Virus record (IMG/VR): IMGVR_UViG_3300022891_000003
Span: 1-63,221 of that record
Reading direction: 5' to 3' (one strand)
Origin: a virus
Lineage: Duplodnaviria; Caudoviricetes
Length of the DNA: 63,221 nt
Shown here: piece after piece, positions 1 to 63,221 of the stretch
Layout: each line of letters begins with the position of its first letter
Position numbering within the stretch: position 1 is the stretch's first letter
Program-made: the position numbers and the translations under genes
The notes under the pieces: generated by a model
Database searches by the model: none
What the model was told of the DNA's origin: nothing
Seen by the model: the letters and a program-made list of their open reading frames with translations, nothing else

Positions 1-135
1 CCGGGTGGGCGGTGCATCGAGTGGTCATCTCGGACCTGCTCGTGCACGGGCAGGTGGGAGTGATCTCGCGGATGTGGTATCGAGTGGGGCAGTTTCGTTC
101 GCCGTCTACTAGTGCGGCCGTGGACTCGTATCTGG
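1..135. repeat. Terminal direct repeat, left copy (circular assembly overlap)
   Basis: 1-135 matches 63087-63221 except position 9 (g vs t at 63095). Confidence 0.95.
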
Positions 136-473
136 CGCTGGCTCGGGCCGCGTGGGACAAGGCTGATGATGAGGACATCGTGGTCCTCGGGTACGAGGGG
201 TTCTCGTTGCAGATGCTCTCTTCGGACCCGGCGTTGCTGGAGCCGGTGCGGTTCGAGGCCGTCCTGCACGATCGACTGCGGGGGAGCGGGGTGGTGGCGG
301 AGAGACAGATGCCGGGGGAGCGGTCCATCATCACGGATGCTCGGTTGCGGTTGTGGGGGCTGTGGCAGCCGGGTGTGGAGCATGGTCGAGATGCGCAGCG
401 GCACGGCTTGGCGTTCCTGCGCCGGTTCGCCGGTCAGGAGGCGTTGCGTAAGCGTCTCGGATGGGAGGGGTAG
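1..473 (+). CDS. RuvC-like Holliday junction resolvase, C-terminal part
   Basis: In frame with the 63041 start; GYEGF and HGRDAQRH motifs typical of phage RuvC-like proteins. Confidence 0.75.
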   Translation, partial: GWAVHRVVISDLLVHGQVGVISRMWYRVGQFRSPSTSAAVDSYLALARAAWDKADDEDIVVLGYEGFSLQMLSSDPALLEPVRFEAVLHDRLRGSGVVAERQMPGERSIITDARLRLWGLWQPGVEHGRDAQRHGLAFLRRFAGQEALRKRLGWEG

Positions 474-532
474 GTCGTTACTTTTACTTTCATCCTCCTC
501 CCGGTGCTGGGGCCTAGCACTGTCAAAAATCC

Positions 533-572
533 GCCCCTCACGTGCGCGGGTCGCGACACGCGCGACGCGTGA
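533..572. promoter_or_regulatory. Palindromic element centred on GTCGCGAC (copy 1)
   Basis: GCCCCTCACGTGCGCGGGTCGCGACACGCGCGACGCGTGA, similar to 46228-46270. Confidence 0.55.
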
Positions 573-715
573 AGAACCGAAAAAAGAAAATCCGGCCAAG
601 CCAATACGCGTCTCGTCTAGGAAATCAAAAGTAATGAAGAGTCGAGTCGTAGGTGTATAGGTAGTAGAACCCCATAAGTAATTACGGAAAGTAAAAGCAT
701 GCTAGGCTGTGGGGT

Positions 716-1042
716 ATGGGAAAGCAGATAACTACGTACCTGCGCGGGCCGCTGGTAGACGCGTATGAGAAGGCTCTCGAAGGAGAGGGTCAGAGCTCAT
801 ATCAGCTGCTTACGCAAGCAGTGCGGGAGTTCCTGGCGTTGCGTGGCTACATCGCACCGGCGCCTAGGAAGGTGGCTGTTGTCGGTCCGGAGAAGGAGGT
901 GTACGAGAGGGAGCTGGACCGACAGGCCGACTTCGTAATTCGAGACAAGGCGCTACTGCGGCGCATTGAAGAGAAGCTTCGGGTAGAGCAGGAGGGAGTT
1001 TCCAAGGTCGGGCTTCGGCGCAGGCGTAGGCTTGCGAGGTAA
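716..1042 (+). CDS. Ribbon-helix-helix-like DNA-binding protein
   Basis: N-terminal strand QITTYL followed by helices ending LLTQAVREFL; basic C-terminus. Confidence 0.5.
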   Translation: MGKQITTYLRGPLVDAYEKALEGEGQSSYQLLTQAVREFLALRGYIAPAPRKVAVVGPEKEVYERELDRQADFVIRDKALLRRIEEKLRVEQEGVSKVGLRRRRRLAR

Positions 1043-1076
1043 TGGCAATCGTCTTTTTTCCTTGGGGGTAAAAGTA

Positions 1077-1253
1077 ATGTCACAACCAAGCAATCAGCCG
1101 AGCGAGTTCGGCGGGTACCCGGGCACGATTCAGCCGGAGCCGCACAAGCTCACAAGCGTCGAGGAAGCACGCCTGGCGCGGCGCGTTGACTCGGCTTCAG
1201 CGGAGGACAACATCGAGGCCGCTCGCGAGCGGGAAACGAAAGGCGAGTTCTGA
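1077..1253 (+). CDS. Hypothetical protein
   Basis: ATG after GGGGG-type RBS; typical codon usage. Confidence 0.5.
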   Translation: MSQPSNQPSEFGGYPGTIQPEPHKLTSVEEARLARRVDSASAEDNIEAARERETKGEF

Positions 1254-1422
1254 TGGTGGGCAGAAGAAGGCCCATGTATGCCACCACGTCGAACGGTAAA
1301 CGGATTTTGATGGGAATGCAAAAGATCAGCCTATCTCAATTTATTCGGGAGTGGCTCACCGAGAGAGCTCCGCTTTTTGCGCTGCTGATAAGCACGGCGG
1401 CTCTTTTTGTGGCGGTGTTCAA

Positions 1423-1539
1423 GTGAAGGCGTGGCAGGTGCTGGCGCTCGGGCTACCGGCGTCTTTCATCGTGGGCACCACGCTGGCCTACTGCGCCATG
1501 ATCGTCGGGGCCAGCTTCCTCGGGTCGGTGTTCGGATGA
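1423..1539 (+). CDS. Small membrane protein
   Basis: Hydrophobic 38 aa ORF, overlaps next start (ATGA). Confidence 0.45.
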   Translation: MKAWQVLALGLPASFIVGTTLAYCAMIVGASFLGSVFG

Positions 1540-1817
1540 GCGACCAAGAGCCCGACGCGATGCAGCGGGCGCGGCTGGCCAACGGCGGGCGCGGTGAAGT
1601 GAACGCTGCGCCGGGCAAGTTTCAGCAGGCCGCGCAGGAGGCGCTCAAGCCGACGTATCGCAAGAAGCTCATGGACAACGGCCAGGCAACCCCGTCGTTC
1701 ATGATCGTCGTATACGAGGGGTGGCGCAGCTGGATCCTCTGCACGGACATGTACGAGTGGGCGGCTGACCGGCTCATTCTCATCTTGGAGGAGGTTGAGG
1801 TGTCGTGGCCTCAATAA
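1536..1817 (+). CDS. Hypothetical protein
   Basis: ATG coupled to upstream stop. Confidence 0.55.
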   Translation: MSDQEPDAMQRARLANGGRGEVNAAPGKFQQAAQEALKPTYRKKLMDNGQATPSFMIVVYEGWRSWILCTDMYEWAADRLILILEEVEVSWPQ

Positions 1818-1975
1818 GTGTGCAGGTCACGTGGATGGATGGGCGGCGGGAGACCTATACCCGCGTAGAGAAGGCCAACCTGGACAAAGAGGGCCGCAAT
1901 CTGCTCGTATATGAGCGCGGCGTGCTGACCATGGTCATTCCGCTGGGTAACGTGCGCCTGGTGGAGTACACGTGA
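1805..1975 (+). CDS. Hypothetical protein
   Basis: GGAGG RBS upstream, 56 aa, fills gap and couples to next ORF (GTGA). Confidence 0.45.
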   Translation: MASISVQVTWMDGRRETYTRVEKANLDKEGRNLLVYERGVLTMVIPLGNVRLVEYT

Positions 1976-2178
1976 TTGTCAAGTACTGGGTCGTTCTGTT
2001 CGTGGCCTGGGCGGTGTGGGCTGTGGGCGGCTGGGCGGTGACTCTGCTGCTAGTGCGCCATATGCACAACGACGCGTTCAGCGCCATCGGCATTGCGGTG
2101 TGGCTGATGGCGAGCGCGGTCGGCGTCGGTCTGGGGGCTGGTTCGGTACTGGACAGATGGCGCATGCGCGGCCGGTAG
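1972..2178 (+). CDS. Two-TM membrane protein
   Basis: Two hydrophobic segments. Confidence 0.55.
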   Translation: MIVKYWVVLFVAWAVWAVGGWAVTLLLVRHMHNDAFSAIGIAVWLMASAVGVGLGAGSVLDRWRMRGR

Positions 2179-2187
2179 ACTACTGGC

Positions 2188-2880
2188 ATGGGATGGACAC
2201 CGAAGCGCACCAGCGGGGCGGGGTCGAGCGCTGGAGATGGCTCGGCCTCCCCCACCCCACCTCGTCGCAGGCGTAGCGCCGTAGTGGCGGCCGGAACGGA
2301 CGACCTACCGGCCGCGCCGGTACGGCCTCCGGGTGGTGTGAACAATCAGGCAGGTTACGGCCGGGATGACAGGCCGCGTGACATCACCGTGCGCCTTGGC
2401 AAGCGGTGGAGCGAGATCGTAGGCAATGTCAAGGCGGGTGAGTACACCTGGGCCGAGTTCGTAGACGGCCTGGATGAGGAGGAACTGGCCCGTGGCCAGC
2501 TGAAAGACAAGAACGGCAAGTTCCAGGGGCGCCCGCCCACCGTGGTACCGCGCGAGTTCCTGCTGGCCTGCCAGCGGGAGATGAAGCGCCGTTTCGACGA
2601 GCTCTTCCAGAGCGACGTTATCCCCATCGCCAAGGAATACCTGAAGATGGCGCAGTCCAAGGACCTGAAGCCCGAGACCAAGGCGAAGATGTTGCAGTAC
2701 GCCATGGAGCGGGTGTTCGGGGGCATCCCCAAGGACGTCACCATCCGTCAGGAGCAGCCGTGGGAGCAGCTCGTGGTTAACGTCATGGGCAGCGACGACG
2801 ATCGGCAGATACCTCCGCATCTTCAGGAGCGCTACGAGCGCTACGAGGAGCGTAAGGGCGGGGATAACTTCGAGGAGTAG
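2188..2880 (+). CDS. Terminase small subunit (putative)
   Basis: LDEEELARGQLKDKNGKFQGRPP motif recalled from actinophage TerS-like proteins; upstream of TerL. Confidence 0.6.
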   Translation: MGWTPKRTSGAGSSAGDGSASPTPPRRRRSAVVAAGTDDLPAAPVRPPGGVNNQAGYGRDDRPRDITVRLGKRWSEIVGNVKAGEYTWAEFVDGLDEEELARGQLKDKNGKFQGRPPTVVPREFLLACQREMKRRFDELFQSDVIPIAKEYLKMAQSKDLKPETKAKMLQYAMERVFGGIPKDVTIRQEQPWEQLVVNVMGSDDDRQIPPHLQERYERYEERKGGDNFEE

Positions 2881-2886
2881 GGGGAC

Positions 2887-3186
2887 GTGGTGGCTAGCGC
2901 GGACATGGAGACCGTTGTCACCTTCTTCGCTAATCCGTACCTGCGTTGCGACACTTGCGGCAGGCGCGCCGTGGGTATCGTAGGCGCGATGAATCAGGTG
3001 GTGAACCTACTCAACGGGCTCATCACCGTGACAGTTCCAGGCACGGCGCTCAACTGGCCGTGCTATGACCAGGCCACCCGCACTAGCGTGTGCGAGAACT
3101 GGACCAGCACCACCGGTTGCCAGCACGTGATGGCGGATCGGGCTCGGCACAGCAACAGCTTCACGTTCGAGGGAACGAGGAGGTGA
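2887..3186 (+). CDS. Cys-rich hypothetical protein
   Basis: CxxC plus further Cys/His. Confidence 0.5.
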   Translation: MVASADMETVVTFFANPYLRCDTCGRRAVGIVGAMNQVVNLLNGLITVTVPGTALNWPCYDQATRTSVCENWTSTTGCQHVMADRARHSNSFTFEGTRR

Positions 3187-3190
3187 GGTT

Positions 3191-3310
3191 ATGGCAGGCA
3201 ACAGCATCAAGTGTCCGCGTGTGTACCGTGCCCTGAGGCGGAAGGGCTACGGCAAGACCAAGGCGGCTACCATTAGCAACGGCCTACGCAAGAAGAGAGG
3301 ACACTGCTAA
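3191..3310 (+). CDS. Small basic protein
   Basis: GAGG RBS; MAGNSIKCPRVYRALRRKGYGKTKAATISN..., 39 aa, below the ORF-track cutoff. Confidence 0.55.
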   Translation: MAGNSIKCPRVYRALRRKGYGKTKAATISNGLRKKRGHC

Positions 3311-3498
3311 TGGCGCAGCCCGAGGAAGAGACCCCGGTAGAAGGCACCAAGACCCATGTCTACGAGATCAGGGTGACGGTGCCGCAGAGCACTACCCTGC
3401 CCGTTGACGAAGACGTGGTGGACGCGGTGCGCGGTGCGGTCGGTGGTAGCCTGCCTACCGAGGCCCTCCGCATCAGTGCCAGTTACGACGAGATCTAA
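3310..3498 (+). CDS. Hypothetical protein
   Basis: TAATG coupling. Confidence 0.55.
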   Translation: MAQPEEETPVEGTKTHVYEIRVTVPQSTTLPVDEDVVDAVRGAVGGSLPTEALRISASYDEI

Positions 3499-3597
3499 CA
3501 ACAGACCCTCGGCCCCGTAGGCAGGCGAATGCGCCACCGGTACGTCCGGAGCGTAGAGCGACCAAGCGCGGGGCCGAGCTATACCTAGGAGCTAGGC

Positions 3598-4053
3598 GTG
3601 CTAACCGTTACCAAGTCGACCGTGACGGCCATTCTGCGCTGGGCCAGCGAGCACCCCGAGGTGGAGGTCTGCGGGCTCGTATGGGCTTCTGAGCGGCCTG
3701 GAGCCTTCCGTCAGACGGTGCACCCGCTGCCCAACATCCACCCGAAACCGCAGAACTACTACCGCACGGCGCCGAAGGACGTTCGTGAGGCGTTCGAGTT
3801 GATGGACGAGCAAGGCGGAGAGCCGTTGGCCTGGTATCACAGCCATCCGAGCGGTAAGCCGGACCCCAGTGTGGAGGACATGCTGGGTGCCATGAACACC
3901 GGCATGCATTACCTCATCGCTTATCCGGACAAGGAGCTGGCGGCCAAGATGCGTGGCGACCTGTTCCGCGAGGGGCCGCCCTGGCGCATCAGCGCGTGGG
4001 AGTGCATCAGCACTGGCGTGCTGGTCGAGGCGGAATACGAGGTGCAGGGATGA
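3598..4053 (+). CDS. JAB/MPN+ (Mov34) metallopeptidase
   Basis: EVCG...WYHSHPSGKPDPSVED = JAMM motif E...HxH-x7-S-xx-D. Confidence 0.85.
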   Translation: MLTVTKSTVTAILRWASEHPEVEVCGLVWASERPGAFRQTVHPLPNIHPKPQNYYRTAPKDVREAFELMDEQGGEPLAWYHSHPSGKPDPSVEDMLGAMNTGMHYLIAYPDKELAAKMRGDLFREGPPWRISAWECISTGVLVEAEYEVQG

Positions 4054-4145
4054 AGACCCTGATAGCCGTACTGGGCGGGGTAGTTCTGGGGGTCGTCGGG
4101 TTCGCAGCCTGGCTCATGTGGTACTTCCGGGACGTGATGAAGTGA
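4050..4145 (+). CDS. Small membrane protein
   Basis: 31 aa hydrophobic ORF coupled to both neighbours. Confidence 0.5.
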   Translation: MKTLIAVLGGVVLGVVGFAAWLMWYFRDVMK

Positions 4146-5644
4146 GAACCGTTCACCTGAGCAAGCCGCGCTTGTGGCGGGAGCTCGGGTACCGGCCGAA
4201 TCTGGCGCAGCGCAAGGTGCATCGGAGCCGGGCGCGGCACCGGGTCAACTGTGCGGGCAGGCGTACCGGTAAGAGCGTCAGTGGTGGGCGGGAGCTCATG
4301 CCGTGGGCCATCATGGCGCGGCACATGAAGCCGATGCTGGACCAGATAGGCGTGCGCGCGGAGTACTGGATCGTGGGGCCTAACTACACGGACAGCGAGA
4401 AGGAGTTCCGCGTCTTCTACAACGACGCGCGGCGCATGGGCATGCCGTTCGACAAGCCCGGTACCTACTACGACCCTAAGGGCAACATGAGCGTGAGCCT
4501 GTGGGACGGGGCGTTCATCTTGCACGCCAAGAGCGGCGCGCACCCGGAGTCCCTGGTCGGTGAGGGCCTGCACGGCGTCATCATGAGCGAGGCGGCCAAG
4601 CTGAAGGAAAGCGTTTGGCAGCGGTTCATCCGACCCACCCTGGCTGACTTCGTGGGCGAGAGCGTGTGGAACACTACGCCGGAGGGCAAGAACTGGTTCT
4701 ACGACATCTTTCAGCAGGGCCAGGACCGCAACCGTACGGACTGGGAAAGCTGGCGGCATCCGAGCTGGGTAAACACCAGTGTCTTTCGCAAGCAGACCAC
4801 CCAGGAAGACGTCAACGTGCTCAAGGAGATGCTTGAGCGAGACCTGAGCGGGGTTGATGATGTCGTGCTGGCCGGTCTTAACGTGGACCCCGAGATCATC
4901 GCCATGGCCAAGGACCTTACCCCGGAAGCGTTCGCGCAGGAGGTCGAGGCCAGCTTCAGCGAGCACGTCGGGCGGGTGTTCAAGCGCTGGGATGAGGACA
5001 AGCACGTAACAGATCTGCCGTACAACCCGGAGTGGCCGCTCTACATCGCCACCGACTACGGCTACACCGATCCGAACGTGGCGCTGTTCATTCAACCCGG
5101 TCCGCACGGCCAGATCAACGTCATCGCGGAGTACTACCGCACGCACCGCACCAACGAAGAGTTCGCGCTTGACGTGCTGAGCGATCCTCGCCTGAGCTGG
5201 CTCGTGACCAAGGCCAAAGGCATCTATCCGGAACCCGCCGACCCGGGCGCCACCGAGACGCTGTGCGAGTACTGGCAGCTACCGGCCTTCGGCGGCACCC
5301 AGAGCGAGATCAAGCCGCGCATCGAGGCCATCGAAGCCAAGCTCAAGCACCGAAACGCGCATCTACCGTGGGAGCACGAAGAGCGGGTGCCCTGGCTGCG
5401 CTTCGACCGGAGCTGCACCTACGGCCGGTACGAGATGGACGCCTACAAGTGGCCGGACAAGCGCAAGCGCAAGGGACCCAACGGCACGGAGGTCCCGGAG
5501 GACAAGGACAACCACGTGCCCGAGGCGCTAGGGCGCTTCTTCGCTGGCCACGGGCTCATCAAGGGTACGCGCTCGAGGGTGAGCGATGCCCTCGGTAGAG
5601 GCCCCGACTCGGTGCGTAGGCGGCGCACGGCCCGGCGCCGGTAA
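4142..5644 (+). CDS. terL: Terminase large subunit
   Basis: Walker A AGRRTGKS, Walker B-like VIMSEAA, TTPEG coupling motif, nuclease ATDYG and DKDNH; likely GTG start at 4142. Confidence 0.92.
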   Translation: MRTVHLSKPRLWRELGYRPNLAQRKVHRSRARHRVNCAGRRTGKSVSGGRELMPWAIMARHMKPMLDQIGVRAEYWIVGPNYTDSEKEFRVFYNDARRMGMPFDKPGTYYDPKGNMSVSLWDGAFILHAKSGAHPESLVGEGLHGVIMSEAAKLKESVWQRFIRPTLADFVGESVWNTTPEGKNWFYDIFQQGQDRNRTDWESWRHPSWVNTSVFRKQTTQEDVNVLKEMLERDLSGVDDVVLAGLNVDPEIIAMAKDLTPEAFAQEVEASFSEHVGRVFKRWDEDKHVTDLPYNPEWPLYIATDYGYTDPNVALFIQPGPHGQINVIAEYYRTHRTNEEFALDVLSDPRLSWLVTKAKGIYPEPADPGATETLCEYWQLPAFGGTQSEIKPRIEAIEAKLKHRNAHLPWEHEERVPWLRFDRSCTYGRYEMDAYKWPDKRKRKGPNGTEVPEDKDNHVPEALGRFFAGHGLIKGTRSRVSDALGRGPDSVRRRRTARRR

Positions 5645-5688
5645 GCTGGCGGCTAACGGCCATGTAGCGCCGTCGTGAAGGAGGACCA

Positions 5689-7212
5689 GTGTCACAGCCC
5701 GTAGCGTTCAGCCAGTGGTCGAGCGCGAGTCAGTTCGTCAAGACCCTGCCAGGCTGGGTGCCACCGACGCACCAGCAGCGCATCGCCGCGTACGGCATCT
5801 ACAACGAGATTTACTGGAGCCACATCTCCAGTGAGTACAAGGTGATGAACCGTGGTCTGGATGCGGATGACCAGCCGGTGTACGTACCCAGCAGCCGCAT
5901 CGTTGTCGACACTATCAACCGGTACGTGGCGCCCAAGCTCACGTTCAGCGTCGATCCGGCCACCGGGACGGAAACCAGCCAGCTCCAGGCGCGCCAGGCG
6001 TTCGAAGCGCTGTTCGCTCGGGAGCGATGGGGCAGCCGGTACAACGCGGCCAAGCGCGACGGAACCATCAACGGAGACTGGGGCTGGCACATCACCGCCG
6101 ACCCCGCCAAGGAGCAAGGCAAGCGCCTGAGCATCGTGCCGTTCCGGGCGGAGAGCTACTTCCCGGTGTTCGAGGACGAGATGGTGCTCGGCGGGGACCC
6201 GGACAAGATGGTCATGGTCGTGCTGGCCGAACAGGTACAGGTCGGGGAGGACACGCGCGTCCGCACGCAGCGTTACGTCCGCCAGGAAAACGGCACCATC
6301 GCGAGTACCGTCGACCTGTGGGAGCCGGACAAGTGGTTCCTGTGGGGGTACGCCGATGACGACGCGGACCCCGTCGAGGTAATCAGCCCTCCCACCCTCC
6401 TTCCCGCAGGTATCACGGCTTTCCCGGTGTATCACGTGCCGCACCGGCCTAGCGTGGGCGAGACGTTCGGTAGTAGCCCGATGCGCGGTCTCGAGGTGCT
6501 TCAGGCGGCCCTGAACCAGGGCATGACCGATGAGGACCTGAGCTTGGCGCTCATGGGCCTAGGCGTGTACGCCACGGACGTGGCCGGTAGTCCACGTAAC
6601 GACCAAGGGGAACTGATCACCTGGCCCATCTACCCTGGTGCGGTCATCGAAAACAGCAAGGGCTTCCGCAAGGTGGAGGGCTTGACCGGCCTCCAGCCGT
6701 ACACCGACCACCTCGGTCGCCTGGAGGGGTACTACGGGGACGCTACCGGCGCCACGGACGCGGCGCGCGGGCGGGTGGAGGTGCAGGAGGCGGAGAGCGG
6801 GGTGGCCCTGCGGCTGCGGCTCGGCCCGACACTGGCGTTGGCGGAGGATCAGGACGCCATCATCCTGGACGTGCACGCTCAGATGTTCTATGACCTAGTG
6901 CAGATGTGGTTCCCGGCCTACGAGCAGCTCAACTTCACGGACGTCACGGTCAAGCCGGTGCTGGGGGACAAGCTCCCCGTAAACCGCAAGGAAGAAGTGG
7001 AGATGGTCAACGGTCTGGTGCTCGGGGGAATCCTCAGTGCGGCCAGCGCGCGGCAGTACCTCGTCAAGCGTGGCTTCGCAGATCTGTTCGACCCGCGCGA
7101 GGGCGAGCTGGTGCTCGCGGAGAAGGTCGCGAACTCGGCGGCCGAGCAGGGGGACAGCGCCCTCGAGGGCCGGGAGAAGGACGAACTGGCCGACGGGGAC
7201 GTCGATGAGTGA
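5689..7212 (+). CDS. Portal protein
   Basis: 507 aa immediately after TerL; ESGVAL motif typical of SPP1-like portals. Confidence 0.85.
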   Translation: MSQPVAFSQWSSASQFVKTLPGWVPPTHQQRIAAYGIYNEIYWSHISSEYKVMNRGLDADDQPVYVPSSRIVVDTINRYVAPKLTFSVDPATGTETSQLQARQAFEALFARERWGSRYNAAKRDGTINGDWGWHITADPAKEQGKRLSIVPFRAESYFPVFEDEMVLGGDPDKMVMVVLAEQVQVGEDTRVRTQRYVRQENGTIASTVDLWEPDKWFLWGYADDDADPVEVISPPTLLPAGITAFPVYHVPHRPSVGETFGSSPMRGLEVLQAALNQGMTDEDLSLALMGLGVYATDVAGSPRNDQGELITWPIYPGAVIENSKGFRKVEGLTGLQPYTDHLGRLEGYYGDATGATDAARGRVEVQEAESGVALRLRLGPTLALAEDQDAIILDVHAQMFYDLVQMWFPAYEQLNFTDVTVKPVLGDKLPVNRKEEVEMVNGLVLGGILSAASARQYLVKRGFADLFDPREGELVLAEKVANSAAEQGDSALEGREKDELADGDVDE

Positions 7213-7471
7213 CGAAGAGGACCGCCGAAGCAAGAGCGCACAGCTTTCCAGGGCCATCGAGGATCATCTTGCTGCCGCCGGTGAGACCGACATGCTGGGC
7301 GACTGGATCGTCATCGCCAGCACGGTGACCGTGGACAGGCAGGGCGACCCGGTAGCCCGGTATCACATGGCCTTCAGCGGAGGCAGCATGCTGGACCATC
7401 ACGCGCTCGGACTTCTGGCCAAGGCTGACGAGCTTTTGAGCGATGGGACTATGCGGGAAGAAGAAGGCTGA
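7205..7471 (+). CDS. Hypothetical protein
   Basis: ATG overlapping portal end; coupled to next gene. Confidence 0.55.
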   Translation: MSDEEDRRSKSAQLSRAIEDHLAAAGETDMLGDWIVIASTVTVDRQGDPVARYHMAFSGGSMLDHHALGLLAKADELLSDGTMREEEG

Positions 7472-8388
7472 TGGCTCAGCCTCTTCCCAAGCCGAATCAG
7501 CCACTCCTGGACGTGCTGAAGCTGAGCGGTACCACCATCTCCGAGATGAATCAGATGCTGACGGACGGCGCGCAGGAAGCCGAGCGGCTCATCCCCAAGC
7601 TGCTCGAGAAGCACACCACCGGTAGTCAGGTGAAGGCGGCTCAATTGCAACTGGTGTTGCGCGAGCTGAAGGTAGCGCAGTCGGCTCTGTGGGGCGATCT
7701 GGGCGCCGTAACCCGCTCAGGGGTAGAGGCGAGCGTACTCCAGGCCGCGACAAGCGCAGAGGGCGTTCTGCTGCGAACGTTCAACAAGCACGGCATTCCC
7801 ACGAAGGACTATCTGGCCAGCCTGCGCGAGCAGGCTCGGCAGGGCATCCAAGCCGTGCTGGCCAAGGCTCAGAACGGTATTCCACTCAGTCGCGCGGTGT
7901 ACAAGACGCAGGCGCTGGCGCAGGGGCTCGTGGACCGTAAGCTCAAGCAGGGCCTCCTGCTCAACATGAACGCCAAGGCCATCGCCAAGAGCGTACGGGA
8001 CCTCATTGACCCCAAGGTCAAGGGCGGGGTCAGCTACGCCGCGCATCGGCTAGCCAGGACGGAGATCAACAATGCCTACAAGACCAGCCAGGAGAACCGC
8101 TACGCCGGAGAGCCCTGGACCCGTGGCATGCGGTGGAACCTCAGCGGCAGCCATCCCGCGCCCGACATCTGCAACGCCCTGGCCTATCGAGACGATCATG
8201 GTCTCGGAGAAGGCGTCTACCCAGTTGGTGGTCGGCCACGTAGTCACCCTAACTGCCTCTGCTATCTCACGCCGGAGCAGCTGAGCGAGGACGACTTCAT
8301 CGACGCGTTCGTGGCGGGCGAGTACAACACCTACCTCGACGAGCAGCTGTACGGGTACGCTCCGAGAGAGGACCTGCCATGTCCGTGA
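7471..8388 (+). CDS. MuF-like minor capsid protein
   Basis: RLARTEIN, DICN and HPNCLC motifs; post-portal position. Confidence 0.8.
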   Translation: MAQPLPKPNQPLLDVLKLSGTTISEMNQMLTDGAQEAERLIPKLLEKHTTGSQVKAAQLQLVLRELKVAQSALWGDLGAVTRSGVEASVLQAATSAEGVLLRTFNKHGIPTKDYLASLREQARQGIQAVLAKAQNGIPLSRAVYKTQALAQGLVDRKLKQGLLLNMNAKAIAKSVRDLIDPKVKGGVSYAAHRLARTEINNAYKTSQENRYAGEPWTRGMRWNLSGSHPAPDICNALAYRDDHGLGEGVYPVGGRPRSHPNCLCYLTPEQLSEDDFIDAFVAGEYNTYLDEQLYGYAPREDLPCP

Positions 8389-8603
8389 GCAACAACAGGC
8401 CGTGCCCCACCTGTCAAGGACCTAACCGACAGACCACCGACATGATCTGCCGTACCTGCCTGACCAGCCACAGCCCCGAGTCCTGGGCCTGGTGGACCAT
8501 CGCAGGCGACGAGCTGATGAAGATGCTCTACCGTGTCCAGAACGGCGACGAGCCCGGCATCGTCTACACCGAGGCGTACGTCAACTCGGATCACGAACGG
8601 TGA
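8385..8603 (+). CDS. Small Zn-finger protein
   Basis: CPTC...CRTC. Confidence 0.5.
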   Translation: MSNNRPCPTCQGPNRQTTDMICRTCLTSHSPESWAWWTIAGDELMKMLYRVQNGDEPGIVYTEAYVNSDHER

Positions 8604-8743
8604 TGCCCGTGATCACGTATCGATGCACGTGGTGCAGTCGCGTGCGGCTGTGGCTGCACGGGCTCCTGGTCTGTACGTGGTGCGACCACGCGAACAGCAT
8701 GCCGAACGCGGACCAGGTGGAGAGGCCACCCGATGCCCGTTAA
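8603..8743 (+). CDS. Small Zn-ribbon protein
   Basis: CTWC...CTWCD; TGATG coupling. Confidence 0.45.
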   Translation: MPVITYRCTWCSRVRLWLHGLLVCTWCDHANSMPNADQVERPPDAR

Positions 8744-11342
8744 CTTCGTGAACCCGTACTCGGGAGAACCGGAGCAGACGTGCAGCGTCAGCTTCGGCGC
8801 ACAGACTCAGCTCGCGGACGCCGTCGGCAAGCCGCTGACCGAGGCGGAGTTCGGCAAGGGCAAACTGCTGGGTGAGTGGGGTGTCATCAAAGCCAAGCTT
8901 GCCAAGAAGGAGATACCCGACGGAACCAAAGTGCTCAGCTACGAGAACGAGGCGCTGGGCAGTCGAGGATTTCTGTTCATAAAGAACGGAGAGCTGTGGA
9001 AGACCACCTACCATCCGAAGCTAGGTAGGAATGTATCTCCTACAAAGGCAAAGCAGGGCGAGCTGTTCATTAACAGCGGAATCTACAAGGTCAGCATCCC
9101 GCAGGCGGTAGCTCCGGCCAACCAGCAGAAGCCGGAGGCCGTTGACGTAACCCCGGACTACATCACGAAGATTGCGCTGGCAGACGTCAAGAAGTTCAAG
9201 GACGGCCAGGTGTTCGCGGTCAAGGCCACCGGAGAGTTTGTTCGGTGGAACGCCAAGGATTCCGGGTTCTTCGAGCATGTGGTGCCGGACCCCAGCGGAT
9301 ACGGCAACGTCGTTCAGAAGGAGTTCGTGTTCTTCAACGACGAGGTGAAGAGCGGGCAGGGCTGGCTCGTGCCAGATGGCAGCAGCACCACTCCGAGCGC
9401 AACCGCCAAGAAGGTGGCTCCGCCGCCGACCAACCTTACGGCACCCATCGCCTCTCCCACCCCCGCCCCTCCCGTGCAGTCTGGAAGTACTAGCCCAGGC
9501 AGCATGAGTCACGAAGACGTGGCGGCCATGTTCGTCAAGATCAAGGACGACCTGGCTAAGGAGAAGGGGCTGAATATCAAGGGGGCCAATGCCGCGCTAG
9601 ACGAAGAGGTGTATAAGGCCATCGGGGGCGCTACCGGCTACACTCCGGTAGAGGTCAAGGCCAAGATCGATGCATACAAGGCGGCCGGTAACAAGCTCAG
9701 CGCGCTGAAGAAGAAGGTGCTGGCGGGCACGTACAAGGTTCCGGAAGGCAAGGCGGTACCGGCTAAGCAGTCGGCGCCGAACAGCCCGCTGGCCAAACCC
9801 ACGACCAAGGCCAAGGCGCCTGACCCCAAGCCGCATGGCGTGCCTACGGTGGCTACGCCGAAGCTGACCGAGGCTATCAAGGTCGAGGTCAAGCAGGCGG
9901 TGGAAGCCAAGCCTGCCAAGGTGTACAGCGATGAAGACGTGGCCAGTGCGTACATCATCGCCAAGGACGCCATCGTGGCGAACAACACCAAAGGCTGGAC
10001 GCTCTACACCAAGAATGACGAGTTCGATCTGGAGATAGCTGTCCAGGTGGGGCTCAAGACGGGGCTGAACCCGGCTCAGCAGAAGGCGGCTATTGCCAGC
10101 TACCTCGCCAGCGGCAAGAAGCTGAGCACGCTCAAGAAGCAACTCGCCAAGCAGGGTGCCTTCACTCCGCAGGCGGACAGCTTGAAGAAGAGCGGTACGG
10201 CTAAGACTGCGGCGGAGAAGAAGGCGGAGGTGGATGCCAAGGCGGACGCGGGTTACACCCCCACACCCACGATCACCACCCCGGCAAAACCGGCCACGAA
10301 AGCCAACCCTTCTGGTTCTCCGGCCGTAGATACGGCCAAGCCACCACCCAAGGCGGCGGAGAAAGACTATCTGGGTTCTGGCGACCCCTCTTGGATGATG
10401 GACCATAACAAGTCCAGCATCTTCACCAGCTTCAAGCTGGACCAGGGGAACAAGGCATGGCTCAGCGGCTCTGCCATCGATAACTATGAAGCCATTCTCA
10501 ATACGTACGAGAAGTTCAAGGACTTCGCGTGGGTAGACAAGAGCTTCAGCCTGCTACAGGTCCTTCGCGTTGTAGACGAGGAGGGCGCTAAGAAGGCGGG
10601 GGTGGCTAACGGTCATCTATTCGAGAAGAAGATTGTCGAATGGCTGACCACTCCGGCTGGCACTCAGGCCATCAAGGACCTGGAGCATAAGAAGGCCAAG
10701 GAAGCTGTCGCGAAGGCGGCCAAGGAGGCTAAGACCAAGGCGGAAGCTGAGGCCGCCAAGAAGCTCATGGCTAATCAGCCGCCCCTTCCGGCTGACAGCG
10801 CATCTTTCCAGGAGATGACTCCGACCAAGGCTCTGCGGTTTCAGGAAAGAATGCTTGCGGCTAAGCCGTTCGGCAGTGGGGAAAAGACCGGCCTCCGGCA
10901 CTACACCGGCGATGCGTACATCGAGATGAACAGCTACCTGCGCGGGCAGTCCACCAGCATCGGCACCACGAGCAAGCGGGCTATTGACCAAAGCTCGCGG
11001 GGTATGCGGCCTAGCCCGGAGCCGATGCTGTTGCGGCGCGGTACTGGATTCATTCAGTTCGGGTCGGACGTTAACGCCAATACCATCTGGGGCATTACCG
11101 GCAAGACCTTCGAGGACAAGGGCTTCCTCAGCACTAGCGCAGCCGGGAAAGCGGCTTTCGGTGGTCAGGTGGCCATGGAGATCGAGGCTCCCGCCGGAAC
11201 GCCTGGTATGTGGGTGGACAACTTCAGCAAGCATCCCGGTGAGAACGAGTGGCTTCTGGATAAGGGCACCAAGATGAAAGTTCTAAACGTGCGCAAGGAA
11301 GGTAACACGTTCGTCGTGCGACTTAGGGTGGTGAACGACTGA
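8733..11342 (+). CDS. Large protein with C-terminal VIP2/C3-like ADP-ribosyltransferase domain
   Basis: YT..Y..MN.YLR, RRG, GFLSTS and ENE (R-S-E) motifs; Ala/Lys/Pro-rich linkers and two internal repeats. Confidence 0.85.
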   Translation: MPVNFVNPYSGEPEQTCSVSFGAQTQLADAVGKPLTEAEFGKGKLLGEWGVIKAKLAKKEIPDGTKVLSYENEALGSRGFLFIKNGELWKTTYHPKLGRNVSPTKAKQGELFINSGIYKVSIPQAVAPANQQKPEAVDVTPDYITKIALADVKKFKDGQVFAVKATGEFVRWNAKDSGFFEHVVPDPSGYGNVVQKEFVFFNDEVKSGQGWLVPDGSSTTPSATAKKVAPPPTNLTAPIASPTPAPPVQSGSTSPGSMSHEDVAAMFVKIKDDLAKEKGLNIKGANAALDEEVYKAIGGATGYTPVEVKAKIDAYKAAGNKLSALKKKVLAGTYKVPEGKAVPAKQSAPNSPLAKPTTKAKAPDPKPHGVPTVATPKLTEAIKVEVKQAVEAKPAKVYSDEDVASAYIIAKDAIVANNTKGWTLYTKNDEFDLEIAVQVGLKTGLNPAQQKAAIASYLASGKKLSTLKKQLAKQGAFTPQADSLKKSGTAKTAAEKKAEVDAKADAGYTPTPTITTPAKPATKANPSGSPAVDTAKPPPKAAEKDYLGSGDPSWMMDHNKSSIFTSFKLDQGNKAWLSGSAIDNYEAILNTYEKFKDFAWVDKSFSLLQVLRVVDEEGAKKAGVANGHLFEKKIVEWLTTPAGTQAIKDLEHKKAKEAVAKAAKEAKTKAEAEAAKKLMANQPPLPADSASFQEMTPTKALRFQERMLAAKPFGSGEKTGLRHYTGDAYIEMNSYLRGQSTSIGTTSKRAIDQSSRGMRPSPEPMLLRRGTGFIQFGSDVNANTIWGITGKTFEDKGFLSTSAAGKAAFGGQVAMEIEAPAGTPGMWVDNFSKHPGENEWLLDKGTKMKVLNVRKEGNTFVVRLRVVND

Positions 11343-11500
11343 TGGCAGACAAGAAGGAGCTCACGCCGCTCAGTGATCCGGAAAACGTGATGATGGTAGA
11401 TGTCACGCCGGAGGAAGAGCAGGGCATGAGCGTAGAGGACGCGTACCGGCATCTCGCCGGAATGCCACCCGCACCAGTAGATGTGGAGGCGGAGGAGTAA
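11342..11500 (+). CDS. Small acidic protein, candidate ART inhibitor
   Basis: 52 aa MADKKELTPLSDPENVMMVDV...EAEE, TGATG-coupled to the ART gene. Confidence 0.55.
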   Translation: MADKKELTPLSDPENVMMVDVTPEEEQGMSVEDAYRHLAGMPPAPVDVEAEE

Positions 11501-11844
11501 TGCCTATCACCAAGAAAGACATCATCATTCCCCAGTCTGGAACTTTTCGACTGGTAATTACGGTTGTTGGTGGGCCGCCCAGCATGAGCGGTTACACCGG
11601 CGAGATGCAAATCCGCAAGACCAAGGTAAGCGAGGAAACTCTGGCCGAGGTGGACCCCACTTGCTTTTTGGTGGACGACCTGAATAGGCAGATCGTACTC
11701 GAGATACCAGACGAGGATACGGCAGCCTACGATTGGTCCGGCAACGCGGTGTATGACCTGTACATCGAGGGTCCTTCCGCTGATCGCTGGCGGGTGATTC
11801 AGGGCCTAGCGTTCCTGGACAAGACAGTAACGAGGGAGGACTGA
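11500..11844 (+). CDS. Virion structural/adaptor protein
   Basis: Beta-rich, AVYDL motif seen in BppU-like/fibre adaptor proteins. Confidence 0.55.
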   Translation: MPITKKDIIIPQSGTFRLVITVVGGPPSMSGYTGEMQIRKTKVSEETLAEVDPTCFLVDDLNRQIVLEIPDEDTAAYDWSGNAVYDLYIEGPSADRWRVIQGLAFLDKTVTRED

Positions 11845-11845
11845 G

Positions 11846-12364
11846 ATGGTCGCCGCTAGCGACATCAAGATCAAGTACAGCGTGGTTACCGGCTCGGCGG
11901 GTAATAGCACGACCGGTACTGCGGCAGGTAGCCTCGGTAAGTACGTCAGCACCACGGAAGCCGCCGGGAGCACTAACGTCTTCTTCGACGACGTAAGCAG
12001 CTCGGAGGCCAGCGCCGGGGACACGGAGTACCGGTGCGTGTTCGTACACAACGCTCACGCGACGGACAGCGCTCTCAACGTGCAGGTGCAGGTCGTGAGT
12101 GAGGTGGGCGGCGGCGGTGTGACGGCTGCGGCGCTGGACAACATAGCGGCCAGCGCGGTAGGCAGCAGCAGTGCTCAGGCCGCCCAGGTGGCCGATGAGA
12201 ACACCGCCCCGAGCGGGGTGGGCTCCTTCGGTACTACGGCCCTCGGCATCGGGACGCTGGCGGCGGGTCAGGTGAAGGCGGTGTGGCTGCGGCGCACCGT
12301 GAGCGCCAGTACTGCGGGGATGACGGGGGATGGCTTCACTCTCCGCGTTACCGGCGACGGCTGA
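11846..12364 (+). CDS. Virion structural protein
   Basis: SLGKYVS...EYRCVFV...VWLRRTV; Ala/Ser/Gly-rich. Confidence 0.6.
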   Translation: MVAASDIKIKYSVVTGSAGNSTTGTAAGSLGKYVSTTEAAGSTNVFFDDVSSSEASAGDTEYRCVFVHNAHATDSALNVQVQVVSEVGGGGVTAAALDNIAASAVGSSSAQAAQVADENTAPSGVGSFGTTALGIGTLAAGQVKAVWLRRTVSASTAGMTGDGFTLRVTGDG

Positions 12365-12388
12365 TAACGAAGGATTGGAGGCAGGGCA

Positions 12389-13480
12389 ATGAGCGACACC
12401 ATCTTCGGTGCTGAAGTACCGGCGCTGAACAACCTTACCGACGGGGCCTCTTACTGCCTTGCCACCAACTTCATTCCGGCGGTAGCTGGTAACGCCACTC
12501 ACGCCAAGTACCCGTTTCCAGACTCTGCAGGTACGGGCTACACCGCCTCTATCTATCGAGTATCGGACGGTGTCCGGCAGGGCTCGGTAGCCACATTCAG
12601 CGATACTAATCCGGGCTGGCGCACGCAGGCTTTTCCGGCCCCGATACCGCTATCCGCCGGGGTGGAGTACCAGATCTCGATATTCATCCCGGATAGGTAT
12701 CAGGCGACTACGGGTTATAGCTGGCCGAAGGTCAGCGGAAACCTAACGGCCAGTGCGGACAATGGCTGGCTGGCCATCACTCCGTCTTCGAATACCTTCG
12801 CAACTATCGAGAGCGGTAATGCGGCCAGTTACTTCGCCGACATCGTGTTCGAGCCCAGCTCGGGTACGCCGTTCACCAAAGACGCCACGGAGCGCTACCG
12901 GGTACTTAACTCGTTCACGAAGAACCAGACGGAGACGTTTCGGGTACTGAACGGCTGGACCAAGAACACCGCCGACAGCTACCGCGTGCTCAATGCGTTC
13001 ACCAAGAACCAAGGAGACACGTACCGCGTCCTGAACGGGTTCACCAAGGACGCGCAAGACCGGTATCGAGCGCTCAACAGCTGGACCAAGGACCAAGCCG
13101 ATACTTACCGGGTGTTCAGCACGTTCTCGAAGGACGTCACGGACACCTGGACGGTGTTGAGCACCACCGGTTTCGTGAAGGACGTGGCTGACCACTGGCG
13201 GGTGTTCAACCCGTTCGCCATGGAGGCCGTAGAGAGCTACCGAGTACTCAATCCGTGGTCGGTACAGGAAGATGATGTCTGGCGGGTGCTTAACACCTGG
13301 CTGGTCGTCAAGGCCGACAGCTGGCGGGTCTACGCCACGTTCACCCGCGACGTGACGGACCGTTATCGGGTATACAGCGACACCATCCCACCCCCGCTCC
13401 CCGCAGGAGCAATCGCGTTTCTGGAGGACAGTGCGCGTTCCGTTCTGACTGCAGAAACGGTGCTGGCTCGCTTGGAATAA
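12389..13480 (+). CDS. Fibre-like protein: N-terminal DUF4082-like domain plus ~12 x 14-aa repeats
   Basis: GW...F.AP and YFADIVF in the N-domain; repeats like FTKNQTETFRVLNG. Confidence 0.65.
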   Translation: MSDTIFGAEVPALNNLTDGASYCLATNFIPAVAGNATHAKYPFPDSAGTGYTASIYRVSDGVRQGSVATFSDTNPGWRTQAFPAPIPLSAGVEYQISIFIPDRYQATTGYSWPKVSGNLTASADNGWLAITPSSNTFATIESGNAASYFADIVFEPSSGTPFTKDATERYRVLNSFTKNQTETFRVLNGWTKNTADSYRVLNAFTKNQGDTYRVLNGFTKDAQDRYRALNSWTKDQADTYRVFSTFSKDVTDTWTVLSTTGFVKDVADHWRVFNPFAMEAVESYRVLNPWSVQEDDVWRVLNTWLVVKADSWRVYATFTRDVTDRYRVYSDTIPPPLPAGAIAFLEDSARSVLTAETVLARLE

Positions 13481-13602
13481 GGGTCGGGAAGAACGTACCC
13501 TGGATAGATGGCCGCTCGGGTATGCTGGGCGCAGCGATGGCACAGCGAGGCCAACTGTTAGGGCACGGCGAGGCCCGAAAACCCAGTAGAAAGCAGACCG
13601 CA

Positions 13603-14340
13603 ATGAAGACGATCCAGTATGACCAGCTGAAAGAGGACGGAATGCCGCATCAGGACTTCGGGATCCTGCTCTCGCCACTATTCACGTGGCGTGGCAGGGA
13701 CGTCTACCCGGTGTTCGGTGCCGAAGGGGACGACGACGGTGGCGAGGAAGAGGGTCCGGACAGCGAGCCGGACGACGACGCCGACGACGACACCGGGAAA
13801 GGCTCCGACTCCGACAGTTCGGACACGGTAAGCCTGGAGAAGTTCGAGGAACTGCGCAGGCAGCTCAGCGCGAACGACAAGGCGCGGGCCGTTCTGGAGA
13901 AGCAGCTCAAGGACATCAACGACGCCAAGAAGGACGAGCTGACCAAGGCCACCGAGAGGGCCGAGGAGCTCGAGAAGACGGTCGGGGAGCAGGCCAAGGA
14001 GCTTGCCAACCTCCGTCTCCAGAACGCCTTCTTGAGCGCCGACACCGGCATCACGTGGCACGACCCGGCGGATGCACTCGACATCGCCGAGCGTCGGGGG
14101 TATCTGGCCGAGGTGGTCAGCGAGGACGGCAAGGTCGACGCGGCCAAGCTCGCGGTCAAGCTCAAGGAGCTGGCCAAGAACAAGCCCAACCTGGTCAAGG
14201 ACTCGGACGGCTCCGGCGGGGACAAGGGTAAGGACAAGGACCAACAGCTTCCTTCCGGCAGACCTGTTGGCAGCAAGGGCGGCAAGGGCGGCGACAAGGA
14301 CACCAAGGTCCCGGACCGCTACGCGAAACACTTCAGATAG
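13603..14340 (+). CDS. Capsid scaffolding protein
   Basis: Acidic tract then coiled coil, upstream of capsid genes; start uncertain (13603 or 13642). Confidence 0.75.
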   Translation: MKTIQYDQLKEDGMPHQDFGILLSPLFTWRGRDVYPVFGAEGDDDGGEEEGPDSEPDDDADDDTGKGSDSDSSDTVSLEKFEELRRQLSANDKARAVLEKQLKDINDAKKDELTKATERAEELEKTVGEQAKELANLRLQNAFLSADTGITWHDPADALDIAERRGYLAEVVSEDGKVDAAKLAVKLKELAKNKPNLVKDSDGSGGDKGKDKDQQLPSGRPVGSKGGKGGDKDTKVPDRYAKHFR

Positions 14341-14357
14341 TAGGGAGGGCAGTAGCC

Positions 14358-14747
14358 ATCGCACGTTACGACAAGTACGAACCGCTCAGTGGCGGCTTCC
14401 GTGCCCCGCTGAACATCGACTGGCCGAGCGCGGACCTGAACAAGGTCGTCCCGGTCAGCCTGAACACCAGCGGGAAGATCATCAAGGGCACCAGCGGCCA
14501 GTCCGGCTTCGTGGGCATCGTGTGTCTCACGAAGGTGGTTCGCGCCACCGACATCGTCGACGTGATGCAGGACGGCGAGGTCGTCGAGCTCACTGGCCTC
14601 ATCGCTGGGCAGCGGTACTTCGCGTCGGCCGATGGCACGACCCTGGTCCCGGCGTCCGGCACCATCACTGGCCTCCAGATGATCGGGTGGACCGTCGAGG
14701 CCACCCGCATGATCGTCCGGTGCCAGACCGGCAAGAACATCACCTGA
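14358..14747 (+). CDS. Head decoration/cement protein (apparent ATC start)
   Basis: GGGAGGG RBS 8 nt before ATC; reads (M)ARYDKYEPLSGGFRAPL...; lies between scaffold and capsid. Confidence 0.7.
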   Translation: MARYDKYEPLSGGFRAPLNIDWPSADLNKVVPVSLNTSGKIIKGTSGQSGFVGIVCLTKVVRATDIVDVMQDGEVVELTGLIAGQRYFASADGTTLVPASGTITGLQMIGWTVEATRMIVRCQTGKNIT

Positions 14748-14760
14748 GAGGGGTGACCGA

Positions 14761-16029
14761 ATGACCACGCTTCAGATCCCCGGCACTGGCCGTCTGGTGC
14801 TCCCCGGCAGCATGGTGGACCCGGCTCGCCGGATCCGTGGCGCCATCAACCTGCTCGCCGACCCCGGCTTCCGGCGCGAGCTGGGCCTCGAGATCGCCCC
14901 GTTCGGTGGTAGCCAGCCGACCGGTTTCCACACCGAAGGCGACGTCATCCGCACCACTGTGGATGGCATCGACACTAACACCCTGTGGGCCGAGTTCACT
15001 CGGGTGCTGGATGCCCTGCGGGAGCAGCGCCAGCCGCTCATCGATCTGCTCACCTACACGGTGGTCCGGCCGTACGAGCGGATCCCGCAGGCGGGCTCCA
15101 ACATGAACTTCGAGAAGGCTTCGGAGTTCGGTGTCCCGGTCGCCGTTCGTACCGGCGTCACGTACTACTCGCTGGGCTTCGCCTTCGACTGGTACGACAC
15201 CGGCGCGCGGTACACCTGGAAGTACCTCGCCGAGGCCGACGCGGACCAGATCCGTTCGGTGTTCGACACGGTGCTCGAGGGCGACCAGCGGCTGCTCTTC
15301 TCGGAGGTGATGCGCACGCTGTACCGGAACACCAACCGCATCACCACCATCGAAGACACCGACTTCAACGTCTACACCTTCTACAACGCGGACGGCACAG
15401 TCCCTCCGACCTACCGCACGAACACCTTCTCGGGTTCGCACACGCACTTCGTGACCAGTGGCGCGGCCACGATCACGAGCGGCGACCTGGACGAGGCTCA
15501 GGACGATCTGGCCAGCCACGGCTTCAGCGTGGAACAGGGCTACGTCGTCATGCACCTGGTCAACAAGCAGGAGTCGGCCACCATCCGGGGCTTCAAGAGC
15601 TCGGTCAACGGCGGTACCGCGCGCTGGGACTTCATCCCGGCACAGGGCACGCCGAACTTCCTCCTGCCGGTGCAGCTCCAGACCAACCAGAACGGCGTCC
15701 CGCAGCCGCCGAGCACGTACCGAGGCTTCAAGGTTCTGGGTCAGTACGGCGACGGCCTGATCCTGGAGAACGACTACTTCCCGGCGGGCTACGTCGTGAC
15801 CACGGTCACCGGCGGCCCGGAGAACATCACCAACCCGATCGGCATCCGGGAGCACCGGCGGCGGGAGCTGCGCGGCCTGCGCATCGTCAAGGGTCGCAGC
15901 GACGACTACCCGCTCCAGGACTCGTACTGGCAGCACGGGTTCGGTACCGGCGTCCGCCAGCGCGGCGCCACGTACGTCATGCAGATCACGACCAGCGGCT
16001 CATACGCCGTCCCGTCGATCTACGCCTAG
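14761..16029 (+). CDS. Major capsid protein
   Basis: 422 aa, strongly biased codon usage, GAGGGG RBS, synteny, downstream hairpin. Confidence 0.85.
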   Translation: MTTLQIPGTGRLVLPGSMVDPARRIRGAINLLADPGFRRELGLEIAPFGGSQPTGFHTEGDVIRTTVDGIDTNTLWAEFTRVLDALREQRQPLIDLLTYTVVRPYERIPQAGSNMNFEKASEFGVPVAVRTGVTYYSLGFAFDWYDTGARYTWKYLAEADADQIRSVFDTVLEGDQRLLFSEVMRTLYRNTNRITTIEDTDFNVYTFYNADGTVPPTYRTNTFSGSHTHFVTSGAATITSGDLDEAQDDLASHGFSVEQGYVVMHLVNKQESATIRGFKSSVNGGTARWDFIPAQGTPNFLLPVQLQTNQNGVPQPPSTYRGFKVLGQYGDGLILENDYFPAGYVVTTVTGGPENITNPIGIREHRRRELRGLRIVKGRSDDYPLQDSYWQHGFGTGVRQRGATYVMQITTSGSYAVPSIYA

Positions 16030-16110
16030 TCCGGAGCGCGGGGAGGCCGGTTCCATTGCGGTCGCTGGTCCTCCCCGCCCTCCCCATCCGCAGTAAGGAG
16101 GGTAGTAGAA

Positions 16111-16623
16111 GTGGCACGAGAAATCGACTGGTCCAAGCCCATCAGCGACGAGGACCGGGAGTGGCTCGAGCAGCGCCCGGACATGCCCGCAGGCAACGGC
16201 ATGACCAACATTCAGCGCCTCGAAGCCAACGACGTCGAGAACGATCGGACCGAGAACACCAAGAGCCGGGCCGAGCGTATCGAAGAGCTCCGCACCGCTA
16301 TCGCCAACGCTCAGAACGAACTCGAGCGGCTCGAGGTGGAGGAGGGAATCGCGGCTAACCCGAACGTGGCCAAGCAGGGTGACCCCTCCGTCGGCCTGGT
16401 GGTGGACAACACTTCCGTCGACGGGGACAACCCGGAAGGCGCGCCGGAGGGCAAGGAAAACTACTCCGACGAGAAGTACTGGACGGTCGCCAAGCTCCGC
16501 GAGGAGCTCGAGAACCGTAACCGGGAACGTACGGCGCAAGACCTGGATGCCCTCCCGACGTCCGGCAAGCGTGCCGACCTCGTCGAGCGGCTCCTGAAGG
16601 ATGACGAGGAGCTGGAGGACTGA
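16111..16623 (+). CDS. Head-associated protein with C-terminal SAP-like motif
   Basis: WTVAKLREEL...LPTSGKRADLVERL. Confidence 0.6.
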   Translation: MAREIDWSKPISDEDREWLEQRPDMPAGNGMTNIQRLEANDVENDRTENTKSRAERIEELRTAIANAQNELERLEVEEGIAANPNVAKQGDPSVGLVVDNTSVDGDNPEGAPEGKENYSDEKYWTVAKLREELENRNRERTAQDLDALPTSGKRADLVERLLKDDEELED

Positions 16624-16946
16624 TGGCCACCGAGGACCAGGTCCTGGAGCTGCGGGACCTCATCAACGAGACGGACGACACGGACGGATGGACCGACGAG
16701 AAGCTGTCGGCCATCATCGACGCCACGGACTCGATGAACTCCGCCGCCTCCCGGGCCTGGTACCTCAAGGCCGGTCAGTACGCCAGCCTGGTCGACGTCA
16801 CCGAAAGCGGCAGCAGTCGTAAGCTCGGCGACCTCCGCAAGAACGCCGTGGAAATGGGTGCGCTGTACGCAGCGGCCGACGGCACGCCGGAACCGACCAC
16901 CACCGATGCCCCGGTTGTCCGGCGTATTCGGAGGACGGTCGGATAA
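16623..16946 (+). CDS. Head-to-tail adaptor
   Basis: Size, synteny, DVTESGSSRK motif. Confidence 0.65.
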   Translation: MATEDQVLELRDLINETDDTDGWTDEKLSAIIDATDSMNSAASRAWYLKAGQYASLVDVTESGSSRKLGDLRKNAVEMGALYAAADGTPEPTTTDAPVVRRIRRTVG

Positions 16947-17326
16947 TGGGGATCCGGCAGGCGGAGCTCGCCATGCAGCGAAGGCTCACCAAGGCGTTCA
17001 TCGCGGCGGACTGGCGGTCCGTCGTGCTCATGCGCGCTGAGATAACAGAGGACGGCGCGGGCGGGTTCGTTACTGGCGAGCCCGCTCCGCTGCCCTCTCA
17101 AGTAATGCGACTGATAGCGCAAGGTAGTACCGGAGCTGACAGTAAGCAGCGCATGACGGCCAACGGGCAACAGGTGACTCCCGAGTACATCCTGCTCGGT
17201 CTTCACGACGCGGATATCCAGCGTTGGGATTCCTTCGAGCTGGACGGGCGCCGGTACGAAGTGGTTTTCGTGAACGAGAACCGGCAGTACGAAGCAAAAG
17301 GGGAGGTGGCCTACCTTGGCGAGTAG
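16946..17326 (+). CDS. Head-to-tail stopper
   Basis: DIQRWDSFELDGRRYEV motif; synteny. Confidence 0.65.
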   Translation: MGIRQAELAMQRRLTKAFIAADWRSVVLMRAEITEDGAGGFVTGEPAPLPSQVMRLIAQGSTGADSKQRMTANGQQVTPEYILLGLHDADIQRWDSFELDGRRYEVVFVNENRQYEAKGEVAYLGE

Positions 17327-17678
17327 CTTCCGCTGGGACACCTCCAAGTTCGAGAACCCCAAGCACATGGAAAAGCAGCTGCTGCGGGCGGTGTTCGCAA
17401 CCGTCAAGTACTGGGACGGGCCGATCGAAGCATGGATGAAGCACAACGCACCATGGAACGACCGCACGACCAACGCGCGTAACGGCCTGTTCGCCAAGGC
17501 GCAGCGGGAGGCTGACAAGCTGTTCTCCATCGTGCTCGGGCATATCGTGGACTACGGCGTCTACCTCGAAGACGGTACCGAGAACATGCGAGCTCGGCCC
17601 ATCATTAGACCAGCCATGGACCTGTTCGGCCCCAAGGTGGTCAACACCTTGGTCCGCATCCTAGACAGGCTCGGCTGA
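17316..17678 (+). CDS. Neck protein (HK97 gp10-like)
   Basis: APWNDRTTNARNGL, YGVYLE, MRARPII. Confidence 0.7.
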   Translation: MASSFRWDTSKFENPKHMEKQLLRAVFATVKYWDGPIEAWMKHNAPWNDRTTNARNGLFAKAQREADKLFSIVLGHIVDYGVYLEDGTENMRARPIIRPAMDLFGPKVVNTLVRILDRLG

Positions 17679-18088
17679 TGCGCGCGACGGTCCGCAACCT
17701 CATCCTCTCCACCCCCACCCTCCTCGCAGTCGTGCCTGCCGATCGCTGGTATGCCCCGGGTGGGGTCGTGGACTCCCCGCCGAAGCCTTTCGTGGTGCTC
17801 CGCTGGCTGGCGCCGGTTACCGGTAACGCCAAGAGCACGTTCGCTAAGCAGCTTCGTGTTGACGTGCACGACAAGCGTGGCTCGTACCAGAAAATCGAGC
17901 AGGTGCTCGGCAGTCCGGACAAGGGCACTGGCATCTACGGTCTGTTCTCCGCCGTGCATGATCTGGTCGGAGTGGACGGGCGCATCACCCAGATGGATTA
18001 CCTGGGCCACTCTGGCGACCAGGAAGACGACACGTACATGACCAACTTCAAGTTCAGTAGTTGGCAAGTGATTGGAGTAGACCTGTGA
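17678..18088 (+). CDS. Tail terminator
   Basis: PFVVLRW, VDVHD; synteny. Confidence 0.6.
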   Translation: MRATVRNLILSTPTLLAVVPADRWYAPGGVVDSPPKPFVVLRWLAPVTGNAKSTFAKQLRVDVHDKRGSYQKIEQVLGSPDKGTGIYGLFSAVHDLVGVDGRITQMDYLGHSGDQEDDTYMTNFKFSSWQVIGVDL

Positions 18089-18426
18089 CGGACAACTTCG
18101 TGGCTCAGGAGCAGGAGATCGACGCGGACGAGTCGGTCGCTCCGGATGAACTGGCCCCCGAGGAGCCGGAGGAGCCCGCCAAGATCGAGTACATCGAGTT
18201 CGTCGGTCAGGAACCGTACGGCACGGAGTTCTACCGGGGCGAGCACGGCACGCACACCGTGTTCGCGAAGGACTTCAAGGAGTACCACGACCTCGAGCTC
18301 GGCAAGAAGGAGGTCGTGTGGCGCAAGGGGAAGAACGGCCGGATGCTGGTGCCGGTGACGGACATCACGCCGGAGGCCGCCGAGTACCTGGAGAGCGACC
18401 CAATGTTCAAGCGGGTCACGCTGTAG
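18085..18426 (+). CDS. Hypothetical virion-module protein
   Basis: GTGA coupling; good codon usage. Confidence 0.6.
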   Translation: MTDNFVAQEQEIDADESVAPDELAPEEPEEPAKIEYIEFVGQEPYGTEFYRGEHGTHTVFAKDFKEYHDLELGKKEVVWRKGKNGRMLVPVTDITPEAAEYLESDPMFKRVTL

Positions 18427-18620
18427 AACTGCGGTGCCCGGAGGGCATCAAGTTCGGAGAGCTGATCGGCCGCGAGATCGAGGTGAAGTGCCGTAGCAGT
18501 CGCTGCGGTGCGGAACCGGGGGTGGTGGTTCTTCACCGCTTCGACAGCAGTACAGGACAGGTCCTCGGGACCACCCGGTACCGGACCCTAGTAGTTGAAG
18601 GGAGTGACAATGGCAATTAA
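18420..18620 (+). CDS. Small Cys/His protein (start uncertain)
   Basis: ELRCPEG...EVKCRSSRCG...VLHRF fills the gap before the major tail gene; no canonical start at the apparent N-terminus. Confidence 0.45.
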   Translation, partial: AVELRCPEGIKFGELIGREIEVKCRSSRCGAEPGVVVLHRFDSSTGQVLGTTRYRTLVVEGSDNGN

Positions 18621-19155
18621 CAACATCCGCCTCCCCTATGGCCTCCGGGACATCAAGGTGGCCACGCTGGACGGCGCAGGCGTCAAGGGAACCCTGGTCG
18701 ACCTGCCCAACGCGCAGACGCTGGAGTTCCAGGAGGAGACGGAGACGCAGACGCTGCGCGGTGACGACACCGACGTGGCCAAGCGAGTCACCGTCAGTGG
18801 CGTCAGCTGGACCCTCGAGGCAGGCGGCATCCAGTTCCAGGCGATGGTCGTGATCGCCGGTGGTACGTACGCCACCACCGGGACCACGCCGAACGTCAAG
18901 AATACCTGGATTCGGATGGGCACGGACGCTTACCCGGACTTCTATCTGTCCGGCCTTGCGATGAGTGAGAGCGGCGGCAGTCACGCCACCATCATTCACC
19001 GCGCGAAGGCCGAGCAGATCTCCGGCAGCCACACCGACGGCGAGTTCTGGGTCAGCCACGCAGAAGGTACCGGCTTCGCCACCCTCACGGCGGCGGACGT
19101 CGGCAAGGTCTGGACCATGCAGGCCGACGAGACGGCGCTCAGCGCGGCGCCGTAG
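18610..19155 (+). CDS. Major tail protein
   Basis: LPYGLRDIK...LRGDD; followed by hairpin, chaperone and tape measure. Confidence 0.85.
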   Translation: MAINNIRLPYGLRDIKVATLDGAGVKGTLVDLPNAQTLEFQEETETQTLRGDDTDVAKRVTVSGVSWTLEAGGIQFQAMVVIAGGTYATTGTTPNVKNTWIRMGTDAYPDFYLSGLAMSESGGSHATIIHRAKAEQISGSHTDGEFWVSHAEGTGFATLTAADVGKVWTMQADETALSAAP

Positions 19156-19162
19156 CAAGACC

Positions 19163-19195
19163 GGGGGCCGAGTATCGATGGGGAGCTCGGCCCCC
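19163..19195 (+). terminator. Hairpin terminator after major tail gene
   Basis: GGGGGCCGAG...CTCGGCCCCC. Confidence 0.55.
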
Positions 19196-19234
19196 ACCTA
19201 ACAACCGTTCACAGACGCCAAGGAGCGCAGAACA

Positions 19235-19828
19235 ATGGCACAGCCCAACTTCTCCGACATGAGCCCCGCAGAGTTCGCAGCCTGGAAGGCGGCCAACACT
19301 CCGAACGCGGACGGCCAGCAGTACCTCACCACCCTCCCGGACTCCATTCAGCCGAACTTCCCGAAGCCGAACGGCACCGAGAGCGACAAGGACCCGTACG
19401 CGGTCACGGCCTGGGGCTCTCAGGAGTACGACTTCGTGGTCCCGAGCGGCCAGCGCTGCCGGATGAAGAAGCTCCGGCCGGAGGAGCTCATCGGCAACGG
19501 CCTGCTCGACAAGATCACACGGCTTCCGGGACTCGCCGACGACCAGATCAAGAAGGCCGAAGGCCAGCCGCCGTCTGCTCTCATCAGTGCCCTTCCCTCC
19601 AAGGAAGACATGGAGAAGGTTATCGAGGTTCTCGACGAGCTGATCCCGCTGGTCGTGGTCCGGCCGGTCGTTCTTTCGATCCCGAAGCCCGACGAGACCG
19701 GAGCTGTGCAGGGTCGCTTCGAAGGCGTCGTCTACACCGACGACATCGAGCTCGCCGACCGCATCGCCATCATGAACCGGGCGACGCAAGGCGTGAGCAA
19801 GATGGATAACTTTCGCGAAAAGTCCTGA
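19235..19828 (+). CDS. Tail assembly chaperone (gpG-like)
   Basis: Between major tail and tape measure genes; AAGGAG RBS. Confidence 0.75.
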   Translation: MAQPNFSDMSPAEFAAWKAANTPNADGQQYLTTLPDSIQPNFPKPNGTESDKDPYAVTAWGSQEYDFVVPSGQRCRMKKLRPEELIGNGLLDKITRLPGLADDQIKKAEGQPPSALISALPSKEDMEKVIEVLDELIPLVVVRPVVLSIPKPDETGAVQGRFEGVVYTDDIELADRIAIMNRATQGVSKMDNFREKS

Positions 19829-20096
19829 GGCCCTGTTCAACGCCTGGTCGATGTCGAAAGCTATGAGCTGTCGGCCAAGTGCGGTGTACGGGCTGGAGCA
19901 AGGCAGCTTCGAGTCTTACGCGTTTGACAGCGCCGTGGTCCGATGGGGCAGTGCATTTGACGCAGCCCTGCAGGACGCCGTGCAAGGCGCCAAGAACGAG
20001 CAGGGGGCCGAGGCTGCACGCCAGCGGGTTATCAGGCGCTGGCTGCCATCTGAGCGCCGATACGCCGACCCTGCCAAGCGCGGTTCGGCACTGTAG
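19803..20096 (+). CDS. Tail assembly chaperone extension (gpT-like), probably reached by frameshift
   Basis: Open in the +1 frame across TTT CGC at 19811-19816. Confidence 0.6.
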   Translation, partial: WITFAKSPEALFNAWSMSKAMSCRPSAVYGLEQGSFESYAFDSAVVRWGSAFDAALQDAVQGAKNEQGAEAARQRVIRRWLPSERRYADPAKRGSAL

Positions 20097-20111
20097 GAAC
20101 GGGAGCGGGGC

Positions 20112-23100
20112 ATGGCGTACGACCTCGGCACTGCCCATGGCAAGATCGAGCTGAGCTATGACGGTGCAGAATCCGTCGACAAGGCCAAGAAGGACATCGA
20201 TAGTGTCGGTGACAAGAGCAAGGACACCGACCGGGATCTTTCCAAGCTAGGGGCCACTCTCAAGGGTCTCGGCAAGGGCGCCAGCCTAACCTTCCTCACG
20301 GTGGGGATGACCAACGCGGCTGCGGGCGCTGCCGATCTGGTCGTCGAGCTTCTAGGGATCGTTCCTCAGCTCACGAGCATCGCCAGCTTGGCCAGCGCCC
20401 TCCCCGCTCTCTTCGCAGGCGGTGCTGCCGCGCTTGGTACGTTCAAGGCCATCACGGCAGGCGTCGGTGACACGCTCAAGGCAGCCTTCGATCCCAAGGG
20501 CGCTAAGAAGTTCGCCGAGGGGCTCAAGGAACTGAGCCCGGCCGCGCAGGAGTTCGCACGTGCGGTGCAGGCGAACGTCAAGCCTCTTCAGGAGTACCAG
20601 AAGTCCGTCCAGGAAGCCTTCTTCAGTGCCAGTGGGCTGACCAAGGCACTACCGGTGGTCAGTGACATCCTAGAGCAGTTCCGACCGCACATCATCGGAA
20701 TGGCTCATGACTTCGGGGAGGTGACCAAGCAGGTAGCAGCTTTCGCTACCGAAGGGCGTACGGTCACCTTCCTCGAGGACAGCATCTCCACGTTCCGAGA
20801 CGCGCTCAACAGCGTGCGGCCAGCCATCGAGCCCATCCTCACGGGCCTGCGGGCAGTGGGGGAGGTGGGGATGCCCCTGCTGCTCAACCTCGGTGGTGCG
20901 GTAGGGGACCTCGGCGTCAAGTTCGGCAACTGGCTGAACGCCATCGCTAGCGACGGTCGGCTCAACGAGTGGATAGATACGGCCATCGGGACGCTCAAGA
21001 CGCTGGGCGGTATCCTGCAGAACGTCGGCAGCATCTTGCAGTCGGTGTTCCAGGCCGCCGGGCAGACCGGTGGCGGGCTGCTGCAAACCATCGAGAAGGT
21101 AACCGGAGCGTTCGCTACGTTCCTCAACAGTGCGGAGGGCTCGGCCGCGTTGCGCAGCCTGTTCCAGGGCATCAGTGACGTAGCCAGCCAGCTAAGTCCG
21201 GTCATCACTACGCTCGCGGGTGCTCTGGCCGGTGCGCTGGGGCCAGCACTTACCCGCATTGCCACCGAACTCGGGCCGGTGCTGTTGCAAGTGGTTCAGG
21301 CGCTGGCTCCAGCGTTCGCACCGCTGGCTAAGGCGATTGCCGACGTGGTCATCGCCGTTGCCCCCCTCCTCCCTCCCCTTGCGCAGGCTGTGGCGCTGTT
21401 CGCTCAGTTGGCGGCTGGTGCCCTGAGCTCTATTGCGAGCGAGCTGGGGCCGGTTATCGGCCTGCTCGGTCAGGGTCTCGTGAGCGTGCTCAAGGAGCTG
21501 GCTCCGGTTATTCAGCAGGCTCTCGTGCAGGGCTTGCCGCTTGCTGCTCAGGCTGGATTGGCGTTGCTCCAGGCGTTCCGGCCGCTGCTACCTGTCATGA
21601 TCCAGTTCGGGCAGGTGCTGGCTCAGTCGCTCATGGACAACCTCCCGGCGTTGCTATCCATCGCCCAGCAGCTATTGCCGGTCATCGCCCAGCTAGCTGC
21701 GGCCTTCGCGGGAAACCTGGCAACGGCCCTGCAAGCCATCATCCCGCTCATCCCGACTATCGTGAGCGGCATTGTCGCCTTCCTGCGAGTGTTCTACGGA
21801 ATCATCTCCGTGATGCTTCAGGTGTACACAGCAATCATGCAATTCATCGGTGGCCTGGCGCAGATACCGGGCAAGATCGTGGAGTTCGTGACTGCGGCCA
21901 AGAACTTCATCGTGAACGGGTTCAACGCAGTGGTGACGGCAGTCAGTACGGCCATCACTAGTATCGTGAACTTCTTCACGGCTCTGCCCGGCCGCATCGG
22001 AGCTGGGTTGGCTGCGCTGCCCGGGGTCGTCTGGAACCTTATCAAGAACACGGCTACGCAGGCCGCATTCCTGTTCGGCCAGATGATCGGTACGTTGGTA
22101 AGCCTGAGCATCAACGTGCCCCGGCGCATCGGTGCGGCGCTGGCCGCTCTGCCGGGGGTGGTGGCCAACCTGGCTCGCAGCGCCTGGAACGCTGCGCGTA
22201 GTGCCTTCGTAGCGGGAGTCAACGCAGCGGTCAGCTTTGCTCGCCAGTTGCCCGGCCGCACTCGCAGTGCTATTAGTGCGCTGGTGGGGAACCTGCGCAG
22301 CCTGGCGGTCAGTGCGTGGAATGCGCTCAAGAGCGCGTTCTCCGGCGGCATCAACAATGCGGTGAGTCTGGCGCGCGGCTTGCCAGGACGCATCAAGGGC
22401 GCTCTGGGCAACCTGGGTAGCCTCCTGGCCAGTGCAGGCCGCGATGCCGTGCAGGGGCTTATCAACGGGCTGCGTAGTGGCATTGGTGCGGCTGCGGACG
22501 CCGCGCGCAGCTTGGGTAGCTCGGTCATGAGTGGCATCCGGAGCACGCTGAAGATCAAGTCTCCATCCAAGGCCATGATCACCATCGGTCGATACGTGGT
22601 GCAGGGTCTTGAAAAGGGGCTGCTGGGCAGTGCCGCACAGATCAAGGCCGCCTCGAACAAGCTGGCCAACTACATCAACGACGCGTTCAGCAACAAGCTC
22701 ATCAAGAGGGGTGCGCGCAACAGCGTCCTGAGCACGCTTGCCAGCGGCACCCGACAGCTTACGGCGTTGGTCAATCGCACGAACACTGTTGCCGCACAGC
22801 TCAAGAACGCGCAGACCAAGCTGGCCGATGTGCAGAAGGCGTACAACGACGTTTACGCCAATGCCGTGCAGAAGACCAAGGATACGTTCAGCTTGGTCAC
22901 CAGCGGCCAGACGTTCGTCAACCTGGACTTGACCAAGGAGCGTTTCCAGGCGGCTGTCGACCAGGCCAAGAAGTTCGCGGCAAACATCGCGAACCTTGCC
23001 AAGCGTGGTCTCAACAAGGACCTGTTGCAGCAGCTCGTGGATGCCGGGGCAGCCGACGGCGGGGCCATGGCTGCGGCTCTGGCTGGTGCCAGCAGCGCCA

Positions 23101-23660
23101 CCATCAAGGAGTTCAACGCGCTCCAGGGGCAGCTCACCAGTGCGGCCAAAAGCGTGGGTAAGACCACGGCGGATGCCATGTACGGCGCCGGACTCAAGGC
23201 TGCGCAGGGATTGGTGGCTGGTCTCCAAAAGCAGCAGGTGGCCATTCAAAGGCAGATGGATAAGATCGCCGATGCGATGGTGGCGCGCATCAAGAAAGCG
23301 CTCAAGATCAAGAGCCCGAGCCGCATCATGTTCAACCTGGGCAGGTTCACCACGGAGGGTCTGCTCGACGGCCTGTTGAGCCTCAAGCGCCAGGTGGCGC
23401 TCGCCGCCCAGCAGCTAGCGACCTCGAGCATCATTCCTACGGTGCAACTCACGGCCAGCAAGAGCGCGGCGCAAGCGCAGCAGAACGCGGCAAGTGCTGC
23501 TGTGGGCGGGTCGGTGTTCCAATACAACCAGACGGTCAATGCGCTACCCGGAATGAGCGCCAGCGCGGTGGCCAAGTACAGCCTGGACCGAATGAAGTAC
23601 GCGCTTACCGGGGGCGTCGTTGCGGCTGCCCTCCCAACCCCTTCTCCCGCAGGAGTGTGA
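20112..23660 (+). CDS. Tape measure protein
   Basis: 1182 aa Ala/Leu-rich helical, LGTAHGKI start, two IKSPS motifs. Confidence 0.92.
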   Translation: MAYDLGTAHGKIELSYDGAESVDKAKKDIDSVGDKSKDTDRDLSKLGATLKGLGKGASLTFLTVGMTNAAAGAADLVVELLGIVPQLTSIASLASALPALFAGGAAALGTFKAITAGVGDTLKAAFDPKGAKKFAEGLKELSPAAQEFARAVQANVKPLQEYQKSVQEAFFSASGLTKALPVVSDILEQFRPHIIGMAHDFGEVTKQVAAFATEGRTVTFLEDSISTFRDALNSVRPAIEPILTGLRAVGEVGMPLLLNLGGAVGDLGVKFGNWLNAIASDGRLNEWIDTAIGTLKTLGGILQNVGSILQSVFQAAGQTGGGLLQTIEKVTGAFATFLNSAEGSAALRSLFQGISDVASQLSPVITTLAGALAGALGPALTRIATELGPVLLQVVQALAPAFAPLAKAIADVVIAVAPLLPPLAQAVALFAQLAAGALSSIASELGPVIGLLGQGLVSVLKELAPVIQQALVQGLPLAAQAGLALLQAFRPLLPVMIQFGQVLAQSLMDNLPALLSIAQQLLPVIAQLAAAFAGNLATALQAIIPLIPTIVSGIVAFLRVFYGIISVMLQVYTAIMQFIGGLAQIPGKIVEFVTAAKNFIVNGFNAVVTAVSTAITSIVNFFTALPGRIGAGLAALPGVVWNLIKNTATQAAFLFGQMIGTLVSLSINVPRRIGAALAALPGVVANLARSAWNAARSAFVAGVNAAVSFARQLPGRTRSAISALVGNLRSLAVSAWNALKSAFSGGINNAVSLARGLPGRIKGALGNLGSLLASAGRDAVQGLINGLRSGIGAAADAARSLGSSVMSGIRSTLKIKSPSKAMITIGRYVVQGLEKGLLGSAAQIKAASNKLANYINDAFSNKLIKRGARNSVLSTLASGTRQLTALVNRTNTVAAQLKNAQTKLADVQKAYNDVYANAVQKTKDTFSLVTSGQTFVNLDLTKERFQAAVDQAKKFAANIANLAKRGLNKDLLQQLVDAGAADGGAMAAALAGASSATIKEFNALQGQLTSAAKSVGKTTADAMYGAGLKAAQGLVAGLQKQQVAIQRQMDKIADAMVARIKKALKIKSPSRIMFNLGRFTTEGLLDGLLSLKRQVALAAQQLATSSIIPTVQLTASKSAAQAQQNAASAAVGGSVFQYNQTVNALPGMSASAVAKYSLDRMKYALTGGVVAAALPTPSPAGV

Positions 23661-23661
23661 T

Positions 23662-24537
23662 ATGGCCACGATCTTCAAGCACAAGGTGGTCGCCAACACC
23701 GTCACGTTCAACGACTCCTCGGTGCTCCCTGCGGGGGCGCAGGTGTGGGGGTTGGACATCATGGATGGATGGAAGGACACCGGGGATCCAGAAGAGTCTA
23801 TCGTAGAGCTGGGCAGTTATCGAGACGGTAGCAGTAGCGCCAGCTTCTACCCGATCAGGAGCAAGTACGTCACGGTCGGCGGGTACGTGCTGGCGGCCAG
23901 TGAGGCGGAGGCTGAGGCCCTCGCTGACGTGCTGGCGCGGGATGCCTTCCCGCGCAATCAGTCGTTGGTGCTGACCCGGTATGAAGCGGTGCCCAAGTTC
24001 GCCAATGCACGGCGGAGCGGGCCGGTAGAACTCGACTGGTCTGCTGTGCAGACGGGCTTCCGGTGGACCACGGTCCTCGTCCTAGAAGATCCTTTCCGGT
24101 ACAGCACTGAAGTGCTGAGCGGTAGCGCGGGCGTCGCGGCTACGAGTACGGTCGGGCATACCTTCCCGGTTACCTTCCCTATGACGTTCGGCGCTTCTGT
24201 GAGTGGCACCGGAAACGGTACCAGCGTCAATAACAAGGGGACCGCGTACAGCAGTAACTTCACGGCCACACTCAACGGGGTTCTCAACAAAGGCGCTTGG
24301 CGTCTGGCCAACGATACTACCGGCAAGTCCATCGGGTTCAACGTGGCGCTGGCTACTACTGACCAGTTCGTTCTGGATTTCAAGAATCAAATCGCACTGC
24401 TCAATGGCTCACCCGTGAGCCTGGACTACACAGGTACGTTCTGGCAACTGGCACCCGGTAGCAACAGCATTCGACTATATGCCGAGTACGACGCCAATGC
24501 CAGCGTAACCATCACCGGATACTCGGCGTGGGAATAG
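23662..24537 (+). CDS. Distal tail (Dit-like) protein
   Basis: DPFRYS and LAPGSN motifs; follows tape measure. Confidence 0.75.
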   Translation: MATIFKHKVVANTVTFNDSSVLPAGAQVWGLDIMDGWKDTGDPEESIVELGSYRDGSSSASFYPIRSKYVTVGGYVLAASEAEAEALADVLARDAFPRNQSLVLTRYEAVPKFANARRSGPVELDWSAVQTGFRWTTVLVLEDPFRYSTEVLSGSAGVAATSTVGHTFPVTFPMTFGASVSGTGNGTSVNNKGTAYSSNFTATLNGVLNKGAWRLANDTTGKSIGFNVALATTDQFVLDFKNQIALLNGSPVSLDYTGTFWQLAPGSNSIRLYAEYDANASVTITGYSAWE

Positions 24538-24547
24538 GAGAATTGCA

Positions 24548-25633
24548 ATGACGCTTCAGGCAGTGGCGGGGTTCCTAGGCCAGAGTGGTATTCAGCATCC
24601 GGCCAATCTGTACCGCAATCTGGTCAGCGGTCTGGCCGGTAAGCGGTCCGGCTTCTTCCGATACAACGACTTCACCCTCACGCCGAGTGGCGGTGCCATG
24701 AGCTTGCAGATCGGCGCCGGGGACGCAGTACTCATGGGCACGGAGGCGGTGACCACGCAGGGCGGGTACTACGTCTGGAACAATGCGACAGAGACTCTTG
24801 CCTGGCCCGCGAGCACGAGCCTGCCGCGCGTGGACAGCCTGATCCTGCGGGTAATCGACACTGACTACGGTGCGGACCCGGCAGGCAGCAAGGCGACCTG
24901 GGAGGTTGTGAGCGGCACTCCGGCGGCCAGCCCGAACCCGGTGTCGGACAGTCAGTTCGCGCCCGCAGGGTCGTTCTACCACCCCGGCGCTTGGCTACGA
25001 GTGGCCGACTTCACGGTTCCTGCCAGCAGCACGAACCTGGCGGCAGCCACCCTGAGCCATAAGCGCAAGTACGCACGTCTCGGTAGGCACACGATGACGC
25101 TCAATGCGGACTTCCCAGCGGACCCGCAGACCGGCGATCAGGTAACCGTCATCGACAGCTCGAATCCGGGCGGCCTATACATCTATGCCGGTGGTGGCTG
25201 GGTGAGCGTGGGCGGTCGTAGGACGAGCTACACACCGGCGCTACAGGCGAGCACCACCAACCCGACTCTCGGTACGGGTAGTACGGCTCTCGGATGGTAC
25301 TTCTACGGACCGGGCAATACCGTCACGGTGGGTTTCTTCATTCAGTTCGGTTCTTCCGGCGTAAATGCCGGTAGCGGCCAGTATCTCATCACGCTTCCAG
25401 TTGCTGCGAATGCGGCGCTGGGTAGTGGTCAGCCTGCCATGGGTGCGGGCATGATCCGCCGTAGCTCTGGCGGAGACATTCGGGCGGCTACGCTCTACAT
25501 CCCGTCGAGCAACCTGGGTGTGGTCAGCATGGTTCCCGACGCTACGGGCGGTACCATTGGTGCTACGGCGCCCTGGTCGGCAGCCTGGGCGGCTAGCGAT
25601 TACCTCGCTGGCGAGATCACCTACCCCATCTAG
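24548..25633 (+). CDS. Minor tail protein
   Basis: PRVDSLILRV...GTP motif common to actinophage minor tail proteins. Confidence 0.7.
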   Translation: MTLQAVAGFLGQSGIQHPANLYRNLVSGLAGKRSGFFRYNDFTLTPSGGAMSLQIGAGDAVLMGTEAVTTQGGYYVWNNATETLAWPASTSLPRVDSLILRVIDTDYGADPAGSKATWEVVSGTPAASPNPVSDSQFAPAGSFYHPGAWLRVADFTVPASSTNLAAATLSHKRKYARLGRHTMTLNADFPADPQTGDQVTVIDSSNPGGLYIYAGGGWVSVGGRRTSYTPALQASTTNPTLGTGSTALGWYFYGPGNTVTVGFFIQFGSSGVNAGSGQYLITLPVAANAALGSGQPAMGAGMIRRSSGGDIRAATLYIPSSNLGVVSMVPDATGGTIGATAPWSAAWAASDYLAGEITYPI

Positions 25634-25640
25634 GAGAATC

Positions 25641-25778
25641 ATGAGCCAACCGGAGGAAGACCTCGAGAGATACGCGGGCGAGGAGATCCCTGACCCGTGG
25701 GAAGACCTCGAGCAAACCGACTGGCCGAACGAGGAGGTGGACGAAGATGGCATCGTGGGTGCTGACCAAGGGGCTTGA
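25641..25778 (+). CDS. Small acidic protein
   Basis: AGGAG RBS; MSQPEEDLERYAGEEIPDPW. Confidence 0.5.
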   Translation: MSQPEEDLERYAGEEIPDPWEDLEQTDWPNEEVDEDGIVGADQGA

Positions 25779-26475
25779 GAGCTTCCGCGGCAACATCAAC
25801 GCCCGGTTCCCCAAGCGCGACAAGAAGAGCGACGGCACCATCGGCGACCAGACTCACGCCAGCGGTACCAGCGGTCACAACCCGGACATCACCGGCAAGG
25901 CCGAGTACCGGGACGGCGACAAGCTGAACGAAGTCCGCGCCTGGGACATGGACAGCGACCTAAACGACCAGTACGGCTTCACCGCCGAACAGCTCGTGCA
26001 GTACCTGATCAAGCTGGCACGGTCGGGAGCCTACGTCCCGTTCAAGTACATCATCTACAAGCGCCGCATCTGGCGTAAGAGCAAAGGGTGGAAGACCGAG
26101 ACGTACACGGGGCCGAGCCCGCACACCGAGCATGTGCACTTCTCGGGTGACTTCTCGCAGAAGGCAGACAACTACATCGGAAACCTGGGCATCAAGGACC
26201 TGGGTATTCCGAAGAAGGAGAGCAACGTGGCCCGCACGCTCAGCGACGAGGACGTCGAAGCCATCGCACAGAAGGTTTGGCTGTACGCCATGGCCGACCC
26301 GGAGAAGCCGAAGGGCACCACTCCGGAGACGTACGACAGCACGACTGCCGGGGCGTTCCTGCGGTTCCTCCCCCGACGCATCGCGCAGGAGACCGCGAAG
26401 CGGGACGGTCGCCTGGCCGCCATCGAGACGACCGTCAACTACATCTGGAAGAAGATCAACGGAACCGTAGTCTAG
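25747..26475 (+). CDS. Endolysin (M15-like Zn peptidase)
   Basis: DGTIGD..H...SGHNPD...VRAWD...HTEHVHFS. Confidence 0.75.
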   Translation: MASWVLTKGLESFRGNINARFPKRDKKSDGTIGDQTHASGTSGHNPDITGKAEYRDGDKLNEVRAWDMDSDLNDQYGFTAEQLVQYLIKLARSGAYVPFKYIIYKRRIWRKSKGWKTETYTGPSPHTEHVHFSGDFSQKADNYIGNLGIKDLGIPKKESNVARTLSDEDVEAIAQKVWLYAMADPEKPKGTTPETYDSTTAGAFLRFLPRRIAQETAKRDGRLAAIETTVNYIWKKINGTVV

Positions 26476-26500
26476 GCTGCGGTAGAAGAGGGAGGGTCCG

Positions 26501-27649
26501 GTGTCGGCACCAGTACTCCAGTATCCAGTGCATCACCCCGTGCGCCGCACGCGCATGGGCATGCTGGACATTCGAGATGCCAAGTGGACGGAGGTCGTCA
26601 ACGGCGGTACGACGTTCACGGGCAAGGTGACGGTGCCGGACAACTCCGTTGTCATTGAGAATATCCGCAGCATGACCACGCCGTACGCAGCGGCCATCTA
26701 CGCCACGCCCGGAGACGGGCACATCAGCTTCGGCGGACCAGTGGTCAACCGGGAATGGGACAGCGACAGCAACTCCCTGACCGTTACTGCAATCGACTGG
26801 AAGAGCTGGTTCTACCGCATCGTCGTCGGGCCGAGCGTGTATGGCAACAGCGCGTTGTCTCAGACCTTCACGAACGTTGAACAGCTCACTATCGCGAAGG
26901 CCATCATCGACAAGGCGTACCTCGAGGGCATCAATTACGGCACGCCCATCATCGAGACGGCCAACTACACCACCGGCTTCAACCGCGACTACATCCAGGC
27001 GGGCGTGGACTTCAAGACGCTGGGCGCGCATCTAGATACGCTGGGCGGCTACGCAAACGGCGGCTTCGAGTGGGAGGTGGAGCCCTACTACGCCAGCGAC
27101 TCCTACCCCCGCCTCCGCGTGCAGTTCTACCTCCCGCAACGGGGCGGGGTGGTGCCCGGGCTCGTGTTCCTCAAGACTCCGGACGGCGGCAACATTCTCC
27201 GCATTGAGGACATGGAAGAAGACGCCAGCGGAGTGGCTCGCCGGGTGTGGGCAGTGGGAGAGGGCCCGAACGCGGAGAGTACTCCATGGGGCAGCGACAG
27301 CGACCCGGATCTCGGGCTGCGTAACGTCCTCAGAACCGACCAGGTGACCACATACAGCGGGGCACTAACCACGCCGCAGCTCGCCAGCTACGCTCGGGCT
27401 GAGCGGCTCTACCGGTCGAACGTACTCGGAGGCATGAGCTTCCTGGTGCGGCTGGACAATCCAGACTGGATGACCTACGGCAAGGGAGATCGGTGCCGCA
27501 TCGTGGTGCGGGACAGATTCCTGAACATTGACCAGAAGAACGTACGCATTCTTAGTCGAGAGATAGATCCCGACAACAACACGGCGAAGATCACGGTCAA
27601 CCTCAACGACGTGGTTCTGCCCGAGGTAGATTCCGGAGGGTCGGTATGA
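26501..27649 (+). CDS. Minor tail (Tal/hub-like) protein
   Basis: FGGPV, GGFEW, YGKGD motifs; tail module. Confidence 0.7.
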   Translation: MSAPVLQYPVHHPVRRTRMGMLDIRDAKWTEVVNGGTTFTGKVTVPDNSVVIENIRSMTTPYAAAIYATPGDGHISFGGPVVNREWDSDSNSLTVTAIDWKSWFYRIVVGPSVYGNSALSQTFTNVEQLTIAKAIIDKAYLEGINYGTPIIETANYTTGFNRDYIQAGVDFKTLGAHLDTLGGYANGGFEWEVEPYYASDSYPRLRVQFYLPQRGGVVPGLVFLKTPDGGNILRIEDMEEDASGVARRVWAVGEGPNAESTPWGSDSDPDLGLRNVLRTDQVTTYSGALTTPQLASYARAERLYRSNVLGGMSFLVRLDNPDWMTYGKGDRCRIVVRDRFLNIDQKNVRILSREIDPDNNTAKITVNLNDVVLPEVDSGGSV

Positions 27650-28452
27650 CCAGCAAGAGCGTCCCCACGACTCCGGAAGGCAAGTTCGCCGCGCAGGTTG
27701 AAGCGCTCATCGAAAGCAAGCTCCGCCAACAGCGGTTCGTGGTGCCAATGTTCGCAGCCGACCCGCCGGAGACCGACCCGACGAACCTGTGGATGAGGTA
27801 CGACGGTAGACTGCGCGGCCGGTATTGGAACGGGGCCAGCTACACGTACGTCGACTACCCGATGCGGAGCGACATCACCGCACCCCCGGCGGTCCCGGTA
27901 TACCCTGCCAAGCCAGCCACTCCACTGGCCCCTCAGACGACGGTAAGCCAGTGGACCGCTCTGTGGTCCCAGACGTACACTGGCACCGGCACGAAGCGTA
28001 CCGACACTATCGGAGAATCCAACCTGGTGTTCGGTCAGGACGCGGGCGGTGTCTACAGCACTCAGAAGGCGCTTTTCGGATTCGACTACGCCAGCATTGT
28101 TACCGCTTTGACGGGCAGCACCATTCAGAGCGTGCAGCTGGACTTCGTGGCGCTCAGTACGTTCTTCGGAGGGCCGGTAAGCGCATTCCTGGGGATGCAC
28201 AACCAGACCGCCGAGCCCAGCACCTTCGACGTCACGACCACCATTCTGCGGTACGGCGATCTGGAGACGTTCGTGCCTGGCGGAGGGTTCTCGTGCACTA
28301 TCCCCATCTCCTTCGCGCAGCAGTTGCGCGCTGGTACGGCCAAGGGAATTGTTCTCGAGGCTCAGAATAACGACAAGGGCAACTCCGGCATCGTTGCCGG
28401 GGTGGGCAGCGGTTACACACCGCCCGTGCTCACGGTCACGTACGCGAAGTAG
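27646..28452 (+). CDS. Minor tail protein
   Basis: C-terminal PVLTVTY; Thr/Gly-rich. Confidence 0.65.
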   Translation: MTSKSVPTTPEGKFAAQVEALIESKLRQQRFVVPMFAADPPETDPTNLWMRYDGRLRGRYWNGASYTYVDYPMRSDITAPPAVPVYPAKPATPLAPQTTVSQWTALWSQTYTGTGTKRTDTIGESNLVFGQDAGGVYSTQKALFGFDYASIVTALTGSTIQSVQLDFVALSTFFGGPVSAFLGMHNQTAEPSTFDVTTTILRYGDLETFVPGGGFSCTIPISFAQQLRAGTAKGIVLEAQNNDKGNSGIVAGVGSGYTPPVLTVTYAK

Positions 28453-28466
28453 ACGGGGGAGAATCT

Positions 28467-28811
28467 ATGGCCGAGGTGCAGCCACCGGCTTCTGTGGACC
28501 TAGGGTTCTTGACTGAGATACCGAAGATCATCACCGACCTGGGTTGGGTCGGTGTCGCCATGCTCGTCGCGTACATGTTCGCGACCAACCGCTGGTATTC
28601 CTCCAGACAGCATGATCGCGAGCTGGAGCTGGAAAGGAAGGTAACCGAGGTATGGAAGCAAAACGCCGAAGAGCTGAAGCCTATGCTGGAGCAATTGCTC
28701 GACACGCTCAAGCCCCTGGGACAAAGCGATGCCGCCATCCTGAAAGCCATCGAGGGTATCCAGGCCAGCCAGGAATTCGAGCGTCGACTACGGGACCGAG
28801 GTCGTGACTGA
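28467..28811 (+). CDS. Membrane protein, lysis module
   Basis: One TM then coiled coil. Confidence 0.6.
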   Translation: MAEVQPPASVDLGFLTEIPKIITDLGWVGVAMLVAYMFATNRWYSSRQHDRELELERKVTEVWKQNAEELKPMLEQLLDTLKPLGQSDAAILKAIEGIQASQEFERRLRDRGRD

Positions 28812-29037
28812 CGTGGGATGGAGTTGGCGCCGTCGCACCCCTGACCCCCGCCCTTCCGCAGAGAAGCGGCTTGCCGAAGCTGAGGCCGCCCTGCGTGGGA
28901 CCGAACAAATCAAGGACCAGGCCACCAAACAGGTAAGCTTGTTTCAAGAGCTTCGCCGGGGGTGGGACAGGGTGCACCAAAAGAACAACCTGGCGGGACT
29001 TTTCACTGAGGAGTACCGGAGAACACATGGAAATTGA
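28804..29037 (+). CDS. Hypothetical protein, lysis module
   Basis: Coupled to neighbours. Confidence 0.55.
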   Translation: MTDVGWSWRRRTPDPRPSAEKRLAEAEAALRGTEQIKDQATKQVSLFQELRRGWDRVHQKNNLAGLFTEEYRRTHGN

Positions 29038-29365
29038 AGGAGGAGCTTGGCACGTATACGGGGACTACGCACTTTACGCGGCGGCAGCCTCCGCATTCGT
29101 GTTCGTGATGCTCTACATGGTCTTGTCTCCGTGGTGGCGCACGGCAGCAGGGCGCAACATCATGGCGGTCATGGGCGCACTCGGGGCCGGGCTCGTGTAC
29201 TTCGGATGGATAGTCCTCCGAGGTGGCGTACCGGCTGGCTTCTGGCCAGCGAGGGCACTCCTGTTCACCGCAATGTTCCTTGCTATCGGATGGCGGGTCG
29301 TTCTGTTCATCCGGGAGCATGTTCTGGCTAGGTGGAAGGAGCAAGAGAGTGAGCGAAATCGGTAA
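29027..29365 (+). CDS. Putative holin
   Basis: Three TMs, PWWRTAAGRNIM motif. Confidence 0.65.
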   Translation: MEIEGGAWHVYGDYALYAAAASAFVFVMLYMVLSPWWRTAAGRNIMAVMGALGAGLVYFGWIVLRGGVPAGFWPARALLFTAMFLAIGWRVVLFIREHVLARWKEQESERNR

Positions 29366-29729
29366 GACCATCGTCTCCTTCGTGTGGGCGGTCGTCAGCA
29401 TCATCATCCCCATGGTCAGCGGTGACCACCACATCGACTCTGTCGAGTCCGTTATGATCATCACTGCCGTAGGCAACAACGTCATCGTGTATCTAGTTCC
29501 CGCGTTCCCGCAGTTCAAGAGCGCCAAGACCGTTGTGACGGCAGTGCTCGCGGGTGCGGCCGTGCTCCAGCTCGCAGTGGCCAGCGGCGGCTTCGGCGGC
29601 ATGGACCTTAATGACTGGTACCAGGTCATCGCTGCCGCGCTGTTCACGCTTGGCGTGTGGTACGCACCGGCAACGAGCAGGGGCGCCGTGAACGGACCCG
29701 TGCGAGTCTCGGCCGGATTCAACAACTAG
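29349..29729 (+). CDS. Putative holin (four TM)
   Basis: Duplicated TM-pair units ending VYLVP / VWYAP. Confidence 0.6.
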   Translation: MSEIGKTIVSFVWAVVSIIIPMVSGDHHIDSVESVMIITAVGNNVIVYLVPAFPQFKSAKTVVTAVLAGAAVLQLAVASGGFGGMDLNDWYQVIAAALFTLGVWYAPATSRGAVNGPVRVSAGFNN

Positions 29730-29795
29730 CCTGGTAGGCTGGGTCAAGTCGGGAGCAACTTCTCCCTTCCGGCCGAGCACGCACACCCAGTAACC

Positions 29796-29830
29796 GAGGG
29801 GCCCCGTAGGAATTCCTGCGGGGTCTCTTG
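29796..29830 (+). terminator. Terminator ending the late operon
   Basis: GAGGGGCCCCGTAGG-AATT-CCTGCGGGGTCTCTT. Confidence 0.6.
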
Positions 29831-29849
29831 CGTGTCTGGAGATAGGTCC

Positions 29850-29878
29850 TTGCGCCTTCTCGATCGGGATGATAGAGT
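29850..29878 (+). promoter_or_regulatory. Sigma70/HrdB-like early promoter
   Basis: TTGCGC-N17-TAGAGT then TCTCA. Confidence 0.65.
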
Positions 29879-29904
29879 TCTCTCATAAGCAAACAGCAGG
29901 GCCT

Positions 29905-29920
29905 ACTACCCGGGAGGGTA
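29905..29920 (+). promoter_or_regulatory. GGGA-loop RBS hairpin
   Basis: AC-TACCC-GGGA-GGGTA before ATG 29924. Confidence 0.75.
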
Positions 29921-29923
29921 ATC

Positions 29924-30130
29924 ATGAACCAGGAACTCCGCGCCCAGCAGGTCGAAATCCTCCAGGAGCGCATCACCAACGGCCAGGCTCAGCTCCTCAA
30001 GGAGGTCGCCGCCGGTAACCGGGCGGTCGCCCACACCCTCGTGAACGACATCATCGACGCGCAGCGGGACCTGGAGGACATGGGCGCCAAGCCCTACGCC
30101 GGTACTCACGAAGCCAACTTCACCGCCTGA
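29924..30130 (+). CDS. Hypothetical early protein
   Basis: Behind promoter and RBS hairpin. Confidence 0.7.
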   Translation: MNQELRAQQVEILQERITNGQAQLLKEVAAGNRAVAHTLVNDIIDAQRDLEDMGAKPYAGTHEANFTA

Positions 30131-30195
30131 GCCCACGGTTGGGGCACGTCTCGCACGTGCCCTTTCCCGGTCGCTCAGACCATCAAGCATCGGCT

Positions 30196-30211
30196 ACTAG
30201 CTCGGGAGAGC
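30196..30211 (+). promoter_or_regulatory. GGGA-loop RBS hairpin (covariant stem)
   Basis: ACTA-GCTC-GGGA-GAGC before ATG 30215. Confidence 0.7.
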
Positions 30212-30214
30212 ACA

Positions 30215-30667
30215 ATGGAAAAGAAGATGACCCGCGCACAGATCCAGGTGCGCAACACCCGACGCGCGGCGCACGTAGCCTTCCTGGTCGGTGCTGCGGC
30301 CAGCCTGGCGGCCAACGTGTACGCCAGCCAGCACACCGTCGTGGGGTGGATCGTGGGCGCGTGGCCCGCGCTGGCGCTCCTCGCCGGTATCTACCTGTAC
30401 GAGAACGCACCCAAGGTGTGGTGGATGAAGGGCACGCTGGGTGTGCTGATCGCAGCGGCAGCCTGGGCCAGCTACTGGCACCTCGTGCACGTCATCGGCA
30501 GCACTGGGGCTGACAAGGTGACCACGTACGTGCTCCCGCTCACAGTGGACGCCATGATGGGCATCGCGCAGGCCGTGCTCAAGCACGTCACGTGGCCTCC
30601 CACCCGCCCCACCACCCGCAGGAAGGCTCCGGCAGCGAAGCCGGTGCGCAAGCTGAAAGCAGTCTGA
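30215..30667 (+). CDS. DUF2637-like membrane protein
   Basis: ASLAAN...AWP...AAWASYWH...LPLTVD. Confidence 0.65.
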   Translation: MEKKMTRAQIQVRNTRRAAHVAFLVGAAASLAANVYASQHTVVGWIVGAWPALALLAGIYLYENAPKVWWMKGTLGVLIAAAAWASYWHLVHVIGSTGADKVTTYVLPLTVDAMMGIAQAVLKHVTWPPTRPTTRRKAPAAKPVRKLKAV

Positions 30668-30686
30668 GAATTTCTCGCCGGGGTCC

Positions 30687-30716
30687 TTGTGACCCCGGTC
30701 TCTCGGATGATAGTGT
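30687..30716 (+). promoter_or_regulatory. Early promoter
   Basis: TTGTGA-N18-TAGTGT then TCTCA. Confidence 0.6.
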
Positions 30717-30753
30717 GGTCTCATCAGCAAGGGGAACACACAAGGGAGCAATC

Positions 30754-30963
30754 ATGCAGCAGGCAATGGCCACCCAGTCTAGGCTCATCTCGAAGGCCAA
30801 GGAGGCCCGTAGCAAGTACCACGTCGCTCGGGCCGCTCGCCGGGACTCCGGCGCCAACGTTGAGAACAATCGGGAAGCCAAGGCGCGTCGTGCCTACGAG
30901 GCGGCCGTTGACAAGCTCCGCGACTATGAAGCCGCCAACACTCTTGCCCCTGCGTACTTCTGA
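30754..30963 (+). CDS. Hypothetical protein
   Basis: GGGAG RBS, ATG 30754. Confidence 0.6.
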   Translation: MQQAMATQSRLISKAKEARSKYHVARAARRDSGANVENNREAKARRAYEAAVDKLRDYEAANTLAPAYF

Positions 30964-30995
30964 GCCCGGAGCGTGAGGACCGTCTAGCACGGTCC

Positions 30996-31024
30996 TTGCG
31001 CAGGTCCCTCAGGACTGCTAATGT
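30996..31024 (+). promoter_or_regulatory. Early promoter
   Basis: TTGCGC-N17-TAATGT. Confidence 0.5.
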
Positions 31025-31049
31025 GAACACATCACAGCAAGGAACACCA

Positions 31050-31064
31050 ACTACCCGGGAGGGT
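31050..31064 (+). promoter_or_regulatory. GGGA-loop RBS hairpin
   Basis: ACTACCC-GGGA-GGGT before ATG 31069. Confidence 0.75.
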
Positions 31065-31068
31065 CATC

Positions 31069-31473
31069 ATGCAGCTCGCCATCACCATCACCGACAACAC
31101 CGGCTCCGACCTGATCGAGGCTCTGGCCAGCGGTACCGCGCAGGTGCACAGCGTTCGGGAGAACGGCACCACCCGTCGGCGCCACTACCTGACCGGCAAG
31201 GACCTGGAGTACGCCCTGTGGGTGCGCCTCCAGCGCGAGGGCCAGACCGCCGATGAGGCGGAGGGCATCCCGGCGGTCACGCCGCGCAGCATGGCCAGCA
31301 TCGCCAAGGAGATGCACGTGAGCATCGCGGCCATCCGGCGTATGCTGGTGGACCTGGCCATCACCGAAGAGCTCGAGGAGCTCGAGGCTGACGAGCTGGA
31401 GGCCATGCTGATCGGCAGCGACGAACTCAACGAGCAGCCGCACGAGGATGTTCAGCTCACCGAGGTCAACTGA
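31069..31473 (+). CDS. HTH DNA-binding protein
   Basis: SMASIAKEMHVSIAAIRRML; acidic tail. Confidence 0.65.
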   Translation: MQLAITITDNTGSDLIEALASGTAQVHSVRENGTTRRRHYLTGKDLEYALWVRLQREGQTADEAEGIPAVTPRSMASIAKEMHVSIAAIRRMLVDLAITEELEELEADELEAMLIGSDELNEQPHEDVQLTEVN

Positions 31474-31505
31474 ACTACCGGGGCGGCTACAGCCGCCCCA
31501 AGCAA

Positions 31506-31593
31506 GCCCCTGTAGCTCGAATATGTACTGGGTAGAGCATCCGCCGACCACTGTGAGGCGGGCAGGTTGCCGGTTCGAGTCCGGCCAGGGGCA
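31506..31593 (+). ncRNA. tRNA-like RNA 1 (enlarged D loop, 11-nt anticodon loop)
   Basis: GCCCCTG/CAGGGGC acceptor, GCTC/GAGC D stem, GCCGG-TTCGAGT-CCGGC T arm. Confidence 0.75.
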
Positions 31594-31623
31594 CGCAAGT
31601 AAGAACCCAGTCAGGAGGACGCA

Positions 31624-31956
31624 ATGGGGAATGAAGAGCACCCGTTCAGCATGGGAAGCCCGCGTGACGCGCTGGTGAACCTGGTCGAGCGCGCACTGCG
31701 CGCGGAAGCCGGGGTTCGGGAGCAGCAGACCAACGGGAAGCCCACCGGCTACTACGCAGGACGCAAGGCCGGGTTCGTGGCCAGTGCGGCCACCTTGGCC
31801 AGTATGCTGTTCGGCACCGACTACGAAGCCGCCAAGGCCACCATCAGCAAGAGCGTGGCGGATGCGGGCAAGGGACTGCTCTCCAGCGACCTGCGGCGGC
31901 CCAGCTTCGCGGGCCAGCTCGCCACCGAGATCACCAACTCCGCCCTCAACCTGTAG
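31624..31956 (+). CDS. Hypothetical protein
   Basis: AGGAGG RBS. Confidence 0.65.
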   Translation: MGNEEHPFSMGSPRDALVNLVERALRAEAGVREQQTNGKPTGYYAGRKAGFVASAATLASMLFGTDYEAAKATISKSVADAGKGLLSSDLRRPSFAGQLATEITNSALNL

Positions 31957-32036
31957 CTCCGACGAACCCCACCGGCCGGAGTGCTTCCCTAGGCGCTCCG
32001 GCCTTCCCTTACCCTGTAGCCACTGGGAGGTAGCCC

Positions 32037-32207
32037 ATGCGTACCGCGCTGCAACTGTTCACGTTGGCCTGTCTGCTCATCACGCTGGTGTTCGGAATAG
32101 CCACGGCCTGCACCATCATGAGCTACGAACCGCTCCCGCAACCGACCACTCAAACGTACTGCGATAAGTACACCGACCAAGAGATATGTCCGGAGGACAG
32201 ACCATGA
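32037..32207 (+). CDS. Small membrane protein
   Basis: GGGAGG RBS, N-terminal TM, ATGA coupling. Confidence 0.45.
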   Translation: MRTALQLFTLACLLITLVFGIATACTIMSYEPLPQPTTQTYCDKYTDQEICPEDRP

Positions 32208-33091
32208 ACCCCACCCGCCCCTCCTTCCGCAGGCTTGCCGCTCTTATCGCGACGCTGGCGCTGCTGGCGACCCCGCTCGGGGGCAGCTCGGCACACGCCG
32301 CGCCTAGCCGCGCCAAGGCGCAATGCGGCCCGACCAAGGTGGCCAGCCACAAGACCGCTACAACCGTAGCCCCCGAGAACACCGTTGCGGGCATCAACGC
32401 CGTTCCTGCGCAGGGAGCGGGGGTGGTGGAGCTTGATGTCCAGTGGACCAGCAGCGGGTTCCCCGTCCTGATGCACGACGCTACTGTGAACCGCACCACC
32501 AACGGTACCGGCGAGCCGAGCACACTCAGCCTGAGCGCCATCACCGCGCTCAGCGCCGTCGATGATCCGGCTACCACCTGGAAGACCGACCCCAGGTACA
32601 AAGACGTGAAGGTACCGTACGGCTGGGACTTCATGAACGCCGCGCAGGCGAACAACCTGGACGTACTCGTTGACGTGCACGCGGAGCCCACCCAGCTCGG
32701 GATGGAAAAGCTGGTCAACTACATGGACCGATGGAGCTACCGAACCCGTACGACCATCATGAGCACCTCCGCGCGCATCCAGGCCATGAAGTCCTGGTAC
32801 CCCGGCCTCAACTACGCACTGATCGAGTATCCCCCGAACGGGCGGAGCTACACGCCGAGCTACCTCAAGAGCATCGGAGCCGGTGCGTACGTGATCCCCG
32901 TGCAGAGCCTGAGCCAGCTCGGCGGAGCGGACTTCGTGCAGTACATGCACGCGCAGGGTGTGAAGGTGTTCGTGTGGACGAGCGACAGCGCGGCCCTGGA
33001 CTCCATCTCCGGTTGGGCCAAGGTGTTCGACGTGCAGGCGGACATGCTCATCACGAACGACCCCGCCGGTGCGCTTGCGCAGTGCCTCTGA
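32204..33091 (+). CDS. Secreted glycerophosphodiester phosphodiesterase (GDPD family)
   Basis: Signal peptide (RR, AHA); SHK..PENT, VELDV, VLMHD, VFVWT, LITND. Confidence 0.8.
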   Translation: MNPTRPSFRRLAALIATLALLATPLGGSSAHAAPSRAKAQCGPTKVASHKTATTVAPENTVAGINAVPAQGAGVVELDVQWTSSGFPVLMHDATVNRTTNGTGEPSTLSLSAITALSAVDDPATTWKTDPRYKDVKVPYGWDFMNAAQANNLDVLVDVHAEPTQLGMEKLVNYMDRWSYRTRTTIMSTSARIQAMKSWYPGLNYALIEYPPNGRSYTPSYLKSIGAGAYVIPVQSLSQLGGADFVQYMHAQGVKVFVWTSDSAALDSISGWAKVFDVQADMLITNDPAGALAQCL

Positions 33092-33113
33092 ATCTCATAG
33101 GCTGACCCTACCA

Positions 33114-33127
33114 ACTACCCGGGAGGG
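33114..33127 (+). promoter_or_regulatory. GGGA-loop RBS hairpin
   Basis: ACTACCC-GGGA-GGG before ATG 33132. Confidence 0.7.
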
Positions 33128-33131
33128 CAAA

Positions 33132-33701
33132 ATGGCCAGCAAGATGTGCAGCGCTTGTGGTAAGCGTCGGGTCGCCACCGGCAAGTCCAGCGGCTATGAG
33201 GACAAGGCGTACTGCGCGCAGCAGGACCTCTGCTACCCCTGCGGGGACGAGGGCCAGATGTCCATCAACCACGATAACGGCCACGAGAGCTACCCCGAGG
33301 CGGAGTGCTGGGGATGCCACCCGGAACTCGACGAGAGCGCCAAAGACCCCAAGGCGGTGACCACCGGCCCCAAGGCGCAGGGTGCTCGCCGCCCGCAGCT
33401 CAACCACAAGGGGCACAGCCACCCGCAGACCCCGGCCGCGCGTCGGGAATGCAAGAAGCTGTTCTGGGCCAGCATGACCATAATGCCGAGCGACCTGGAG
33501 CTGGCGGAAGCTATGGGCTCCTGGGACGCCAAGCTCGACGGAAACGGTAAGCTCTGGGTGGCTGTTCCCGGTACGAAGGTGGAGGCCGCCACGGACGGCA
33601 GCGGCAAGACCCGTCCGGCCAAGTGGAACGTTGCTCCACTCGGCCCCAAAGGCGGCGTCGGGCACAGCCTGAAGGTTGCTGCGAACAAGGCTTCCAAGTA
33701 G
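33132..33701 (+). CDS. Cys/His-rich hypothetical protein
   Basis: CSAC, CYPC, CWGC, HSHPQTPAARREC. Confidence 0.65.
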   Translation: MASKMCSACGKRRVATGKSSGYEDKAYCAQQDLCYPCGDEGQMSINHDNGHESYPEAECWGCHPELDESAKDPKAVTTGPKAQGARRPQLNHKGHSHPQTPAARRECKKLFWASMTIMPSDLELAEAMGSWDAKLDGNGKLWVAVPGTKVEAATDGSGKTRPAKWNVAPLGPKGGVGHSLKVAANKASK

Positions 33702-33775
33702 CCCGCTACGCCCCGTGAGAGCCCATGCCCTGATAGGGTGTGGGCTCAAGCATTTCCCCAGCCAAGGAGGGCTTT

Positions 33776-34213
33776 ATGCGGTTCAAGTTCGTGCAGGCGT
33801 TCATCGCTCTGCTCGCTTCAATCGGCCTGTTCGCCGCCTCGCCGGTGTACCCGGTCCAGGCCGCTCCGATCGCGAACTGCGACGACGGTCGGCTGTGCCT
33901 CTACGACGGCACGAACTACGGGACCTACAACTGGACCCAGTACGACATCTCCTGGATCGCGACGTGGCCCAACGGCTGTCTCAACCTGCCGAGCGGCTAC
34001 AACAACAACATCAGCTCGTTCATCCTGAACCCGACTGAGAACCAGAAGAACACCACGATGTCGAGCTACTACGTGCGCATGCACATGAATGCGAACTGTG
34101 CCGGGTACCCGACGCCGATCGGCGAGATGACGGAGTGGACCGAGCCCAACCTCACCGTGACTGACTGGGGCAACGTCAGCAACGCCATCACCAGCATCTC
34201 CATCCGCAACTAG
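33776..34213 (+). CDS. Secreted peptidase-inhibitor I36 / beta-gamma-crystallin-like protein
   Basis: Signal peptide; C..G.LCLY...NY.G, NNNISS and NAITSI motifs. Confidence 0.7.
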   Translation: MRFKFVQAFIALLASIGLFAASPVYPVQAAPIANCDDGRLCLYDGTNYGTYNWTQYDISWIATWPNGCLNLPSGYNNNISSFILNPTENQKNTTMSSYYVRMHMNANCAGYPTPIGEMTEWTEPNLTVTDWGNVSNAITSISIRN

Positions 34214-34239
34214 CTCCACGCACGAATCGGGCCGGGGTC

Positions 34240-34269
34240 TTGCACCCCGGCTCGACTGCGTGATAGAGT
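34240..34269 (+). promoter_or_regulatory. Early promoter
   Basis: TTGCAC-N18-TAGAGT then TCTCA. Confidence 0.65.
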
Positions 34270-34292
34270 TATCTCAACAGCAAGGCACCACC

Positions 34293-34308
34293 ACTCAGCC
34301 GGGAGGCT
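34293..34308 (+). promoter_or_regulatory. GGGA-loop RBS hairpin (covariant stem)
   Basis: ACTC-AGCC-GGGA-GGCT before ATG 34312. Confidence 0.7.
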
Positions 34309-34311
34309 AGC

Positions 34312-34884
34312 ATGAGCACCAAGCACTTCGATCAGACTCTCGCTCTCAAGACCCTCGGTAGCATCATGAAGGAACACGGCATCACGCACGCCGAGCTGCA
34401 CGCGGTGTTCCCGGAGCGGCCGACCACCGAAGACCAGTGCACCGAGGTTGCCGCTTGGCTCAGCCGCAAGATCACGGAGCGCAAGGCTGGGAGCACCAAC
34501 CCTCCCGCCCCTCTTCCGCAGGCCAGGCCGAAGTTCGTCACGGCCGAGATGCTGCCGGAGGGCAACTACGCGGTGCCCGGCAAGGACGGCGGGAAGACCC
34601 GCTTCTACCGGGTGAGCCACAAGGAGGGCAAGGGCAAGTGGGCAGGCACCACGTTCGTCAACATCAAGGAGCGCGCTAGCGACGACCTGTACGACATGGC
34701 TAGCAAGAGCGCCGAGGCTGCTGCCAAGTGGGCCATCTTGGACTACGGGTACGAGCGGTCTCGCCTGCTGTTCTCCGAGAAGTACGACGCTTGCTGGCAC
34801 TGTTTCCGTGGCCTCACCGACGAGGACAATCTGTACAAGGTCTACGGGCTCGGTCCGGTGTGTGGCCCGAAGATCATGGGCTGA
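34312..34884 (+). CDS. DUF6011-like Zn-binding protein
   Basis: CWHCFRGLTD...GLGPVC. Confidence 0.7.
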   Translation: MSTKHFDQTLALKTLGSIMKEHGITHAELHAVFPERPTTEDQCTEVAAWLSRKITERKAGSTNPPAPLPQARPKFVTAEMLPEGNYAVPGKDGGKTRFYRVSHKEGKGKWAGTTFVNIKERASDDLYDMASKSAEAAAKWAILDYGYERSRLLFSEKYDACWHCFRGLTDEDNLYKVYGLGPVCGPKIMG

Positions 34885-34941
34885 TCTGGAGGCCCCGGGG
34901 CTACCCGGGGCACCCCGCCACTCTGTAGAGTGGTCTTACCT

Positions 34942-35018
34942 TCCCGCCTGGCGCAATTGGTCAGCGCGCTCCGGGGTGCAAACTCGGAGGGGTGTCAGTT
35001 CGACTCTGACGGCGGGAG
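34942..35018 (+). ncRNA. tRNA-like RNA 2 (7-bp anticodon stem, GCA centred)
   Basis: TCCCGCC/GGCGGGA, GCGC/GCGC D stem, CTCCGGG-GTGCAAA-CTCGGAG, GTCAG-TTCGACT-CTGAC. Confidence 0.75.
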
Positions 35019-35031
35019 CGCAAGCGCAACC

Positions 35032-35046
35032 ACTACCCGGGAGGGT
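35032..35046 (+). promoter_or_regulatory. GGGA-loop RBS hairpin
   Basis: ACTACCC-GGGA-GGGT before ATG 35052. Confidence 0.75.
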
Positions 35047-35051
35047 CAGCA

Positions 35052-36041
35052 ATGAACAGCAACCCCATGCTCGCCAAGATTCGCGCTCTGCTCGACAAGG
35101 CAGAGTCGACCACCTTCCCCGAAGAGGCGGAGGCGTGCCGGACCAAGGCTGAGCAGCTCATGGCCAAGTACCGTATCGAAGAGGAACAGCTCATCGCGAG
35201 CGACCCCACGGCGCTCTCGCCGGTATGGGGAGATACTCCGCTAGTGAAGCGGAGCAGCTTCTACAGGATGAACTACTGGTCGATGTTCTGGGCAATTGCG
35301 GAACACGCCGGTATCCGGGTAAACCCCGAGTGGCTGATCCAGGATGGGGAACTTCACCTGGTGGCGCACACTGTCGGCTACGAAGCCGATCTGCGGTACG
35401 CGGAGGCTCTGTTCACAAGCGCGCGTATGGTGTTCACCGAGAAGCTGGAGCCGCAGATCAACCGCAGCATGACCGAAGAGGAGAACATCTTCCGGCTGCG
35501 TGCGGCGGGTATCGAGCGAGTCCGTATCGCAGACATGGTTTGGGGCATGGGCTCCCGGCACGACAAGCGGCTGCTCAGCAAGGTCGGTCGGGTGTACGCG
35601 GCGGAGTGCAAGCGACGCGGCGAGACCCCTGCGGTGGCGGGGAGGGGAGTGACCGGTGCCGCCTACCGCGAGCAGTACGCCGAGCAGTTCGTGGTCACGC
35701 TGAGGGTTCGACTGCGCAGGGCTCGCCAGGCGGCTAGCACTGGCGTAGTGCTCCACGGTCGCCAGGAGCGCGTCAACGAGGCGTTCTACACACGCTTCCC
35801 CCACCTGCGGCCCCGCCCGATTAGCGGCGAGCTGGAAAGCGACCGGGCGCCCGTTAAGAAGTGTGAGAAGTGCGCCAAGAGCAAGCGCGGTGCCTGCACG
35901 GAGCACTACATCCCCGTGGGCCGGTCTTCCGGTGGCCGGGACTACTACAGCGCGGCAGCGGTGCGCGGCCGGGAAGCTGGCGCGGCAGCGGCTCGTAACG
36001 TGGACCTTGGTCCTGGCGGTCGCGGAAAGCTCGAGGGCTGA
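35052..36041 (+). CDS. DUF2786-domain protein
   Basis: KIRALLDKAEST...EEAEAC..KA..LMAKY. Confidence 0.8.
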   Translation: MNSNPMLAKIRALLDKAESTTFPEEAEACRTKAEQLMAKYRIEEEQLIASDPTALSPVWGDTPLVKRSSFYRMNYWSMFWAIAEHAGIRVNPEWLIQDGELHLVAHTVGYEADLRYAEALFTSARMVFTEKLEPQINRSMTEEENIFRLRAAGIERVRIADMVWGMGSRHDKRLLSKVGRVYAAECKRRGETPAVAGRGVTGAAYREQYAEQFVVTLRVRLRRARQAASTGVVLHGRQERVNEAFYTRFPHLRPRPISGELESDRAPVKKCEKCAKSKRGACTEHYIPVGRSSGGRDYYSAAAVRGREAGAAAARNVDLGPGGRGKLEG

Positions 36042-36043
36042 CC

Positions 36044-36244
36044 ATGTGCCAGACGGTGGCGGAGGTGCGGGCACACGTGCTCGCCCTCCTAGACCGGGGC
36101 TACAGCCCCGAAGAGTGCGAAACCATGCTCGAGGCAGCCATCCTTACCGGCGGCTGTATTCTTCGGGCTACGGCCCTTTCAGACCCGACCAACGTACTGA
36201 TGCAGGAGGTGACCGAAGATGGCGCAGCCCCGAGGCCCAGTTGA
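36044..36244 (+). CDS. Hypothetical protein
   Basis: GAGGG RBS. Confidence 0.5.
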   Translation: MCQTVAEVRAHVLALLDRGYSPEECETMLEAAILTGGCILRATALSDPTNVLMQEVTEDGAAPRPS

Positions 36245-36434
36245 CATTCTGGGTGTTACCACCCGGACCAATAGCAGCGCTGACCGATACTGTGCTAGCG
36301 AGGCGTGCCCGGTGCCTCTCATCGAGGTGGGCAAGACGTACGAGCGGGTGGCCCGCGACGAGCACACGTTCGAGAGTTACCACCCCGCGTGCTTCGGGGA
36401 AGAGTTCGGGGAGCGGAGGCTTTACGGTGACTAA
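36219..36434 (+). CDS. Small Zn-finger-like protein
   Basis: C....C...YHPACF; GGAGG RBS. Confidence 0.55.
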   Translation: MAQPRGPVDILGVTTRTNSSADRYCASEACPVPLIEVGKTYERVARDEHTFESYHPACFGEEFGERRLYGD

Positions 36435-36568
36435 GTGCCCGGTCAAGTGGAATCCGGTAACGTGGCCGTACGTCACCTCGTGCTCTTTGGAGCGGGGCCA
36501 TGTCGGCAGGCATCAAGACAAGGCGGGCAACGAGTTGCTTAACATCCCCGGCCAAGAGGAGGCCGAAG

Positions 36569-37192
36569 GTGACTAACTGGCTGGCAGACCCGGTCGCGTG
36601 TGCGATACGGCTCAAGAAGGAAAGCGGGTGCACGATCTTGGCAGGAAGGAACGAGGTCATGAGCCGGACCACTCTGGTGAACCGGGAAGAGAAGCCGAAG
36701 GGGGCGATGTACCGCTGGGGCCACCTGTTCGTTCGGGTGGACGGCAAACCCGGCGAGGTGCGGCAGTTCGTCCCTGGCACTAGCGACGGGAGCGGCAACG
36801 AGGCGGGTCATATGCGCCTGAGCGCCGAACACGCCAACGTGATGAGCGACTTGCTTCGCGCGGCGTACGTGAACGCAGGCGGCAGCAACTGCGGCGGCAA
36901 GACGCTGTACGAGATGATCTGGGACGAGATGATGGTCGTAACGGACCGGCTAATGTCGGACGTGGAGGCCGACCAGGAAAGCGACCCGGACGACGTGGGC
37001 GCGGCGCGCAGTCTGGCGTGGGTCATCGCCGTGATGCAGAACCCGTACCTGCCGAACGTGGACGCCGTGCGTGAGCAGGTCATGGAGCGTTGGGATGCCA
37101 TGGACCACGAGCCCGCCCCGGGGCAGCTCACGGAGAAGGAGAACAGGTTGCGAGAGCGTCGCATGTCGAGGAGGGCTCGTCGCCGTGGGTAG
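36569..37192 (+). CDS. Hypothetical protein (start 36569 or 36659)
   Basis: Good codon usage, operon context. Confidence 0.6.
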   Translation: MTNWLADPVACAIRLKKESGCTILAGRNEVMSRTTLVNREEKPKGAMYRWGHLFVRVDGKPGEVRQFVPGTSDGSGNEAGHMRLSAEHANVMSDLLRAAYVNAGGSNCGGKTLYEMIWDEMMVVTDRLMSDVEADQESDPDDVGAARSLAWVIAVMQNPYLPNVDAVREQVMERWDAMDHEPAPGQLTEKENRLRERRMSRRARRRG

Positions 37193-37349
37193 CCTGTTCG
37201 AGTGGGAAGAGCCCAATCCGGACTGCAAGGAGTGCCAGGAAGAAGGGCTCGTGCCTGCGCGCAACCCGGGGGACATGCACGAGCCTAAGCCGTACACCGG
37301 CGAGCTCGATTGGGACCGTGACCCGGTCTTGCACCCGTTCGTCGACTGA
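37185..37349 (+). CDS. Hypothetical protein
   Basis: GGAGG RBS; CxxC. Confidence 0.45.
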   Translation: MGSLFEWEEPNPDCKECQEEGLVPARNPGDMHEPKPYTGELDWDRDPVLHPFVD

Positions 37350-37357
37350 CGTAGAGT
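37329..37357 (+). promoter_or_regulatory. Early promoter
   Basis: TTGCAC-N17-TAGAGT. Confidence 0.6.
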
Positions 37358-37370
37358 GACCGTAGCAACT

Positions 37371-37385
37371 ACTACCCGGGAGGGT
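37371..37385 (+). promoter_or_regulatory. GGGA-loop RBS hairpin
   Basis: ACTACCC-GGGA-GGGT before ATG 37389. Confidence 0.75.
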
Positions 37386-37388
37386 TAC

Positions 37389-37700
37389 ATGAGCATCTTG
37401 GGAGAGCGAGACGGCCTTGCCGTAGAGATCAGCGAACTGATCAATGCGATAGCCGATGACCATGAACTTATCGAGGAGTATCAGGAAGGCGACCCGCCGA
37501 GCTTCACCATCACCGACGTTCACGAGCCGAAGAAGACGGACAACATTCTGTTCGTAACCACTAGCTCCGGGAACCGTTTTCGCATTGCGGTGGAAGTGGC
37601 AGAAGCGGAGACGTACGTGCCGCCAAAGCGCCCCGGCAAGACAGATAAGCAGAGAGCCTTCGAAGATCGCACTGACTTCCCTGGTTGGGAGAACCTGTGA
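37389..37700 (+). CDS. Hypothetical protein
   Basis: Start defined by the RBS hairpin. Confidence 0.65.
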   Translation: MSILGERDGLAVEISELINAIADDHELIEEYQEGDPPSFTITDVHEPKKTDNILFVTTSSGNRFRIAVEVAEAETYVPPKRPGKTDKQRAFEDRTDFPGWENL

Positions 37701-38407
37701 GCCGCCAGGAGCGCGGCGCGATGCGTCGCAAGCTGGCTGAGCGCAAGGCCCGGGAGATTGTCGAGCAGGCTACCGCCAAGGTGGTGGCCGCTCGGCCCTC
37801 CCAGCCCTCCTCTCCGCAGGACCAGGCACAGGAGTGCAAGCGCCTGCGGGACGGCGGTATGGTGTGGTGGCTTATCGGGCAAAAGCTGGGGCTGGCGGGC
37901 CAGGCCGGGAGTGCCAGCGAGCCCGAGGCTAAGCGTGGTGCGGGGGCAGCCAGGCGGCTGTACGCGGCTGCGAACCGGGGCGAGGTGCCGCGTACCCAGC
38001 GGCAGCGCGCTGGCACGGTGGCCAAGCCAACCGGCCCGGCGAGTCGGGGCGTGCCCGCGTACATGCGCAAGGAAGCGCTCGTGCGTGATGGCCATGTGAT
38101 CCCCCGGGACCTGCCGGATGAGGAAGTGGAGGCCATGCTGGTCGGTCGTCGCATCGAATGGGCTATCGACATGGCCAAGCTGACCAATACGGATCCGGAG
38201 ACCTGGGGGCCAGAGGACGGTCGTTGGGTGCGGCAGGAGGCCAAGGTACACGTTGACCCGCAATGGGTGCGCGTAGTGCGTGACGAGGATACAGAAGAGC
38301 GCATCCTGTACTTCCGGGAGTACAACGGCTTTGACACCGATCGGCAGAAGCACATGAGTGGCCCCACGCGGGTCATACGAGTCGACAGCATCTACACCGT
38401 CGCATAA
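37697..38407 (+). CDS. Hypothetical protein with possible HTH
   Basis: LRDGGMVWWLIGQKLG. Confidence 0.6.
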   Translation: MSRQERGAMRRKLAERKAREIVEQATAKVVAARPSQPSSPQDQAQECKRLRDGGMVWWLIGQKLGLAGQAGSASEPEAKRGAGAARRLYAAANRGEVPRTQRQRAGTVAKPTGPASRGVPAYMRKEALVRDGHVIPRDLPDEEVEAMLVGRRIEWAIDMAKLTNTDPETWGPEDGRWVRQEAKVHVDPQWVRVVRDEDTEERILYFREYNGFDTDRQKHMSGPTRVIRVDSIYTVA

Positions 38408-38426
38408 CTAGCCAGGAGGAGAAGCC

Positions 38427-38717
38427 ATGGCTGAAAAGATCACACCAGGCAGCAAGTACGCCCGGCTCGTGCTGGGAGTGCGCAAGCTCCAGCGCGGCCA
38501 GGTGTACGTAGCCACGAAGGGGCACGACTTCAACTGCCTACCGCAGAGCTTCCAGAATGTCGTGCATCTGGTCGCCCGTAGCAAGGAGGGCAACTGGAAG
38601 GCCACGACCGCCATTGTGGGCAACCAGGTGTTCTTCGCGTACTACGAAGCGCGGGACTACATGAAGCCGAACATGCCCGCGATGCCGCTTGTGCGCAAGG
38701 CGCGGGGAGAGCAATGA
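38427..38717 (+). CDS. Hypothetical protein
   Basis: AGGAGG RBS. Confidence 0.6.
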   Translation: MAEKITPGSKYARLVLGVRKLQRGQVYVATKGHDFNCLPQSFQNVVHLVARSKEGNWKATTAIVGNQVFFAYYEARDYMKPNMPAMPLVRKARGEQ

Positions 38718-38843
38718 GCGACCAGGTCAAGTACTGGATCATGGGCTTCGTCTGGGGTGTAGCCCTCACGCTCTCTGTGCTCGCCCTGGTGATGATGGTG
38801 GTGGCGTCCGACTGAGATTCGTAGTCCAGCTCATCGCACGGCA

Positions 38844-38872
38844 TTGTGACGGTCGATGGGCTAGGCTATGGT
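38844..38872 (+). promoter_or_regulatory. Promoter for helicase operon
   Basis: TTGTGA-N17-TATGGT then TCTCA. Confidence 0.55.
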
Positions 38873-38887
38873 TCTCATAGCTGTTCT

Positions 38888-38901
38888 ACTAGCCGGGAGG
38901 C
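38888..38901 (+). promoter_or_regulatory. GGGA-loop RBS hairpin
   Basis: ACTA-GCC-GGGA-GGC before GTG 38906. Confidence 0.7.
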
Positions 38902-38905
38902 CGCA

Positions 38906-40825
38906 GTGCGTATCGAAGCCCATCTTGCCGAGAAGGTCAACCGCATCGAAGTGCGCATGTTCGGTAACGGCAGCAAGAGCGATGCGTACACCAGCACCCG
39001 CAAGGCGGTCTCGGCCAGCCGGTACGTCGGACAGCTCGACAACGGGTGTAAGTTCTGGTACCCGCTGAGTGCCGACAAGTGCGTAGAGATGCGGGAGGTT
39101 TGGGGCAAGGACCTGAAGGTGCACAAGGCGCTGGGGGATTGGTACCGCAAGGCTGCCGCTCTGCGCGCAGCTCAGGTCGCCCGCACCACTCAGACCGACG
39201 CAGAGCTGCCAGCCCTGGCCGCGCAGTACCCCAAGCTGAACGCCTGGCTTAAGGGCGACCAGCGCGTCACAGCGGCTTGGATCGCTAACGCGTACCGCAA
39301 CGGCGGTCTGCTCGCTGACGAGGTGGGTACCGGCAAGACGGCTGGTGTGGTGGCTGGCCTGGTAGAGGCGGACATCACTGGCCCGACGCTCATCGTTTGC
39401 CCCAAGATCTCGGTTCGCGCCGTGTGGCTGAAGGAGTTGCGCGCACATACGGACATCCCGGTCTATGCGTGCAGTGGCAGTCGCAAGGCTCGCGAGAAGA
39501 CCATTACCGAGTTCCTGACTGACCCGAGCGAGTTCAAGGTGCTGGTGGTCGTGGCGGAGATGCTGCGCATTCGGGCCATCCGCGAGAAGGGGCGTATCAC
39601 GGAGGAGCTCGGCTTCGAGTACCCGGCGCTCTTCCCGGTGCGGTGGTCGGCTGTCGTGATCGACGAGAGCCACAAGGTGCTCGGTGGTCTCGATGTGGTC
39701 AAAGGCAATCTGGCTGGGGAGGGCATCAAGCGCCTGAGCTACACGCCCAACAGTTTCAAGCTGGCCGTGAGCGCTACCCCATTCGGCAAGGGAGGCAAGG
39801 TAGAAGCCCTGTTCGGCACGCTGCACTGGCTCTGGCCGGACGAGTTCACTAGCAAGTGGGCCTGGCTGGGCCGGTACTTCGAGGTCTACGATGAGAAGGT
39901 GTTCATCCGTGGCGGCCGAGGTGCCACCAAGCCGGTCAAGCGCATCGGCGCTCTCCAGAACGAGGCTGGCCTCTGGCGGGACCTGGGGCCACGCGTGCTT
40001 CGCCGTACCATGGAGGAGGTCAGCCCCGAGCACCGTGGCCTCAAGAACTGGATTGAGATACCGTGCGAACTAGATGGTCCGCAGCTCGCGCAGTACCGGC
40101 GCTTCGCAGATAACGCCGAGCTGGCCGTAGAGGGCGGCATCATCAGCACGGTCGGCGTACTCGACTTCCTGACCCGTTGCCGTCAGTTCGCTAACGGGCA
40201 ACTGCGGAAAGAGGGCGGGAGGGTTGTCTACACCGGCTACTCCGCCAAGATCGACCGCCTGCTGGCGCACTTGGCCGACAAGCACCCCGGCCGCAAGGTG
40301 GTCATCGCCAGCCAGTACAACGAGTTCCTCGACGCGGTGCAGGCTCGCTTGCACGCCGAGGGCTACGGCACGTACCGGCTCGACGGCAGCACGACCGAGA
40401 AGCGCCGTAACGACATGATGAACGCCTTCCAGGGTGACCCCACCTTCACCGGGCCGGACGTCACGTGCCGCAACTGCCAGGTCGGCCGAGGCAAGCCGCA
40501 CGGAGCTAAGTGCCTGGCTGCCCGCCCCGAGCTGTTCCTGCTCAACACGCAGGCCGGTGGCGTCAGCATCACGCTTGACGCGGCCGACGAACTGCACGCC
40601 CTTGACGAAGCCGACCCGGACACCATGACCCAACTCTTCGGGCGCATCTTCCGGCGCGGTCGGGCGCACGAGGTGTTCTTCTACACTTACCGGGCCATGG
40701 GCACCATCGACGAGGAGCTCGGCCTGAACGTGGCCGACCGGCAAGAAAAGCAGCGGCGTCTACTCGATGGCCGTCGCGGTATTGAGTACGCCCGCCAGAT
40801 CGCCAAGTACAAGAAGGAGTCGTGA
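38906..40825 (+). CDS. SNF2-family (SF2) helicase
   Basis: LLADEVGTGKT, VIDESH, SATP, AGGVSITL, QLFGRIFR. Confidence 0.9.
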   Translation: MRIEAHLAEKVNRIEVRMFGNGSKSDAYTSTRKAVSASRYVGQLDNGCKFWYPLSADKCVEMREVWGKDLKVHKALGDWYRKAAALRAAQVARTTQTDAELPALAAQYPKLNAWLKGDQRVTAAWIANAYRNGGLLADEVGTGKTAGVVAGLVEADITGPTLIVCPKISVRAVWLKELRAHTDIPVYACSGSRKAREKTITEFLTDPSEFKVLVVVAEMLRIRAIREKGRITEELGFEYPALFPVRWSAVVIDESHKVLGGLDVVKGNLAGEGIKRLSYTPNSFKLAVSATPFGKGGKVEALFGTLHWLWPDEFTSKWAWLGRYFEVYDEKVFIRGGRGATKPVKRIGALQNEAGLWRDLGPRVLRRTMEEVSPEHRGLKNWIEIPCELDGPQLAQYRRFADNAELAVEGGIISTVGVLDFLTRCRQFANGQLRKEGGRVVYTGYSAKIDRLLAHLADKHPGRKVVIASQYNEFLDAVQARLHAEGYGTYRLDGSTTEKRRNDMMNAFQGDPTFTGPDVTCRNCQVGRGKPHGAKCLAARPELFLLNTQAGGVSITLDAADELHALDEADPDTMTQLFGRIFRRGRAHEVFFYTYRAMGTIDEELGLNVADRQEKQRRLLDGRRGIEYARQIAKYKKES

Positions 40826-41160
40826 TGGCCCAGTACGACAAGTTCCAGCCAGGTACCCATCATCCGTTCGAGGCACCTCGGTATCTCACCGACGAGGAGT
40901 ACTTGCGCAAGCTGCGTGTCATGCTGCGTGAGGCCGTGAAGGAAACCCAGCGGCTCGATGCCAAGTGGAACCGGCTCAACGACGAGCTCACCGCCAAGTT
41001 CCAGAGCGAGAATGTGGTGGAGCCGCTCCTGAGCGAGCTGAAGGGCCACAACGTAGAGCTCTCCGCCGCGTTCAGTGGCGGGGTGTGGTGGCGGGACAAG
41101 GCCGTTTACCTGTCCGCCGTCATTCAGGCCGAACTAGCCATGAAGGAGGCTGGGCTGTGA
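40822..41160 (+). CDS. Hypothetical coiled-coil protein
   Basis: AAGGAG RBS; coupled. Confidence 0.6.
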   Translation: MMAQYDKFQPGTHHPFEAPRYLTDEEYLRKLRVMLREAVKETQRLDAKWNRLNDELTAKFQSENVVEPLLSELKGHNVELSAAFSGGVWWRDKAVYLSAVIQAELAMKEAGL

Positions 41161-41483
41161 TAGTCGTCGGGTTCGTATTGGGCCTAGTTGTCGGTATGGG
41201 TGTGATGGCAACCGCGTTCGGTGCCCAAACCCGCCAGCGTTACGCTAGCCCGTTCCTGCACGAGGGGGAGTGGGGGTGGCCGCAAGTTCAGGGCATGGGT
41301 GACCAGAGCCGAGTCCTGTGGCATCTCCAGACCGTAGACGGGCGCGAGGTGGCCCAGGTACTGCCACACGTGCACGAACCCCTGGTGTGCAACATCGGAC
41401 CAGGTCTGGCTCACATGGACGAGTGCATCTGCGGCGCTACGCGGAGTGGGGTGTACGGGGGATGGTTCTTGCCGCGTACGTAG
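41157..41483 (+). CDS. Membrane-anchored hypothetical protein
   Basis: N-terminal TM; CICG. Confidence 0.5.
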   Translation: MIVVGFVLGLVVGMGVMATAFGAQTRQRYASPFLHEGEWGWPQVQGMGDQSRVLWHLQTVDGREVAQVLPHVHEPLVCNIGPGLAHMDECICGATRSGVYGGWFLPRT

Positions 41484-41701
41484 CCGGTCTTATCACGACG
41501 CCTGCGGCCTTTCTAGGCCTCGTGGCGGGTATGCGGTGGTGGCGCTATCTGCGCCGAGCGCAGGGCGACTCAGAGGTGGTGCACCTACAGGTATGGGATC
41601 CCCCGCCCCCTCCCCTCCCGCAGGACGAACCGGTAGTCAACCGCATCAGTATTCGAGCGGTTCCCGGGCGCAGGCGCAACGTACGCGGTCGCAAACGTTA
41701 G
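41462..41701 (+). CDS. Membrane-anchored hypothetical protein
   Basis: N-terminal TM, Pro tract. Confidence 0.45.
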   Translation: MVLAAYVAGLITTPAAFLGLVAGMRWWRYLRRAQGDSEVVHLQVWDPPPPPLPQDEPVVNRISIRAVPGRRRNVRGRKR

Positions 41702-41802
41702 TTGGAAGACAGAAAGACAGAGAAGGTAGGCCAGACCGCGACTAGGCGTGGCATGATGGTCTAGTCGCAAGGCAATGCCATCGCATAAACAAGGAGAAGA
41801 AC

Positions 41803-42312
41803 ATGCCGCGCACCCGAAAGACCGCCCCGGCGCCCGAGCCCGAGGTCGCCGAGACCGAGGAGACCGCCGGTAGCAAGCGCGGTCCGAACGAGCTCACTAC
41901 TGTCTTCGTCGGCTGGCTCAAGGACACCTACGGCGTCGACGCCGACCCGGAGGTCGTGTACCTCGCTCAGACCACCCGGCGCGAGTTCCGGGAGTCCGAC
42001 GCCTACCAGGACTACCTCGAGGCGGCCGAAGAGCGCAAGGAGGCGGCGGCGAAGGCGAAGGCCGAGCGCGCCCAGGCAGCGGCAGCGGCGGCCGAGGAGA
42101 CCACCTCCGAGGAGCCCGCGAAGCCCACCACACGCAGTCGTTCGCGCAAGGCGGCGGCGCCGGTGGCGCAGGCCGAGCCGGAGCCCGCGAAGCCCACCAC
42201 ACGCAGTCGTTCGCGCAAGGCGGCGGCAGCTCCGGCCGGTGCCGAGGCCGACGCGCCTGCCGAGGCCGCGAAGCCCGCGCCCCGTACCCGCACCCGCAAG
42301 GCGCCGTTCTAG
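41803..42312 (+). CDS. Histone-like/nucleoid-associated protein (putative)
   Basis: AAGGAG RBS; Ala/Lys/Pro/Arg-rich tail with duplicated EPAKPTTRSRSRKAAA. Confidence 0.65.
   Translation: MPRTRKTAPAPEPEVAETEETAGSKRGPNELTTVFVGWLKDTYGVDADPEVVYLAQTTRREFRESDAYQDYLEAAEERKEAAAKAKAERAQAAAAAAEETTSEEPAKPTTRSRSRKAAAPVAQAEPEPAKPTTRSRSRKAAAAPAGAEADAPAEAAKPAPRTRTRKAPF
42111..42227 (+). repeat. 48-bp exact direct repeat (42111-42158, 42180-42227)
   Basis: GGAGCCCGCGAAGCCCACCACACGCAGTCGTTCGCGCAAGGCGGCGGC twice. Confidence 0.9.
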
Positions 42313-42347
42313 TAGGACCCCGAGCATGTTGAAGGCGTGCTCGGTTC

Positions 42348-42418
42348 GGTGGGATAGCTCAGCGGTTAGAGCAGGCTCCTTCGCAGCCCGGTAGCTGGTT
42401 CGAATCCAGCTCCCACCA
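42348..42418 (+). ncRNA. tRNA-like RNA 3 (short anticodon stem, loop CCTTCGC without U33)
   Basis: GGTGGGA/TCCCACC, GCTC/GAGC, GCTGG-TTCGAAT-CCAGC. Confidence 0.75.
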
Positions 42419-42598
42419 CGTTACAGCGAAAGTTTGAGAGGTAGGCCGGGGATACTTCCCCCACAGGAGTGCATAGTGCACGCTCCGGCCAGACCGTATC
42501 AGCGAGCGACTGTATCCGGGGCACCCACGGTCCGGTGCATGAGCAGGGTCGTACTCATCCACGTCGAACGCAAACCGGCGACCCGGCCCTGCTCGTAA

Positions 42599-42726
42599 CG
42601 CGGGATAGCTCAAGACAGTCATGATTCGCGCAAAGCGTTACCTGGCGTGGCTGCACGGAAGAGCGGGCCAAACCTCCTTCAGGTGGAGTTAGGGCAAGGA
42701 TGCTGGTTCGAGTCCAGCTCCCGCGA
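42599..42726 (+). ncRNA. tRNA-like RNA 4 (~49-nt D loop, elongated anticodon arm)
   Basis: CGCGGGA/TCCCGCG, TA-GCTC...GAGC, GCTGG-TTCGAGT-CCAGC. Confidence 0.7.
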
Positions 42727-42730
42727 CTGT

Positions 42731-42845
42731 GGGAAGTGAGTTAAGGCGGTACCCCAACGGAACTGCAAACGAGCCGCTAAGGATGCTCACAACCGGGGTG
42801 TAATTGGGGATCCTTTGACCCGCTGGCATACCTGCTCGCTTCCCG
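42731..42845 (+). ncRNA. Putative structured ncRNA
   Basis: Closing helix GGGAAGTGAG/CTCGCTTCCC; internal CCCCAA/TTGGGG complementarity. Confidence 0.45.
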
Positions 42846-42872
42846 CTCCCCAACCAACACAGAGGAGAAGCT

Positions 42873-42968
42873 GTGGAGGGTTACAAAAGGGCGCTGGCCT
42901 GGTTCGGGCTGGCTATCTTGCTCGGCGTAAGTACGGCCGTGGGGGTGGCTCTGTGGCTGTCCCGTTGA
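42873..42968 (+). CDS. Small membrane protein
   Basis: GAGGAG RBS, 31 aa with TM. Confidence 0.5.
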   Translation: MEGYKRALAWFGLAILLGVSTAVGVALWLSR

Positions 42969-44080
42969 TTAGAACTTCAGAGCGCGGGGACTTCAAATCT
43001 TGCATGTTTTTTTGGTACCACCACTGGCATAGAGGGCTGACCAGTCCACGAGTACCGACGTGGAGTTGGTTCGGCACAGCCATCCACAGGGCGCTCGAGG
43101 TGCGCTACCCCGTCGGCACTAAGCGCGGTGCGCTACCTGACGTGCTCGAAGCTTTCGAGGTGGCCTGCGGCGATGAGCACGGTCGTATCTGGGAAAAGGG
43201 CGGGGACCTCGACGACGAGGAAGTGCACGACAGCATGGACCTCGGCAAGGCCATGCTCACCGGCTACGTCAAGCACTACGGGGATGACAGTCGTTGGCAG
43301 GTCATCCACACCGAGCAGCCTTTCCAGATTGACGTACGGGACCCGCGCACCGGCAGGCTCATAGCGGTGTACTGCGGCACCTGGGACCTGTTCGTATGGG
43401 ACCGCGTGGACAAGGTCTACCGGCTGGTGGACCACAAGACCCGTAAGCAATTCAAGACGGACTGGTCCTTCTACGACCTGAACGATCAGGGAGGTAGCTA
43501 CCTCTGGGTCGCGCCGCAGGTGCTGCAACACCTCGGCCTACTCGGTCCCAAGGACCACATCGACGGCATCGTGTTCAACATGCTGCGTAAGGCCATGCCG
43601 CAGCCGACCGCCGAAGACGGCATACGCTACAACCTGCCTAAGAAGAAGCATTACCTGGAGGCTCTCCGAGGCACGGCTCCAGCGCTTACTGGTCGAGAGA
43701 CCATAACCATTCTTGCTGAGTACGCTCGGCAAGCGGGTATAGACGTGAAGGGCGACGCCAGGGCCGTCCAACCGGCCCCTCTCTTCCGCAGGTACACGAC
43801 CCATCGTGGTCTAGAACAGCGCGTGAACCAGGGCCGGAAGGTGCTGGCCGAGGCGACGCACATGGACCTGGTGCGCAGGGGTAGGCTACCTATCCTCAAG
43901 CATCCTACCGAGGACTGCGTGCGGTGTCCACTCTTCGAGTTCTGCCAGCTAGACGAGCTCGACCCCGAAGAAGCCGAGGGGTATGCGGCTAGTATGTTGG
44001 TCAAGCGTGACATGTACGCAGACCACCGGGAAGCGATGCAGCAGGGCGGTCTCGAAGTGAAGGAGAAGCGTGCCACCTAG
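42953..44080 (+). CDS. PD-(D/E)xK / Cas4-like exonuclease
   Basis: FGTAIHRALE, E..F, GTWD, VDHKT, C-terminal CxxC...C. Confidence 0.85.
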   Translation: MAVPLIRTSERGDFKSCMFFWYHHWHRGLTSPRVPTWSWFGTAIHRALEVRYPVGTKRGALPDVLEAFEVACGDEHGRIWEKGGDLDDEEVHDSMDLGKAMLTGYVKHYGDDSRWQVIHTEQPFQIDVRDPRTGRLIAVYCGTWDLFVWDRVDKVYRLVDHKTRKQFKTDWSFYDLNDQGGSYLWVAPQVLQHLGLLGPKDHIDGIVFNMLRKAMPQPTAEDGIRYNLPKKKHYLEALRGTAPALTGRETITILAEYARQAGIDVKGDARAVQPAPLFRRYTTHRGLEQRVNQGRKVLAEATHMDLVRRGRLPILKHPTEDCVRCPLFEFCQLDELDPEEAEGYAASMLVKRDMYADHREAMQQGGLEVKEKRAT

Positions 44081-44885
44081 GAGAAGAAGTACGGGGGCCA
44101 GTACCGGTAGACCGCAGGCCATCACGAGTCTGCAAGGCTCGGCGGCACCTCGGTACCGCAACTGGATCGTGTACGGCGAGAGCGACACCGGCAAGACGGT
44201 GCTCGCAGGCACCGCACCGCGCGGCCTGTTCTTGACGACGGACGTTGAGGGAACAGAAAGCGCCAAGGAGATGGGCAGTGCGGCTGACGAGCTGCGCATC
44301 AACAGCTTCGAGGAGTACTGCGAAGCCGTGCAGTGGATCGCGTTTGGTGGCGGGGCCAAGGAATACGACTGGGTCACCACCGACACCATCACCGAGCTCG
44401 AAGAGCTGTGCTGGCAGGCGCAGCTCGTGAGCAACGACGTGAAGCGGGCCAGCAAGTACCAGCCGAACAAGGCAGACTATCCGCTCGTGTGGGCCAAGGT
44501 CAACGAGCAGCTCATGACGTTGAGCCGGGCGCCTATCAACAGCCTACTCATCGCGCACACCATGCGGATCGACCGCGAGACCGACGACGGCGAGGACACG
44601 GTCACGTTGGCCATGCCTGCTATCGGCAGCCGTAAGCGTGGCGACACTAGCGCCAAGCTGTGCGCTCAGCACGGCGTAGTCGGCTACATGCGCAAGGTGA
44701 CCGAAGAGGGTGGCAAGGTACAGCGCCAGCTCTTGACCGAGGGAAGCAGCCGTTGGCTGGCCCGGGACCGCACGACCAAGCTTGGCGGGGGCATGGTCGA
44801 TCCGACCATCCCGGCTATGCTCGCCCGCATCGAGGGCGGCACCACCACGACTCCCGCGCGCCGCAGGGCGCGTCGGGCACGCTAG
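44070..44885 (+). CDS. AAA-family (Sak4-like) ATPase/recombinase
   Basis: YGESDTGKT, DTITE, LIAH. Confidence 0.8.
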   Translation: MPPRRRSTGASTGRPQAITSLQGSAAPRYRNWIVYGESDTGKTVLAGTAPRGLFLTTDVEGTESAKEMGSAADELRINSFEEYCEAVQWIAFGGGAKEYDWVTTDTITELEELCWQAQLVSNDVKRASKYQPNKADYPLVWAKVNEQLMTLSRAPINSLLIAHTMRIDRETDDGEDTVTLAMPAIGSRKRGDTSAKLCAQHGVVGYMRKVTEEGGKVQRQLLTEGSSRWLARDRTTKLGGGMVDPTIPAMLARIEGGTTTTPARRRARRAR

Positions 44886-44900
44886 GAGAAGGAGCACCAC

Positions 44901-45722
44901 GTGGCAAAGAGGACCGTTAGCTTCGGTGATTACAAGGAGCCGGAGTACGAGGAGTACACCGGAGAAGACCCGCCCGCCAACCGGTGGTTCAACGCTGCCT
45001 GTACCCGGGCTCGTTGGGACGCCGAGAGCGAGTCCATCGTTTTCATCTTCGAGATCTCCGAGGGTGACTTCAAGGGCTGGGGCAAGAGCTGGTACGCGCC
45101 GGTCGAAGGTGACCGCAAGTGGAAGGCGCAGGAGGCCATCCGCGCTCTCCAGGGCGGCATCACCAAGGACCTGACGCTCGACTGGGAGAACGAGAGGGCC
45201 GTCGAGCTCTGGCTGAAGAAGGCCAAGCCGGTTCGCATCCGTACCCGCGAGTGGAACGACAACATCCAGGTGGGCAAGGTTCGCCCGTTGCTGGAGTCGG
45301 TCGGCGGAGGCAGCAAGCCGAGCACCCCGGCACCCGACCCGGTCGAGGACGATGAGGCCCCGGTCGAGGACTACACGGCCGAGGAACTGTCCGAGATGTC
45401 CGTAGAGGACCTCGAGGAGGTGCTCACCGAGGAGTTCGAGTTCTCGGAGGAGGACCTGCCCGAGAAGGGCAAGGGTCGCGGCGCGGCAGCGAAGTACAAG
45501 AAGGACCTCATCGAGGCCGTACTCGCCGAGCAGGAAGAAGGCGACGACGAGGACGGTGACGAAGACGGCGAATTCGAGGACGGGTTCGAGCAGGAGGACG
45601 GCGCGGAGGAGGAGCCGGAGCCCGAGCCCGAACCGGAGCCCGCGCCGCGTGCACGCCGTTCGCGTGCGACCAAGGCAGCACCCGCCAAGGCAGCACTCGC
45701 CACCCGGCGCCGCCGGGGGTAA
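44901..45722 (+). CDS. Single-stranded DNA-binding-like protein
   Basis: Follows exonuclease and ATPase; beta-rich N-domain with long acidic tail. Confidence 0.55.
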   Translation: MAKRTVSFGDYKEPEYEEYTGEDPPANRWFNAACTRARWDAESESIVFIFEISEGDFKGWGKSWYAPVEGDRKWKAQEAIRALQGGITKDLTLDWENERAVELWLKKAKPVRIRTREWNDNIQVGKVRPLLESVGGGSKPSTPAPDPVEDDEAPVEDYTAEELSEMSVEDLEEVLTEEFEFSEEDLPEKGKGRGAAAKYKKDLIEAVLAEQEEGDDEDGDEDGEFEDGFEQEDGAEEEPEPEPEPEPAPRARRSRATKAAPAKAALATRRRRG

Positions 45723-45786
45723 GCTATAGCAGCAACGCACTGTGCAGGGGGTCGGCTCACGAGGCTGGCCCCCTCTCCTGCGAGAT

Positions 45787-45827
45787 GCTATAGTAATCTC
45801 ACGGGTCAGTCACTCAGCCGGGAGGCT
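45787..45827 (+). promoter_or_regulatory. -10 element (TATAGT, TCTCA) plus GGGA-loop RBS hairpin
   Basis: TG-C-TATAGT; ACTC-AGCC-GGGA-GGCT at 45812-45827. Confidence 0.65.
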
Positions 45828-45831
45828 AGCA

Positions 45832-46032
45832 ATGAACACTTTATACGCCGTCACTCCGAGCTTCGGCTACACGCCCTGCGCACCTCGCGTGTACGTCAGA
45901 GCCTCTAACTGGCAGGCCGCAGTGACCGTCGCACAAGCCATTACCCCTAACGTTCACAGCTGTCGCCCGACACACTGGCCGGTGGCTCTGGTCACGCACG
46001 CACCACCGAACGCAACGGTGCACGGTGCCTGA
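45832..46032 (+). CDS. Hypothetical protein
   Basis: Start defined by the RBS hairpin; atypical codon usage. Confidence 0.5.
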   Translation: MNTLYAVTPSFGYTPCAPRVYVRASNWQAAVTVAQAITPNVHSCRPTHWPVALVTHAPPNATVHGA

Positions 46033-46047
46033 CAGCACGGCAATGCG

Positions 46048-46070
46048 GGCCGCCTTCGGGCGGCCTTTTT
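46048..46070 (+). terminator. Intrinsic terminator
   Basis: GGCCGCC-TTCG-GGCGGCC-TTTTT. Confidence 0.85.
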
Positions 46071-46181
46071 GAGAGGCCCCTCTATCGGCCCTCAAACTCA
46101 GACTGCGGGCAGAGAGGGGTGGGAGGGATACCCGCGTAGGGTTGGCATATCTGAACTCGTCAGCGTCGGCGTGGTTGACTT

Positions 46182-46318
46182 GCCTCCTAGATCCCCGCCG
46201 CGCCAGCCCTAGCCAAGAAAAAAAGAGGCCCCTCACGTGCGTGCGCGTCGCGACGCGCGACACGCGAGGCGATGGTTTTTGTTTGGCCAGCCGCCAGACC
46301 GCCGGGGATCTAGGAGGC
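46182..46318. promoter_or_regulatory. Large inverted repeat/cruciform, candidate replication origin
   Basis: 16-bp perfect IR GCCTCCTAGATCCCCG/CGGGGATCTAGGAGGC enclosing A/T tracts and palindrome CGCGTCGCGACGCG; upstream of primase-helicase. Confidence 0.6.
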
Positions 46319-46481
46319 CCGGGAAGTTGATGAAGGGACAGATAGAAAGACCGTAACCGAGGCCCCCGATGCGCTACAGTGGCCAGGCTGCCTTAAGCCC
46401 AGCAGCACACACGCTGTGAAGCTCAATCATCTTTAGAGGATAGATCGAGTTCACGTATGTAGTAGTTAGAGAGGAGGGGTT

Positions 46482-46745
46482 ATGGCAGAGAACACCCTTT
46501 CGCCGGTAGGGTTCGATTCGAGCAAGATCGTGAAGACGCACTTGGATCCACAAGAGCGCTTCGCCATGGCGTGCATGTTCGGCAACACGCAGGACACGGT
46601 GCCGCAGGCTGCGTTCGTGCGATACGTGCTGACAGCTGGTATCGAAGCGCTTGGCTGGACCGAGGATCGCCGCATCAAGGAGTATGCCGCCTACCGGCTC
46701 AAGTGCCTGCGGGACGGCAAACCCAACCTGTTCGAGAGCGAGTAG
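46482..46745 (+). CDS. Small RHH-like DNA-binding protein (putative)
   Basis: GGAGG RBS; IVKTHL strand then helices ending AFVRYVL. Confidence 0.55.
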   Translation: MAENTLSPVGFDSSKIVKTHLDPQERFAMACMFGNTQDTVPQAAFVRYVLTAGIEALGWTEDRRIKEYAAYRLKCLRDGKPNLFESE

Positions 46746-46747
46746 CA

Positions 46748-49603
46748 ATGGTGCGTGGCGCAGGGTGGCGCGAGAAGTTCGCGCCGTGGCTCACGGGCCA
46801 GGAAGACGAGGACGGAGAGACGCGCGGCTACTGCCCGCTGCACGAGAACCCGGAGACAAGCCGAACACCCAGCGCCAGCTACAACTTCGGCCAGGGCAAG
46901 TTCATGTGCTTCAGTCGGTGCGGCGGGTACAGCGTTGCAGGGCTGGCCAAGATGGTGGACAACGGCGACATGCCAGAGCCCAAGCGACAGCAGGAGCCGC
47001 GCGATGAAGTTGCTGAGCGGCGCAAGCGTCGGCGCAAAGCGGATGGTGTGCAGAGTGCAGCGCTGCCCGACGAGCGCCAGATAGACGCGTGGGCGGCGGC
47101 CCTCGGTGGCAACCAGATCATGCTGCGGGACATTCTGGCCAAGCGTGGCCTCACCCGCAGTACTCTCCGCAAGTACAAGATCGGGTACGACGGAGAACGA
47201 ATCATCATCCCGGTACGGGACCCGCTGGGCCAGCTGGTGAACGTGCGCCGGTACGGCATGGGTCTCAAGGCGAACAAGATGCTGAACTGGCCAGGGTACG
47301 GGGACGCCACGCTGTGGGGCATGGACGCCCTGAAGATGAAGCGGGTGTTTCTGCAGGAGGGTGAACTGGATGCCTTGCTCCAGCGCCAGTACGGTTTCCC
47401 CTCCCTCTCTGCCACCGCAGGGGCGGGGACCTGGTTGCCCGAGTGGAACGTGCACTTCATCGGCAAGATCGTATACATCACATACGACGTGGACCAGCAG
47501 GGCGAGCAAGGCGCCCGCAAGGTGGCCAACCAACTCCGCGACGTGGCGGAGGCCGTGCACATCGTGAAGTTGCCGATGACGGTTACCGGCAGTGACCAGA
47601 CGGATTACTACGTCAACCAGGGCTACGGCAAGCAGAACTTTATCGATCTGTGTAAGACCACTCCGCCGTACCGCGAGCGCAAGCTGAGCCGAGGAAGGGC
47701 CATCAAGGAAGTGCCCGAGGTCCGGATGCGGGACAGCTTCGACCCGGCGCTGGTGGACACGCCCGTCAGCATGGTGGCCACCGTGAGCGGCCGTAGTGCC
47801 ACCCCAACCGTCCTCCCCCGCAGCTACGTGATGAACTGCGGACAGGACTGGCAGAAGCCGAAGTGCAGTGTGTGCCCGATGAACAACCGCTGGGGTGGGG
47901 AGCACAAGGGAGAGATCCCCAGCGACGATCGCGTACTCCTACAGATGATGGATATGCCAGATGACAAGCGCCGTGGCGAACTCCTACGTAGTCTGGAAGT
48001 CCCGGGTACCTGCCCGCGTGTCGAACTGCACCTGGAGAGTCAGTGGCGTGTTGACGAACTCGCCGTGGTGCCTAACATCGACGACCCGGAAGACAGCGAT
48101 GGTGACCAGGTCCTCCGGCGTATCTTCAACGTCACCGAACACGGAAAGCTGACTCCGGTCAACACGACGGCGCGGCTTACCGGCGTGAGCACGCCGAACC
48201 CGAAGAGCGGGCAGGTGGTGTTCCAGGCGTGGAATTTCGAGGAGACCAAGACTAGCCTGGACCGATTCGAAATGACGGAGGAGTTGCGTGCTGCTCTGGA
48301 GGATGTCTTTCAGCCCGGACCCGAGCAGTCCCCAATGGATAAGCTGCAAGAGCTGGCTCGGGACCTGGCTGCCAACGTCACCCACATTTACGGGCGACCC
48401 GAGCTCCACATCGCGTACGACCTCGTTTGGCACTCGGTCCTGGACTTCGGCTTCCGGGGTAACCGTATCGGTAAGGGTTGGCTCGAGCTGCTCGTCATGG
48501 GTGACACCCGAACGGGTAAGAGTGAGGCGGCAGAACGGCTCCGGCATCACTATCAGTGTGGGGTCCTCAAGAGCTGCGAAGGGGCCACCCTTGCTGGCCT
48601 GGTCGGCGGCGCGCAGCAGATTGGCAACAGTTGGGTTATCACCTGGGGAACAATCCCCCTTCAGGATAGAAGGCTGGTGATCCTGGATGAAGTATCCGGC
48701 ATGAGCGACCGCAACATCATCGAACAAATGAGTGCAGTACGCAGCTCCGGTCGCGCCCAGGTCAGCAAAATTGTCAGCCAGGAAACCTTCGCCCGAACTC
48801 GCACCATCTGGATCAGCAACCCAGTTGATGGCCGCCCAATACAAGCGACGAACAATGGGGCCATCGACGCCATCGGCAAACTTATTACGAACCCGGAAGA
48901 CATTGCTCGTTTCGACTTTGCTCTCGTTGCCGCACAGGAAGACGTAGATAGCAGTGTCATCAACAGTGCCCGACCACCCCGAGCCCATCATCGAGCTACC
49001 CGTGAGCTCTCTTCCGCACTTGTCACGTGGGCCTGGTCGCGTCGTCCGGATCAGGTTCACTGGGGCAAAGGAGTCGAGCGCCACGTCCTCGCCACTGCCG
49101 AAGCCCTCGGAAGACGCTACATCGCTGATCCACCGCTGGTTCAACCGGAGAACGTAAGGATCAAGCTGGCCCGGCTGGCCGTCGCGGTAGCTACCCGCCT
49201 GTTCAGCCACGACGGCAAGGGCGAGGGCGTCGTCGTGTTGAACGAGCACGTTGATGCGGCCGTCCAATTGCTCGACGAGGTGTATGGCAAGCGCTGGTTC
49301 GGCTACGCTGACCATAGCAAGAAGGAGATCAAGGCCAGAGAGAACGCACGCCGCTACGAGGTGGAGTGCCGCAACTATCTGGCTGGGCATGAAGGTGTTC
49401 TCAGCACGCTGCGTACTGCCATCAACGACAGTCAGTTCCGAGCCCGGGACTTCCAGGAGTTCGGCGGTATGGAGCAGGACACTGCGACGCATGCCGTGGG
49501 GCAACTGTTGCGCATGGGCATGGTTCGTAGGCGCAGCAAGGGCTACATCAACATGACCCCGGAGCTAATTCGCATCGTTCGGGATATGGAGGATGATCAG
49601 TGA
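46748..49603 (+). CDS. Primase-helicase: Zn finger + TOPRIM + MCM-like AAA+
   Basis: CPLHE...CFSRC; EGELD, YDVD; GDTRTGKS, AGLVGG, VILDE, ARFD. Confidence 0.88.
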   Translation: MVRGAGWREKFAPWLTGQEDEDGETRGYCPLHENPETSRTPSASYNFGQGKFMCFSRCGGYSVAGLAKMVDNGDMPEPKRQQEPRDEVAERRKRRRKADGVQSAALPDERQIDAWAAALGGNQIMLRDILAKRGLTRSTLRKYKIGYDGERIIIPVRDPLGQLVNVRRYGMGLKANKMLNWPGYGDATLWGMDALKMKRVFLQEGELDALLQRQYGFPSLSATAGAGTWLPEWNVHFIGKIVYITYDVDQQGEQGARKVANQLRDVAEAVHIVKLPMTVTGSDQTDYYVNQGYGKQNFIDLCKTTPPYRERKLSRGRAIKEVPEVRMRDSFDPALVDTPVSMVATVSGRSATPTVLPRSYVMNCGQDWQKPKCSVCPMNNRWGGEHKGEIPSDDRVLLQMMDMPDDKRRGELLRSLEVPGTCPRVELHLESQWRVDELAVVPNIDDPEDSDGDQVLRRIFNVTEHGKLTPVNTTARLTGVSTPNPKSGQVVFQAWNFEETKTSLDRFEMTEELRAALEDVFQPGPEQSPMDKLQELARDLAANVTHIYGRPELHIAYDLVWHSVLDFGFRGNRIGKGWLELLVMGDTRTGKSEAAERLRHHYQCGVLKSCEGATLAGLVGGAQQIGNSWVITWGTIPLQDRRLVILDEVSGMSDRNIIEQMSAVRSSGRAQVSKIVSQETFARTRTIWISNPVDGRPIQATNNGAIDAIGKLITNPEDIARFDFALVAAQEDVDSSVINSARPPRAHHRATRELSSALVTWAWSRRPDQVHWGKGVERHVLATAEALGRRYIADPPLVQPENVRIKLARLAVAVATRLFSHDGKGEGVVVLNEHVDAAVQLLDEVYGKRWFGYADHSKKEIKARENARRYEVECRNYLAGHEGVLSTLRTAINDSQFRARDFQEFGGMEQDTATHAVGQLLRMGMVRRRSKGYINMTPELIRIVRDMEDDQ

Positions 49604-49779
49604 GTCACATAGGCAACTGGATCGCCGTTCGTGGCCGAGCGACGGGGCGGCGCATCAAGGTGACAGAGGTAACCGAAGACGGGACCGTGAAGTTTCGCTA
49701 TCCCTATAACGGCGGCAACCAGACCTCCAAGATGAGCCTGGAGGCCCTGGTCAAACTATACGAGAGAGACCCCGAATGA
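49600..49779 (+). CDS. Hypothetical protein
   Basis: GGAGG RBS; coupled both sides. Confidence 0.5.
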   Translation: MSHIGNWIAVRGRATGRRIKVTEVTEDGTVKFRYPYNGGNQTSKMSLEALVKLYERDPE

Positions 49780-50612
49780 TGTTCAAGAAGCGCGTGGTGG
49801 TGTTCGGTGCTGGTCCGGCCGGGCTGATTGCGGCTCAGGCTGCGGAGGACGCGGGGCGGGAGGTGTTCTTGTTTACCGCCCCTGACGCACGCGGCAACCC
49901 TCGCAAGAGCGAACTGCATGGGTGTCAGTACCTGCACGCCCCCATCCCTCGGTTCAGCCGGGATGCCAGCGGTCCGCAACGCTTGGTCAGGTACCACCTT
50001 AAGGGGTCTTCCGAGGACTACCGCCGCAAGGTGTACGGCGAAAACTGGGACGGAGAAGTTAGCCCCGACGAGTACGGCCCCGAACAGGACCATTACGCCT
50101 GGGACTTGCGGGACACCTACGACCGGCTGTGGGGGGCATGGTTCTCTCGTATTACGGCCATGGATTTGAACCCACGCATGGCCGGTAGGCTCAGCGAGGT
50201 TCGCGGGCAGATCTCTCTGTGTACCGTCCCCGCTCCGGCGCTGTGCCTGCACCCCGACGAGCACAAGTTCGTGAGCCAAGGCATCTGGGCCATGGGCAGC
50301 CGCGTACCGTCGGGCAACGAGACCCCGGAGAACTACCTCCCGTACCGTGCGCCGGACATGACGGTGGAGTGCAACGCGGAGGTGGCGCCGCGCTGGTACC
50401 GAGCGGCCACGGTGTTCGGTCACAGCACCATCGAATGGCCTGCTGGCCCCAAGCCACCCATCAGCGGCGTCGTGGCTGTCAACAAGCCGCTCAGCACCGA
50501 TTGCACGTGCCACGGGCGGCCGACCTGGCACCGCATCGGGCGGTACGGGGAGTGGCGCAAGGGCGTGCTCACGCATTCGGTCTACGAGCGGGTTAGGGGG
50601 CTGCTGAAGTGA
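49776..50612 (+). CDS. FAD-dependent oxidoreductase
   Basis: VVVFGAGPAGLIAA Rossmann motif; IGRYGEW C-terminus. Confidence 0.75.
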   Translation: MMFKKRVVVFGAGPAGLIAAQAAEDAGREVFLFTAPDARGNPRKSELHGCQYLHAPIPRFSRDASGPQRLVRYHLKGSSEDYRRKVYGENWDGEVSPDEYGPEQDHYAWDLRDTYDRLWGAWFSRITAMDLNPRMAGRLSEVRGQISLCTVPAPALCLHPDEHKFVSQGIWAMGSRVPSGNETPENYLPYRAPDMTVECNAEVAPRWYRAATVFGHSTIEWPAGPKPPISGVVAVNKPLSTDCTCHGRPTWHRIGRYGEWRKGVLTHSVYERVRGLLK

Positions 50613-50867
50613 AGGCCCGTAACGTAGACCGCATCATCCTTACGCTCATCGCCGTCGGGCTCATCGGCGGTATGACGTACGTGGTGGTGACCAGGTGAAG
50701 GCGTGGGAGCTTAAGACCGGCCAGCGCATCCGGCACAGCGTCGAGGTGGTTTACTTGAAGACCATCAGTCACACCATGGGTAACATCATCCACGTTACTG
50801 CTCGCCGACCGAACGGGGAGTTGATCAACCTCCAGCTCCTTCGCGAGTGGGACGTGGAGGTCGTGCA

Positions 50868-51506
50868 ATGAAGCCGGTCGTGGCGCTGGACATCGACGGT
50901 ACCCTGCTGGACTACCACGCGCACTTCACGCGGTTCGCCAACCAGTACTTCGATATCCGGGTGGACCCGAACGGATACGACGCCCGGTTGCCGTTCTACA
51001 AGTACCTGGGTGTGAGCAAGACCAGCTACCGCAAGTGCAAGCTCGCGTACCGGCGCGGTCAGCTCAAGCGCAGCCTACCAACCCTCCCCCTCCCCTATCC
51101 GCAGGCGAGCGAGCTAACGCGCCAGCTCCGCCGGTGGGGGTGCGACATCTGGCTGTGCACCACGCGGCCGTACTTGAGCCACGACGAGGTTGACGACGCC
51201 ACGCGCCACAACCTGCGCCGAAATGGAGTGCAGTACCAGGGCCTGATCTGGGGCGAGCACAAGTACCGTGAACTAGTGCGCACAGTGGGTGGTGACAGAG
51301 TGGCCGCAGTGCTCGACGACCTGCCGGAGATGTGTAGGCAGGCGGAGGCGCTGGGGTTGCCGGTGGGCTTCGCTCTACGGGCGCACAACGAACGGCAGTA
51401 CCGGACGGACATTGCGAACGTGTGGCCGCCGGTACGCACGCACGATGAAACTCTCGAATGGCTGCGCAAGCGGCTCGACATATGGAAGGCAGAGCAGCAG
51501 CGATGA
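50868..51506 (+). CDS. HAD-family 5'-nucleotidase-like phosphatase
   Basis: ALDIDGTL, TTRP, K, VLDD. Confidence 0.8.
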   Translation: MKPVVALDIDGTLLDYHAHFTRFANQYFDIRVDPNGYDARLPFYKYLGVSKTSYRKCKLAYRRGQLKRSLPTLPLPYPQASELTRQLRRWGCDIWLCTTRPYLSHDEVDDATRHNLRRNGVQYQGLIWGEHKYRELVRTVGGDRVAAVLDDLPEMCRQAEALGLPVGFALRAHNERQYRTDIANVWPPVRTHDETLEWLRKRLDIWKAEQQR

Positions 51507-51925
51507 CTATGGAAGAGCTGTTTCAGAACAACGGCTACCGCACTGACCTGGTCGGCCCGGAGGAGCGCTACGTCAGCACCGACGAGCGGGGGCGTAGTGT
51601 CATTGGGCCGCGTCGTCATGGGCACCGACCCCGGCGTGGCTGGTGGCGCAATAAGCACACAAAGCAGACCAAGAAAGCGGGAACAGCCGTGCACGACGAC
51701 ACCACCATCGTTATCATCGACCGGAAGGGCGTGGAGGTGGCCCAGCAGGAGCCCGGGCTCAAGGGGTGGGCCGCACACCAGAAGAAGGTGTGGCTGAGCC
51801 GGTTCTACGACGCCGGTTGGCACAAGGCCGTGCAGCACACGGCCGTCGACGTCCTCCTGTGGGCTGCGGGGCTCAGCATGGCCGCCGTCATGCTCAAGGG
51901 CGCCTGGTGGATCGTGACGCTGTGA
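51503..51925 (+). CDS. Hypothetical protein with C-terminal TM
   Basis: Coupled ORF. Confidence 0.5.
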   Translation: MTMEELFQNNGYRTDLVGPEERYVSTDERGRSVIGPRRHGHRPRRGWWRNKHTKQTKKAGTAVHDDTTIVIIDRKGVEVAQQEPGLKGWAAHQKKVWLSRFYDAGWHKAVQHTAVDVLLWAAGLSMAAVMLKGAWWIVTL

Positions 51926-52404
51926 AGACTCACGGGTTCGTAGGTAGCGGCCCTGGCTTCAAGTGCCGATACGTCGGCCCCGAAGACACCGACCGAGTGT
52001 GCGGCTTGCAGGTTGCAGACCCCATCCACAATGTGATGCCGATCCAGAAGTCTTCCCCCTTCCCCGACCCCATTTTGGTTAGCGGCCAGGAGCCGCAGCA
52101 CTGGCCCGGCAGCGCCGAGGCTGTCTGGGCGGCACACAGCGCGCTGGTGGCCGACAAGCTCACTAAGAAGAGGGCCTACGGTGATGCCTGGATGCGCCAG
52201 GGTTACATGGGCAACCTGGCCCGCATCATGAGCAAGGCGGCTCGCCTGGAGAACATGCTGTGGCGGGATCAGGTGCAAGGGCTGGATTTCGACATCTCCC
52301 AGGACGGCGACCAGGAGTCGGTCATGGACACGCTGATCGACCTGTCGGCCATGTGCTCCCTCATGATCGCAAACCTTGAGGACGGTAACCGGTGGGGCAG
52401 ATAG
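51922..52404 (+). CDS. Nucleotide-modification-associated / MazG-like helical protein with N-terminal Zn module
   Basis: K..AYGDAW...G....I..K..RL...ES..DTL.DL. Confidence 0.65.
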   Translation: MKTHGFVGSGPGFKCRYVGPEDTDRVCGLQVADPIHNVMPIQKSSPFPDPILVSGQEPQHWPGSAEAVWAAHSALVADKLTKKRAYGDAWMRQGYMGNLARIMSKAARLENMLWRDQVQGLDFDISQDGDQESVMDTLIDLSAMCSLMIANLEDGNRWGR

Positions 52405-52982
52405 GGCACAGCGAACCCGGTCGGCGGATTATGCTGCGGCGGCTGTACGCCCGGTACGCGGCCGACAGCACATTGGCCGGAGTGCGCAACGAGGCCAAGG
52501 GCGTGCTCGTGCCGGGGGATGGCCCGATGTACCCACGGCTGATGTTCGTGGGAGAGGCACCCGGCGCGCGGGAGGCCGCACTGCGTAAGCCGTTCGTCGG
52601 AGCCAGCGGTAACTTCCTCAACGAGCTACTGGAGTCCGTCGGGCTTAACCGCACCGAGATCTACATCACGAACGTCGTCAAGTACCGGCCGCACCTGAAC
52701 AGGGACCCAACGGACGCCGAGGTGCACGCGGGCATCCCGTACCTCCGCCGAGAGCACCGCATCATCGGTAGGCCGCCGATGGTGATGCTGGGCAAGCATG
52801 CGCGCAAGACCGTAGAGGAGGAATACCGCCTGCCGATGGGCCTCACTGTTGGCGAGTGGTTCACCCTGAAGGACGGCACGCACGTACTTCCGCTCTACCA
52901 TCCGGCCTACGGCATCTACCAGCGCAGCAACCGACCGCTTATGTTCGAACAGTTCAAGAAGGTGCTCGATGCTCCTGAGTGA
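52392..52982 (+). CDS. Uracil-DNA glycosylase family 4-like protein
   Basis: FVGEAPG..E...PFVG.SG, YITNVVK.RP..NR.P, LYHPA. Confidence 0.85.
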   Translation: MGQIGHSEPGRRIMLRRLYARYAADSTLAGVRNEAKGVLVPGDGPMYPRLMFVGEAPGAREAALRKPFVGASGNFLNELLESVGLNRTEIYITNVVKYRPHLNRDPTDAEVHAGIPYLRREHRIIGRPPMVMLGKHARKTVEEEYRLPMGLTVGEWFTLKDGTHVLPLYHPAYGIYQRSNRPLMFEQFKKVLDAPE

Positions 52983-53475
52983 CCGCACCATCGCCAGCCT
53001 GCTGGACAGCGGCGACATCAAGATCGTACCCGCTCCGACTAACGAACAGATTCAGCCCATCAGTCTGGACCTCAAGCTCGGCAACAGCTTCGCTCTGCAA
53101 ACGCCGGAGCCTGGGCAGTGGCACCGGTTCATCGGTGCACACACCGTCGTGCGGCCCGGGGAGTTCCTGCTGGCGTGCACGGAAGAGCGCATTACGCTAC
53201 CGGCGCACATCGCGGGCTTCGTGCACGGCAAGAGCACCTGGGCGCGTAAGGGCCTGATGGTAGAGGCGGCTGGCCTGGTGGACCCGGGCTTCGACGGCAC
53301 CATCACTCTCGAGCTCAAGAACCTGAGCCACCACCCCCTCCCCCTCGTCGCAGGGCGGGCCATCTGCCAGCTCAGCTTGCACGCGGTAGACACTGCCGTC
53401 GTGCGGCCGTACGGCTCGGCCGGACTGGGCTCGAGGTACCAGAACCAGGTGCGCGCGGAGCCGCCCCGTGCGTAA
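52969..53475 (+). CDS. dcd: dCTP deaminase
   Basis: MLLSD, QPISLDL, GKSTWARKGL, VDPGFDG.ITLE, ICQL, YQNQ. Confidence 0.88.
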   Translation: MLLSDRTIASLLDSGDIKIVPAPTNEQIQPISLDLKLGNSFALQTPEPGQWHRFIGAHTVVRPGEFLLACTEERITLPAHIAGFVHGKSTWARKGLMVEAAGLVDPGFDGTITLELKNLSHHPLPLVAGRAICQLSLHAVDTAVVRPYGSAGLGSRYQNQVRAEPPRA

Positions 53476-56400
53476 GCGCGCTGAGCTGCACGCGCACACC
53501 ACGTTCAGCCCGGGCGACGGGTATGCCATGCCGCAAGCGCACTTCGAGGCGTGCGCAGAGCTCGGCATTACGGCGCGTGCCCTCACCGAGCATGGGAACG
53601 TGAGCAGCCATGCAAACGCGGAGCGCGCAGCGGCCAAGGTCGGCGTGAAGGACATCAAGGGCTGCGAGCTCTACTGCGAGACCGAGGATGAACGGGGCCA
53701 GCTAAAGCACCACCTGACTGTACTCGCCATGAACGACACCGGCCTGCGCAACCTCTATGAGGTGGTGACGAAGAGCTGGGACAACTTCCGATACAAGCCA
53801 ACCACCACTGGCGAGATGCTGGCCGAGCACAACGATGGTCTCATCGTGCTGTCGGGCTGCCTCGGCGGCCGGTTGGCTACTGCGGTGATGGGAGGGAAGG
53901 GTGGGGAAGAACACGCGGCGGACCTGGAGGCGGGCTCTCGAGTTGCGGGGCAGTTCCGAGAGGTATTCGGTGACCGATACTATCTGGAGGTGCAGGCGCA
54001 CCCACTGCTCGAAAAGCAGCGTGCGTACAATCGTGCAGTGGCACGTATTGGCCAACGAATGCGTATACCACTCGTGGCAACCGGTGACGTGCATTACCCG
54101 ACGGAGGATGACCAGGACATCTACCCCATCCTCCACGCTATCGACCGGGGCGGCTCGCGCAACACGGTTGAGGCGCAGGCGCAGAGCTGGGAGTACGGTC
54201 TGGTACTTGCGCACCAGTCAGCTGACGCTGTATATGAGGGGCTCAGAGAAACTGGCCTACGCAGCTCGGTGGCGGATAGCGCTATTGAAACCAGCCTCGA
54301 GATATCGGACCGTTGCAACGTCACTCTCCCGAAGCTCAAGGACCTGGTGTTCCCCGGGGAGGCACCGAGCCGGGAGCTGTTCATGCAATGGCTCCGGGAG
54401 GGTTGGCGGTACCGGGGGCTGAACCGGCTTACCGGGGCTACCCGCAAGGCGTACCTGGCTCGTCTGAAGTATGAGACAGAACTCATTCTGTCGAAGGGCT
54501 TCACCGACTACTTCTTGGTCATCAGCGAGATGGTGAAGTGGTCCAAGCAGCACGGCATCCCCGTCGGCCCGGCGCGCGGCTCGGCCGCTGCGTCGCTGGC
54601 GTGCTGGCTGCTGCGCATCACCGAGGTCAACCCAATGCTGTTCCCCAACCTCATCTTCGAGCGGTTCATTGACATCAATCGGCACGACCTGCCGGACGTT
54701 GACCTTGACTTCGACGACGAGCTGCGGCACAAGGTGCGCGAGCATCTGGTAGAGCTGTACGGCGCAGAGCGCGTGGGTAACATCGGAACGTTCACCATGT
54801 ACCGGGGCAAGAACAGTCTAGAGGACGTGGCCCGGGTGTTCAACATCCCGAAGACTGCGGTGGAGGAGGTGAAGGGAGGGCTGCTGGAGCGTTCTTCGGG
54901 TGACCTGCGGTACGGCCAAACCATCGAGGACTCCCGCGCGTTGTTCCCCAAGGTCGAGGCGGTGTTCACCAAGTACCCCGACCTCAACCACTCACAGCGG
55001 CTCGAGGGCAACGTCAAGGGCTTCAGCGTGCATGCGGCCGGGCTGGTGGTGGCCAACGGCTCGCTGACCGAGAACCTGGCGGTGTACAAGCGCGTTGACC
55101 CGAAGGGCAACGTCATCGGCGAGGTGCTCAGCATTGACAAGTACGACGCTGAGTACTTGAACGTTTTGAAGATCGATGCGCTGGGCCTGACCACCATGGG
55201 CCTCATCCGACGGGCGCTGAACTACATCGGAATGACGCTGGAGGATTTGTATGCTGTCCCGCTGGATGACGAGAAGGTCTACGAAGGTTTCCGGCGGAAT
55301 GAGGTCATTGGCATCTTTCAGTTTGATGGGCGTGCCATGCGTTCTGTCAACCGAGAAGTCAAGCCGGACACGTTCGCAGAGGTCTGTGACATTAACGCTT
55401 TGGCTCGGCCCGGTCCGCTGCACTCTGGAGCGGCTGCCGAGTACATCATGGCCAAGCACAAGAAGAAGATGGTGGAGAAGCTCCACCCCATCGTGACCGC
55501 CATCACCGCGCACACCAACGGGCAGATCGTTTACCAGGAGCAGATCCTGCGGGTAGTGCGGGAGCTCGGCGGGTTCACGTGGGAAGAGGCCGCCCTGGTC
55601 CGCAAGCTCATCAGCAAGAAGCAGGGCGAGCAGGCGTTCAACCGGCTCATGGGCAAGTTCCTCGAGGGCTCCCGGGCCAAGGGCGTCAAGGACGCGGTGG
55701 CGGCCAAGGTGTGGAAGCAAATCGTGACCGCTGGCGCGTACGCCTTCAACGCCGCGCACTGTGTCTCGTACGGGATGCTGGCCTACTGGACCATGTGGCT
55801 AAAGCAGAATCATCCGCTGGCCTTCTACGCGGCAGCCCTGGCCAAGTACAAGGACGAGGACAAGGTGCTGGACATCCTGAAGGAGGTGACCGGCAAAGGT
55901 ATCCGTGTACTCCCGCCGCACCCCGAGCTCTCGCATCTCACGTGGAGCATCGAAGGCGACGCCCTGCGGGCTGGCCTGGTGCAGGTGAAGGGCATCGGCG
56001 AGAAGACGGCCGAGCTGATGCTGGCACATCGCGATGCATGCGGACCACACAGTATGATCGACTGGGCCGACTACACCGCCGTCAAGGGTATCGGCCCGAA
56101 GACCATGGAGACGGTGCAGGAGTTCTGCGCCAAGGAAGACCCGTTCGGTATCCACCAGCTGCGTCGGTCGCTGGATCGCATGCGCTGGTGGATCAAGGAG
56201 AAGGGGGCCAAGTTTGACCTCCCCTACCCTTCCTCCCGCAGTGAGGACATCCCCTACGAAGCCATCCGGGGCGAGCACGTCTGGCTGGGCCGCATCGTGC
56301 ACCGCAACCTGAAGGACATCTACGAGCTGCACCGCTCGCGGACCGGCGAGGAGCTGGACCCCAAGAAGGTCAAGGAGCCGCAGTACGTCAACTACGCCGT

Positions 56401-56593
56401 GCTAGTTGGCGAAGATGAGACCGGTCCGTTGACCATCACGGTGCACCGGTACGGCGGGTTATACGAAAAGTTCAAGGACGACATCTGGGACATCGACCAA
56501 GATAAGGACCTGGTTCTGGTTCGCGGCTACAAGCGGGCCGAGTACCGCCGAGCCATCTATGCCACCGAGCTACACGTACTGACGGGAGAATGA
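53468..56593 (+). CDS. dnaE: DNA polymerase III alpha subunit
   Basis: PHP LHAHTTFS, ARGSAA, PDVDLD, HAAG, KIDALGL, YAFN..H. Confidence 0.95.
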   Translation: MRKRAELHAHTTFSPGDGYAMPQAHFEACAELGITARALTEHGNVSSHANAERAAAKVGVKDIKGCELYCETEDERGQLKHHLTVLAMNDTGLRNLYEVVTKSWDNFRYKPTTTGEMLAEHNDGLIVLSGCLGGRLATAVMGGKGGEEHAADLEAGSRVAGQFREVFGDRYYLEVQAHPLLEKQRAYNRAVARIGQRMRIPLVATGDVHYPTEDDQDIYPILHAIDRGGSRNTVEAQAQSWEYGLVLAHQSADAVYEGLRETGLRSSVADSAIETSLEISDRCNVTLPKLKDLVFPGEAPSRELFMQWLREGWRYRGLNRLTGATRKAYLARLKYETELILSKGFTDYFLVISEMVKWSKQHGIPVGPARGSAAASLACWLLRITEVNPMLFPNLIFERFIDINRHDLPDVDLDFDDELRHKVREHLVELYGAERVGNIGTFTMYRGKNSLEDVARVFNIPKTAVEEVKGGLLERSSGDLRYGQTIEDSRALFPKVEAVFTKYPDLNHSQRLEGNVKGFSVHAAGLVVANGSLTENLAVYKRVDPKGNVIGEVLSIDKYDAEYLNVLKIDALGLTTMGLIRRALNYIGMTLEDLYAVPLDDEKVYEGFRRNEVIGIFQFDGRAMRSVNREVKPDTFAEVCDINALARPGPLHSGAAAEYIMAKHKKKMVEKLHPIVTAITAHTNGQIVYQEQILRVVRELGGFTWEEAALVRKLISKKQGEQAFNRLMGKFLEGSRAKGVKDAVAAKVWKQIVTAGAYAFNAAHCVSYGMLAYWTMWLKQNHPLAFYAAALAKYKDEDKVLDILKEVTGKGIRVLPPHPELSHLTWSIEGDALRAGLVQVKGIGEKTAELMLAHRDACGPHSMIDWADYTAVKGIGPKTMETVQEFCAKEDPFGIHQLRRSLDRMRWWIKEKGAKFDLPYPSSRSEDIPYEAIRGEHVWLGRIVHRNLKDIYELHRSRTGEELDPKKVKEPQYVNYAVLVGEDETGPLTITVHRYGGLYEKFKDDIWDIDQDKDLVLVRGYKRAEYRRAIYATELHVLTGE

Positions 56594-57273
56594 TCATGGC
56601 AAAGTTCAGCGAGCACGGGGTGGCCTACCTGACCGAGCCACGCCCGGGGGTACCGCAGGCAGCGGAGCCGTTCTACTGGGACCGCCGGTTGTCAGTGGCT
56701 GCCAACGTCGGAGCCATCCAGCACTACATCAACAAATACGAGCGGATGCTGCCCAGTAGTAATCTGTTCGACGAGGCGGCCATCATGGTTCCGAACAGGG
56801 CCGTGGAAGAGCGGCTTTGCAACGAACTGACGCTGGGTGGCTGGCATGAGTTCAACAGCGCCTACGATCTGGTGCACACCAGCCCGTTCGGCACGCGGTA
56901 CATCGTGACGTACAAGTTCTACCGGCACTCCGCCGTGCCGTGGCGGCTGGAGGTCATGCGTCTGGGGCACAAGGCCACCGGTGATGGCCTGGCTGGTTTC
57001 AGCCCGTTGCATCAGGCCCTATGGACGGACGGAGACACACCGGCGTGGGAGGATTGGGCCGAGCTGCCAGTGCCGCACCTGAGCTTCAAGCCGGTGGGGC
57101 AGGATGCGGGGAGAGCTGCCCGGCGGGCGCTGGACCACATGCGTAACGAGATGGGCTTCCTGCTGGCGCAGGGCTGCCAGTCCACGTACGGCGAGTTCTG
57201 GTACCTGCTGCACCAGGACGCCCCTCGCCAGCTCTACATCAAGCCGCGCATCAACCGCAGGGACGGAGCGTGA
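56590..57273 (+). CDS. Hypothetical protein (possible VOC-like fold)
   Basis: LEV, HLSFK, YIKPRIN; sits inside the nucleotide cluster. Confidence 0.55.
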   Translation: MIMAKFSEHGVAYLTEPRPGVPQAAEPFYWDRRLSVAANVGAIQHYINKYERMLPSSNLFDEAAIMVPNRAVEERLCNELTLGGWHEFNSAYDLVHTSPFGTRYIVTYKFYRHSAVPWRLEVMRLGHKATGDGLAGFSPLHQALWTDGDTPAWEDWAELPVPHLSFKPVGQDAGRAARRALDHMRNEMGFLLAQGCQSTYGEFWYLLHQDAPRQLYIKPRINRRDGA

Positions 57274-57373
57274 CGCCGCACGAACAGTGCCCGCTCAAGG
57301 AGAAGCACGGCTATCACGAGTGGTACAAAGGACCTTTCCGACGTCAGTGCAAGGGGAGAAAGAAGGCAGCCAA

Positions 57374-58066
57374 GTGAACAAGATTCTCGTAGTGGGGGCA
57401 CGGCCCCGGTCTATCGGCAGCGCCATCGCCAAGGTTGCCGAGAGCAAAGAGTACGAAGTGGTGCTGGCCGGTATCCACAACGAAGACGTGAAGATGGATG
57501 TGGTGGCCGACGCCATCGGCAGCTTGCGGGAAAAGCTGGTGCGCATCAACCCCGACCACATCATCTGCACGGTCGGCATGAACATGCCCGAGTCCGCCAT
57601 GGCCGACGATCCGGCCGACTGGTACCGCTGGCACTTCGAGACCAACGTGACCGGTCCGATGCGGTTGTTGCAGGCGTGGACCGACGTGAACAAAGACCGC
57701 AGCATGCTCAAGCACTACGTCGCCATCAGCAGCAACAGCGCCCGAGTGCCGCGCACCGCTTCAGCCGCGTACTGCGCTAGCAAAGCGGCCCTCTCGCAGG
57801 CCCTGCGGGTGAAGGCGCGGGAGGGAGAAGGCGGCGACAAGTGGGGAGTCGTGGTCTACGGCTACGAGCCTGCGCTCATCGCCGCGACGCCCATGACCGA
57901 GGAGGCGGCCCACAAGTGGGGTGCCGACAACCTCACCCGCATGCGCGGTTCTGGGCTGGCAAGGGGCATCTGGGTCGGCTCTTTTGCCCAGTACGTAGTG
58001 CACGGCCTACATCTCGGGCCTGCCATGAACGGCATGCTGGTGCCGTTTGATGGGGATGAGCGCTGA
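57374..58066 (+). CDS. Short-chain dehydrogenase/reductase
   Basis: VVGA...IG, N..G, ISS, YCASKAAL. Confidence 0.85.
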   Translation: MNKILVVGARPRSIGSAIAKVAESKEYEVVLAGIHNEDVKMDVVADAIGSLREKLVRINPDHIICTVGMNMPESAMADDPADWYRWHFETNVTGPMRLLQAWTDVNKDRSMLKHYVAISSNSARVPRTASAAYCASKAALSQALRVKAREGEGGDKWGVVVYGYEPALIAATPMTEEAAHKWGADNLTRMRGSGLARGIWVGSFAQYVVHGLHLGPAMNGMLVPFDGDER

Positions 58067-58252
58067 ACGGCCCGTTAGGGTTGCGGTGGGCAGTTTGGTG
58101 TGGCAAGGTTTGCCCCGTGAAACTGGTACGCGACATCGCATGCTTCCTGGCTTTGCCTGCCGGTCTTGTGCTGGGGCTGGCAGGCCACATGGTGAGAGTA
58201 GCGGGGTAAGGCCCCCCGACCCGCTCTCTCCGCAGGGTTGGCCCACCCTGCG

Positions 58253-58321
58253 ACCCCTGCTAGCCGCCGCCCGTGGAGGGATGGCGTGGGATTACTGCCC
58301 GTTCGAGTCGGGCCAGGGGTA
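58253..58321 (+). ncRNA. tRNA-like RNA 5 (acceptor + T arm, single internal hairpin)
   Basis: ACCCCTG/CAGGGGT; GCCCG-TTCGAGT-CGGGC. Confidence 0.65.
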
Positions 58322-58358
58322 CGACGCCGCACAGTGCGGCGCGATTGAAAGGAACGCA

Positions 58359-58904
58359 GTGAACAACGAAGAGACCATGATCGTGATGACCAAGGACCAG
58401 CTCGCGGCGACCAAGAAGAAGGGTCGTCGCATCCTCGGCATCCCGGCCATCATCGCCGCCCCCATCGCGGCCGTTCTCGCCTTCGGCGGCGTCGCCCTCG
58501 CGGCGATCCTGTTCAGCATGACCGGCTCGGCCACGGCGCAGGCCGACAACGGCACCACCCCGACCATCTCCGGCGAGCACTTCAGCGGCAAGTTCTACCC
58601 CGGCGCGGAGCGGGACCTGATCTTCACGGTCAACAACACCAACGAGTTCCCGGTCAAGGTCACCAGCATCGCCGCGACCGGCATCTCGGACCTGACGGCG
58701 GGCTGCGAGGGCGGCGCCAAGCTGAGCGGCTTCGCCACGGCGTTCAACCAGGACAAGGCGCTGGCCGGTGGTGGCGTCACGGTTCCGGCCGGGGACTCGG
58801 CCGTCGTGACCATCCCCAAGGCGGTCAAGCTGCACCCGTCGGCGACCGCCGGGTGCGGCTTCAAGATCAACCTCAAGGTAACCGGCTCCGGCGCGGGAAA
58901 CTAA
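58359..58904 (+). CDS. Secreted pilin/fibre-like Ig-fold protein (short form)
   Basis: AAAGG RBS, GTG 58359; KKKGRR + hydrophobic + ALA signal peptide; YPG...F.V.N.N.FPV motif; two Cys. Confidence 0.75.
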   Translation: MNNEETMIVMTKDQLAATKKKGRRILGIPAIIAAPIAAVLAFGGVALAAILFSMTGSATAQADNGTTPTISGEHFSGKFYPGAERDLIFTVNNTNEFPVKVTSIAATGISDLTAGCEGGAKLSGFATAFNQDKALAGGGVTVPAGDSAVVTIPKAVKLHPSATAGCGFKINLKVTGSGAGN

Positions 58905-59011
58905 CCGGGCTCGCTCGTACCGGCGGCAACCTCTGGCCGCTTGCGGCAGCTGGAGTCGCGCTGGTACTGGCGGGTGTGCTAGTTCGAAGGGTAGGGTTTG
59001 GTCATGGGTAG
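58895..59011 (+). other. Predicted -1 frameshift site and LARTG sortase-anchor extension
   Basis: G_GGA_AAC at 58895-58901 immediately before TAA; -1 frame reads LTGLARTGGNLWPLAAAGVALVLAGVLVRRVGFGHG*. Confidence 0.75.
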
Positions 59012-59123
59012 TAAACCACCGAAGACACCACCGTCAAGGCCGATTCGCCAACCCGCCAAACCGCAGTACCCGAAACCGGCCCCCACCCCTCGGCCAGCGC
59101 CGAGGCCAGGGCCCAAGAGGTAA
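59004..59123 (+). CDS. Pro/Arg/Lys-rich peptide
   Basis: MGSKPPKTPPSRPIRQPAKPQYPKPAPTPRPAPRPGPKR, followed by a hairpin. Confidence 0.4.
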   Translation: MGSKPPKTPPSRPIRQPAKPQYPKPAPTPRPAPRPGPKR

Positions 59124-59156
59124 CACGCGGGGTCGGCCGCCACCGGCCCCGCTTAC

Positions 59157-59214
59157 GCCCCGAGCCAGCTAACACCTGGGCAGGAAACCAGCGGTTCGAA
59201 TCCGCCGAGGGGCA
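59157..59214 (+). ncRNA. tRNA-like RNA 6 (minimal)
   Basis: GCCCC/GGGGC-A-CGCA; CCAG/CTGG hairpin; GCGG-TTCGAAT-CCGC. Confidence 0.55.
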
Positions 59215-59226
59215 CGCAGTACCACG

Positions 59227-59241
59227 ACTACCCGGGAGGGT
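59227..59241 (+). promoter_or_regulatory. GGGA-loop RBS hairpin
   Basis: ACTACCC-GGGA-GGGT before ATG 59244. Confidence 0.75.
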
Positions 59242-59243
59242 GT

Positions 59244-59402
59244 ATGGCTATCTTCGATTTCGTTTTCAGGAGCGTTAGAACCGGGGACAAGAACACCGGC
59301 GGCTCGTACAACATGACCACTGGCAAGATTGTGCACCCACCCAAGGGCTCGGGCAAGAAGGCGCCGGTGGTCAAGGCCAAGATGCAGAGGCGAGAAAAGT
59401 GA
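59244..59402 (+). CDS. Small basic protein
   Basis: 52 aa behind the RBS hairpin, GTGA-coupled to the ThyX-like gene. Confidence 0.6.
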   Translation: MAIFDFVFRSVRTGDKNTGGSYNMTTGKIVHPPKGSGKKAPVVKAKMQRREK

Positions 59403-60613
59403 GCGCAGGACAGATTACCGACCACCCGTACATCGGCGAGCTGGGCCCGGGAGGCTCTTGTCAGTACGTGCACCGAGAGCGCCGGGGTGCGGGTAGCGAT
59501 CCGTGGTGGGAGGAAACCTTCTGCGGACGGCAAGCCATGGACCACTCCGAGGCGTACCAGAGCGACGAGCAGTTCGCTGCGCTCAAGAGCGATCTGGATC
59601 GGCACGAAGCAGTACGTAAGGCCACGATGAAAGGTCAGCTGGTCCGGAAGGCCGACGTGGCGCAGTACGAACGGCCGCCGATGCCGGATGCCGCTCGGCG
59701 CGGTCCGGTGGTGACCCTCATCGACGCTCCCGTGGATCCACTGGGCACGCTGGCCGTGATCGGCGGTATCTACACCGGAAACGTCTATCGGTCGAAGGCC
59801 GAGGTTACCGACGAGCAGCGCCGCGCGATGCTGGCGGAAATGCAGGCGACCGTGCTCAACGGTCCGCTAGAGTCCATCGTGTTCACCTTCCTGGTCGAGG
59901 GCGTAGGGCGGGACATCACGCACCAGATGGTGCGCGGGCGGTTCGCCTTCTACGCGCAGGAGTCGCTTCGCTTTGCGGTGGCGGAGGACTGGGCGCAGGA
60001 GGTGCCGCTGCCGCCCTCCCTGGCCTCCCTCCCGCAGGACCACCCCGCTGTCGGGGTGTGGCTCAAGGCGCTGAACGGTGCCGAGGACTCCTACGCCGCG
60101 CTCATCGGTGCGGGCATACCTGCGGAGGAGGCGCGCAAGGTGCTGCCGCACGCTATCACGACTAGGTTGCACTGGGTGGTCTCGCTGCGCACGCTGGTGC
60201 AAGAGGCGGGTAAGCGCACGTGCACGCAGGCGCAGTTCGATTGGCGGCAGATCTTCGGTGGCGTGGCCAAGGAGTTCCGGGAGCGCAGTGTGTTCTCAGG
60301 TGTGTACGACGTGCCGTTTGACGGGGCACCAGGAACAGCTCCTATGAACGACGCATGGCAGTACAAGGCGTTCGCCGACCTGATGCGGCCGGTGTGCTAC
60401 CAGACCGGGTCGTGCGGCTTCATGGCTAAGTTCGACCGGGGCTGCACCATCCGTTCGCGGGTGGACAAGCTCGAAGCTTTGGGCGTTCCGAGCAGCGAGT
60501 GGCACAACGGATGGACCCCGCCGGACAATGAGGCGGGTCCCGGTGTGGCTCCTATCTGGCCCGAAGAGTGGGCGGCGGACCCTGCGGCGGCGAGGGTCAG
60601 GGAGGAAGACTGA
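59399..60613 (+). CDS. thyX: ThyX-like FAD-dependent thymidylate synthase with N-terminal extension
   Basis: GPLE...F.F...GV.R..THQMVR.R...YAQESLR, EEAR.VLP. Confidence 0.8.
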   Translation: MSAGQITDHPYIGELGPGGSCQYVHRERRGAGSDPWWEETFCGRQAMDHSEAYQSDEQFAALKSDLDRHEAVRKATMKGQLVRKADVAQYERPPMPDAARRGPVVTLIDAPVDPLGTLAVIGGIYTGNVYRSKAEVTDEQRRAMLAEMQATVLNGPLESIVFTFLVEGVGRDITHQMVRGRFAFYAQESLRFAVAEDWAQEVPLPPSLASLPQDHPAVGVWLKALNGAEDSYAALIGAGIPAEEARKVLPHAITTRLHWVVSLRTLVQEAGKRTCTQAQFDWRQIFGGVAKEFRERSVFSGVYDVPFDGAPGTAPMNDAWQYKAFADLMRPVCYQTGSCGFMAKFDRGCTIRSRVDKLEALGVPSSEWHNGWTPPDNEAGPGVAPIWPEEWAADPAAARVREED

Positions 60614-60894
60614 TGAACGGCAACCAGCAACGCGAGGCACTGGCGAGCGGGCAGCCCGTTCTCGAAGGACCGGAACCCGTTCGTATGGTTCCTGCCAACA
60701 AGCACCAGCCCGGCGGCAAGAGGATCCCGTCCGTCATGGTGGAAATGATGACTGGCATGATCCAAAACGGCATCGAGTTTGAGGTCTCTGTCAGCTCTGA
60801 GTTCCCCAACTACGATGGTCAGTATTACGCCATGATGACCTGGGGGAGCATGCTCGGGAAAAACTTGGCCAAGTGCACGTGCGAGGGGGAGTAG
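60613..60894 (+). CDS. Hypothetical protein
   Basis: GGAGG RBS; TGATG coupling. Confidence 0.55.
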   Translation: MNGNQQREALASGQPVLEGPEPVRMVPANKHQPGGKRIPSVMVEMMTGMIQNGIEFEVSVSSEFPNYDGQYYAMMTWGSMLGKNLAKCTCEGE

Positions 60895-61157
60895 TGGCCA
60901 CCCTGCTCGGGGCCCAGAAGGCGCTGGAGTCCGGTCGGGCGATGCACCCCGGAGAGGTGGCCCTGCTGCTGCGCTTCAACCCCAAGACGGTCAGCAGGTG
61001 GTGCAAGGACCGCAAGGTCCCGGCCTTCCAGACTCCCGGTGGACACTGGCGTATTCCTGCCCAGGTGGTCCGAGACATGTTGAACGGAAAGATCGAGTGG
61101 AACCGGGAAGAGATTGACCAATGGGCCAACCAGCCCTGGCTGAGGGGGAAGCCGTGA
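60894..61157 (+). CDS. BldC/excisionase-like MerR-family HTH protein
   Basis: PGEVALLLRFNPKTVSRW...TPGGHWR. Confidence 0.8.
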   Translation: MATLLGAQKALESGRAMHPGEVALLLRFNPKTVSRWCKDRKVPAFQTPGGHWRIPAQVVRDMLNGKIEWNREEIDQWANQPWLRGKP

Positions 61158-61351
61158 TCAAGAAGCATTACACCGTCACCGTTCAGGTGAAGGAGGTCAC
61201 CCCGGGCTACATCGAGGGGACGGGATCCAACGCCGTCCGGCACGACCGAGCGGTCGAGGACGTGATCAACATCTCGGTTCGGGCGGAGGACGAGGAGGAT
61301 GCTGTGCGGCTCGCCATGCAGCAGCTCACGGCGCTCGGAGGCCGGTCGTGA
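61154..61351 (+). CDS. Hypothetical protein
   Basis: Coupled ORF. Confidence 0.55.
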   Translation: MIKKHYTVTVQVKEVTPGYIEGTGSNAVRHDRAVEDVINISVRAEDEEDAVRLAMQQLTALGGRS

Positions 61352-61653
61352 ACAAGCAGGAGGCGCTGGAGGCGCTGCTTGAGGAGTGCCGCCTATACGA
61401 GCAGCCGCATGAGGAGACCCGGTTGGTTGACCCCAGCTCGGTGCATGACTACGTGCTGGACCGCGCACGCAAGCTGGAGACCATCGTGGCCACCGGCGGG
61501 GAGCCGGACCAGCTGTACGACCGGGTGCGGGCCGTACTTATCTCGTTGGCCGGTGGGGCCTTGTACCTACTGGTGGACGAGGTGGAGGTGGTGGAGACCC
61601 GGTCGCTGGAGGATTGGCTCGCCGATGTGGACCCGCTCGGGAAGAGGGACTGA
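61348..61653 (+). CDS. Hypothetical protein
   Basis: Coupled ORF. Confidence 0.55.
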   Translation: MNKQEALEALLEECRLYEQPHEETRLVDPSSVHDYVLDRARKLETIVATGGEPDQLYDRVRAVLISLAGGALYLLVDEVEVVETRSLEDWLADVDPLGKRD

Positions 61654-61880
61654 TGCCGAAGCTCGTGCAGTACAAGGTCAAGGTAGAGACGCGCGTGGTG
61701 GTTCTGGCAGACAACGAACCGGTGGCTGAGTACATCGTGGCTGCGGACAGCGACAAGCAGTGGAGCGACCGGCCCGGCGCTATCCCGAATCTGGTCGAGG
61801 TCGCCATGACCAAGAACGTGCGGCAGACCAAGGTGATGGCGGCAGCCGTCGAGAACAACGAAAGGAGTCGATTGAAATGA
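61653..61880 (+). CDS. Hypothetical protein
   Basis: Coupled ORF. Confidence 0.5.
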   Translation: MPKLVQYKVKVETRVVVLADNEPVAEYIVAADSDKQWSDRPGAIPNLVEVAMTKNVRQTKVMAAAVENNERSRLK

Positions 61881-61975
61881 CCTGGGACCAGGTTTTCATG
61901 GCCGTGGTGCTCATCGGCTGGACGGGGTTCGTCGCCGCGTTCGTCAAGGCCGTCAAGGCGGGGGACAAGAAATGA
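61877..61975 (+). CDS. Small membrane protein
   Basis: AAGGAG RBS; single TM. Confidence 0.5.
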   Translation: MTWDQVFMAVVLIGWTGFVAAFVKAVKAGDKK

Positions 61976-62688
61976 GCGTGGGCGTGAGCGGTCGTCGGCA
62001 CGTGTTCATCGGTACCGTCGGGGAGCAGTGTGAGAACGAGGCAAGCGAGTGCGGGCTGAACTACTCGGCCTCGTTGCACTACAACGATGACGACCACCCT
62101 TACGACCCGCCTTCAGAAGCGGAGGGCTGGGCTGCCTGTCAATGGCGTATGCAGAACGTGCCCGCTGGTCTCACGGAGCTCTACTGCCTGCGCGAGGAGG
62201 CGGACGCCGTGCACCATCACGACGACGAGCCGGTGACGGAGCGTATCGAGATGCCGTCGGCTGGTCGGCCGGTCATGGACGTGCCGTACGAAGACGGTGC
62301 GATGGGGGACGCCGGTTCGTGGGCCGCCCGGATGGCGGAACGCGTCGAGGGGATCGTGAGCGGGCTGCGTGTCTCGCCGGGGGAGATAGGGATCCCCGTC
62401 GGGAAGGAAGGCTCGGCCGCCCGGGCGCGCTGGAACCTGGAGAACGCGGAGCCGGTGAAGAGTGGCCCGTGGTCGGTCCGGCAGTGGTACGCCCCGGACG
62501 GCGGGCTGCCGGAGGACTGGGAGGAACCCGGGGAGCTCATCTGCGCGCTGAACGTCCTGGGGGAACCCTTCACGGTGGAGACGTGGTGGGCGGACAGCTC
62601 GACGCGTATGGTCCGCGTGGTGTGGGGTGCGCTGTACGGCGTCGGAGATAAAATTTTCCCGATGGTGGAGTCGTGGCCGGAGGGGTAG
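61972..62688 (+). CDS. Hypothetical protein with two N-terminal H-C-C-H modules
   Basis: HVF...C...CG...H and HPY...C...C...H. Confidence 0.6.
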   Translation: MSVGVSGRRHVFIGTVGEQCENEASECGLNYSASLHYNDDDHPYDPPSEAEGWAACQWRMQNVPAGLTELYCLREEADAVHHHDDEPVTERIEMPSAGRPVMDVPYEDGAMGDAGSWAARMAERVEGIVSGLRVSPGEIGIPVGKEGSAARARWNLENAEPVKSGPWSVRQWYAPDGGLPEDWEEPGELICALNVLGEPFTVETWWADSSTRMVRVVWGALYGVGDKIFPMVESWPEG

Positions 62689-63040
62689 GGGTCGTCCGGT
62701 GGGGTGTGCGTGAGGGGTCGTCCGTCGTAGTGGTGGCGGACGGCCTCTCGGCCTTTCAGCGAGAGGCGCGGTTGCGCGCGGCGGGGGTTGCGGCGCAGGC
62801 GTGTTGGAGCGTGCGAGACGGCGGGGATGCCTGGCATTTGATCTCGTGGGAGTCGCCGTTGCGCCCCGACCCCGCTCCGCCCGCAGGACCGACGCAGCGG
62901 CCTCAGATACCGCTTGGCCCTAGTGGTTTCGGGGAGTCGGTGAGTAGATGGCTTGGCGTGGCGTACGGGGCCGATAGCGTCGGTGTTGGTGGCGGGTGGC
63001 GAAGGTGGCTGCGTCGTAGTAACGGGCAAAAGGGGCGATA

Positions 63041-63221
63041 GTGGGCGGCGCGTTGGTAGTCGTGTGGGCCGACCCGGGGGTCACGACCGGGTGGTCGGTG
63101 CATCGAGTGGTCATCTCGGACCTGCTCGTGCACGGGCAGGTGGGAGTGATCTCGCGGATGTGGTATCGAGTGGGGCAGTTTCGTTCGCCGTCTACTAGTG
63201 CGGCCGTGGACTCGTATCTGG
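63041..63221 (+). CDS. RuvC-like Holliday junction resolvase, N-terminal part (continues across the junction to 473)
   Basis: GTG at 63041 gives MGGALVVVWADPGVTTGWSVHRVV; DPGxTTGW is the RuvC/RNase H-fold first strand. Confidence 0.75.
   Translation, partial: MGGALVVVWADPGVTTGWSVHRVVISDLLVHGQVGVISRMWYRVGQFRSPSTSAAVDSYL
63087..63221. repeat. Terminal direct repeat, right copy
   Basis: Same 135 nt as 1-135 with one mismatch. Confidence 0.95.

Follow-up and report, generated by a model that had tools for sequence, protein, structure and literature searches.

What role does a short, asymmetric DNA sequence play when it recurs throughout a phage genome? The question is raised by an uncultured soil phage, whose DNA we analyzed as one stretch of 63,221 nt (the window). 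The motif is a G-poor, C-rich tract of about 19 nt followed by CGCAG(G/T), about 25 nt in total, and is a property of one strand. A preliminary description of the sequence had listed 25 copies on the plus strand and eight on the minus strand, and every one of these positions holds the motif.

The 25 plus-strand copies comprise 23 with a CGCAG core and two with TGCAG (at 9475 and 27120), and all are recovered by a weight matrix. Six are intergenic (2246..2271; 16069..16094, 22 nt ahead of the ORF at 16111; 28837..28862; 41599..41624; 58211..58236; and 62862..62887, close to the right end). The other 19 (76%) lie in genes, and their reported placement within the portal, tape measure, DnaE and ThyX genes holds. 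In the left part of the window they fall in the portal-like ORF 5689-7212 (6385..6410), the MuF-like ORF 8733-11342 (9455..9480, a TGCAG variant), ORF 12389-13480 (13382..13407), ORF 17678-18088 (17705..17730), the tape-measure ORF 20112-23660 (20394..20419, 21362..21387 and 23628..23653), ORF 26501-27649 (27100..27125, the other TGCAG variant) and ORF 30215-30667 (30597..30622). Further right are copies in the GDPD-family ORF 32204-33091 (32208..32233), ORF 34312-34884 (34497..34522), ORF 37697-38407 (37795..37820), the exonuclease ORF 43100-44080 (43767..43792), the primase-helicase ORF 46748-49603 (47396..47421 and 47799..47824), ORF 50868-51506 (51080..51105), the dCTP-deaminase-like ORF 52969-53475 (53329..53354), the DnaE ORF 53468-56593 (56217..56242) and the ThyX ORF 59399-60613 (60013..60038). 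In-gene copies occur at any distance from gene ends, to which they bear no relation.

On the minus strand, the eight copies already listed are real, but the total had been under-counted by a further eight or nine. The listed copies are at 275..300 (antisense within ORF 120-473), 20846..20871 (within the tape-measure ORF), 26476..26501 (intergenic), 35628..35653, 40201..40226 (within the SNF2 helicase ORF), 46102..46127 (in the 759-nt gap ahead of the primase operon, and retained in L007, L019 and L021), and 53879..53904 and 54854..54879 (both within the DnaE ORF). A simple rule, YGCAG with at least 15 pyrimidines among the preceding 20 nt, adds cores at 10211, 32410, 41260, 49844, 57807 and 60586 (10206..10231, 32405..32430, the TGCAG variant 41255..41280, 49839..49864, 57802..57827 and 60581..60606), all of which the weight matrix also finds. 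Relative to this rule the matrix gains 12316, 23733 and 60124 (12311..12336, 23728..23753 and the weak copy 60119..60144) and loses 26481, which falls under its threshold. Simple-rule matches with fewer C residues, at 28316 on the plus strand and at 37227, 53678 and 61745 on the minus strand, were left uncounted. The number of pyrimidines among the 20 nt upstream of plus-strand YGCAG has a bimodal distribution, with a background mode at 9; sites with 13, 14 and 15 pyrimidines number three, two and one, and sites with 16, 17, 18 and 19 number nine, ten, four and two. No conserved flank or hairpin was found outside positions -20 to +6 of the motif.

Selection for the motif at the nucleotide level, and not for the protein, is strongly supported. 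In synonymous codon shuffles scored with the weight matrix, in-gene plus sites averaged 2.6 (maximum 6) against 19 observed, and in-gene minus sites averaged 2.7 (maximum 8) against 15 observed. With a stricter definition, CGCAG preceded by at least 16 pyrimidines in 20, there are 23 plus and 13 minus sites, compared to means of 5.5 and 3.7 in 200 shuffles, means that include five plus and two minus intergenic copies left unshuffled. The preliminary description had named confinement to a single reading frame, explained by proline-rich linkers, as one outcome that would speak against DNA-level selection; instead, the in-gene plus copies are spread over frames 0, 1 and 2 (five, seven and seven), in addition to the six intergenic copies. 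All 93 called genes in the window are on the plus strand, so the enrichment of minus copies is also evidence for selection on the DNA. Lastly, the copy at 47396..47421 encodes FPSLSATAG, which in motif-bearing genomes is written with the pyrimidine-rich codons CCC TCC CTC TCT GCC ACC GCA, while relatives without this site use the ordinary codons CCG AGC CTG ACA GCT ACG GCC there.

The arrangement of the plus copies is also far from random. Their spacing, correctly described before as 1-4 kb, has a mean of 2526 nt, a largest gap of 4139 nt and a coefficient of variation (CV) of 0.37, as against 0.94 for random placement, and none of 20,000 random placements was as even. When the terminal redundancy of 135 nt is discounted, the gap that wraps around the genome ends is of similar size, about 2470 nt. 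Such evenness would follow from any function that penalizes long site-free gaps. The reported strand bias is likewise borne out (25 plus versus 16-17 minus copies in the window). It runs opposite to the supply of raw material: pyrimidine-tract clusters number 51 on the plus strand versus 165 on the minus strand, and motif copies are nonetheless more numerous on the plus strand.

The same signal is found in seven complete uncultured relatives, and together with the window these genomes hold 155 plus and 98 minus sites (about 3:2) with an invariant CGCAG core. Plus sites are evenly spaced in all eight genomes (CV 0.33-0.53, P at most 0.004), and minus copies are not evenly spaced in most of them. 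The motif is common to a clade, with flanks that differ by lineage; for instance, 97% of the sites in G009 have T at -1, and the core is followed by CC in G010 and by T in G012. Individual sites turn over while density and spacing are kept. The window and its closest relative have 25 plus sites each, yet only 12 of the 17 alignable sites are in the same place, and for the remaining five the nearest site in the relative is 87-881 nt away. Outside this group, some uncultured sisters lack the motif, as do all four of the cultured relatives that were checked. Arthrobacter phage Wollypog, G008, G002 and G013 have no such motif despite a primase-helicase homolog with the same zinc ribbon (38-62% identity), showing that this primase family does not require it. 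Across 13 genomes, the presence of no gene tracks the presence of the motif.

What reads the motif? The evidence does not choose among the three explanations first put forward, which were primase sites, programmed nicks and polar translocation/recombination signals; anatomy, spacing and the available enzyme favor the first. We propose, with a probability of about 0.35, that the motif is a strand-specific single-stranded DNA signal, a start or landing site for the phage's own primase-helicase. This candidate reader is encoded on the plus strand by ORF 46748-49603, and it combines a CxxH...CxxxC zinc ribbon (CPLH...CFSRC, of the DnaG/T7 type) and a Toprim primase domain with an MCM-like AAA+ helicase. 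Three features argue for this assignment, namely that a compositional tract closed on its 3' side by a fixed word looks like a recognition word plus a copied stretch, that the phage encodes a zinc-ribbon/Toprim primase, and that even spacing of about 2.5 kb fits Okazaki fragments. A phage-encoded reader that co-evolves with its sites would, moreover, leave an invariant core with lineage-specific flanks. The turnover of sites at constant number also speaks for the proposal, and the excess of plus copies counts in the same direction, given that purine-rich sense tracts make minus copies cheaper.

Under this proposal, the CGCAG at the 3' edge would position the primase, as does the zinc-binding domain in T7 and bacterial primases. 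The primer would begin within this word or immediately ahead of it, at a C of the template (template triplet CCG or GCA), and be copied leftwards over the C-rich tract, giving a purine-rich RNA (5'-..GCGG and then G/A) whose duplex with the template should be very stable. Forks moving in the direction of transcription, whether in rolling-circle or co-directional replication, would use the plus strand as their lagging-strand template, which would explain one plus site per roughly 2.5 kb, and the sparser minus copies may serve forks running the opposite way. What reads the motif, in which process, in which direction synthesis runs and which strand templates the lagging strand are all inferences. 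The plus strand of the window is G-rich (G 33.3%, C 30.1%), as expected of a leading-strand product, a comparison that coding bias confounds. Several observations weigh against the proposal. DnaG-type enzymes make primers of about 4-12 nt, which the tract of about 19 nt exceeds. Minus copies that are clearly selected but mostly uneven are not predicted by a simple model with forks in one direction. By prediction, the tract is accessible as a single strand to the same extent as controls (0.46 versus 0.41, P = 0.42). The motif-free relatives with a homologous primase-helicase, and the finding that no gene tracks the motif, also count against the proposal.

An asymmetric, strand-biased and dispersed signal with an invariant short core could also mark programmed single-strand interruptions, made by a nickase cutting at or beside CGCAG as in virion DNA of the T5, tf and phiKMV types, or left as unsealed junctions at fixed priming sites. 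We found no ligase family among 88 window proteins, so fixed junctions could stay open; the same proteins, most of which have no family assignment at all, include no nuclease family of the kind expected for a nickase (HNH, GIY-YIG). The nicks of T5 and phiKMV are confined to a single strand, few and unevenly placed, whereas the motif is on both strands at 155 to 98, and a nick site needs no compositional 19-nt tract. Available portions of the reports on T5, tf and phiKMV-like phages do describe asymmetric words dispersed over the genomes (PMC3517423, PMC10644984, PMC11780129), including the Pseudomonas phage nick motifs (PMC3517423, PMC11780129), but their consensus sequences are unlike the motif, and we regard programmed nicks as rather unlikely. 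We consider quite unlikely a polar signal resembling Chi, which would attenuate a host or phage exonuclease/helicase or stimulate recombination-dependent replication and could guard the ends of rolling-circle tails, protection that would require copies at short intervals in one orientation. The strand bias, the dense and even spread and the turnover at constant density agree with such a signal, as do a RecB-family exonuclease, a Sak4-like annealing ATPase and an SNF2 helicase encoded by the phage, and the patchy occurrence among sister phages would fit adaptation to different hosts. However, at 5-8 nt the known words of Chi and KOPS are unlike this 25-nt composite, much of which is a degenerate tract, and the flank variants follow phage lineages.

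The remaining alternatives invoke double-stranded DNA, RNA or DNA structure. Cluster A stoperators are dispersed asymmetric repeats of actinophages, and the motif could similarly be a double-strand binding site for a phage protein that acts in a stoperator-like way, organizes the genome or aids packaging. The window encodes an HTH protein and a SAP-domain protein, and such repeats are common in actinophages, with motifs in clusters EC, EF, EG and EI (PMC7302621, in part). These repeats, like stoperators and SAS/ESAS, share with the motif many oriented copies per genome, and a related replication module is present in cluster EF, according to the available text of the same study. The motifs described in that text occupy short gaps between genes, where they precede start codons by 14-30 nt (PMC7302621), in contrast to a motif found mostly within genes and in any frame, and the cluster EF phage AnnaSerena lacks it. 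A double-strand site would, furthermore, keep specific letters where the motif keeps the composition of one strand, and no gene co-occurs with it, which together make this explanation improbable. Because every plus copy is transcribed, and Rho binds C-rich, G-poor RNA, the motif might instead act in the long rightward transcripts as a rut-like patch or as a site for an RNase or another binding protein. This is highly improbable given that minus copies, 98 in the eight genomes, are enriched five- to sixfold on a strand with no gene, that copies ignore gene ends and that none matches an Rfam family. Least probable is a signal in the form of non-B DNA, with the purine strand folded into a G-quadruplex, or with an i-motif or triplex. 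Opposite the tract, the complementary strand is rich in G (mean G4Hunter score 1.76 over 155 plus sites), and three runs of at least three C occur in 39% of tracts versus 22% of random tracts of the same composition. Nevertheless, just 9 of the 155 have four such runs, most having two or three, and structure leaves the invariant CGCAG and the lineage-specific flanks unexplained.

Returning to primase sites, T7 gp4 recognizes 5'-(G/T)2GTC-3' with a contribution from the 3' flank, and bacterial DnaG sites are trinucleotides. Like the motif, the sites of these zinc-ribbon/Toprim enzymes, the type encoded by this phage, consist of a short fixed word that flanks the copied stretch on its 3' side, are strand-specific and are spaced by kilobases. 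The motif differs in its length (about 25 nt, of which 19 nt form a compositional tract), in its more even spacing and in being written through genes at an evident coding cost; in addition, the primase is paired with an MCM-like helicase instead of a DnaB-like one, and relatives with the same primase family do without the motif. The herpes primase UL52 is an archaeo-eukaryotic enzyme unrelated to the Toprim enzyme. For T7, excerpts of one study propose that priming favors 14-26 extended sites at intervals of 1-6 kb, whose recognition is aided by 3' flanks (PMC12839067). The available text on UL52 describes no dedicated, evenly spaced sites across the genome, but does establish pyrimidine templates with a cryptic 3' G (3'-G-pyr-pyr-5'), and UL52 thereby resembles the proposed phage system in having a cryptic G, in initiating on pyrimidines, in making a purine-rich primer and in being strongly influenced by the flanks of the template (PMC8187027).

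The motif dispersed through this phage genome exceeds chance expectation and is not a protein feature. Aligned on the CGCAG core, from which positions are numbered, it spans about -19 to +5 (~25 nt) and consists of a degenerate tract, the 5-nt core and then mostly G or T; no conserved positions were found beyond -19 to +5 in the aligned sites. Across 155 pooled plus-strand sites the tract is 65% C, 18% T, 11% G, and 6% A. On the plus strand of the window the pyrimidine count upstream of YGCAG is bimodal, with a distinct group of 25 sites having 16-19 pyrimidines in 20. The preliminary description had listed 25 plus-strand and eight minus-strand copies. All of these coordinates hold the motif, but the minus-strand list was short: a simple rule adds six copies and a weight matrix three, for a total of 16-17. 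Six plus copies are intergenic and 19 lie in genes, distributed over frames 0, 1, and 2 as 5, 7, and 7, at 24-3536 nt from the gene start and at any distance from starts or ends.

The selection at the DNA level suspected in the preliminary description is borne out by synonymous-codon shuffling. Rule-based counts are 23 plus and 13 minus, versus means of 5.5 and 3.7 over 200 shuffles, and these means consist mainly of intergenic copies that shuffling leaves alone. With the weight matrix, in-gene sites number 19 on the plus strand (shuffle mean 2.6, maximum 6) and 15 on the minus strand (shuffle mean 2.7, maximum 8). For instance, at 47396-47421 the window encodes the peptide FPSLSATAG with the codons CCC TCC CTC TCT GCC ACC GCA, as do the related loci L018, L021, and L007; a fourth related locus, L019, has almost the same peptide and the codons CCG AGC CTG ACA GCT ACG GCC. 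Pyrimidine-tract clusters number 51 on the plus strand versus 165 on the minus strand and motif copies are nonetheless commoner on the plus strand, so the plus bias opposes what coding makes cheap. Single-strand folding gave no conserved hairpin or accessibility difference at the motif, and Rfam gave no matches at the motif sites. One intergenic copy (58211-58236) leads into a perfect inverted repeat (58231-58252; CGCAGGGT..ACCCTGCG), which has the appearance of a terminator-like hairpin, overlaps the motif core, and is absent at other copies.

The plus-strand copies are also evenly spaced. Gaps between them in the window range from 403 to 4139 nt (mean 2526) with a coefficient of variation (CV) of 0.37; 25 points placed at random have a CV of 0.94, not one of 20,000 trials came down to 0.37, and in 0.02% of them the largest gap was as small as that of the window. 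Minus copies in the window are less regular (CV 0.61-0.70; P 0.05-0.13). The same holds among relatives, as plus spacing is even in all eight genomes with the motif (CV 0.33-0.53; P <= 0.004) and minus spacing reaches the 0.05 level in only one of the eight. Plus and minus copies are not paired, given that nearest distances, judged by eye on the coordinates, average ~880 nt versus ~630 nt expected. Neither repeats nor skew gave a clear replication origin in the window.

To place the motif among related phages, we searched IMG/VR and metagenome contigs with DnaE and the primase, which yielded 16 and 31 related loci, and retrieved 12 complete or near-complete relative records for site counts. 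The weight matrix was refined per genome with a threshold at which reversed sequences yield at most one match. Eight genomes carry 155 plus and 98 minus sites in total: 25 and 16 in the window, and, among the uncultured relatives, 25 and 15 in G004, 19 and 11 in G005, 18 and 11 in G006, 24 and 9 in G009, 15 and 11 in G010, 11 and 12 in G011, and 18 and 13 in G012. The CGCAG core is invariant across these genomes and the flanks are lineage-specific, with T at -1 in 97% of G009 sites, CC after the core in G010, and T after the core together with a shorter tract in G012. A further relative, G001, has a CGCAGCC variant that was recognized by eye but not reached by the matrix search started from the window, and so it has no count. 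In a DnaE tree the motif genomes fall within one well-supported clade of 12 in which G012 is basal; inside this clade G008 and G002 lack the motif, G007 has few copies, and G001 has the loose variant. The motif was not found in the outgroups G013, Gumball, and Wentworth, nor in Wollypog and AnnaSerena, and none of the four cultured phages checked carries it. From this distribution on the tree, the motif probably arose once and decayed several times.

Individual sites turn over within the clade. G004 is the closest relative of the window; it shares the position of 12 of 17 alignable plus sites and 5 of 14 alignable minus sites, and for the five displaced plus sites the nearest G004 site is 87-881 nt distant. 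The fraction shared with the window is 7/12 in G006, 4/8 in G005, and 3/6 in G009. Sites move, yet each genome keeps a full even row, which argues that selection maintains density and spacing rather than individual positions. When viral_contigs was scanned for CCCTCCC and CCGCAGG separated by 6-14 nt, nearly all of the matches listed were single and on unrelated contigs, and only G004 appeared three times among them. A non-exhaustive search for k-mers enriched over Markov models (maximal-order and 3rd-order), by which the motif itself is poorly recovered, gave no comparable evenly spaced word in the motif-less relatives. Two candidate spaced words were discarded: AGGCCGAG reflects frame-bound codon usage, and GAAGCTCG in the motif-less G013 (loci L098-L101) is uneven, with a CV of 1.03. 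The latter occurs 21 times on the coding strand versus 4 on the other and may be a different regulatory repeat.

Which protein might recognize the motif? No gene tracked it in tblastn searches with the 93 window proteins or in all-against-all ORF clusters of 13 genomes. As no gene follows the motif, a phage protein that recognizes it, if there is one, would be a core protein with drifting specificity; otherwise a host factor would be responsible. The obvious core candidate, judged from its domains, is the primase-helicase at 46748-49603 (+). It matches Toprim_2 and a DNA-primase PHROG, weakly matches structures of E. coli DnaG, and its translation contains a visible DnaG/T7-type zinc ribbon (CPLH...CFSRC), so that the genome encodes both the zinc-binding and the Toprim domain of the primase class. 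Fused to this primase is an MCM-like AAA+ domain. The pairing is unusual, in that a bacterial-type primase is joined to a helicase family known for 3'-5' polarity. The best correlate among the remaining genes, the family of ORF 41803-42312, was rejected because it is also in the motif-less G008. This ORF, situated between an SNF2 helicase and an exonuclease, contains 69-nt tandem repeats coding basic units (..PAKPTTRSRSRKAAA..); in its homologs from nine relatives the N-terminal domain is conserved, and most of them terminate in ..PF, reminiscent of the C-terminal tip of SSB proteins.

We tentatively propose, with a probability of about 0.35, that the motif copies are start or landing sites on single-stranded DNA for the primase-helicase. 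CGCAG would position the enzyme at the template's 3' edge, the stretch 5' of it need only be pyrimidine, and copying this stretch would give a purine-rich primer. CCG (positions -1 to 1) and GCA (1 to 3) are candidate triplets that fit a pyrimidine start with an uncopied 3' neighbor. If forks move with transcription, the plus strand would be the lagging-strand template, which would account for the plus bias, and forks of the opposite direction would use the minus copies. MCM-type helicases move 3' to 5', and because of this polarity each copy could alternatively be a small leading-strand start, since an enzyme loaded on the tract would travel on the plus strand the way the primer is extended. 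The assignment of the lagging-strand template aside, the plus interval of ~2.5 kb is in the range of Okazaki fragments in all eight genomes. Against a role in priming, any function that penalizes long gaps would produce even spacing, the minus copies are selected but uneven, and the tract exceeds the length of typical Toprim-primase primers. Motif-less relatives also have the same primase family: Wollypog, G008, G002, and G013 encode homologous primases (38-62% identity), so the word does not follow primase type. The primases of sister genomes with and without the motif are only 54-62% identical, and a change of specificity is therefore possible on sequence grounds; an alignment of the zinc ribbons of 13 primases, too few and some incomplete, gave no residue pattern separating motif types. 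Precedents for such sites come from T7, where one report (PMC12839067) states that the 3' flank of the recognition pentamer affects site choice and proposes 14-26 preferred sites 1-6 kb apart, and from herpes primase, which according to PMC8187027 initiates on pyrimidines adjoining a cryptic 3' G.

A possible but more doubtful view is that the motif is not a priming site but a new periodic, strand-specific "self" mark written through genes by this clade of soil actinophages. Such a mark could consist of fixed single-strand gaps or nicks, or of a long Chi-like attenuator that a phage protein outside all known families recognizes in single-stranded form, and the protein that recognizes the mark would evolve together with the flanks (G, T, or CC following CGCAG; T or C preceding it). 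Of known signals, those recognized by primases are the nearest kin, with a real chance that the motif is something new. Programmed nicks of the T5, tf, or phiKMV type could be united with priming if Okazaki junctions were left unsealed at fixed places, but the motif is not restricted to one strand (25 and 16 copies on the plus and minus strands of the window, 155 and 98 over all eight genomes) and we regard nicks as unlikely. Polarity, density, and patchy distribution would fit a Chi-like attenuation or recombination signal; Chi and KOPS-type words are short (5-8 nt) exact oligomers, whereas this motif is a composite of ~25 nt with a degenerate tract and a 5-nt core, which makes the idea improbable.

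Binding sites on double-stranded DNA are more improbable still, as the conservation is compositional and copies are inside genes. The motif likewise differs from the intergenic repeats of actinophages (stoperators, SAS/ESAS, EC/EG/EI), which occupy short gaps at a set distance from start codons, in that 19 of the 25 plus copies are in genes. An RNA element, rut-like or other, is very unlikely given 15 in-gene minus sites, against 2.7 expected, and no minus-strand genes called. Least probable is a quadruplex, i-motif, or triplex: four C-runs of at least three occur in only 9 of 155 plus tracts, which speaks against the first two, and none of these structures accounts for the invariant core. We discarded a eukaryote-like 3' splice site (polypyrimidine tract plus CAG/G), because ORFs in every frame continue across the copies and encode products that align with homologs, and restriction or BREX-type avoidance, because CGCAG by itself occurs often on both strands (174 and 131).

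Neither our literature search nor the portion consulted of a paper on Microbacterium phages (PMC7302621) gave a description of this motif; the repeats in that portion are intergenic and start-associated. If the copies are primase start sites, the phage carries in its genome a map of where its Okazaki fragments begin, at a cost in codon and even amino-acid choice. How a primase selects among thousands of trinucleotides, an old question, would then become readable from sequence, and the unusual Toprim-MCM fusion enzyme would gain a defined 25-nt substrate. Should the copies instead mark nicks or attenuate nucleases, they would form a genome-wide polar signal new to actinophages. In both cases, the motif is a clean case of strong nucleotide-level selection overlaid on coding sequence, and phage annotation and codon-usage studies should expect such overlays.

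With 63,221 nt (63.3% G+C) and a purine-rich plus strand, the window is a complete virus record in IMG/VR. Its ends (1-135 and 63087-63221) are identical over 135 nt bar one mismatch (position 9, G versus T), which makes the record a circular or terminally redundant assembly whose unit length is ~63,086 nt; the IMG/VR class is linear despite the matching ends. All 93 genes called from codon usage are on the plus strand and cover 89% of the sequence. Pfam and PHROG matches describe a siphovirus-like actinophage with structural genes (terminase, portal-like, MuF-like, scaffold, capsid, tape measure, Dit, and holin), and replication and nucleotide genes (SNF2 helicase, RecB-family exonuclease, Sak4-like ATPase, primase-helicase, UDG-family, dCTP-deaminase-like, DnaE, and ThyX). 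The nearest cultured relatives are the syntenic Arthrobacter phage Wollypog, Microbacterium cluster EF phages, Streptomyces phage Wentworth, and cluster D mycobacteriophages, with 45-48% DnaE identity. In Logan contigs the phage is present in four leaf-litter metagenome runs and in no RNA run among those listed; for these four runs no position is listed at which many molecules start or stop. Contigs mapped to 43001-63000 are strain variants and contig pieces; at least a few of the matches listed break near motif copies, at low depth and in contigs, which cannot reveal molecule ends. ARAGORN predicts tRNA-Leu(gag) at 31506-31594, tRNA-Cys(gca) at 34942-35019, and tRNA-Glu(ttc) at 42348-42419, of which only the last is recovered by Rfam at gathering score; tRNA-Leu(gag) reads CUC/CUU, codons used by the C-rich motif tracts. 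A Prok-JAB (JAB/MPN) domain protein is encoded at 3598-4053, immediately upstream of the terminase. Lastly, a dense nucleotide-metabolism block (49776-60613) contains FAD-type oxidoreductase-like, HAD/PNK-like, UDG-family, dCTP-deaminase-like, DnaE, short-chain dehydrogenase, and ThyX genes, and might hint at a modified base; its ThyX, at 404 aa, has an N-terminal extension of ~130 aa.

Follow-up and report, generated by a model that had tools for sequence, protein, structure and literature searches.

A covarying GGGA hairpin over the ribosome-binding sites of early genes in an uncultivated actinophage-like virus, most likely a shared translational operator

The window, the whole stretch of 63,221 nucleotides that was analysed, is the complete genome of an uncultivated actinophage-like virus. 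The source of the phage is soil. The first-pass annotation had reported ten GGGA-tetraloop hairpins overlapping ribosome-binding sites, and all ten were confirmed where it had placed them. Each consists of ACT, a stem of 3-4 bp with its GGGA loop, and a complementary 3' arm that ends 4-7 nt short of a start codon. Gene starts, promoters and the "early" timing of the genes are predictions. The ten sites, with their scores against the covariance model R1, are as follows (G001-G003 are three complete related genomes).

29905..29919, plus strand: ACT-ACCC-GGGA-GGGT, loop at 29912, 30.6 bits; ATG at 29924, 68 aa, without orthologue in G001-G003
30196..30211, plus strand: ACTA-GCTC-GGGA-GAGC, loop at 30204, 27.2 bits; ATG at 30215, 150-aa multi-pass membrane-like protein
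31050..31064, plus strand: ACT-ACCC-GGGA-GGGT, loop at 31057, 29.5 bits; ATG at 31069, 134 aa
33114..33128, plus strand: ACT-ACCC-GGGA-GGGC with an outer A.C mismatch, loop at 33121, 31.7 bits; ATG at 33132, 189 aa, Cys-rich N-terminus
34293..34308, plus strand: ACTC-AGCC-GGGA-GGCT, loop at 34301, 29.4 bits; ATG at 34312, 190 aa
35032..35046, plus strand: ACT-ACCC-GGGA-GGGT, loop at 35039, 29 bits; ATG at 35052, 329 aa, DUF2786
37371..37385, plus strand: ACT-ACCC-GGGA-GGGT, loop at 37378, 33 bits; ATG at 37389, 103 aa
38888..38902, plus strand: ACT-AGCC-GGGA-GGCC with an outer A.C mismatch, loop at 38895, 26.8 bits; GTG at 38906, SNF2-type helicase
45812..45827, plus strand: ACTC-AGCC-GGGA-GGCT, loop at 45820, 25.7 bits; ATG at 45832, 66 aa, without orthologue in G001-G003
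59227..59241, plus strand: ACT-ACCC-GGGA-GGGT, loop at 59234, 27.9 bits; ATG at 59244, 52-aa ORF directly 5' of the ThyX gene

Nine of the ten start codons are ATG, the exception being the GTG at 38906. The protein starting at 31069 has orthologues of 60-67% identity, and its C-terminal half appears helix-turn-helix-like by eye. The element of the gene at 35052 begins 12 nt past a tRNA-Cys (34942-35019). The pattern had been described as ACT(A/C)-stem-GGGA-stem, which holds in general. However, the ACT directly abuts the 4-nt 5' arm at seven sites and is separated from it by one extra base (C or A) at only three, and the outermost pair is mismatched at two (ACCC/GGGC before 33132 and AGCC/GGCC before 38906), so that the invariant stem comprises 3 bp. 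Across 55 sites the spacing to the start codon was 4-9 nt, and in 48 of these 5-6 nt. The hairpin TGTCC-GGA-GGACA, annotated earlier as a related form before 32204, is present at 32187-32199 but was rejected as a member, having no ACT, a 3-nt loop and no match to R1; the gene behind it overlaps the upstream ORF and is without orthologue in the three complete relatives.

Chance occurrence was assessed by searching both strands for ACT followed by 4-5 nt and GGGAG, with the three inner pairs required. This search gave ten sites on the plus strand and none on the minus strand, against a mean of 0.23 sites (maximum 3) in 300 dinucleotide-preserving shuffles. Within the window, R1 retrieved exactly the same ten sites (25.7-33 bits), the next-best match scoring 12.7 bits. 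Neither the model nor the motif search placed a site in the virion half (positions 1-29,900), in agreement with the earlier observation that the element is absent before virion genes. On the gene list made in this analysis, every gene with the element is preceded by a gap of 32 nt or more: 10 of 21 such genes carry it, versus 0 of 32 other genes (Fisher p = 1.8e-5). Its genes are first cistrons behind a gap, a promoter or a tRNA, which bears out the earlier statement that they are mostly first-in-transcript. A search of the window against Rfam (E up to 0.1) gave one tRNA and one weak match to a snoRNA model, none of them at the ten sites, and among the literature matches listed for the motif string none concerned phages.

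The same element was found on 12 related viral or metagenomic contigs, namely the three complete relatives, with 10-12 copies each, and nine fragments. More than 100 relatives exist. In the orthologue comparison, proteins of the relatives were 27-85% identical to those of the window and the element was still kept; it was absent from all five nearest cultured phages. Among 81 sites that were defined without regard to pairing, the three inner pairs were kept in 79, in the stem type CCC/GGG and five other pair-preserving types, among them GCC/GGC, CTC/GAG, ACC/GGT and GCC/GGT, with G.U-type pairs tolerated. In the model-fitted alignment, pair 2 was CG in 39 and UA in 5 cases and pair 3 was CG in 34, GC in 8, AU in 1 and GU in 1, with zero unpaired at either position. 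The covariation score of 0.370 was reached by none of 500 shuffles, and slid controls gave at most 0.054. Orthologues carry differing yet complementary stems: AGCC/GGCT, ACCC/GGGT, GACC/GGTC and GGCC/GGCT in the group of 34312, and ACCC/GGGT, GCTC/GAGC and AGCC/GGCA in that of 31069. In the CTC/GAG variant (10 sites) the Shine-Dalgarno sequence (SD) is weakened to GGGAGA and pairing is retained. The claim that structure and not the SD alone is conserved was borne out by compensatory stems in 13 genomes or fragments.

The ACT was likewise conserved. It was present at 42 of 42 sites with hairpin and start codon in the early regions of the four complete genomes, in a search that did not require it, whereas plain SDs of the same genome (AGGAGG-type with a purine-rich flank) have neither ACT nor 5' arm. 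A single gene start in G001 combines ACT and GGGAG with no pairing, and one site in G002 is a hairpin without ACT. The independent compensatory events may number as few as 3-4, because recombination of whole cassettes could spread variants between sites. These comparisons show that selection preserves the ACU, the paired stem with its closing C-G and the first G of the loop, more than pairing with the ribosome would need.

The predicted energy of the hairpin is -4.4 to -5.0 kcal/mol, and the minimum-energy fold predicted for positions -38 to +18 contains it at seven of the ten window sites and lacks it at three. The element lies mostly downstream of a predicted SigA-like promoter, which belongs to a module (GC hairpin, TTGC, 18-22 nt, TAnnGT and a conserved leader) that recurs as a unit. 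A promoter-like module precedes five of the ten sites by pattern and two more by eye; the five pattern matches are as follows.

29850..29878, plus strand: SigA-like promoter-like module (TTGC, 19-20 nt, TAGAGT), pattern match only, 26 nt 5' to the ACT at site 29924 and followed by the leader TCTCTCATAAGCA
30996..31024, plus strand: promoter-like module upstream of site 31069, pattern match
34240..34269, plus strand: promoter-like module upstream of site 34312, pattern match; its TTGCA sits in the loop of the GC hairpin CCGGGG/CCCCGG (34232-34250)
37329..37357, plus strand: promoter-like module upstream of site 37389, within the 3' end of the preceding ORF, pattern match
38844..38872, plus strand: promoter-like module upstream of site 38906, pattern match

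The distance from ACU to stem is fixed at 0-1 nt and that to the promoter ranges from 10 to 28 nt. The 5' flank is poor in G (0-1 G of 55 at positions -5 to -9). The gene at 30758 has the same promoter and leader but a plain SD, and the hairpin is therefore not obligatory for that promoter class.

Candidates for a binding factor were sought in the phage. No homologue of CsrA, RegA or RegB was found in six frames, and there was no match to PF01818 or PF10715 (RegA/RegB) at E up to 10. Searches of 46 early- and late-region proteins against Pfam and PHROGs named none of them as RNA-binding, and an atlas look-up of one Cys-rich candidate protein gave no match.

Among known systems, the start-associated sequence (SAS) of Cluster K mycobacteriophages, with its extended form (ESAS), comes closest. 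The parallel drawn earlier with mycobacteriophage start-associated repeats is a better comparison than CsrA. The Cluster K SAS is described as a short asymmetric repeat, 3-9 bp before start codons, which contains the SD and is conserved beyond it, and which occurs in 11-19 copies in a single orientation, in the non-structural arm only and mostly before ATG (PMC3203893). About half of the copies are preceded by a module of about 50 bp that contains an inverted repeat and a SigA-like promoter (PMC11373665). Papers of 2024 and 2025 still term the role of SAS undefined. The present element resembles SAS in its 10-12 copies near start codons (nine of ten ATG), its confinement to the plus strand and the non-virion half, and the conservation of ACU and 5' arm beyond the SD; the sites lie mostly behind a predicted SigA-like promoter module with a GC hairpin, which may be analogous to ESAS but is unrelated to it in sequence. 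The SAS consensus GGGATAGGAGCCC (13 bp), however, has no match in the window at up to 2 mismatches, and at 3 mismatches 11 matches versus 24 expected by chance. Moreover, SAS is conserved as sequence, whereas the stem of the present element varies and yet remains complementary in 79 of 81 sites. Of 91 ATAGGAG sites in five Cluster K phages, 66 had GGG...CCC flanks; among the other 25, some of which may be chance ATAGGAG words, 4 kept three pairs and 21 did not. We read the element, by this analogy, as a new structured variant akin to SAS. Lambdoid nut sites (boxA and boxB), which are bound by the N protein, likewise place a conserved single-stranded box before a small hairpin with covarying stem and GNRA-like loop, early in early transcripts; unlike the present element they do not overlap the SD and number about two per genome, and no N-like protein was identified here. 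In T4, phage-encoded systems shut off many early genes post-transcriptionally at their ribosome-binding sites: RegA represses the translation of about 30 early mRNAs, and RegB is an endoribonuclease cutting GGAG within early SDs (PMC3014915, PMC1702504). Many early ribosome-binding sites would be the target here as well, but the T4 system belongs to another phage lineage and host phylum, and RegA sites are described as A+U-rich and unstructured (PMC3014915). PeSL cassettes of T4-like phages are repeated terminator-promoter modules flanking variable genes, much as GC hairpin, promoter and leader are repeated here before variable early genes; in the passages cited, a structured SD is not described as part of them (PMC4122927). 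As far as our searches of the literature show, no earlier start-associated element of actinophages is so clearly constrained in its RNA pairing and not in its sequence.

Several other readings of the hairpins were weighed. CsrA acts as a dimer on leaders with two or more GGA sites. The analogy with CsrA/RsmA repression made in the first-pass annotation stood in part: as in CsrA/RsmA hairpins, the SD is overlapped by a short stem with an NGGA loop, and binding would therefore compete with the ribosome. A GGGA loop on a 3-4 bp stem is present at all ten window sites and at 79 of 81 overall, high-affinity CsrA ligands likewise expose GGA in a short hairpin's loop, and the SELEX consensus RUACARGGAUGU folds into the same shape, a 3-bp stem with an RGGA loop (PMC4347634). 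In that consensus, however, ACA and GGA are invariant, ACA being 100% conserved (PMC4347634), whereas the 5' arm here is ACCC, AGCC or GCTC, without ACA. The consensus does not include the invariant ACU, an extra flank of the present element; a second GGA is depleted (present in 11 of the 43 flanks upstream and in 17 of the 43 downstream, versus 57% of random 42-nt windows), and the phage itself encodes no CsrA. In the likely host phylum, that of an Arthrobacter genome, CsrA was present in 39 of 201 sampled genomes and missing from 162, and it was found in one of five hand-picked actinobacterial genomes; in one Arthrobacter genome it lies inside a flagellar cluster, and the flagellin leader carries a stem-CGGA-stem hairpin with a GGAGGA SD. 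That the hairpins are sites of a host CsrA, coupling early phage translation to the Csr/FliW state of the host, is on balance very unlikely. An action at the DNA level, as operator of a dimeric DNA-binding protein or as promoter for a phage polymerase or sigma factor, could account for the 12-bp core being an inverted repeat, for the adjoining promoters and for the helix-turn-helix-like segment (by eye) of the conserved early 31069 family. It is extremely improbable: one genome holds several half-site pairs, each self-complementary, as expected from base pairing and not from the specificity of one protein; the sites lie on one strand only, at SD distance from starts, and tolerate G.U-type pairs. 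A T7-type RNA polymerase had no match in the phage, though the control of that search gave none either.

Most of the data are just as compatible with an RNase site or with a role purely in cis. A standard ribosome-binding cassette could set or insulate first-cistron initiation with no factor, moving with mobile terminator-promoter-leader modules that mediate gene shuffling in the manner of PeSLs. The hairpin energy is near the range at which structure starts limiting initiation, a threshold reportedly defined by de Smit and van Duin; four of the ten element genes have no orthologue in the three complete relatives and the flanking module is conserved nonetheless; GC hairpin, promoter and leader repeat as one unit, and PeSLs, too, are composite repeats of terminator and promoter, located where genes are exchanged (PMC4122927). 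Such a cassette is nevertheless somewhat unlikely, since it leaves the invariant single-stranded ACU and first loop G unexplained, neither being needed for stem or SD, and since promoter and hairpin are separable, the hairpin following tRNA-Cys without a promoter and the promoter preceding a plain SD at 30758. Alternatively, a host endoribonuclease could cut the single-stranded ACU after its A, just 5' of the hairpin, leaving a 5' end 2-3 nt from it and the mRNA thus protected against 5'-end-dependent decay. Mycobacterial RNase E cuts single-stranded RNA directly 5' of cytidines, preferably after purines, a part of its preference that ACU matches (PMC10641625); the G-poor 5' flank, the presence of the element behind a tRNA, where processing is expected, and the constant distance of ACU to the stem beside a varying one to the promoter point the same way. 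Processing is still unlikely, as the described RNase E motif has U at +3 where A or C stands here, is mycobacterial and may not be that of the host, and as the requirement for a GGGA loop beyond its SD role is left unexplained.

The element is most likely a shared translational operator. Very probably it is an RNA hairpin under selection that affects the initiation of translation or the fate of the mRNA; the full mechanism proposed, in which it works through a trans-acting binding protein, has slightly less than an even chance. The element would serve as an RNA signal in about ten early or middle transcription units, placed in the leader 5' of their first cistron. It is laid out as a single-stranded ACU followed by a 3-bp (often 4-bp) stem closed by C-G, with a GGGA loop that fits the GNRA pattern and, together with the 3' arm, forms the SD GGGAGG. 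This common operator would be read by one putative trans-acting factor, which may come from the host or be an early protein of the phage that belongs to no known family. Because the hairpin is weak alone, the ribosome could open it; the bound factor would keep it closed or mask the SD and so switch the first cistrons off together, or switch them on if it recruits ribosomes.

The element allows a clean mutational design (breaking and restoring the stem, changing ACU or the first loop G) and could serve as bait for the factor. If no factor exists, it would be a compact, portable ribosome-binding module tolerant of gene context, of some value for expression design in Actinomycetota. If one does, phages of high-GC Gram-positive hosts would have a translational regulon that resembles T4 RegA/RegB while using a structured operator. 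Start-associated repeats of actinophages have been known since 2011. We put forward only tentatively that uncultivated actinophage-like viruses, in a clade with more than 100 members, may share a translational regulon in which one RNA-binding protein, an early phage protein of no known family or CsrA of a flagellated actinobacterial host, reads ACU and the GNRA-type SD hairpin at the first cistron of about ten early transcripts and times their translation jointly, and that by extension the start-associated sequences of actinophages in general may be RNA operators. If this is true, the SAS puzzle of 2011 would gain a testable mechanism.

The ten hairpins reported in the first-pass annotation were all present where it had placed them, shortly 5' of the genes starting at 29924, 30215, 31069, 33132, 34312, 35052, 37389, 38906, 45832 and 59244. 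Each site consists of ACT, zero or one extra base, a 4-nt arm, the loop GGGA and a complementary arm overlapping the Shine-Dalgarno sequence (SD), followed after 4-7 nt by ATG (GTG at 38906). The stem was ACCC/GGGT at five sites, AGCC/GGCT at two and GCTC/GAGC at one, and at two of the ten the outer pair was mismatched (ACCC/GGGC and AGCC/GGCC). A motif of ACT, 4-5 nt and GGGAG with three inner pairs required occurred ten times on the + strand and never on the - strand of the window; 300 dinucleotide-preserving shuffles gave a mean of 0.23 and a maximum of 3. The covariance model built from the ten sites (R1) scored them at 25.7-33 bits, the next-best match in the window reaching 12.7 bits. 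As stated earlier, no site was found before virion genes. The TGTCC-GGA-GGACA sequence before 32204, which had been taken for a related copy, is real but was excluded as a member because it has no ACT, forms a triloop, is not matched by R1 and precedes a gene that overlaps the preceding ORF and is without an orthologue in the relatives. Possible decayed or variant copies were seen elsewhere in the window:

29721-29746: ACT-AGCC-TGGTA-GGCT hairpin just past the stop at 29729, without SD
32021-32036: CACT-GGGA-GGTA before the start at 32037
38403-38426: ACTAGCC-AGGAGG before the start at 38427, with only 2 pairs remaining

The genome that carries these sites is one complete IMG/VR virus record (63,221 bp, G+C about 63%), with all convincing genes on the + strand. 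Its two ends share a 135-nt repeat, either a terminal one or the trace of a circularly permuted genome whose assembly overlaps.

Gene content and repeats of the window
Left half: terminase, MuF-like protein with an ADP-ribosyltransferase domain, tape-measure-sized protein, Dit-like tail protein
8733-11342: 869-aa protein in the position of a MuF-like head protein; ADP-ribosyltransferase exoenzyme domain at its C terminus (Pfam E = 1.9e-20)
Right half: SNF2 helicase, PD-(D/E)XK nuclease, AAA_24 ATPase, primase/helicase-like protein, UDG-family protein, dCTP deaminase, DnaE-type polymerase III alpha, ThyX, three tRNAs
1-135 and 63087-63221: 135-nt direct repeat, 99% identical
513-572 and 46208-46267: GC palindrome inside a 60-nt repeat (72% identical); copies near the left end and between the 45832 gene and 46482
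42111-42248: tandem 69-nt duplication, 86% identical, within ORF 41803-42312

Among cultured phages, the top protein matches were below 50% identity and came from phages of Streptomyces, Arthrobacter, Microbacterium, Nocardia, Gordonia and Mycobacterium; because these best cultured relatives infect actinobacterial genera, the window was treated as a putative uncultivated actinophage-like virus. Megablast of positions 29,000-39,000 against phage records gave no match. With a cutoff of E = 1e-30 the terminase gave 2,641 matches, of which the best 120 were 52-100% identical and all metagenomic. A 15-mer scan of bacterial genomes matched at least 120 stretches; among the matches listed these were single, scattered over many phyla and without a multi-copy locus, so that the scan yields no pointer to the host. 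The window sequence was present in four leaf-litter metagenome sequencing runs, all of them DNA and none RNA.

Relatives were located by searching viral and metagenome contigs for exact words. They comprise three complete phage genomes (G001, 63,111 bp; G002, 64,705 bp; G003, 62,375 bp), the fragments G004 and G006-G008, and the metagenome loci L229, L241, L259, L263 and L264. The clade is a deep one, since the proteins of G001-G003 share only 27-85% identity with their window counterparts. The complete genomes carry 10-12 copies of the element each, confined to the gene strand and to the non-virion part. Outside this group, an R1 search of the five nearest cultured phage genomes did not find the element (best E = 0.25), a 35-nt blastn returned SD-level matches only, and a locus search with the DUF2786 protein recovered a single distant fragment that lacks a convincing copy. 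A text search of the literature for the motif string returned no phage paper among the matches listed.

The earlier claim that structure, and not only the SD, is conserved was borne out when sites were collected without regard to pairing. In order to avoid circularity, a site was defined as ACT, 4-5 nt and GGGAG, with an open frame whose start (ATG or GTG) lies within 10 nt. Applied to 13 genomes and fragments, this definition gave 81 distinct sites, 79 of which had all three inner pairs intact, with the stems CCC/GGG (45), GCC/GGC (21), CTC/GAG (10), ACC/GGT (1), GCC/GGT (1) and TCC/GGG (1). The two exceptions were a chance match within a gene (window 282) and a real gene start in G001 whose flank does not pair. 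Of the 79 sites, 47 form the fourth, outer pair and 32 do not; the conserved stem is therefore 3 bp long.

Covariation also persisted in the enlarged, model-fitted alignment (A2), where pair 2 was CG in 39 and UA in 5 sequences, pair 3 was CG in 34, GC in 8, AU in 1 and GU in 1, and neither was ever unpaired. Its covariation score of 0.370 was reached by none of 500 shuffles (slid controls, at most 0.054), although the independent double changes may number only three or four if whole cassettes recombine between sites. Orthologous genes carry different complementary stems: across genomes, the 34312 family has AGCC/GGCT (twice), ACCC/GGGT, GACC/GGTC and GGCC/GGCT, the 31069 family ACCC/GGGT (three times), GCTC/GAGC and AGCC/GGCA, and the helicase family AGCC/GGCC (twice), ACCC/GGGC, AGCC/GGTT and ACCC/GGGG. 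L259 holds one more variant, ACTC/GAGT. Some relatives had been retrieved with search words holding both consensus arms; among sites that were not themselves such a word, no one-sided change breaking an inner pair was seen. The CTC/GAG stem weakens the SD to GGGAGA and yet restores the pair, an argument that the constraint on pairing is no weaker than that on SD strength.

Conservation was not confined to the stem. ACT was found at 42 of 42 sites with hairpin and start in the early regions of four complete genomes by a search that did not require it; one hairpin without ACT lies before a short ORF of G002. Loop G1 and the closing C-G were invariant among the pairing-blind sites, and the 5 nt 5' of the stem were nearly free of G. 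The ordinary SDs of the window genome are AGGAGG-like with purine-rich flanks. The isolated hairpin has an energy of -4.4 to -5.0 kcal/mol, and the minimum-energy fold of positions -38 to +18 includes it at seven of the ten window sites. At the level of sequence, these comparisons showed a selected, strand-specific and start-proximal hairpin in which the SD is embedded, with additional invariant bases.

The gene context was examined with a hand-made list of 53 genes between 28.4 and 62.7 kb. Of the 21 genes that follow a gap of 32 nt or more, 10 have the element in front of them, as against 0 of 32 genes with a shorter gap (Fisher p = 1.8e-5). This part of the proposed regulon, its link to early genes that are mostly first in a transcript, stood in so far as only gap-following genes carry the element; an RNA-binding factor was not found. 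The pattern TTG[CT]-18..22-TAnn[GT]T lies 13-26 nt upstream of five window sites, but it is our own pattern and also matches the - strand of the window 9 times. Promoter-like boxes were recognized by eye at 33132 and 45832, one site follows tRNA-Cys, and 30215 and 59244 have no clear promoter upstream. A generic promoter/terminator scan did not rise above its shuffles. Upstream of site 59244, at 59186-59215, lies a T-arm-like word, GGTTCGAATCC, which neither ARAGORN nor Rfam called as a tRNA.

Many promoter modules begin with a GC-rich hairpin whose loop TCTTGCA is the putative -35. Such hairpins, with covarying stems, were observed at window 34232-34250, upstream of 31069 and 30215, and in G001-G004; their 7-nt loops (TCTTGCA, TCTCGCA, TCTAGCA) coincide with or adjoin the putative -35 of early promoters, and they look like terminator-promoter composites. 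Directly 3' of the -10 box, most early promoter modules share a conserved leader, TCTCTCATCAGCAAGG, within and between genomes, which could be an operator or a signal of the initial transcribed region. It has equivalents in the relatives and lies in the window at:

29879-29895: TCTCTCATCAGCAAGG-like leader
30717-30732: TCTCTCATCAGCAAGG-like leader
34270-34285: TCTCTCATCAGCAAGG-like leader

Promoter and hairpin are separable, because the same promoter and leader (window 30687-30757) precede a plain SD (ACAAGGGAGCAATC-ATG, gene 30758) with neither ACT nor hairpin; G002 and G003 likewise have this promoter and leader before a plain SD.

In the phage, no RNA-binding family was named by Pfam (46 proteins) or PHROGs (20 proteins), and no homologue of CsrA, RegA or RegB was found. 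An atlas look-up of the 33132 protein returned scores of at most 0.82, a range giving no lead. The basic N-terminus of the 30215 protein was considered as an arginine-rich RNA-binding peptide, an idea dropped because the whole protein looks like a multi-pass membrane protein. Among the small early proteins that of 31069 is best conserved (60-67% identity), and a helix-turn-helix-like segment (RSM.SIA.ELH.S...RR.L) was recognized in it by eye. This protein, whose own gene bears the hairpin, may regulate the promoter modules.

The 31069 protein and its orthologues
Window 31069-31473: gene of the 31069 protein
L072, 10263-10625, - strand: orthologue
L076, 16870-17253, - strand: orthologue
L079, 11482-11850, + strand: orthologue

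The invariant ACU and loop G1 are needed neither for pairing with the ribosome nor for the stem, and a trans-acting factor is the simplest account. Such a factor would recognize ACU, loop G1 and the shape of the hairpin; the weak hairpin would be poised, and binding would decide access to the SD. We tentatively favor this sequence-and-shape recognition, with slightly less than even confidence. It is rather doubtful that the element is purely a cis-acting ribosome-binding cassette carried along with mobile promoter modules. An RNase site between A and CU with a protective 5' hairpin is unlikely: the position suits mycobacterial RNase E, which prefers to cut between a purine and a C that follows it, but the U at +3 of its motif, as far as the excerpted source describes it, is not matched (PMC10641625).

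Binding by a host CsrA seems still more improbable, even though the element's shape, with the NGGA loop of a short stem placed over the SD, agrees with that of the SELEX ligand (PMC4347634, in excerpt), and even though CsrA, against our prior expectation that Actinomycetota lack it, is encoded by one of five hand-picked and 39 of 201 sampled genomes of this phylum. The ACA that the same excerpt gives as invariant in that ligand is absent from the element, and a second GGA is depleted: 57% of random windows have one, but only 11 of the 43 upstream flanks and 17 of the 43 downstream ones. The analogy to CsrA drawn earlier holds for the loop over the SD and fails for ACA and for the second GGA. 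In the loci L224 (6629-6877, - strand) and L225 of Arthrobacter sp. (G010), a CsrA gene lies in a flagellar cluster, with FlhA, FlhB and a sigma factor as neighbors; the flagellin leader of this genome, a 6-bp stem with a CGGA loop plus a GGAGGA SD, is a classic two-site layout of predicted CsrA targets. A site acting at the DNA level is highly improbable. A reading of ACT...GGGAG as a phage-polymerase promoter was rejected on the compensatory changes, the spacing to the SD and the absent polymerase match, the last being weak evidence as the control of that family matched nowhere.

The parallel to the start-associated repeats of mycobacteriophages proved apt in layout. In the available excerpt of their description, the start-associated sequences (SAS) of Cluster K phages lie 3-9 bp before starts, contain the SD, are conserved beyond it and occur in 11-19 copies of a single orientation in the non-structural arm (PMC3203893). 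A later source, likewise in excerpt, places them often behind a promoter module with an inverted repeat and still calls their role undefined (PMC11373665). On these accounts SAS and extended SAS are the closest parallel, sharing with the present element the start-proximal, SD-containing repeat, the one orientation and the non-structural arm, but not the sequence; the putative promoter modules found here would be an analogue of the module with the inverted repeat. Most sites of five Cluster K phages kept the GGG...CCC flanks, and pairing was lost in 21 of the 25 that deviated, whereas the stem described here varies and stays paired. We file the element as a new, structured form of start-associated repeat, a member of neither the SAS nor the CsrA target family. 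As judged from these comparisons, it is a robust, conserved RNA element of a large uncultivated phage clade, and it offers a clear experimental handle on the old question of start-associated sequences.

Follow-up and report, generated by a model that had tools for sequence, protein, structure and literature searches.

tRNA-shaped, apparently non-decoding elements at gene junctions of a soil phage and its relatives: candidate punctuation of phage mRNA

The 63,221-nucleotide stretch of DNA analysed here, referred to as the window in its entirety, belongs to a soil phage and carries six tRNA-shaped elements (E1-E6), each with a hairpin close upstream (Table 1). Both strands of the window were scanned for 7/7 acceptor stems combined with a 5/5 T stem whose loop reads TTCRANN. 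This strict scan returned exactly five matches on the + strand (E1-E5) and none on the - strand; in 200 dinucleotide-preserving shuffles of the window, both strands taken together, the mean was 0.175 matches and the maximum 2, with at least one match in 30 of the 200. Each of E1-E5 has 7/7 acceptor pairs, a 5/5 T stem and a TTCGANT loop and is oriented as the genes are, and all 35 of their 35 acceptor pairs are Watson-Crick. E6 is weaker, with an A.C apposition in the T stem (4/5) and tandem G.A/A.G in the acceptor (5/7). A partner at 59146 would give 6/7 instead, and that stretch also serves as the 3' arm of the hairpin upstream. E6 was accepted as a member mainly because orthologous elements occupy the same junction and share the trailer ACGCAG. 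Thus, the family of six proposed in a preliminary description of this DNA stands for five members, far above the shuffles, and includes a sixth that is eroded. The mechanical open reading frames that overlap the elements have a third-position GC content of 0.58-0.73, versus 0.79-0.95 in real genes, and so lack the bias typical of the latter.

Table 1. The tRNA-shaped elements of the window and the hairpins that precede them
Feature	Position	Strand	Description
Hairpin	31480..31499	+	8 bp, GGGGCGGC/GCCGCCCC; follows the stop codon of gene 31069-31473; 6-nt gap to E1
E1	31506..31593	+	88 nt; acceptor 7/7; 16-nt D loop; 11-nt loop on a 6-bp stem; T arm GCCGG-TTCGAGT-CCGGC; discriminator A; trailer CGCA
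Hairpin	34893..34910	+	CCCCGGG..CCCGGGG; after gene 34312-34884
Hairpin	34917..34934	+	GCCACTC-TGTA-GAGTGGT; ends 7 nt from E2
E2	34942..35018	+	77 nt; acceptor 7/7; normal D arm; loop GUGCAAA on a 7-bp 'anticodon' stem; T arm GTCAG-TTCGACT-CTGAC; discriminator G; trailer CGCA
Hairpin	42320..42344	+	CCGAGCA..TGCTCGG; after gene 41803-42312; ends 3 nt from E3
E3	42348..42418	+	71 nt; acceptor 7/7; canonical D and T arms; discriminator A; trailer CGTT
Long hairpin	42541..42594	+	GAGCAGGG..CCCTGCTC; ends 4 nt from E4
E4	42599..42726	+	128 nt; acceptor 7/7; 49-nt D loop; conserved arm GAGCGGGCCAAACCTCC..GGAGTTAGGGCA; T arm GCTGG-TTCGAGT-CCAGC; discriminator A; trailer CTGT
Hairpin	58231..58252	+	CGCAGGGT..ACCCTGCG; gap to E5 0 nt
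E5	58253..58321	+	69 nt; acceptor 7/7; T arm GCCCG-TTCGAGT-CGGGC; discriminator A; trailer CGAC
Hairpin	59127..59152	+	10 bp, GCGGGGTCGG..CCGGCCCCGC; after small ORF 59005-59123; ends 4 nt from E6
E6	59157..59214	+	58 nt, eroded; acceptor 5/7; T stem 4/5; loop TTCGAAT; discriminator A; trailer CGCA

The preliminary description had called the D and anticodon halves aberrant, and every oddity that it listed is present in E1-E6. E3 is the most tRNA-like element, its 4-bp stem carrying the loop CCUUCGC with C in place of U33; a single hairpin replaces the D and anticodon arms of E5, and one or more hairpins substitute for those of E6. As had also been noted, CCA is absent from the encoded sequence of all six, three (E1, E2 and E6) end in N-CGCA, and four lie just before a gene, 30-38 nt from the start codon (ATG at 31624 downstream of E1 and at 35052 downstream of E2; GTG at 58359 for E5; ATG at 59244 for E6). 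E2 and E6 indeed abut a downstream motif, CTACCCGGGAGG, at 35033-35044 and 59228-59239. Among tRNA finders, ARAGORN read E2 as Cys (gca) and E3 as Glu (ttc) and also called E1, with an anticodon that falls within the D stem; the Rfam tRNA model reported only E3 (51 bits) and E1 (36.5 bits), leaving E2, E4, E5 and E6 unreported even at E<=10.

A further 21 elements were found in 11 related uncultured phage contigs at the same four gene junctions, for a total of 27, and the strict scan of six related records gave nine matches on the gene strand and none on the opposite strand. The E6 junction is also occupied in three relatives (G002_b, G006_d, G007_b), and E4 has a sole orthologue (L033_b). Copies occur in tandem, E3 with E4 in the window and three consecutively in L033. 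Elements are absent from the E1 junction in G002, from the E2 junction in G002 and G007, and from three more distant relatives and five named cultured relatives; with so patchy a presence, they are dispensable.

In an alignment of 11 orthologues of the E3 type, which lie upstream of a Cas4-like nuclease gene, pairing holds in 98.8% of 171 cells, and five pairs and 24 cells are altered on both sides. In 500 shuffles neither the paired fraction nor the covariation score was reached once, and pairing in slid controls was only 39-49%. Between E4 and L033_b, five of the seven acceptor pairs and one T-stem pair are changed on both sides. The flanks cannot be aligned, and the flanking proteins are only 50-76% identical. 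Among all elements, the acceptor is intact (7/7 pairs) in 20 of 27 and the T stem (5/5 pairs) in 22 of 27, although the sequences differ; eroded copies (E6, G006_c and G008_c) have 5-6/7 acceptor pairs and a 4/5 T stem. The D arm is nearly invariant in the E3 type and often retained elsewhere. These patterns support the view that the acceptor and T stems, and in the E3 type the D stem, are under selection.

The anticodon arm has fared differently. An anticodon-type loop (5-bp stem, 7-nt loop with U33 and R37) is present in just 1 of the 27 elements versus 10 of 11 control bacterial tRNAs, and the stem of that lone element extends to 7 bp. The arm has been deleted, reduced to a tetraloop hairpin, or enlarged to about 50 nt. 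At the E1 junction, lengths run from 88 nt in E1 through 69 nt (G006_b) and 59 nt (G008_b) to 40 nt (G007_c), the last being a bare acceptor-T minihelix in which 8 nt separate the acceptor strand from the T arm. At the E2 junction, the 7-nt loop becomes a GAAA tetraloop in G006_c and the arm is gone in G008_c; among the E3-junction copies it varies between a 5-nt loop and hairpins as large as about 50 nt. Long, nearly perfect hairpins form the arms of G002_b, G003_a, G004_a, L033_a, L033_c and L058_a. The rarity of anticodon-type loops supports selection for shape with no decoding role. The preliminary description had proposed retention 'for shape, not decoding', and the relatives strengthen this, since at the same junctions compensatory changes preserve their acceptor and T arms, and in the E3 type the D arm, whereas the anticodon arm has disappeared, become smaller or grown; canonical tRNAs decaying in all arms, which would have told otherwise, are not what the relatives carry there.

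All 27 elements lie on the gene strand within intergenic gaps. For 21 of the 27, the distance to the end of a preceding perfect hairpin (7 bp or longer) is 0-7 nt, versus 252 of 3000 random positions (8.4%), a control that consists of random positions and not of gene ends, where hairpins are common in these genomes without an element too. This proximity leaves no space for a separate promoter. The TAGAGT within the hairpin at 34917-34934 could alternatively be a -10 box. The discriminator is A in 24 of 27 elements and the next base is C in all 27, including all 18 found by the strict scan alone; G follows this C in 24 of 27 (background for the dinucleotide CG, about 0.10-0.12). CCA is encoded in none of the 27. 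Acceptor sequences are unrelated between junctions, indicating that no single tRNA has been copied. Elements of the E3 type do not sit immediately before a gene but in a non-coding island of about 500 nt.

Several explanations of these features were weighed. The elements are unlikely to be decoys, that is, excised and CCA-completed RNAs that would soak up host factors reading only the acceptor/T half, such as defence toxins acting on tRNA 3' ends by modification or cleavage, and so spare the real tRNAs during infection. Multiple and tandem copies (six in the window, three in a row in L033) would increase the dose, A73 and C74 at the acceptor end are conserved, the E3 type retains a full elbow, and the use of tRNAs by phages against tRNA-targeting defences is known (PMC10264068); the text of that paper, so far as a term search covered it, does not mention tRNA-like RNAs or decoys. 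However, acceptor sequences that differ from junction to junction mimic no particular tRNA, anticodon nucleases cannot be lured without an anticodon loop, and decoys would not need so close a fit to a hairpin upstream and a ribosome-binding site downstream. The patchy distribution, the absence of elements from distant relatives and the eroded members (E6, G006_c, G008_c) would suit dead tRNA genes yet to be erased and now functionless, but such neutral relics are improbable given that most copies keep intact stems between diverged proteins and unalignable flanks, and that decay is limited to one arm, unlike random decay.

Similarly improbable are small RNAs on a tRNA scaffold, in which the tRNA frame would provide processing and stability and the variable arm would do the work, as a protein-binding or antisense hairpin or in a one-piece counterpart of the Ro60-binding YrlA RNAs. 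In many elements the arm is a long hairpin with nearly perfect pairing (for example in G002_b and L033_a), the arm of E4 has a conserved core, and RNase P is reported to cut the tRNA-like YrlA of actinobacteria and mycobacteriophages (PMC4201824), but arms are not conserved between orthologues and are sometimes absent. The comparison with YrlA gave no support either: no TROVE/Ro60 gene was found in the window, and the Rfam YrlA model reached 14.2 bits against a cut-off of 69, on the T arm of E4 only. Finally, it is very doubtful that at least E2 (Cys, GCA) and E3 (Glu, UUC) are odd but working tRNAs and the others decayed copies of such genes, despite the ARAGORN anticodons of E1-E3, the 51 bits of E3, the textbook loop of E2 (G-U-GCA-A-A) and the anticodon stems of 6 bp known in some natural tRNAs (PMC7609411). 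In E3 a 4-bp stem carries C33, and its 10 orthologues have unrelated arms and no common anticodon. The stem of E2 is 7 bp long and its orthologues have a tetraloop or lack the arm altogether; its discriminator is G, where the identity base of Cys tRNA is U.

The interpretation favoured here, tentatively, is that the elements are tRNA-derived, non-decoding modules, phage 't-elements', that mark cuts in polycistronic mRNA. It is preferred because a hairpin lies 0-7 nt upstream, the elements stand at cistron boundaries, one copy has shrunk to a minihelix, and the acceptors of different junctions bear no relation in sequence. Among the uses first suggested, mRNA-processing punctuation is favoured by context, while decoys for anticodon nucleases and ribosome-bound stringent-response sensing fit poorly with elements that have no anticodon loop. 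In animal mitochondrial transcripts, RNase P and RNase Z cut out the tRNAs that separate cistrons and thereby free the mRNAs, but those units are working tRNAs, whereas the phage elements lack anticodon loops. RNase III sites between T7 early genes, the mascRNA of MALAT1 and herpesvirus tRNA-like units are likewise cis-acting RNA structures that recruit a host nuclease, separate transcripts and leave protective ends, the tRNA-like ones by way of RNase P and RNase Z; the T7 sites use a different nuclease, and the others belong to a different domain of life.

The closest parallel is with plant mitochondria, for which Forner et al. (2007, PMC1920247) describe non-canonical tRNA-like structures located through the T-arm motif GGTTCRANYCC, with ends that match mRNA ends, to which non-encoded C/CA is added, and that are thought to direct the RNase P and RNase Z cuts forming those ends. 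The phage elements share the non-canonical cloverleaf, the GGTTCRANYCC motif (in E1, E3, E4 and E6) and the location at gene boundaries within mRNA precursors. They differ in belonging to a bacterial virus, whereas plant t-elements are organellar and served by a protein-only RNase P and an organellar RNase Z; in having a fixed hairpin directly before each element and a conserved encoded C after the discriminator; and in being known from sequence, whereas cleavage has been mapped for the plant structures. Chen et al. (2014, PMC4201824) report that M. smegmatis YrlA, whose tRNA-like domain includes an acceptor stem of 7 bp, is cut by RNase P and receives CA in vivo to give a CCA tail. The phage elements resemble YrlA as non-decoding tRNA-like domains with acceptor, D and T arms, but in YrlA the acceptor stem is loop-closed, the RNA ends form a Ro60-binding stem and the Ro60 gene adjoins, whereas the phage RNAs would end at the acceptor stem and the window has no TROVE gene. 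Mukai et al. (2017, PMC5389517) describe irregular or allo-tRNA-like sequences of soil bacteria and phages, some of them translation-inactive and proposed as regulatory RNAs; these too are non-canonical tRNA-shaped genes of soil metagenomes, but their anticodon arms are retained and their acceptor/T geometry is 8/4 or 9/3, in contrast to 7/5 and a lost anticodon arm here. The phage tRNAs of van den Berg et al. (2023, PMC10264068), whose altered anticodon loops escape anticodon nucleases, are likewise actinophage-encoded with loops unlike the host's, but they still decode with 7-nt loops, whereas the present elements have no usable loop.

As punctuation, the elements would be co-transcribed with the co-oriented genes in polycistronic phage mRNAs, and selection would be confined to the half read by host tRNA-end enzymes: the 7-bp acceptor stacked on the T arm, in many copies the D arm that completes the elbow, the discriminator A and the following C. 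RNase P, RNase Z and the CCA-adding enzyme accept acceptor-T minihelices. Host RNase P would cleave at the 5' end of the acceptor stem, leaving the upstream mRNA with a strong terminal hairpin as a shield against 3' exonucleases. RNase Z, or another endonuclease followed by trimming, would release the 3' side; the conserved C after the discriminator may hinder RNase Z, which would alter this step. The downstream cistron would then begin with an 18-38-nt leader bearing its ribosome-binding site, and the excised piece, probably extended to CCA from the encoded C, would be a stable by-product. Transcription, cutting and benefit are all predicted in this account.

Some features argue against punctuation alone: the island location, near-invariant D arm and long, well-paired arms are unneeded for a cutting mark, and tandem copies seem redundant for one. 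The patchy presence also counts against it; eroded copies would be expected if some elements are being lost. The elements probably arose from ordinary phage tRNA genes inside operons, decoding having been lost and the processing signal kept by selection.

The record, a complete IMG/VR virus genome of 63,221 bases with a G+C content of 63%, carries nearly all of its genes on the + strand. Its closest named phages infect Streptomyces, Arthrobacter, Microbacterium, Gordonia and Mycobacterium; because protein identity to these is just 33-48% and megablast against named phages found no close DNA relative of the window, the virus is classified, by sequence comparison, as an uncultured actinophage-like phage. 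The right half encodes a replication and recombination module (SNF2 helicase, Cas4-like PD-(D/E)XK nuclease, primase-helicase, DnaE-like polymerase and ThyX) together with a Sak4-like protein and UDG. A protein-family scan covered 26 of the approximately 72 + strand ORFs of a crude gene list, all within 29-63 kb and thus to the right of the structural half (1-28 kb), and no tRNA enzyme, RNA ligase or Ro60 was found among those 26. Three accessory genes were noted in this region, one of which, encoding a short-chain dehydrogenase, adjoins the polymerase gene (see the table).

The window was examined on both strands for a T loop TTCRANN on a 5/5 T stem, with an abutting 7-nt strand pairing 7/7 to a partner 30-140 nt upstream. 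This strict scan returned exactly elements E1 to E5 on the + strand, the first five of the six tRNA-shaped sites located by the preliminary description, and nothing on the - strand; 200 dinucleotide-preserving shuffles gave a mean of 0.175 matches, with any match at all in 30. The combination of a 7-bp acceptor on a 5-bp T stem with a TTCRANN loop, as in canonical tRNA, is therefore shared in full by five of the six, and E6 is eroded (acceptor 5/7, T stem 4/5). Unconstrained folds reproduce the acceptor and T arms of E1, E2, E3 and E5. The T-arm motif GGTTCRANYCC is present in E1, E3, E4 and E6, and the T arms of E2 (AGTTCGACTCT) and E5 (CGTTCGAGTCG) deviate from it at stem positions. A D stem is formed in E1 to E4, with loops of 16 nt in E1 and 49 nt in E4, and is absent from E5 and E6. 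Judged strictly, no window element combines an anticodon stem of 5 bp with a loop of 7 nt that holds U33 and has a purine at position 37; E2 has an anticodon-type loop, but on a 7-bp stem. Every structural oddity that the preliminary description had listed for the six was found again. ORFs drawn mechanically across the elements lack the third-position GC bias typical of real genes.

Coordinates of the features discussed (G- and L-numbered records are related uncultured phage contigs; a lettered suffix denotes an element on that contig)
Feature	Record	Position	Strand	Remarks
E1	window	31506-31593	+	Junction: window 88 nt, G006 69 nt, G008 59 nt, G007 40 nt, G002 none
E2	window	34942-35018	+	Junction: window 77 nt, G006 68 nt, G008 57 nt, G002 and G007 none
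E3	window	42348-42418	+	Upstream of nuclease gene; 11 E3-type orthologues, 70-109 nt
E3 3' half	window	42394-42418	+	25 nt: T arm, 3' acceptor strand, A73
E4	window	42599-42726	+	Type found only in window and L033 (three elements in tandem)
E5	window	58253-58321	+	Junction upstream of thyX, with E6, G002_b, G006_d and G007_b
E6	window	59157-59214	+	As E5
GDPD-family phosphodiesterase gene	window	32204-33091
Weak peptidase inhibitor I36 match	window	33776-34213
Short-chain dehydrogenase gene	window	57347-58066
CTACCCGGGAGG, 12 nt, exact	window	29906, 31051, 33115, 35033, 37372, 59228	+	Start-associated
CTACCCGGGAGG, one mismatch	window	38889
Promoter-like pairs	window	about 29850-29905, 31000-31050, 33075-33114, 37330-37371		Identified by eye
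GGGGCACCCACSGTYYGGTGC, 21 nt	window	42518-42538		Inverted repeat GCACC..GGTGC
GGGGCACCCACSGTYYGGTGC	L003, L004	282-302, 9856-9876
GGGGCACCCACSGTYYGGTGC	L030, L031	2948-2968, 2771-2791
GGGGCACCCACSGTYYGGTGC	L032, L033, L049	2455-2475, 397-417, 386-406
ACCTCCTT	window	42672-42679		In conserved arm of E4
ACCTCC	L033	about 579-584		In L033_b
Hairpin CCCCGGGG..CCCCGGGG	window	34893-34910		After a gene
Hairpin CCCCGGGG..CCCCGGGG	L015	about 18905-18935		Inside long arm of G002_b
Eroded second T arm	L005	about 9770-9800		G003 57419
Eroded second T arm	L036			G004 11861

Standard models recognize the elements unevenly. ARAGORN calls E1 to E3 on the + strand, under the names of Leu, Cys and Glu tRNAs in place of the pseudo or undetermined calls that had been predicted; such labels are an annotation hazard that would distort arguments about phage tRNAs and codon usage. 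The Rfam tRNA model RF00005 (gathering cut-off 29 bits) scores E3 at 51 bits and E1 at 36.5 bits, and leaves E2, E4, E5 and E6 unreported even at E<=10 in small permissive scans; sensitive Rfam scans returned no additional family. MAFFT places the 5' acceptor strands of the diverse elements out of register, and E5 and E6 are assigned without a model-based E-value. By blastn of 42340-42730, E3 has only generic matches of approximately 79% to phage tRNA-Ile, Arg and Met genes, and E4 has none.

Several known identities were considered and rejected. A tmRNA is reported in the window neither by ARAGORN nor by Rfam scans. The YrlA model RF02553 matches at best with 14.2 bits (E = 5.4), on the T arm of E4 only, far below its gathering cut-off of 69 bits, and there is no TROVE (Ro60/Rsr) match at E<=1 in the whole 63-kb record, which argues against a YrlA or Y RNA-like identity. 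The elements are not attP/attB remnants derived from the 3' fragment of a tRNA, since both acceptor strands are present and covary, nor intron-containing tRNAs, since excising the inserts (9-50 nt) yields no common anticodon; group I introns are far longer than these inserts. The 3' half of E3 has 28 exact matches in bacterial genomes, all non-actinobacterial, and the four loci checked are tRNA-Tyr(GTA) genes. These matches were discarded as a lead to a host or parent tRNA because the E3 orthologues carry other acceptor sequences, and the identity with tRNA-Tyr is probably convergence.

Relatives were sought among IMG/VR and metagenome contigs by nuclease and ThyX searches, and ten records were taken whole or to their ends. 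Twenty-one further elements were found on eleven contigs, with nucleases 55-77% identical to that of the window, for a total of 27; 18 of these were accepted by the strict scan alone and nine weaker ones also by position and trailer, a partly circular procedure. Loosened motif scans gave many matches within coding sequence, which were excluded from the counts. By homology of the flanking genes, the elements fall at four junctions (see the table). No element was found in three more distant whole records (G005, G009 and G010), no strict match at the nuclease loci of the group with 51-52% identity, and none at nine distant thyX loci, the ThyX search having turned up nothing closer than 70%. Above its cut-off, the tRNA model matches nothing in five named cultured relatives (phages of Streptomyces, Arthrobacter, Mycobacterium and Gordonia), and Streptomyces phage PHTowN has no annotated tRNA beside its Cas4 gene. 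The E4 core motif occurs in 14 stretches of IMG/VR; L033 is the sole relative among them, and the remaining 13, which come from unrelated sequence, look like chance matches. Approximately 150 nt downstream of the E3-type element, two records also share a conserved second T arm, GGAG-TTCGAGT-CTCC, which is more eroded, has ACGCAG or ACGTAC as its trailer, and belongs to an acceptor that pairs only with a bulge.

Comparison of these elements indicates which parts are conserved. Across the whole family, the acceptor stem is paired 7/7 in 20 of 27 and the T stem 5/5 in 22 of 27. An alignment of the 11 E3-type orthologues covers 16 pairs of the acceptor, D and T stems; pairing holds in 98.8% of its 171 cells, with double-sided changes in five pairs (24 cells) and distinct pair types, such as CG, UA and GC at one acceptor pair. 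None of 500 shuffles attained the observed pairing or covariation score, a control uncorrected for relatedness; sliding the partner by 1-3 columns, which like the distinct pair types is independent of relatedness, lowered pairing to 39-49%. The D arm is invariant in 10 of the 11. Between E4 and L033_b the inner arm is conserved, and five of seven acceptor pairs and one T-stem pair are changed on both sides. G.U pairs read on the + strand in G002_a, L058_a and G007_c point, as judged from sequence, to RNA of the gene strand.

By contrast with these stems, the stretch separating the D and T arms is conserved neither in sequence nor in length: it spans 8 to 120 nt and, depending on the orthologue, consists of a 5-nt loop, a GAAA tetraloop, a 7-bp stem or a long hairpin, or is absent. 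A programmatic test for a 5-bp stem and 7-nt loop with U33 and R37 was passed by 10 of 11 control bacterial tRNAs but by only one of the 27 elements (E2, with its stem extending to 7 bp). Decay across all arms in relatives, which would have counted against the mimicry claimed in the preliminary description, was not the pattern seen; instead, decay is restricted to the decoding arm. Ranging in length from 152 to 40 nt, the elements constitute a natural deletion series, which shows what selection keeps: the acceptor stem, the T arm, A73 and C74. These parts correspond to the minimal substrate that has been defined in vitro for RNase P, for RNase Z and for the CCA enzyme. Decoding by E2 or E3 is unlikely because of their orthologues, and the elements are very probably selected, non-decoding tRNA-shaped RNAs.

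Each of the 27 elements is located in a gap between genes and on the gene strand. For 21 of the 27, the last base of a perfect hairpin with a stem of 7 bp or more is 0-7 nt upstream of the element, versus 252 of 3000 random positions; this perfect-stem criterion replaced an earlier minimum-free-energy control that did not discriminate (21 of 27 versus 354 of 600). The upstream hairpins have no U tract, and a scan for terminators with such a tract was negative next to the elements, its few matches elsewhere being at shuffle level. No promoter was found by a sigma-70 scan, and because the gap between hairpin and element is too short for one, transcription of the element would have to pass through the hairpin. 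Some gene ends have such a hairpin but no element; there a promoter-like CTTGCG-N17/18-TAGAGT comes next, so that the element takes the place occupied by this promoter-like sequence at other junctions. The discriminator base is A in 24 of 27 elements. It is followed by C in all 27 (18 of 18 in the strict-scan set) and then by G in 24 of 27; the background CG frequency is approximately 0.10-0.12. Elements at the E1, E2 and thyX junctions are followed, within approximately 18-38 nt, by a ribosome-binding site and a start codon. The E2 junction of G007 has the same hairpin, TAGAGT and leader but no element, and the element is therefore an insert in an otherwise conserved junction; G002 has a different structured leader there.

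Other recurrent sequences were noted in these intergenic regions. The six exact window copies of CTACCCGGGAGG each end 4-7 nt before a start codon, and the motif, which is kept in G002, G006, G007 and G008, presumably resembles the start-associated sequences of cluster K mycobacteriophages. Four copies are preceded by a promoter-like CTTGCG or CTTGCA, 17-18 nt and TAGAGT, TAATGT or TAGGCT, each after a gene-end hairpin; a sigma-70 consensus scan was negative for these pairs. GGGGCACCCACSGTYYGGTGC occurs once in each of eight related records including the window, always with the E3-type element on one side and the nuclease gene on the other, in surroundings that cannot be aligned; its sequence is kept rather than its pairing, and a protein may bind it, as at an operator or an origin. 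The conserved arm of the E4 type holds ACCTCCTT, ACCTCC in L033_b, which we take to match the anti-Shine-Dalgarno end of 16S rRNA and which is folded against GGAG. One kind of hairpin, CCCCGGGG..CCCCGGGG, follows a gene in the window and recurs within an element of a relative.

Selection keeps the acceptor-T minihelix with A73 and C74, often together with the elbow, and these are the parts of a tRNA that the CCA-adding enzyme, like RNase P and RNase Z, recognizes. Plant-mitochondrial t-elements, found via the same T-arm motif, are non-canonical tRNA-like structures whose ends coincide with those of mRNAs and which gain non-encoded C or CA (PMC1920247). E1, E3, E4 and E6 share with them the non-canonical fold and GGTTCRANYCC, and all 27 phage elements fit their gene-boundary, gene-strand placement and would be embedded in a longer transcript. 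In the actinobacterium M. smegmatis, RNase P cuts the tRNA-like domain of YrlA, whose acceptor stem has 7 bp, and CA is gained to complete a CCA tail (PMC4201824); the conserved encoded C74 of the phage elements would fit such an addition. Given these precedents and the kept minihelix with A73 and C74, the elements are read as phage t-elements. It is rather probable that host tRNA-end enzymes process them. After cleavage by RNase P, the upstream mRNA would carry its hairpin as a cap, the downstream cistron would be freed by enzymes that act on 3' ends, the excised tRNA-shaped piece would be a by-product, and cutting at the elements would presumably benefit the phage. That punctuation of mRNA is the role for which the elements are selected is proposed tentatively, as a possibility falling somewhat short of an even chance.

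Some features fit punctuation poorly. The E3 type lies in a non-coding island of approximately 500 nt, away from a start codon, retains an invariant D arm and gains long, well-paired arms; some elements stand in tandem, and elements are dispensable among relatives. For these reasons three other explanations stay alive: that the elements are decoys for readers of acceptor ends, that they are scaffolded small RNAs, or that they are relics caught part-way through decay. The decoy explanation in a combined form, an anticodon-free counter-defence in which the phage floods the cell with CCA-tailed acceptor-T decoys, released at no extra cost from its mRNA spacers, that titrate host immune effectors or sensors of tRNA 3' ends, is considered unlikely; if it were true, a single element would serve to punctuate the mRNA and at the same time to protect the tRNA pool of the host.

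The literature searched contained no paper on anticodon-less tRNA-like elements between phage genes. A survey of structured RNAs in IMG/VR mentions "tRNAs or tRNA-like structures" in general terms, and its 8,495 candidates may already include some of the elements (PMC10690425). What is new here is the occurrence of putative t-element-like processing signals and tRNA mimics in a phage clade, with an unusually clear natural deletion series. Compact self-excising modules with an upstream hairpin could serve as parts for building operons in actinobacteria. If the reading of these elements as phage t-elements is true, they would be, as far as the literature searched shows, the first non-organellar case of non-decoding tRNA-shaped spacers, which would let a genome cut its polycistronic messages with host tRNA-end enzymes, and they would offer a testable route for the re-use of phage tRNA genes once decoding stops.
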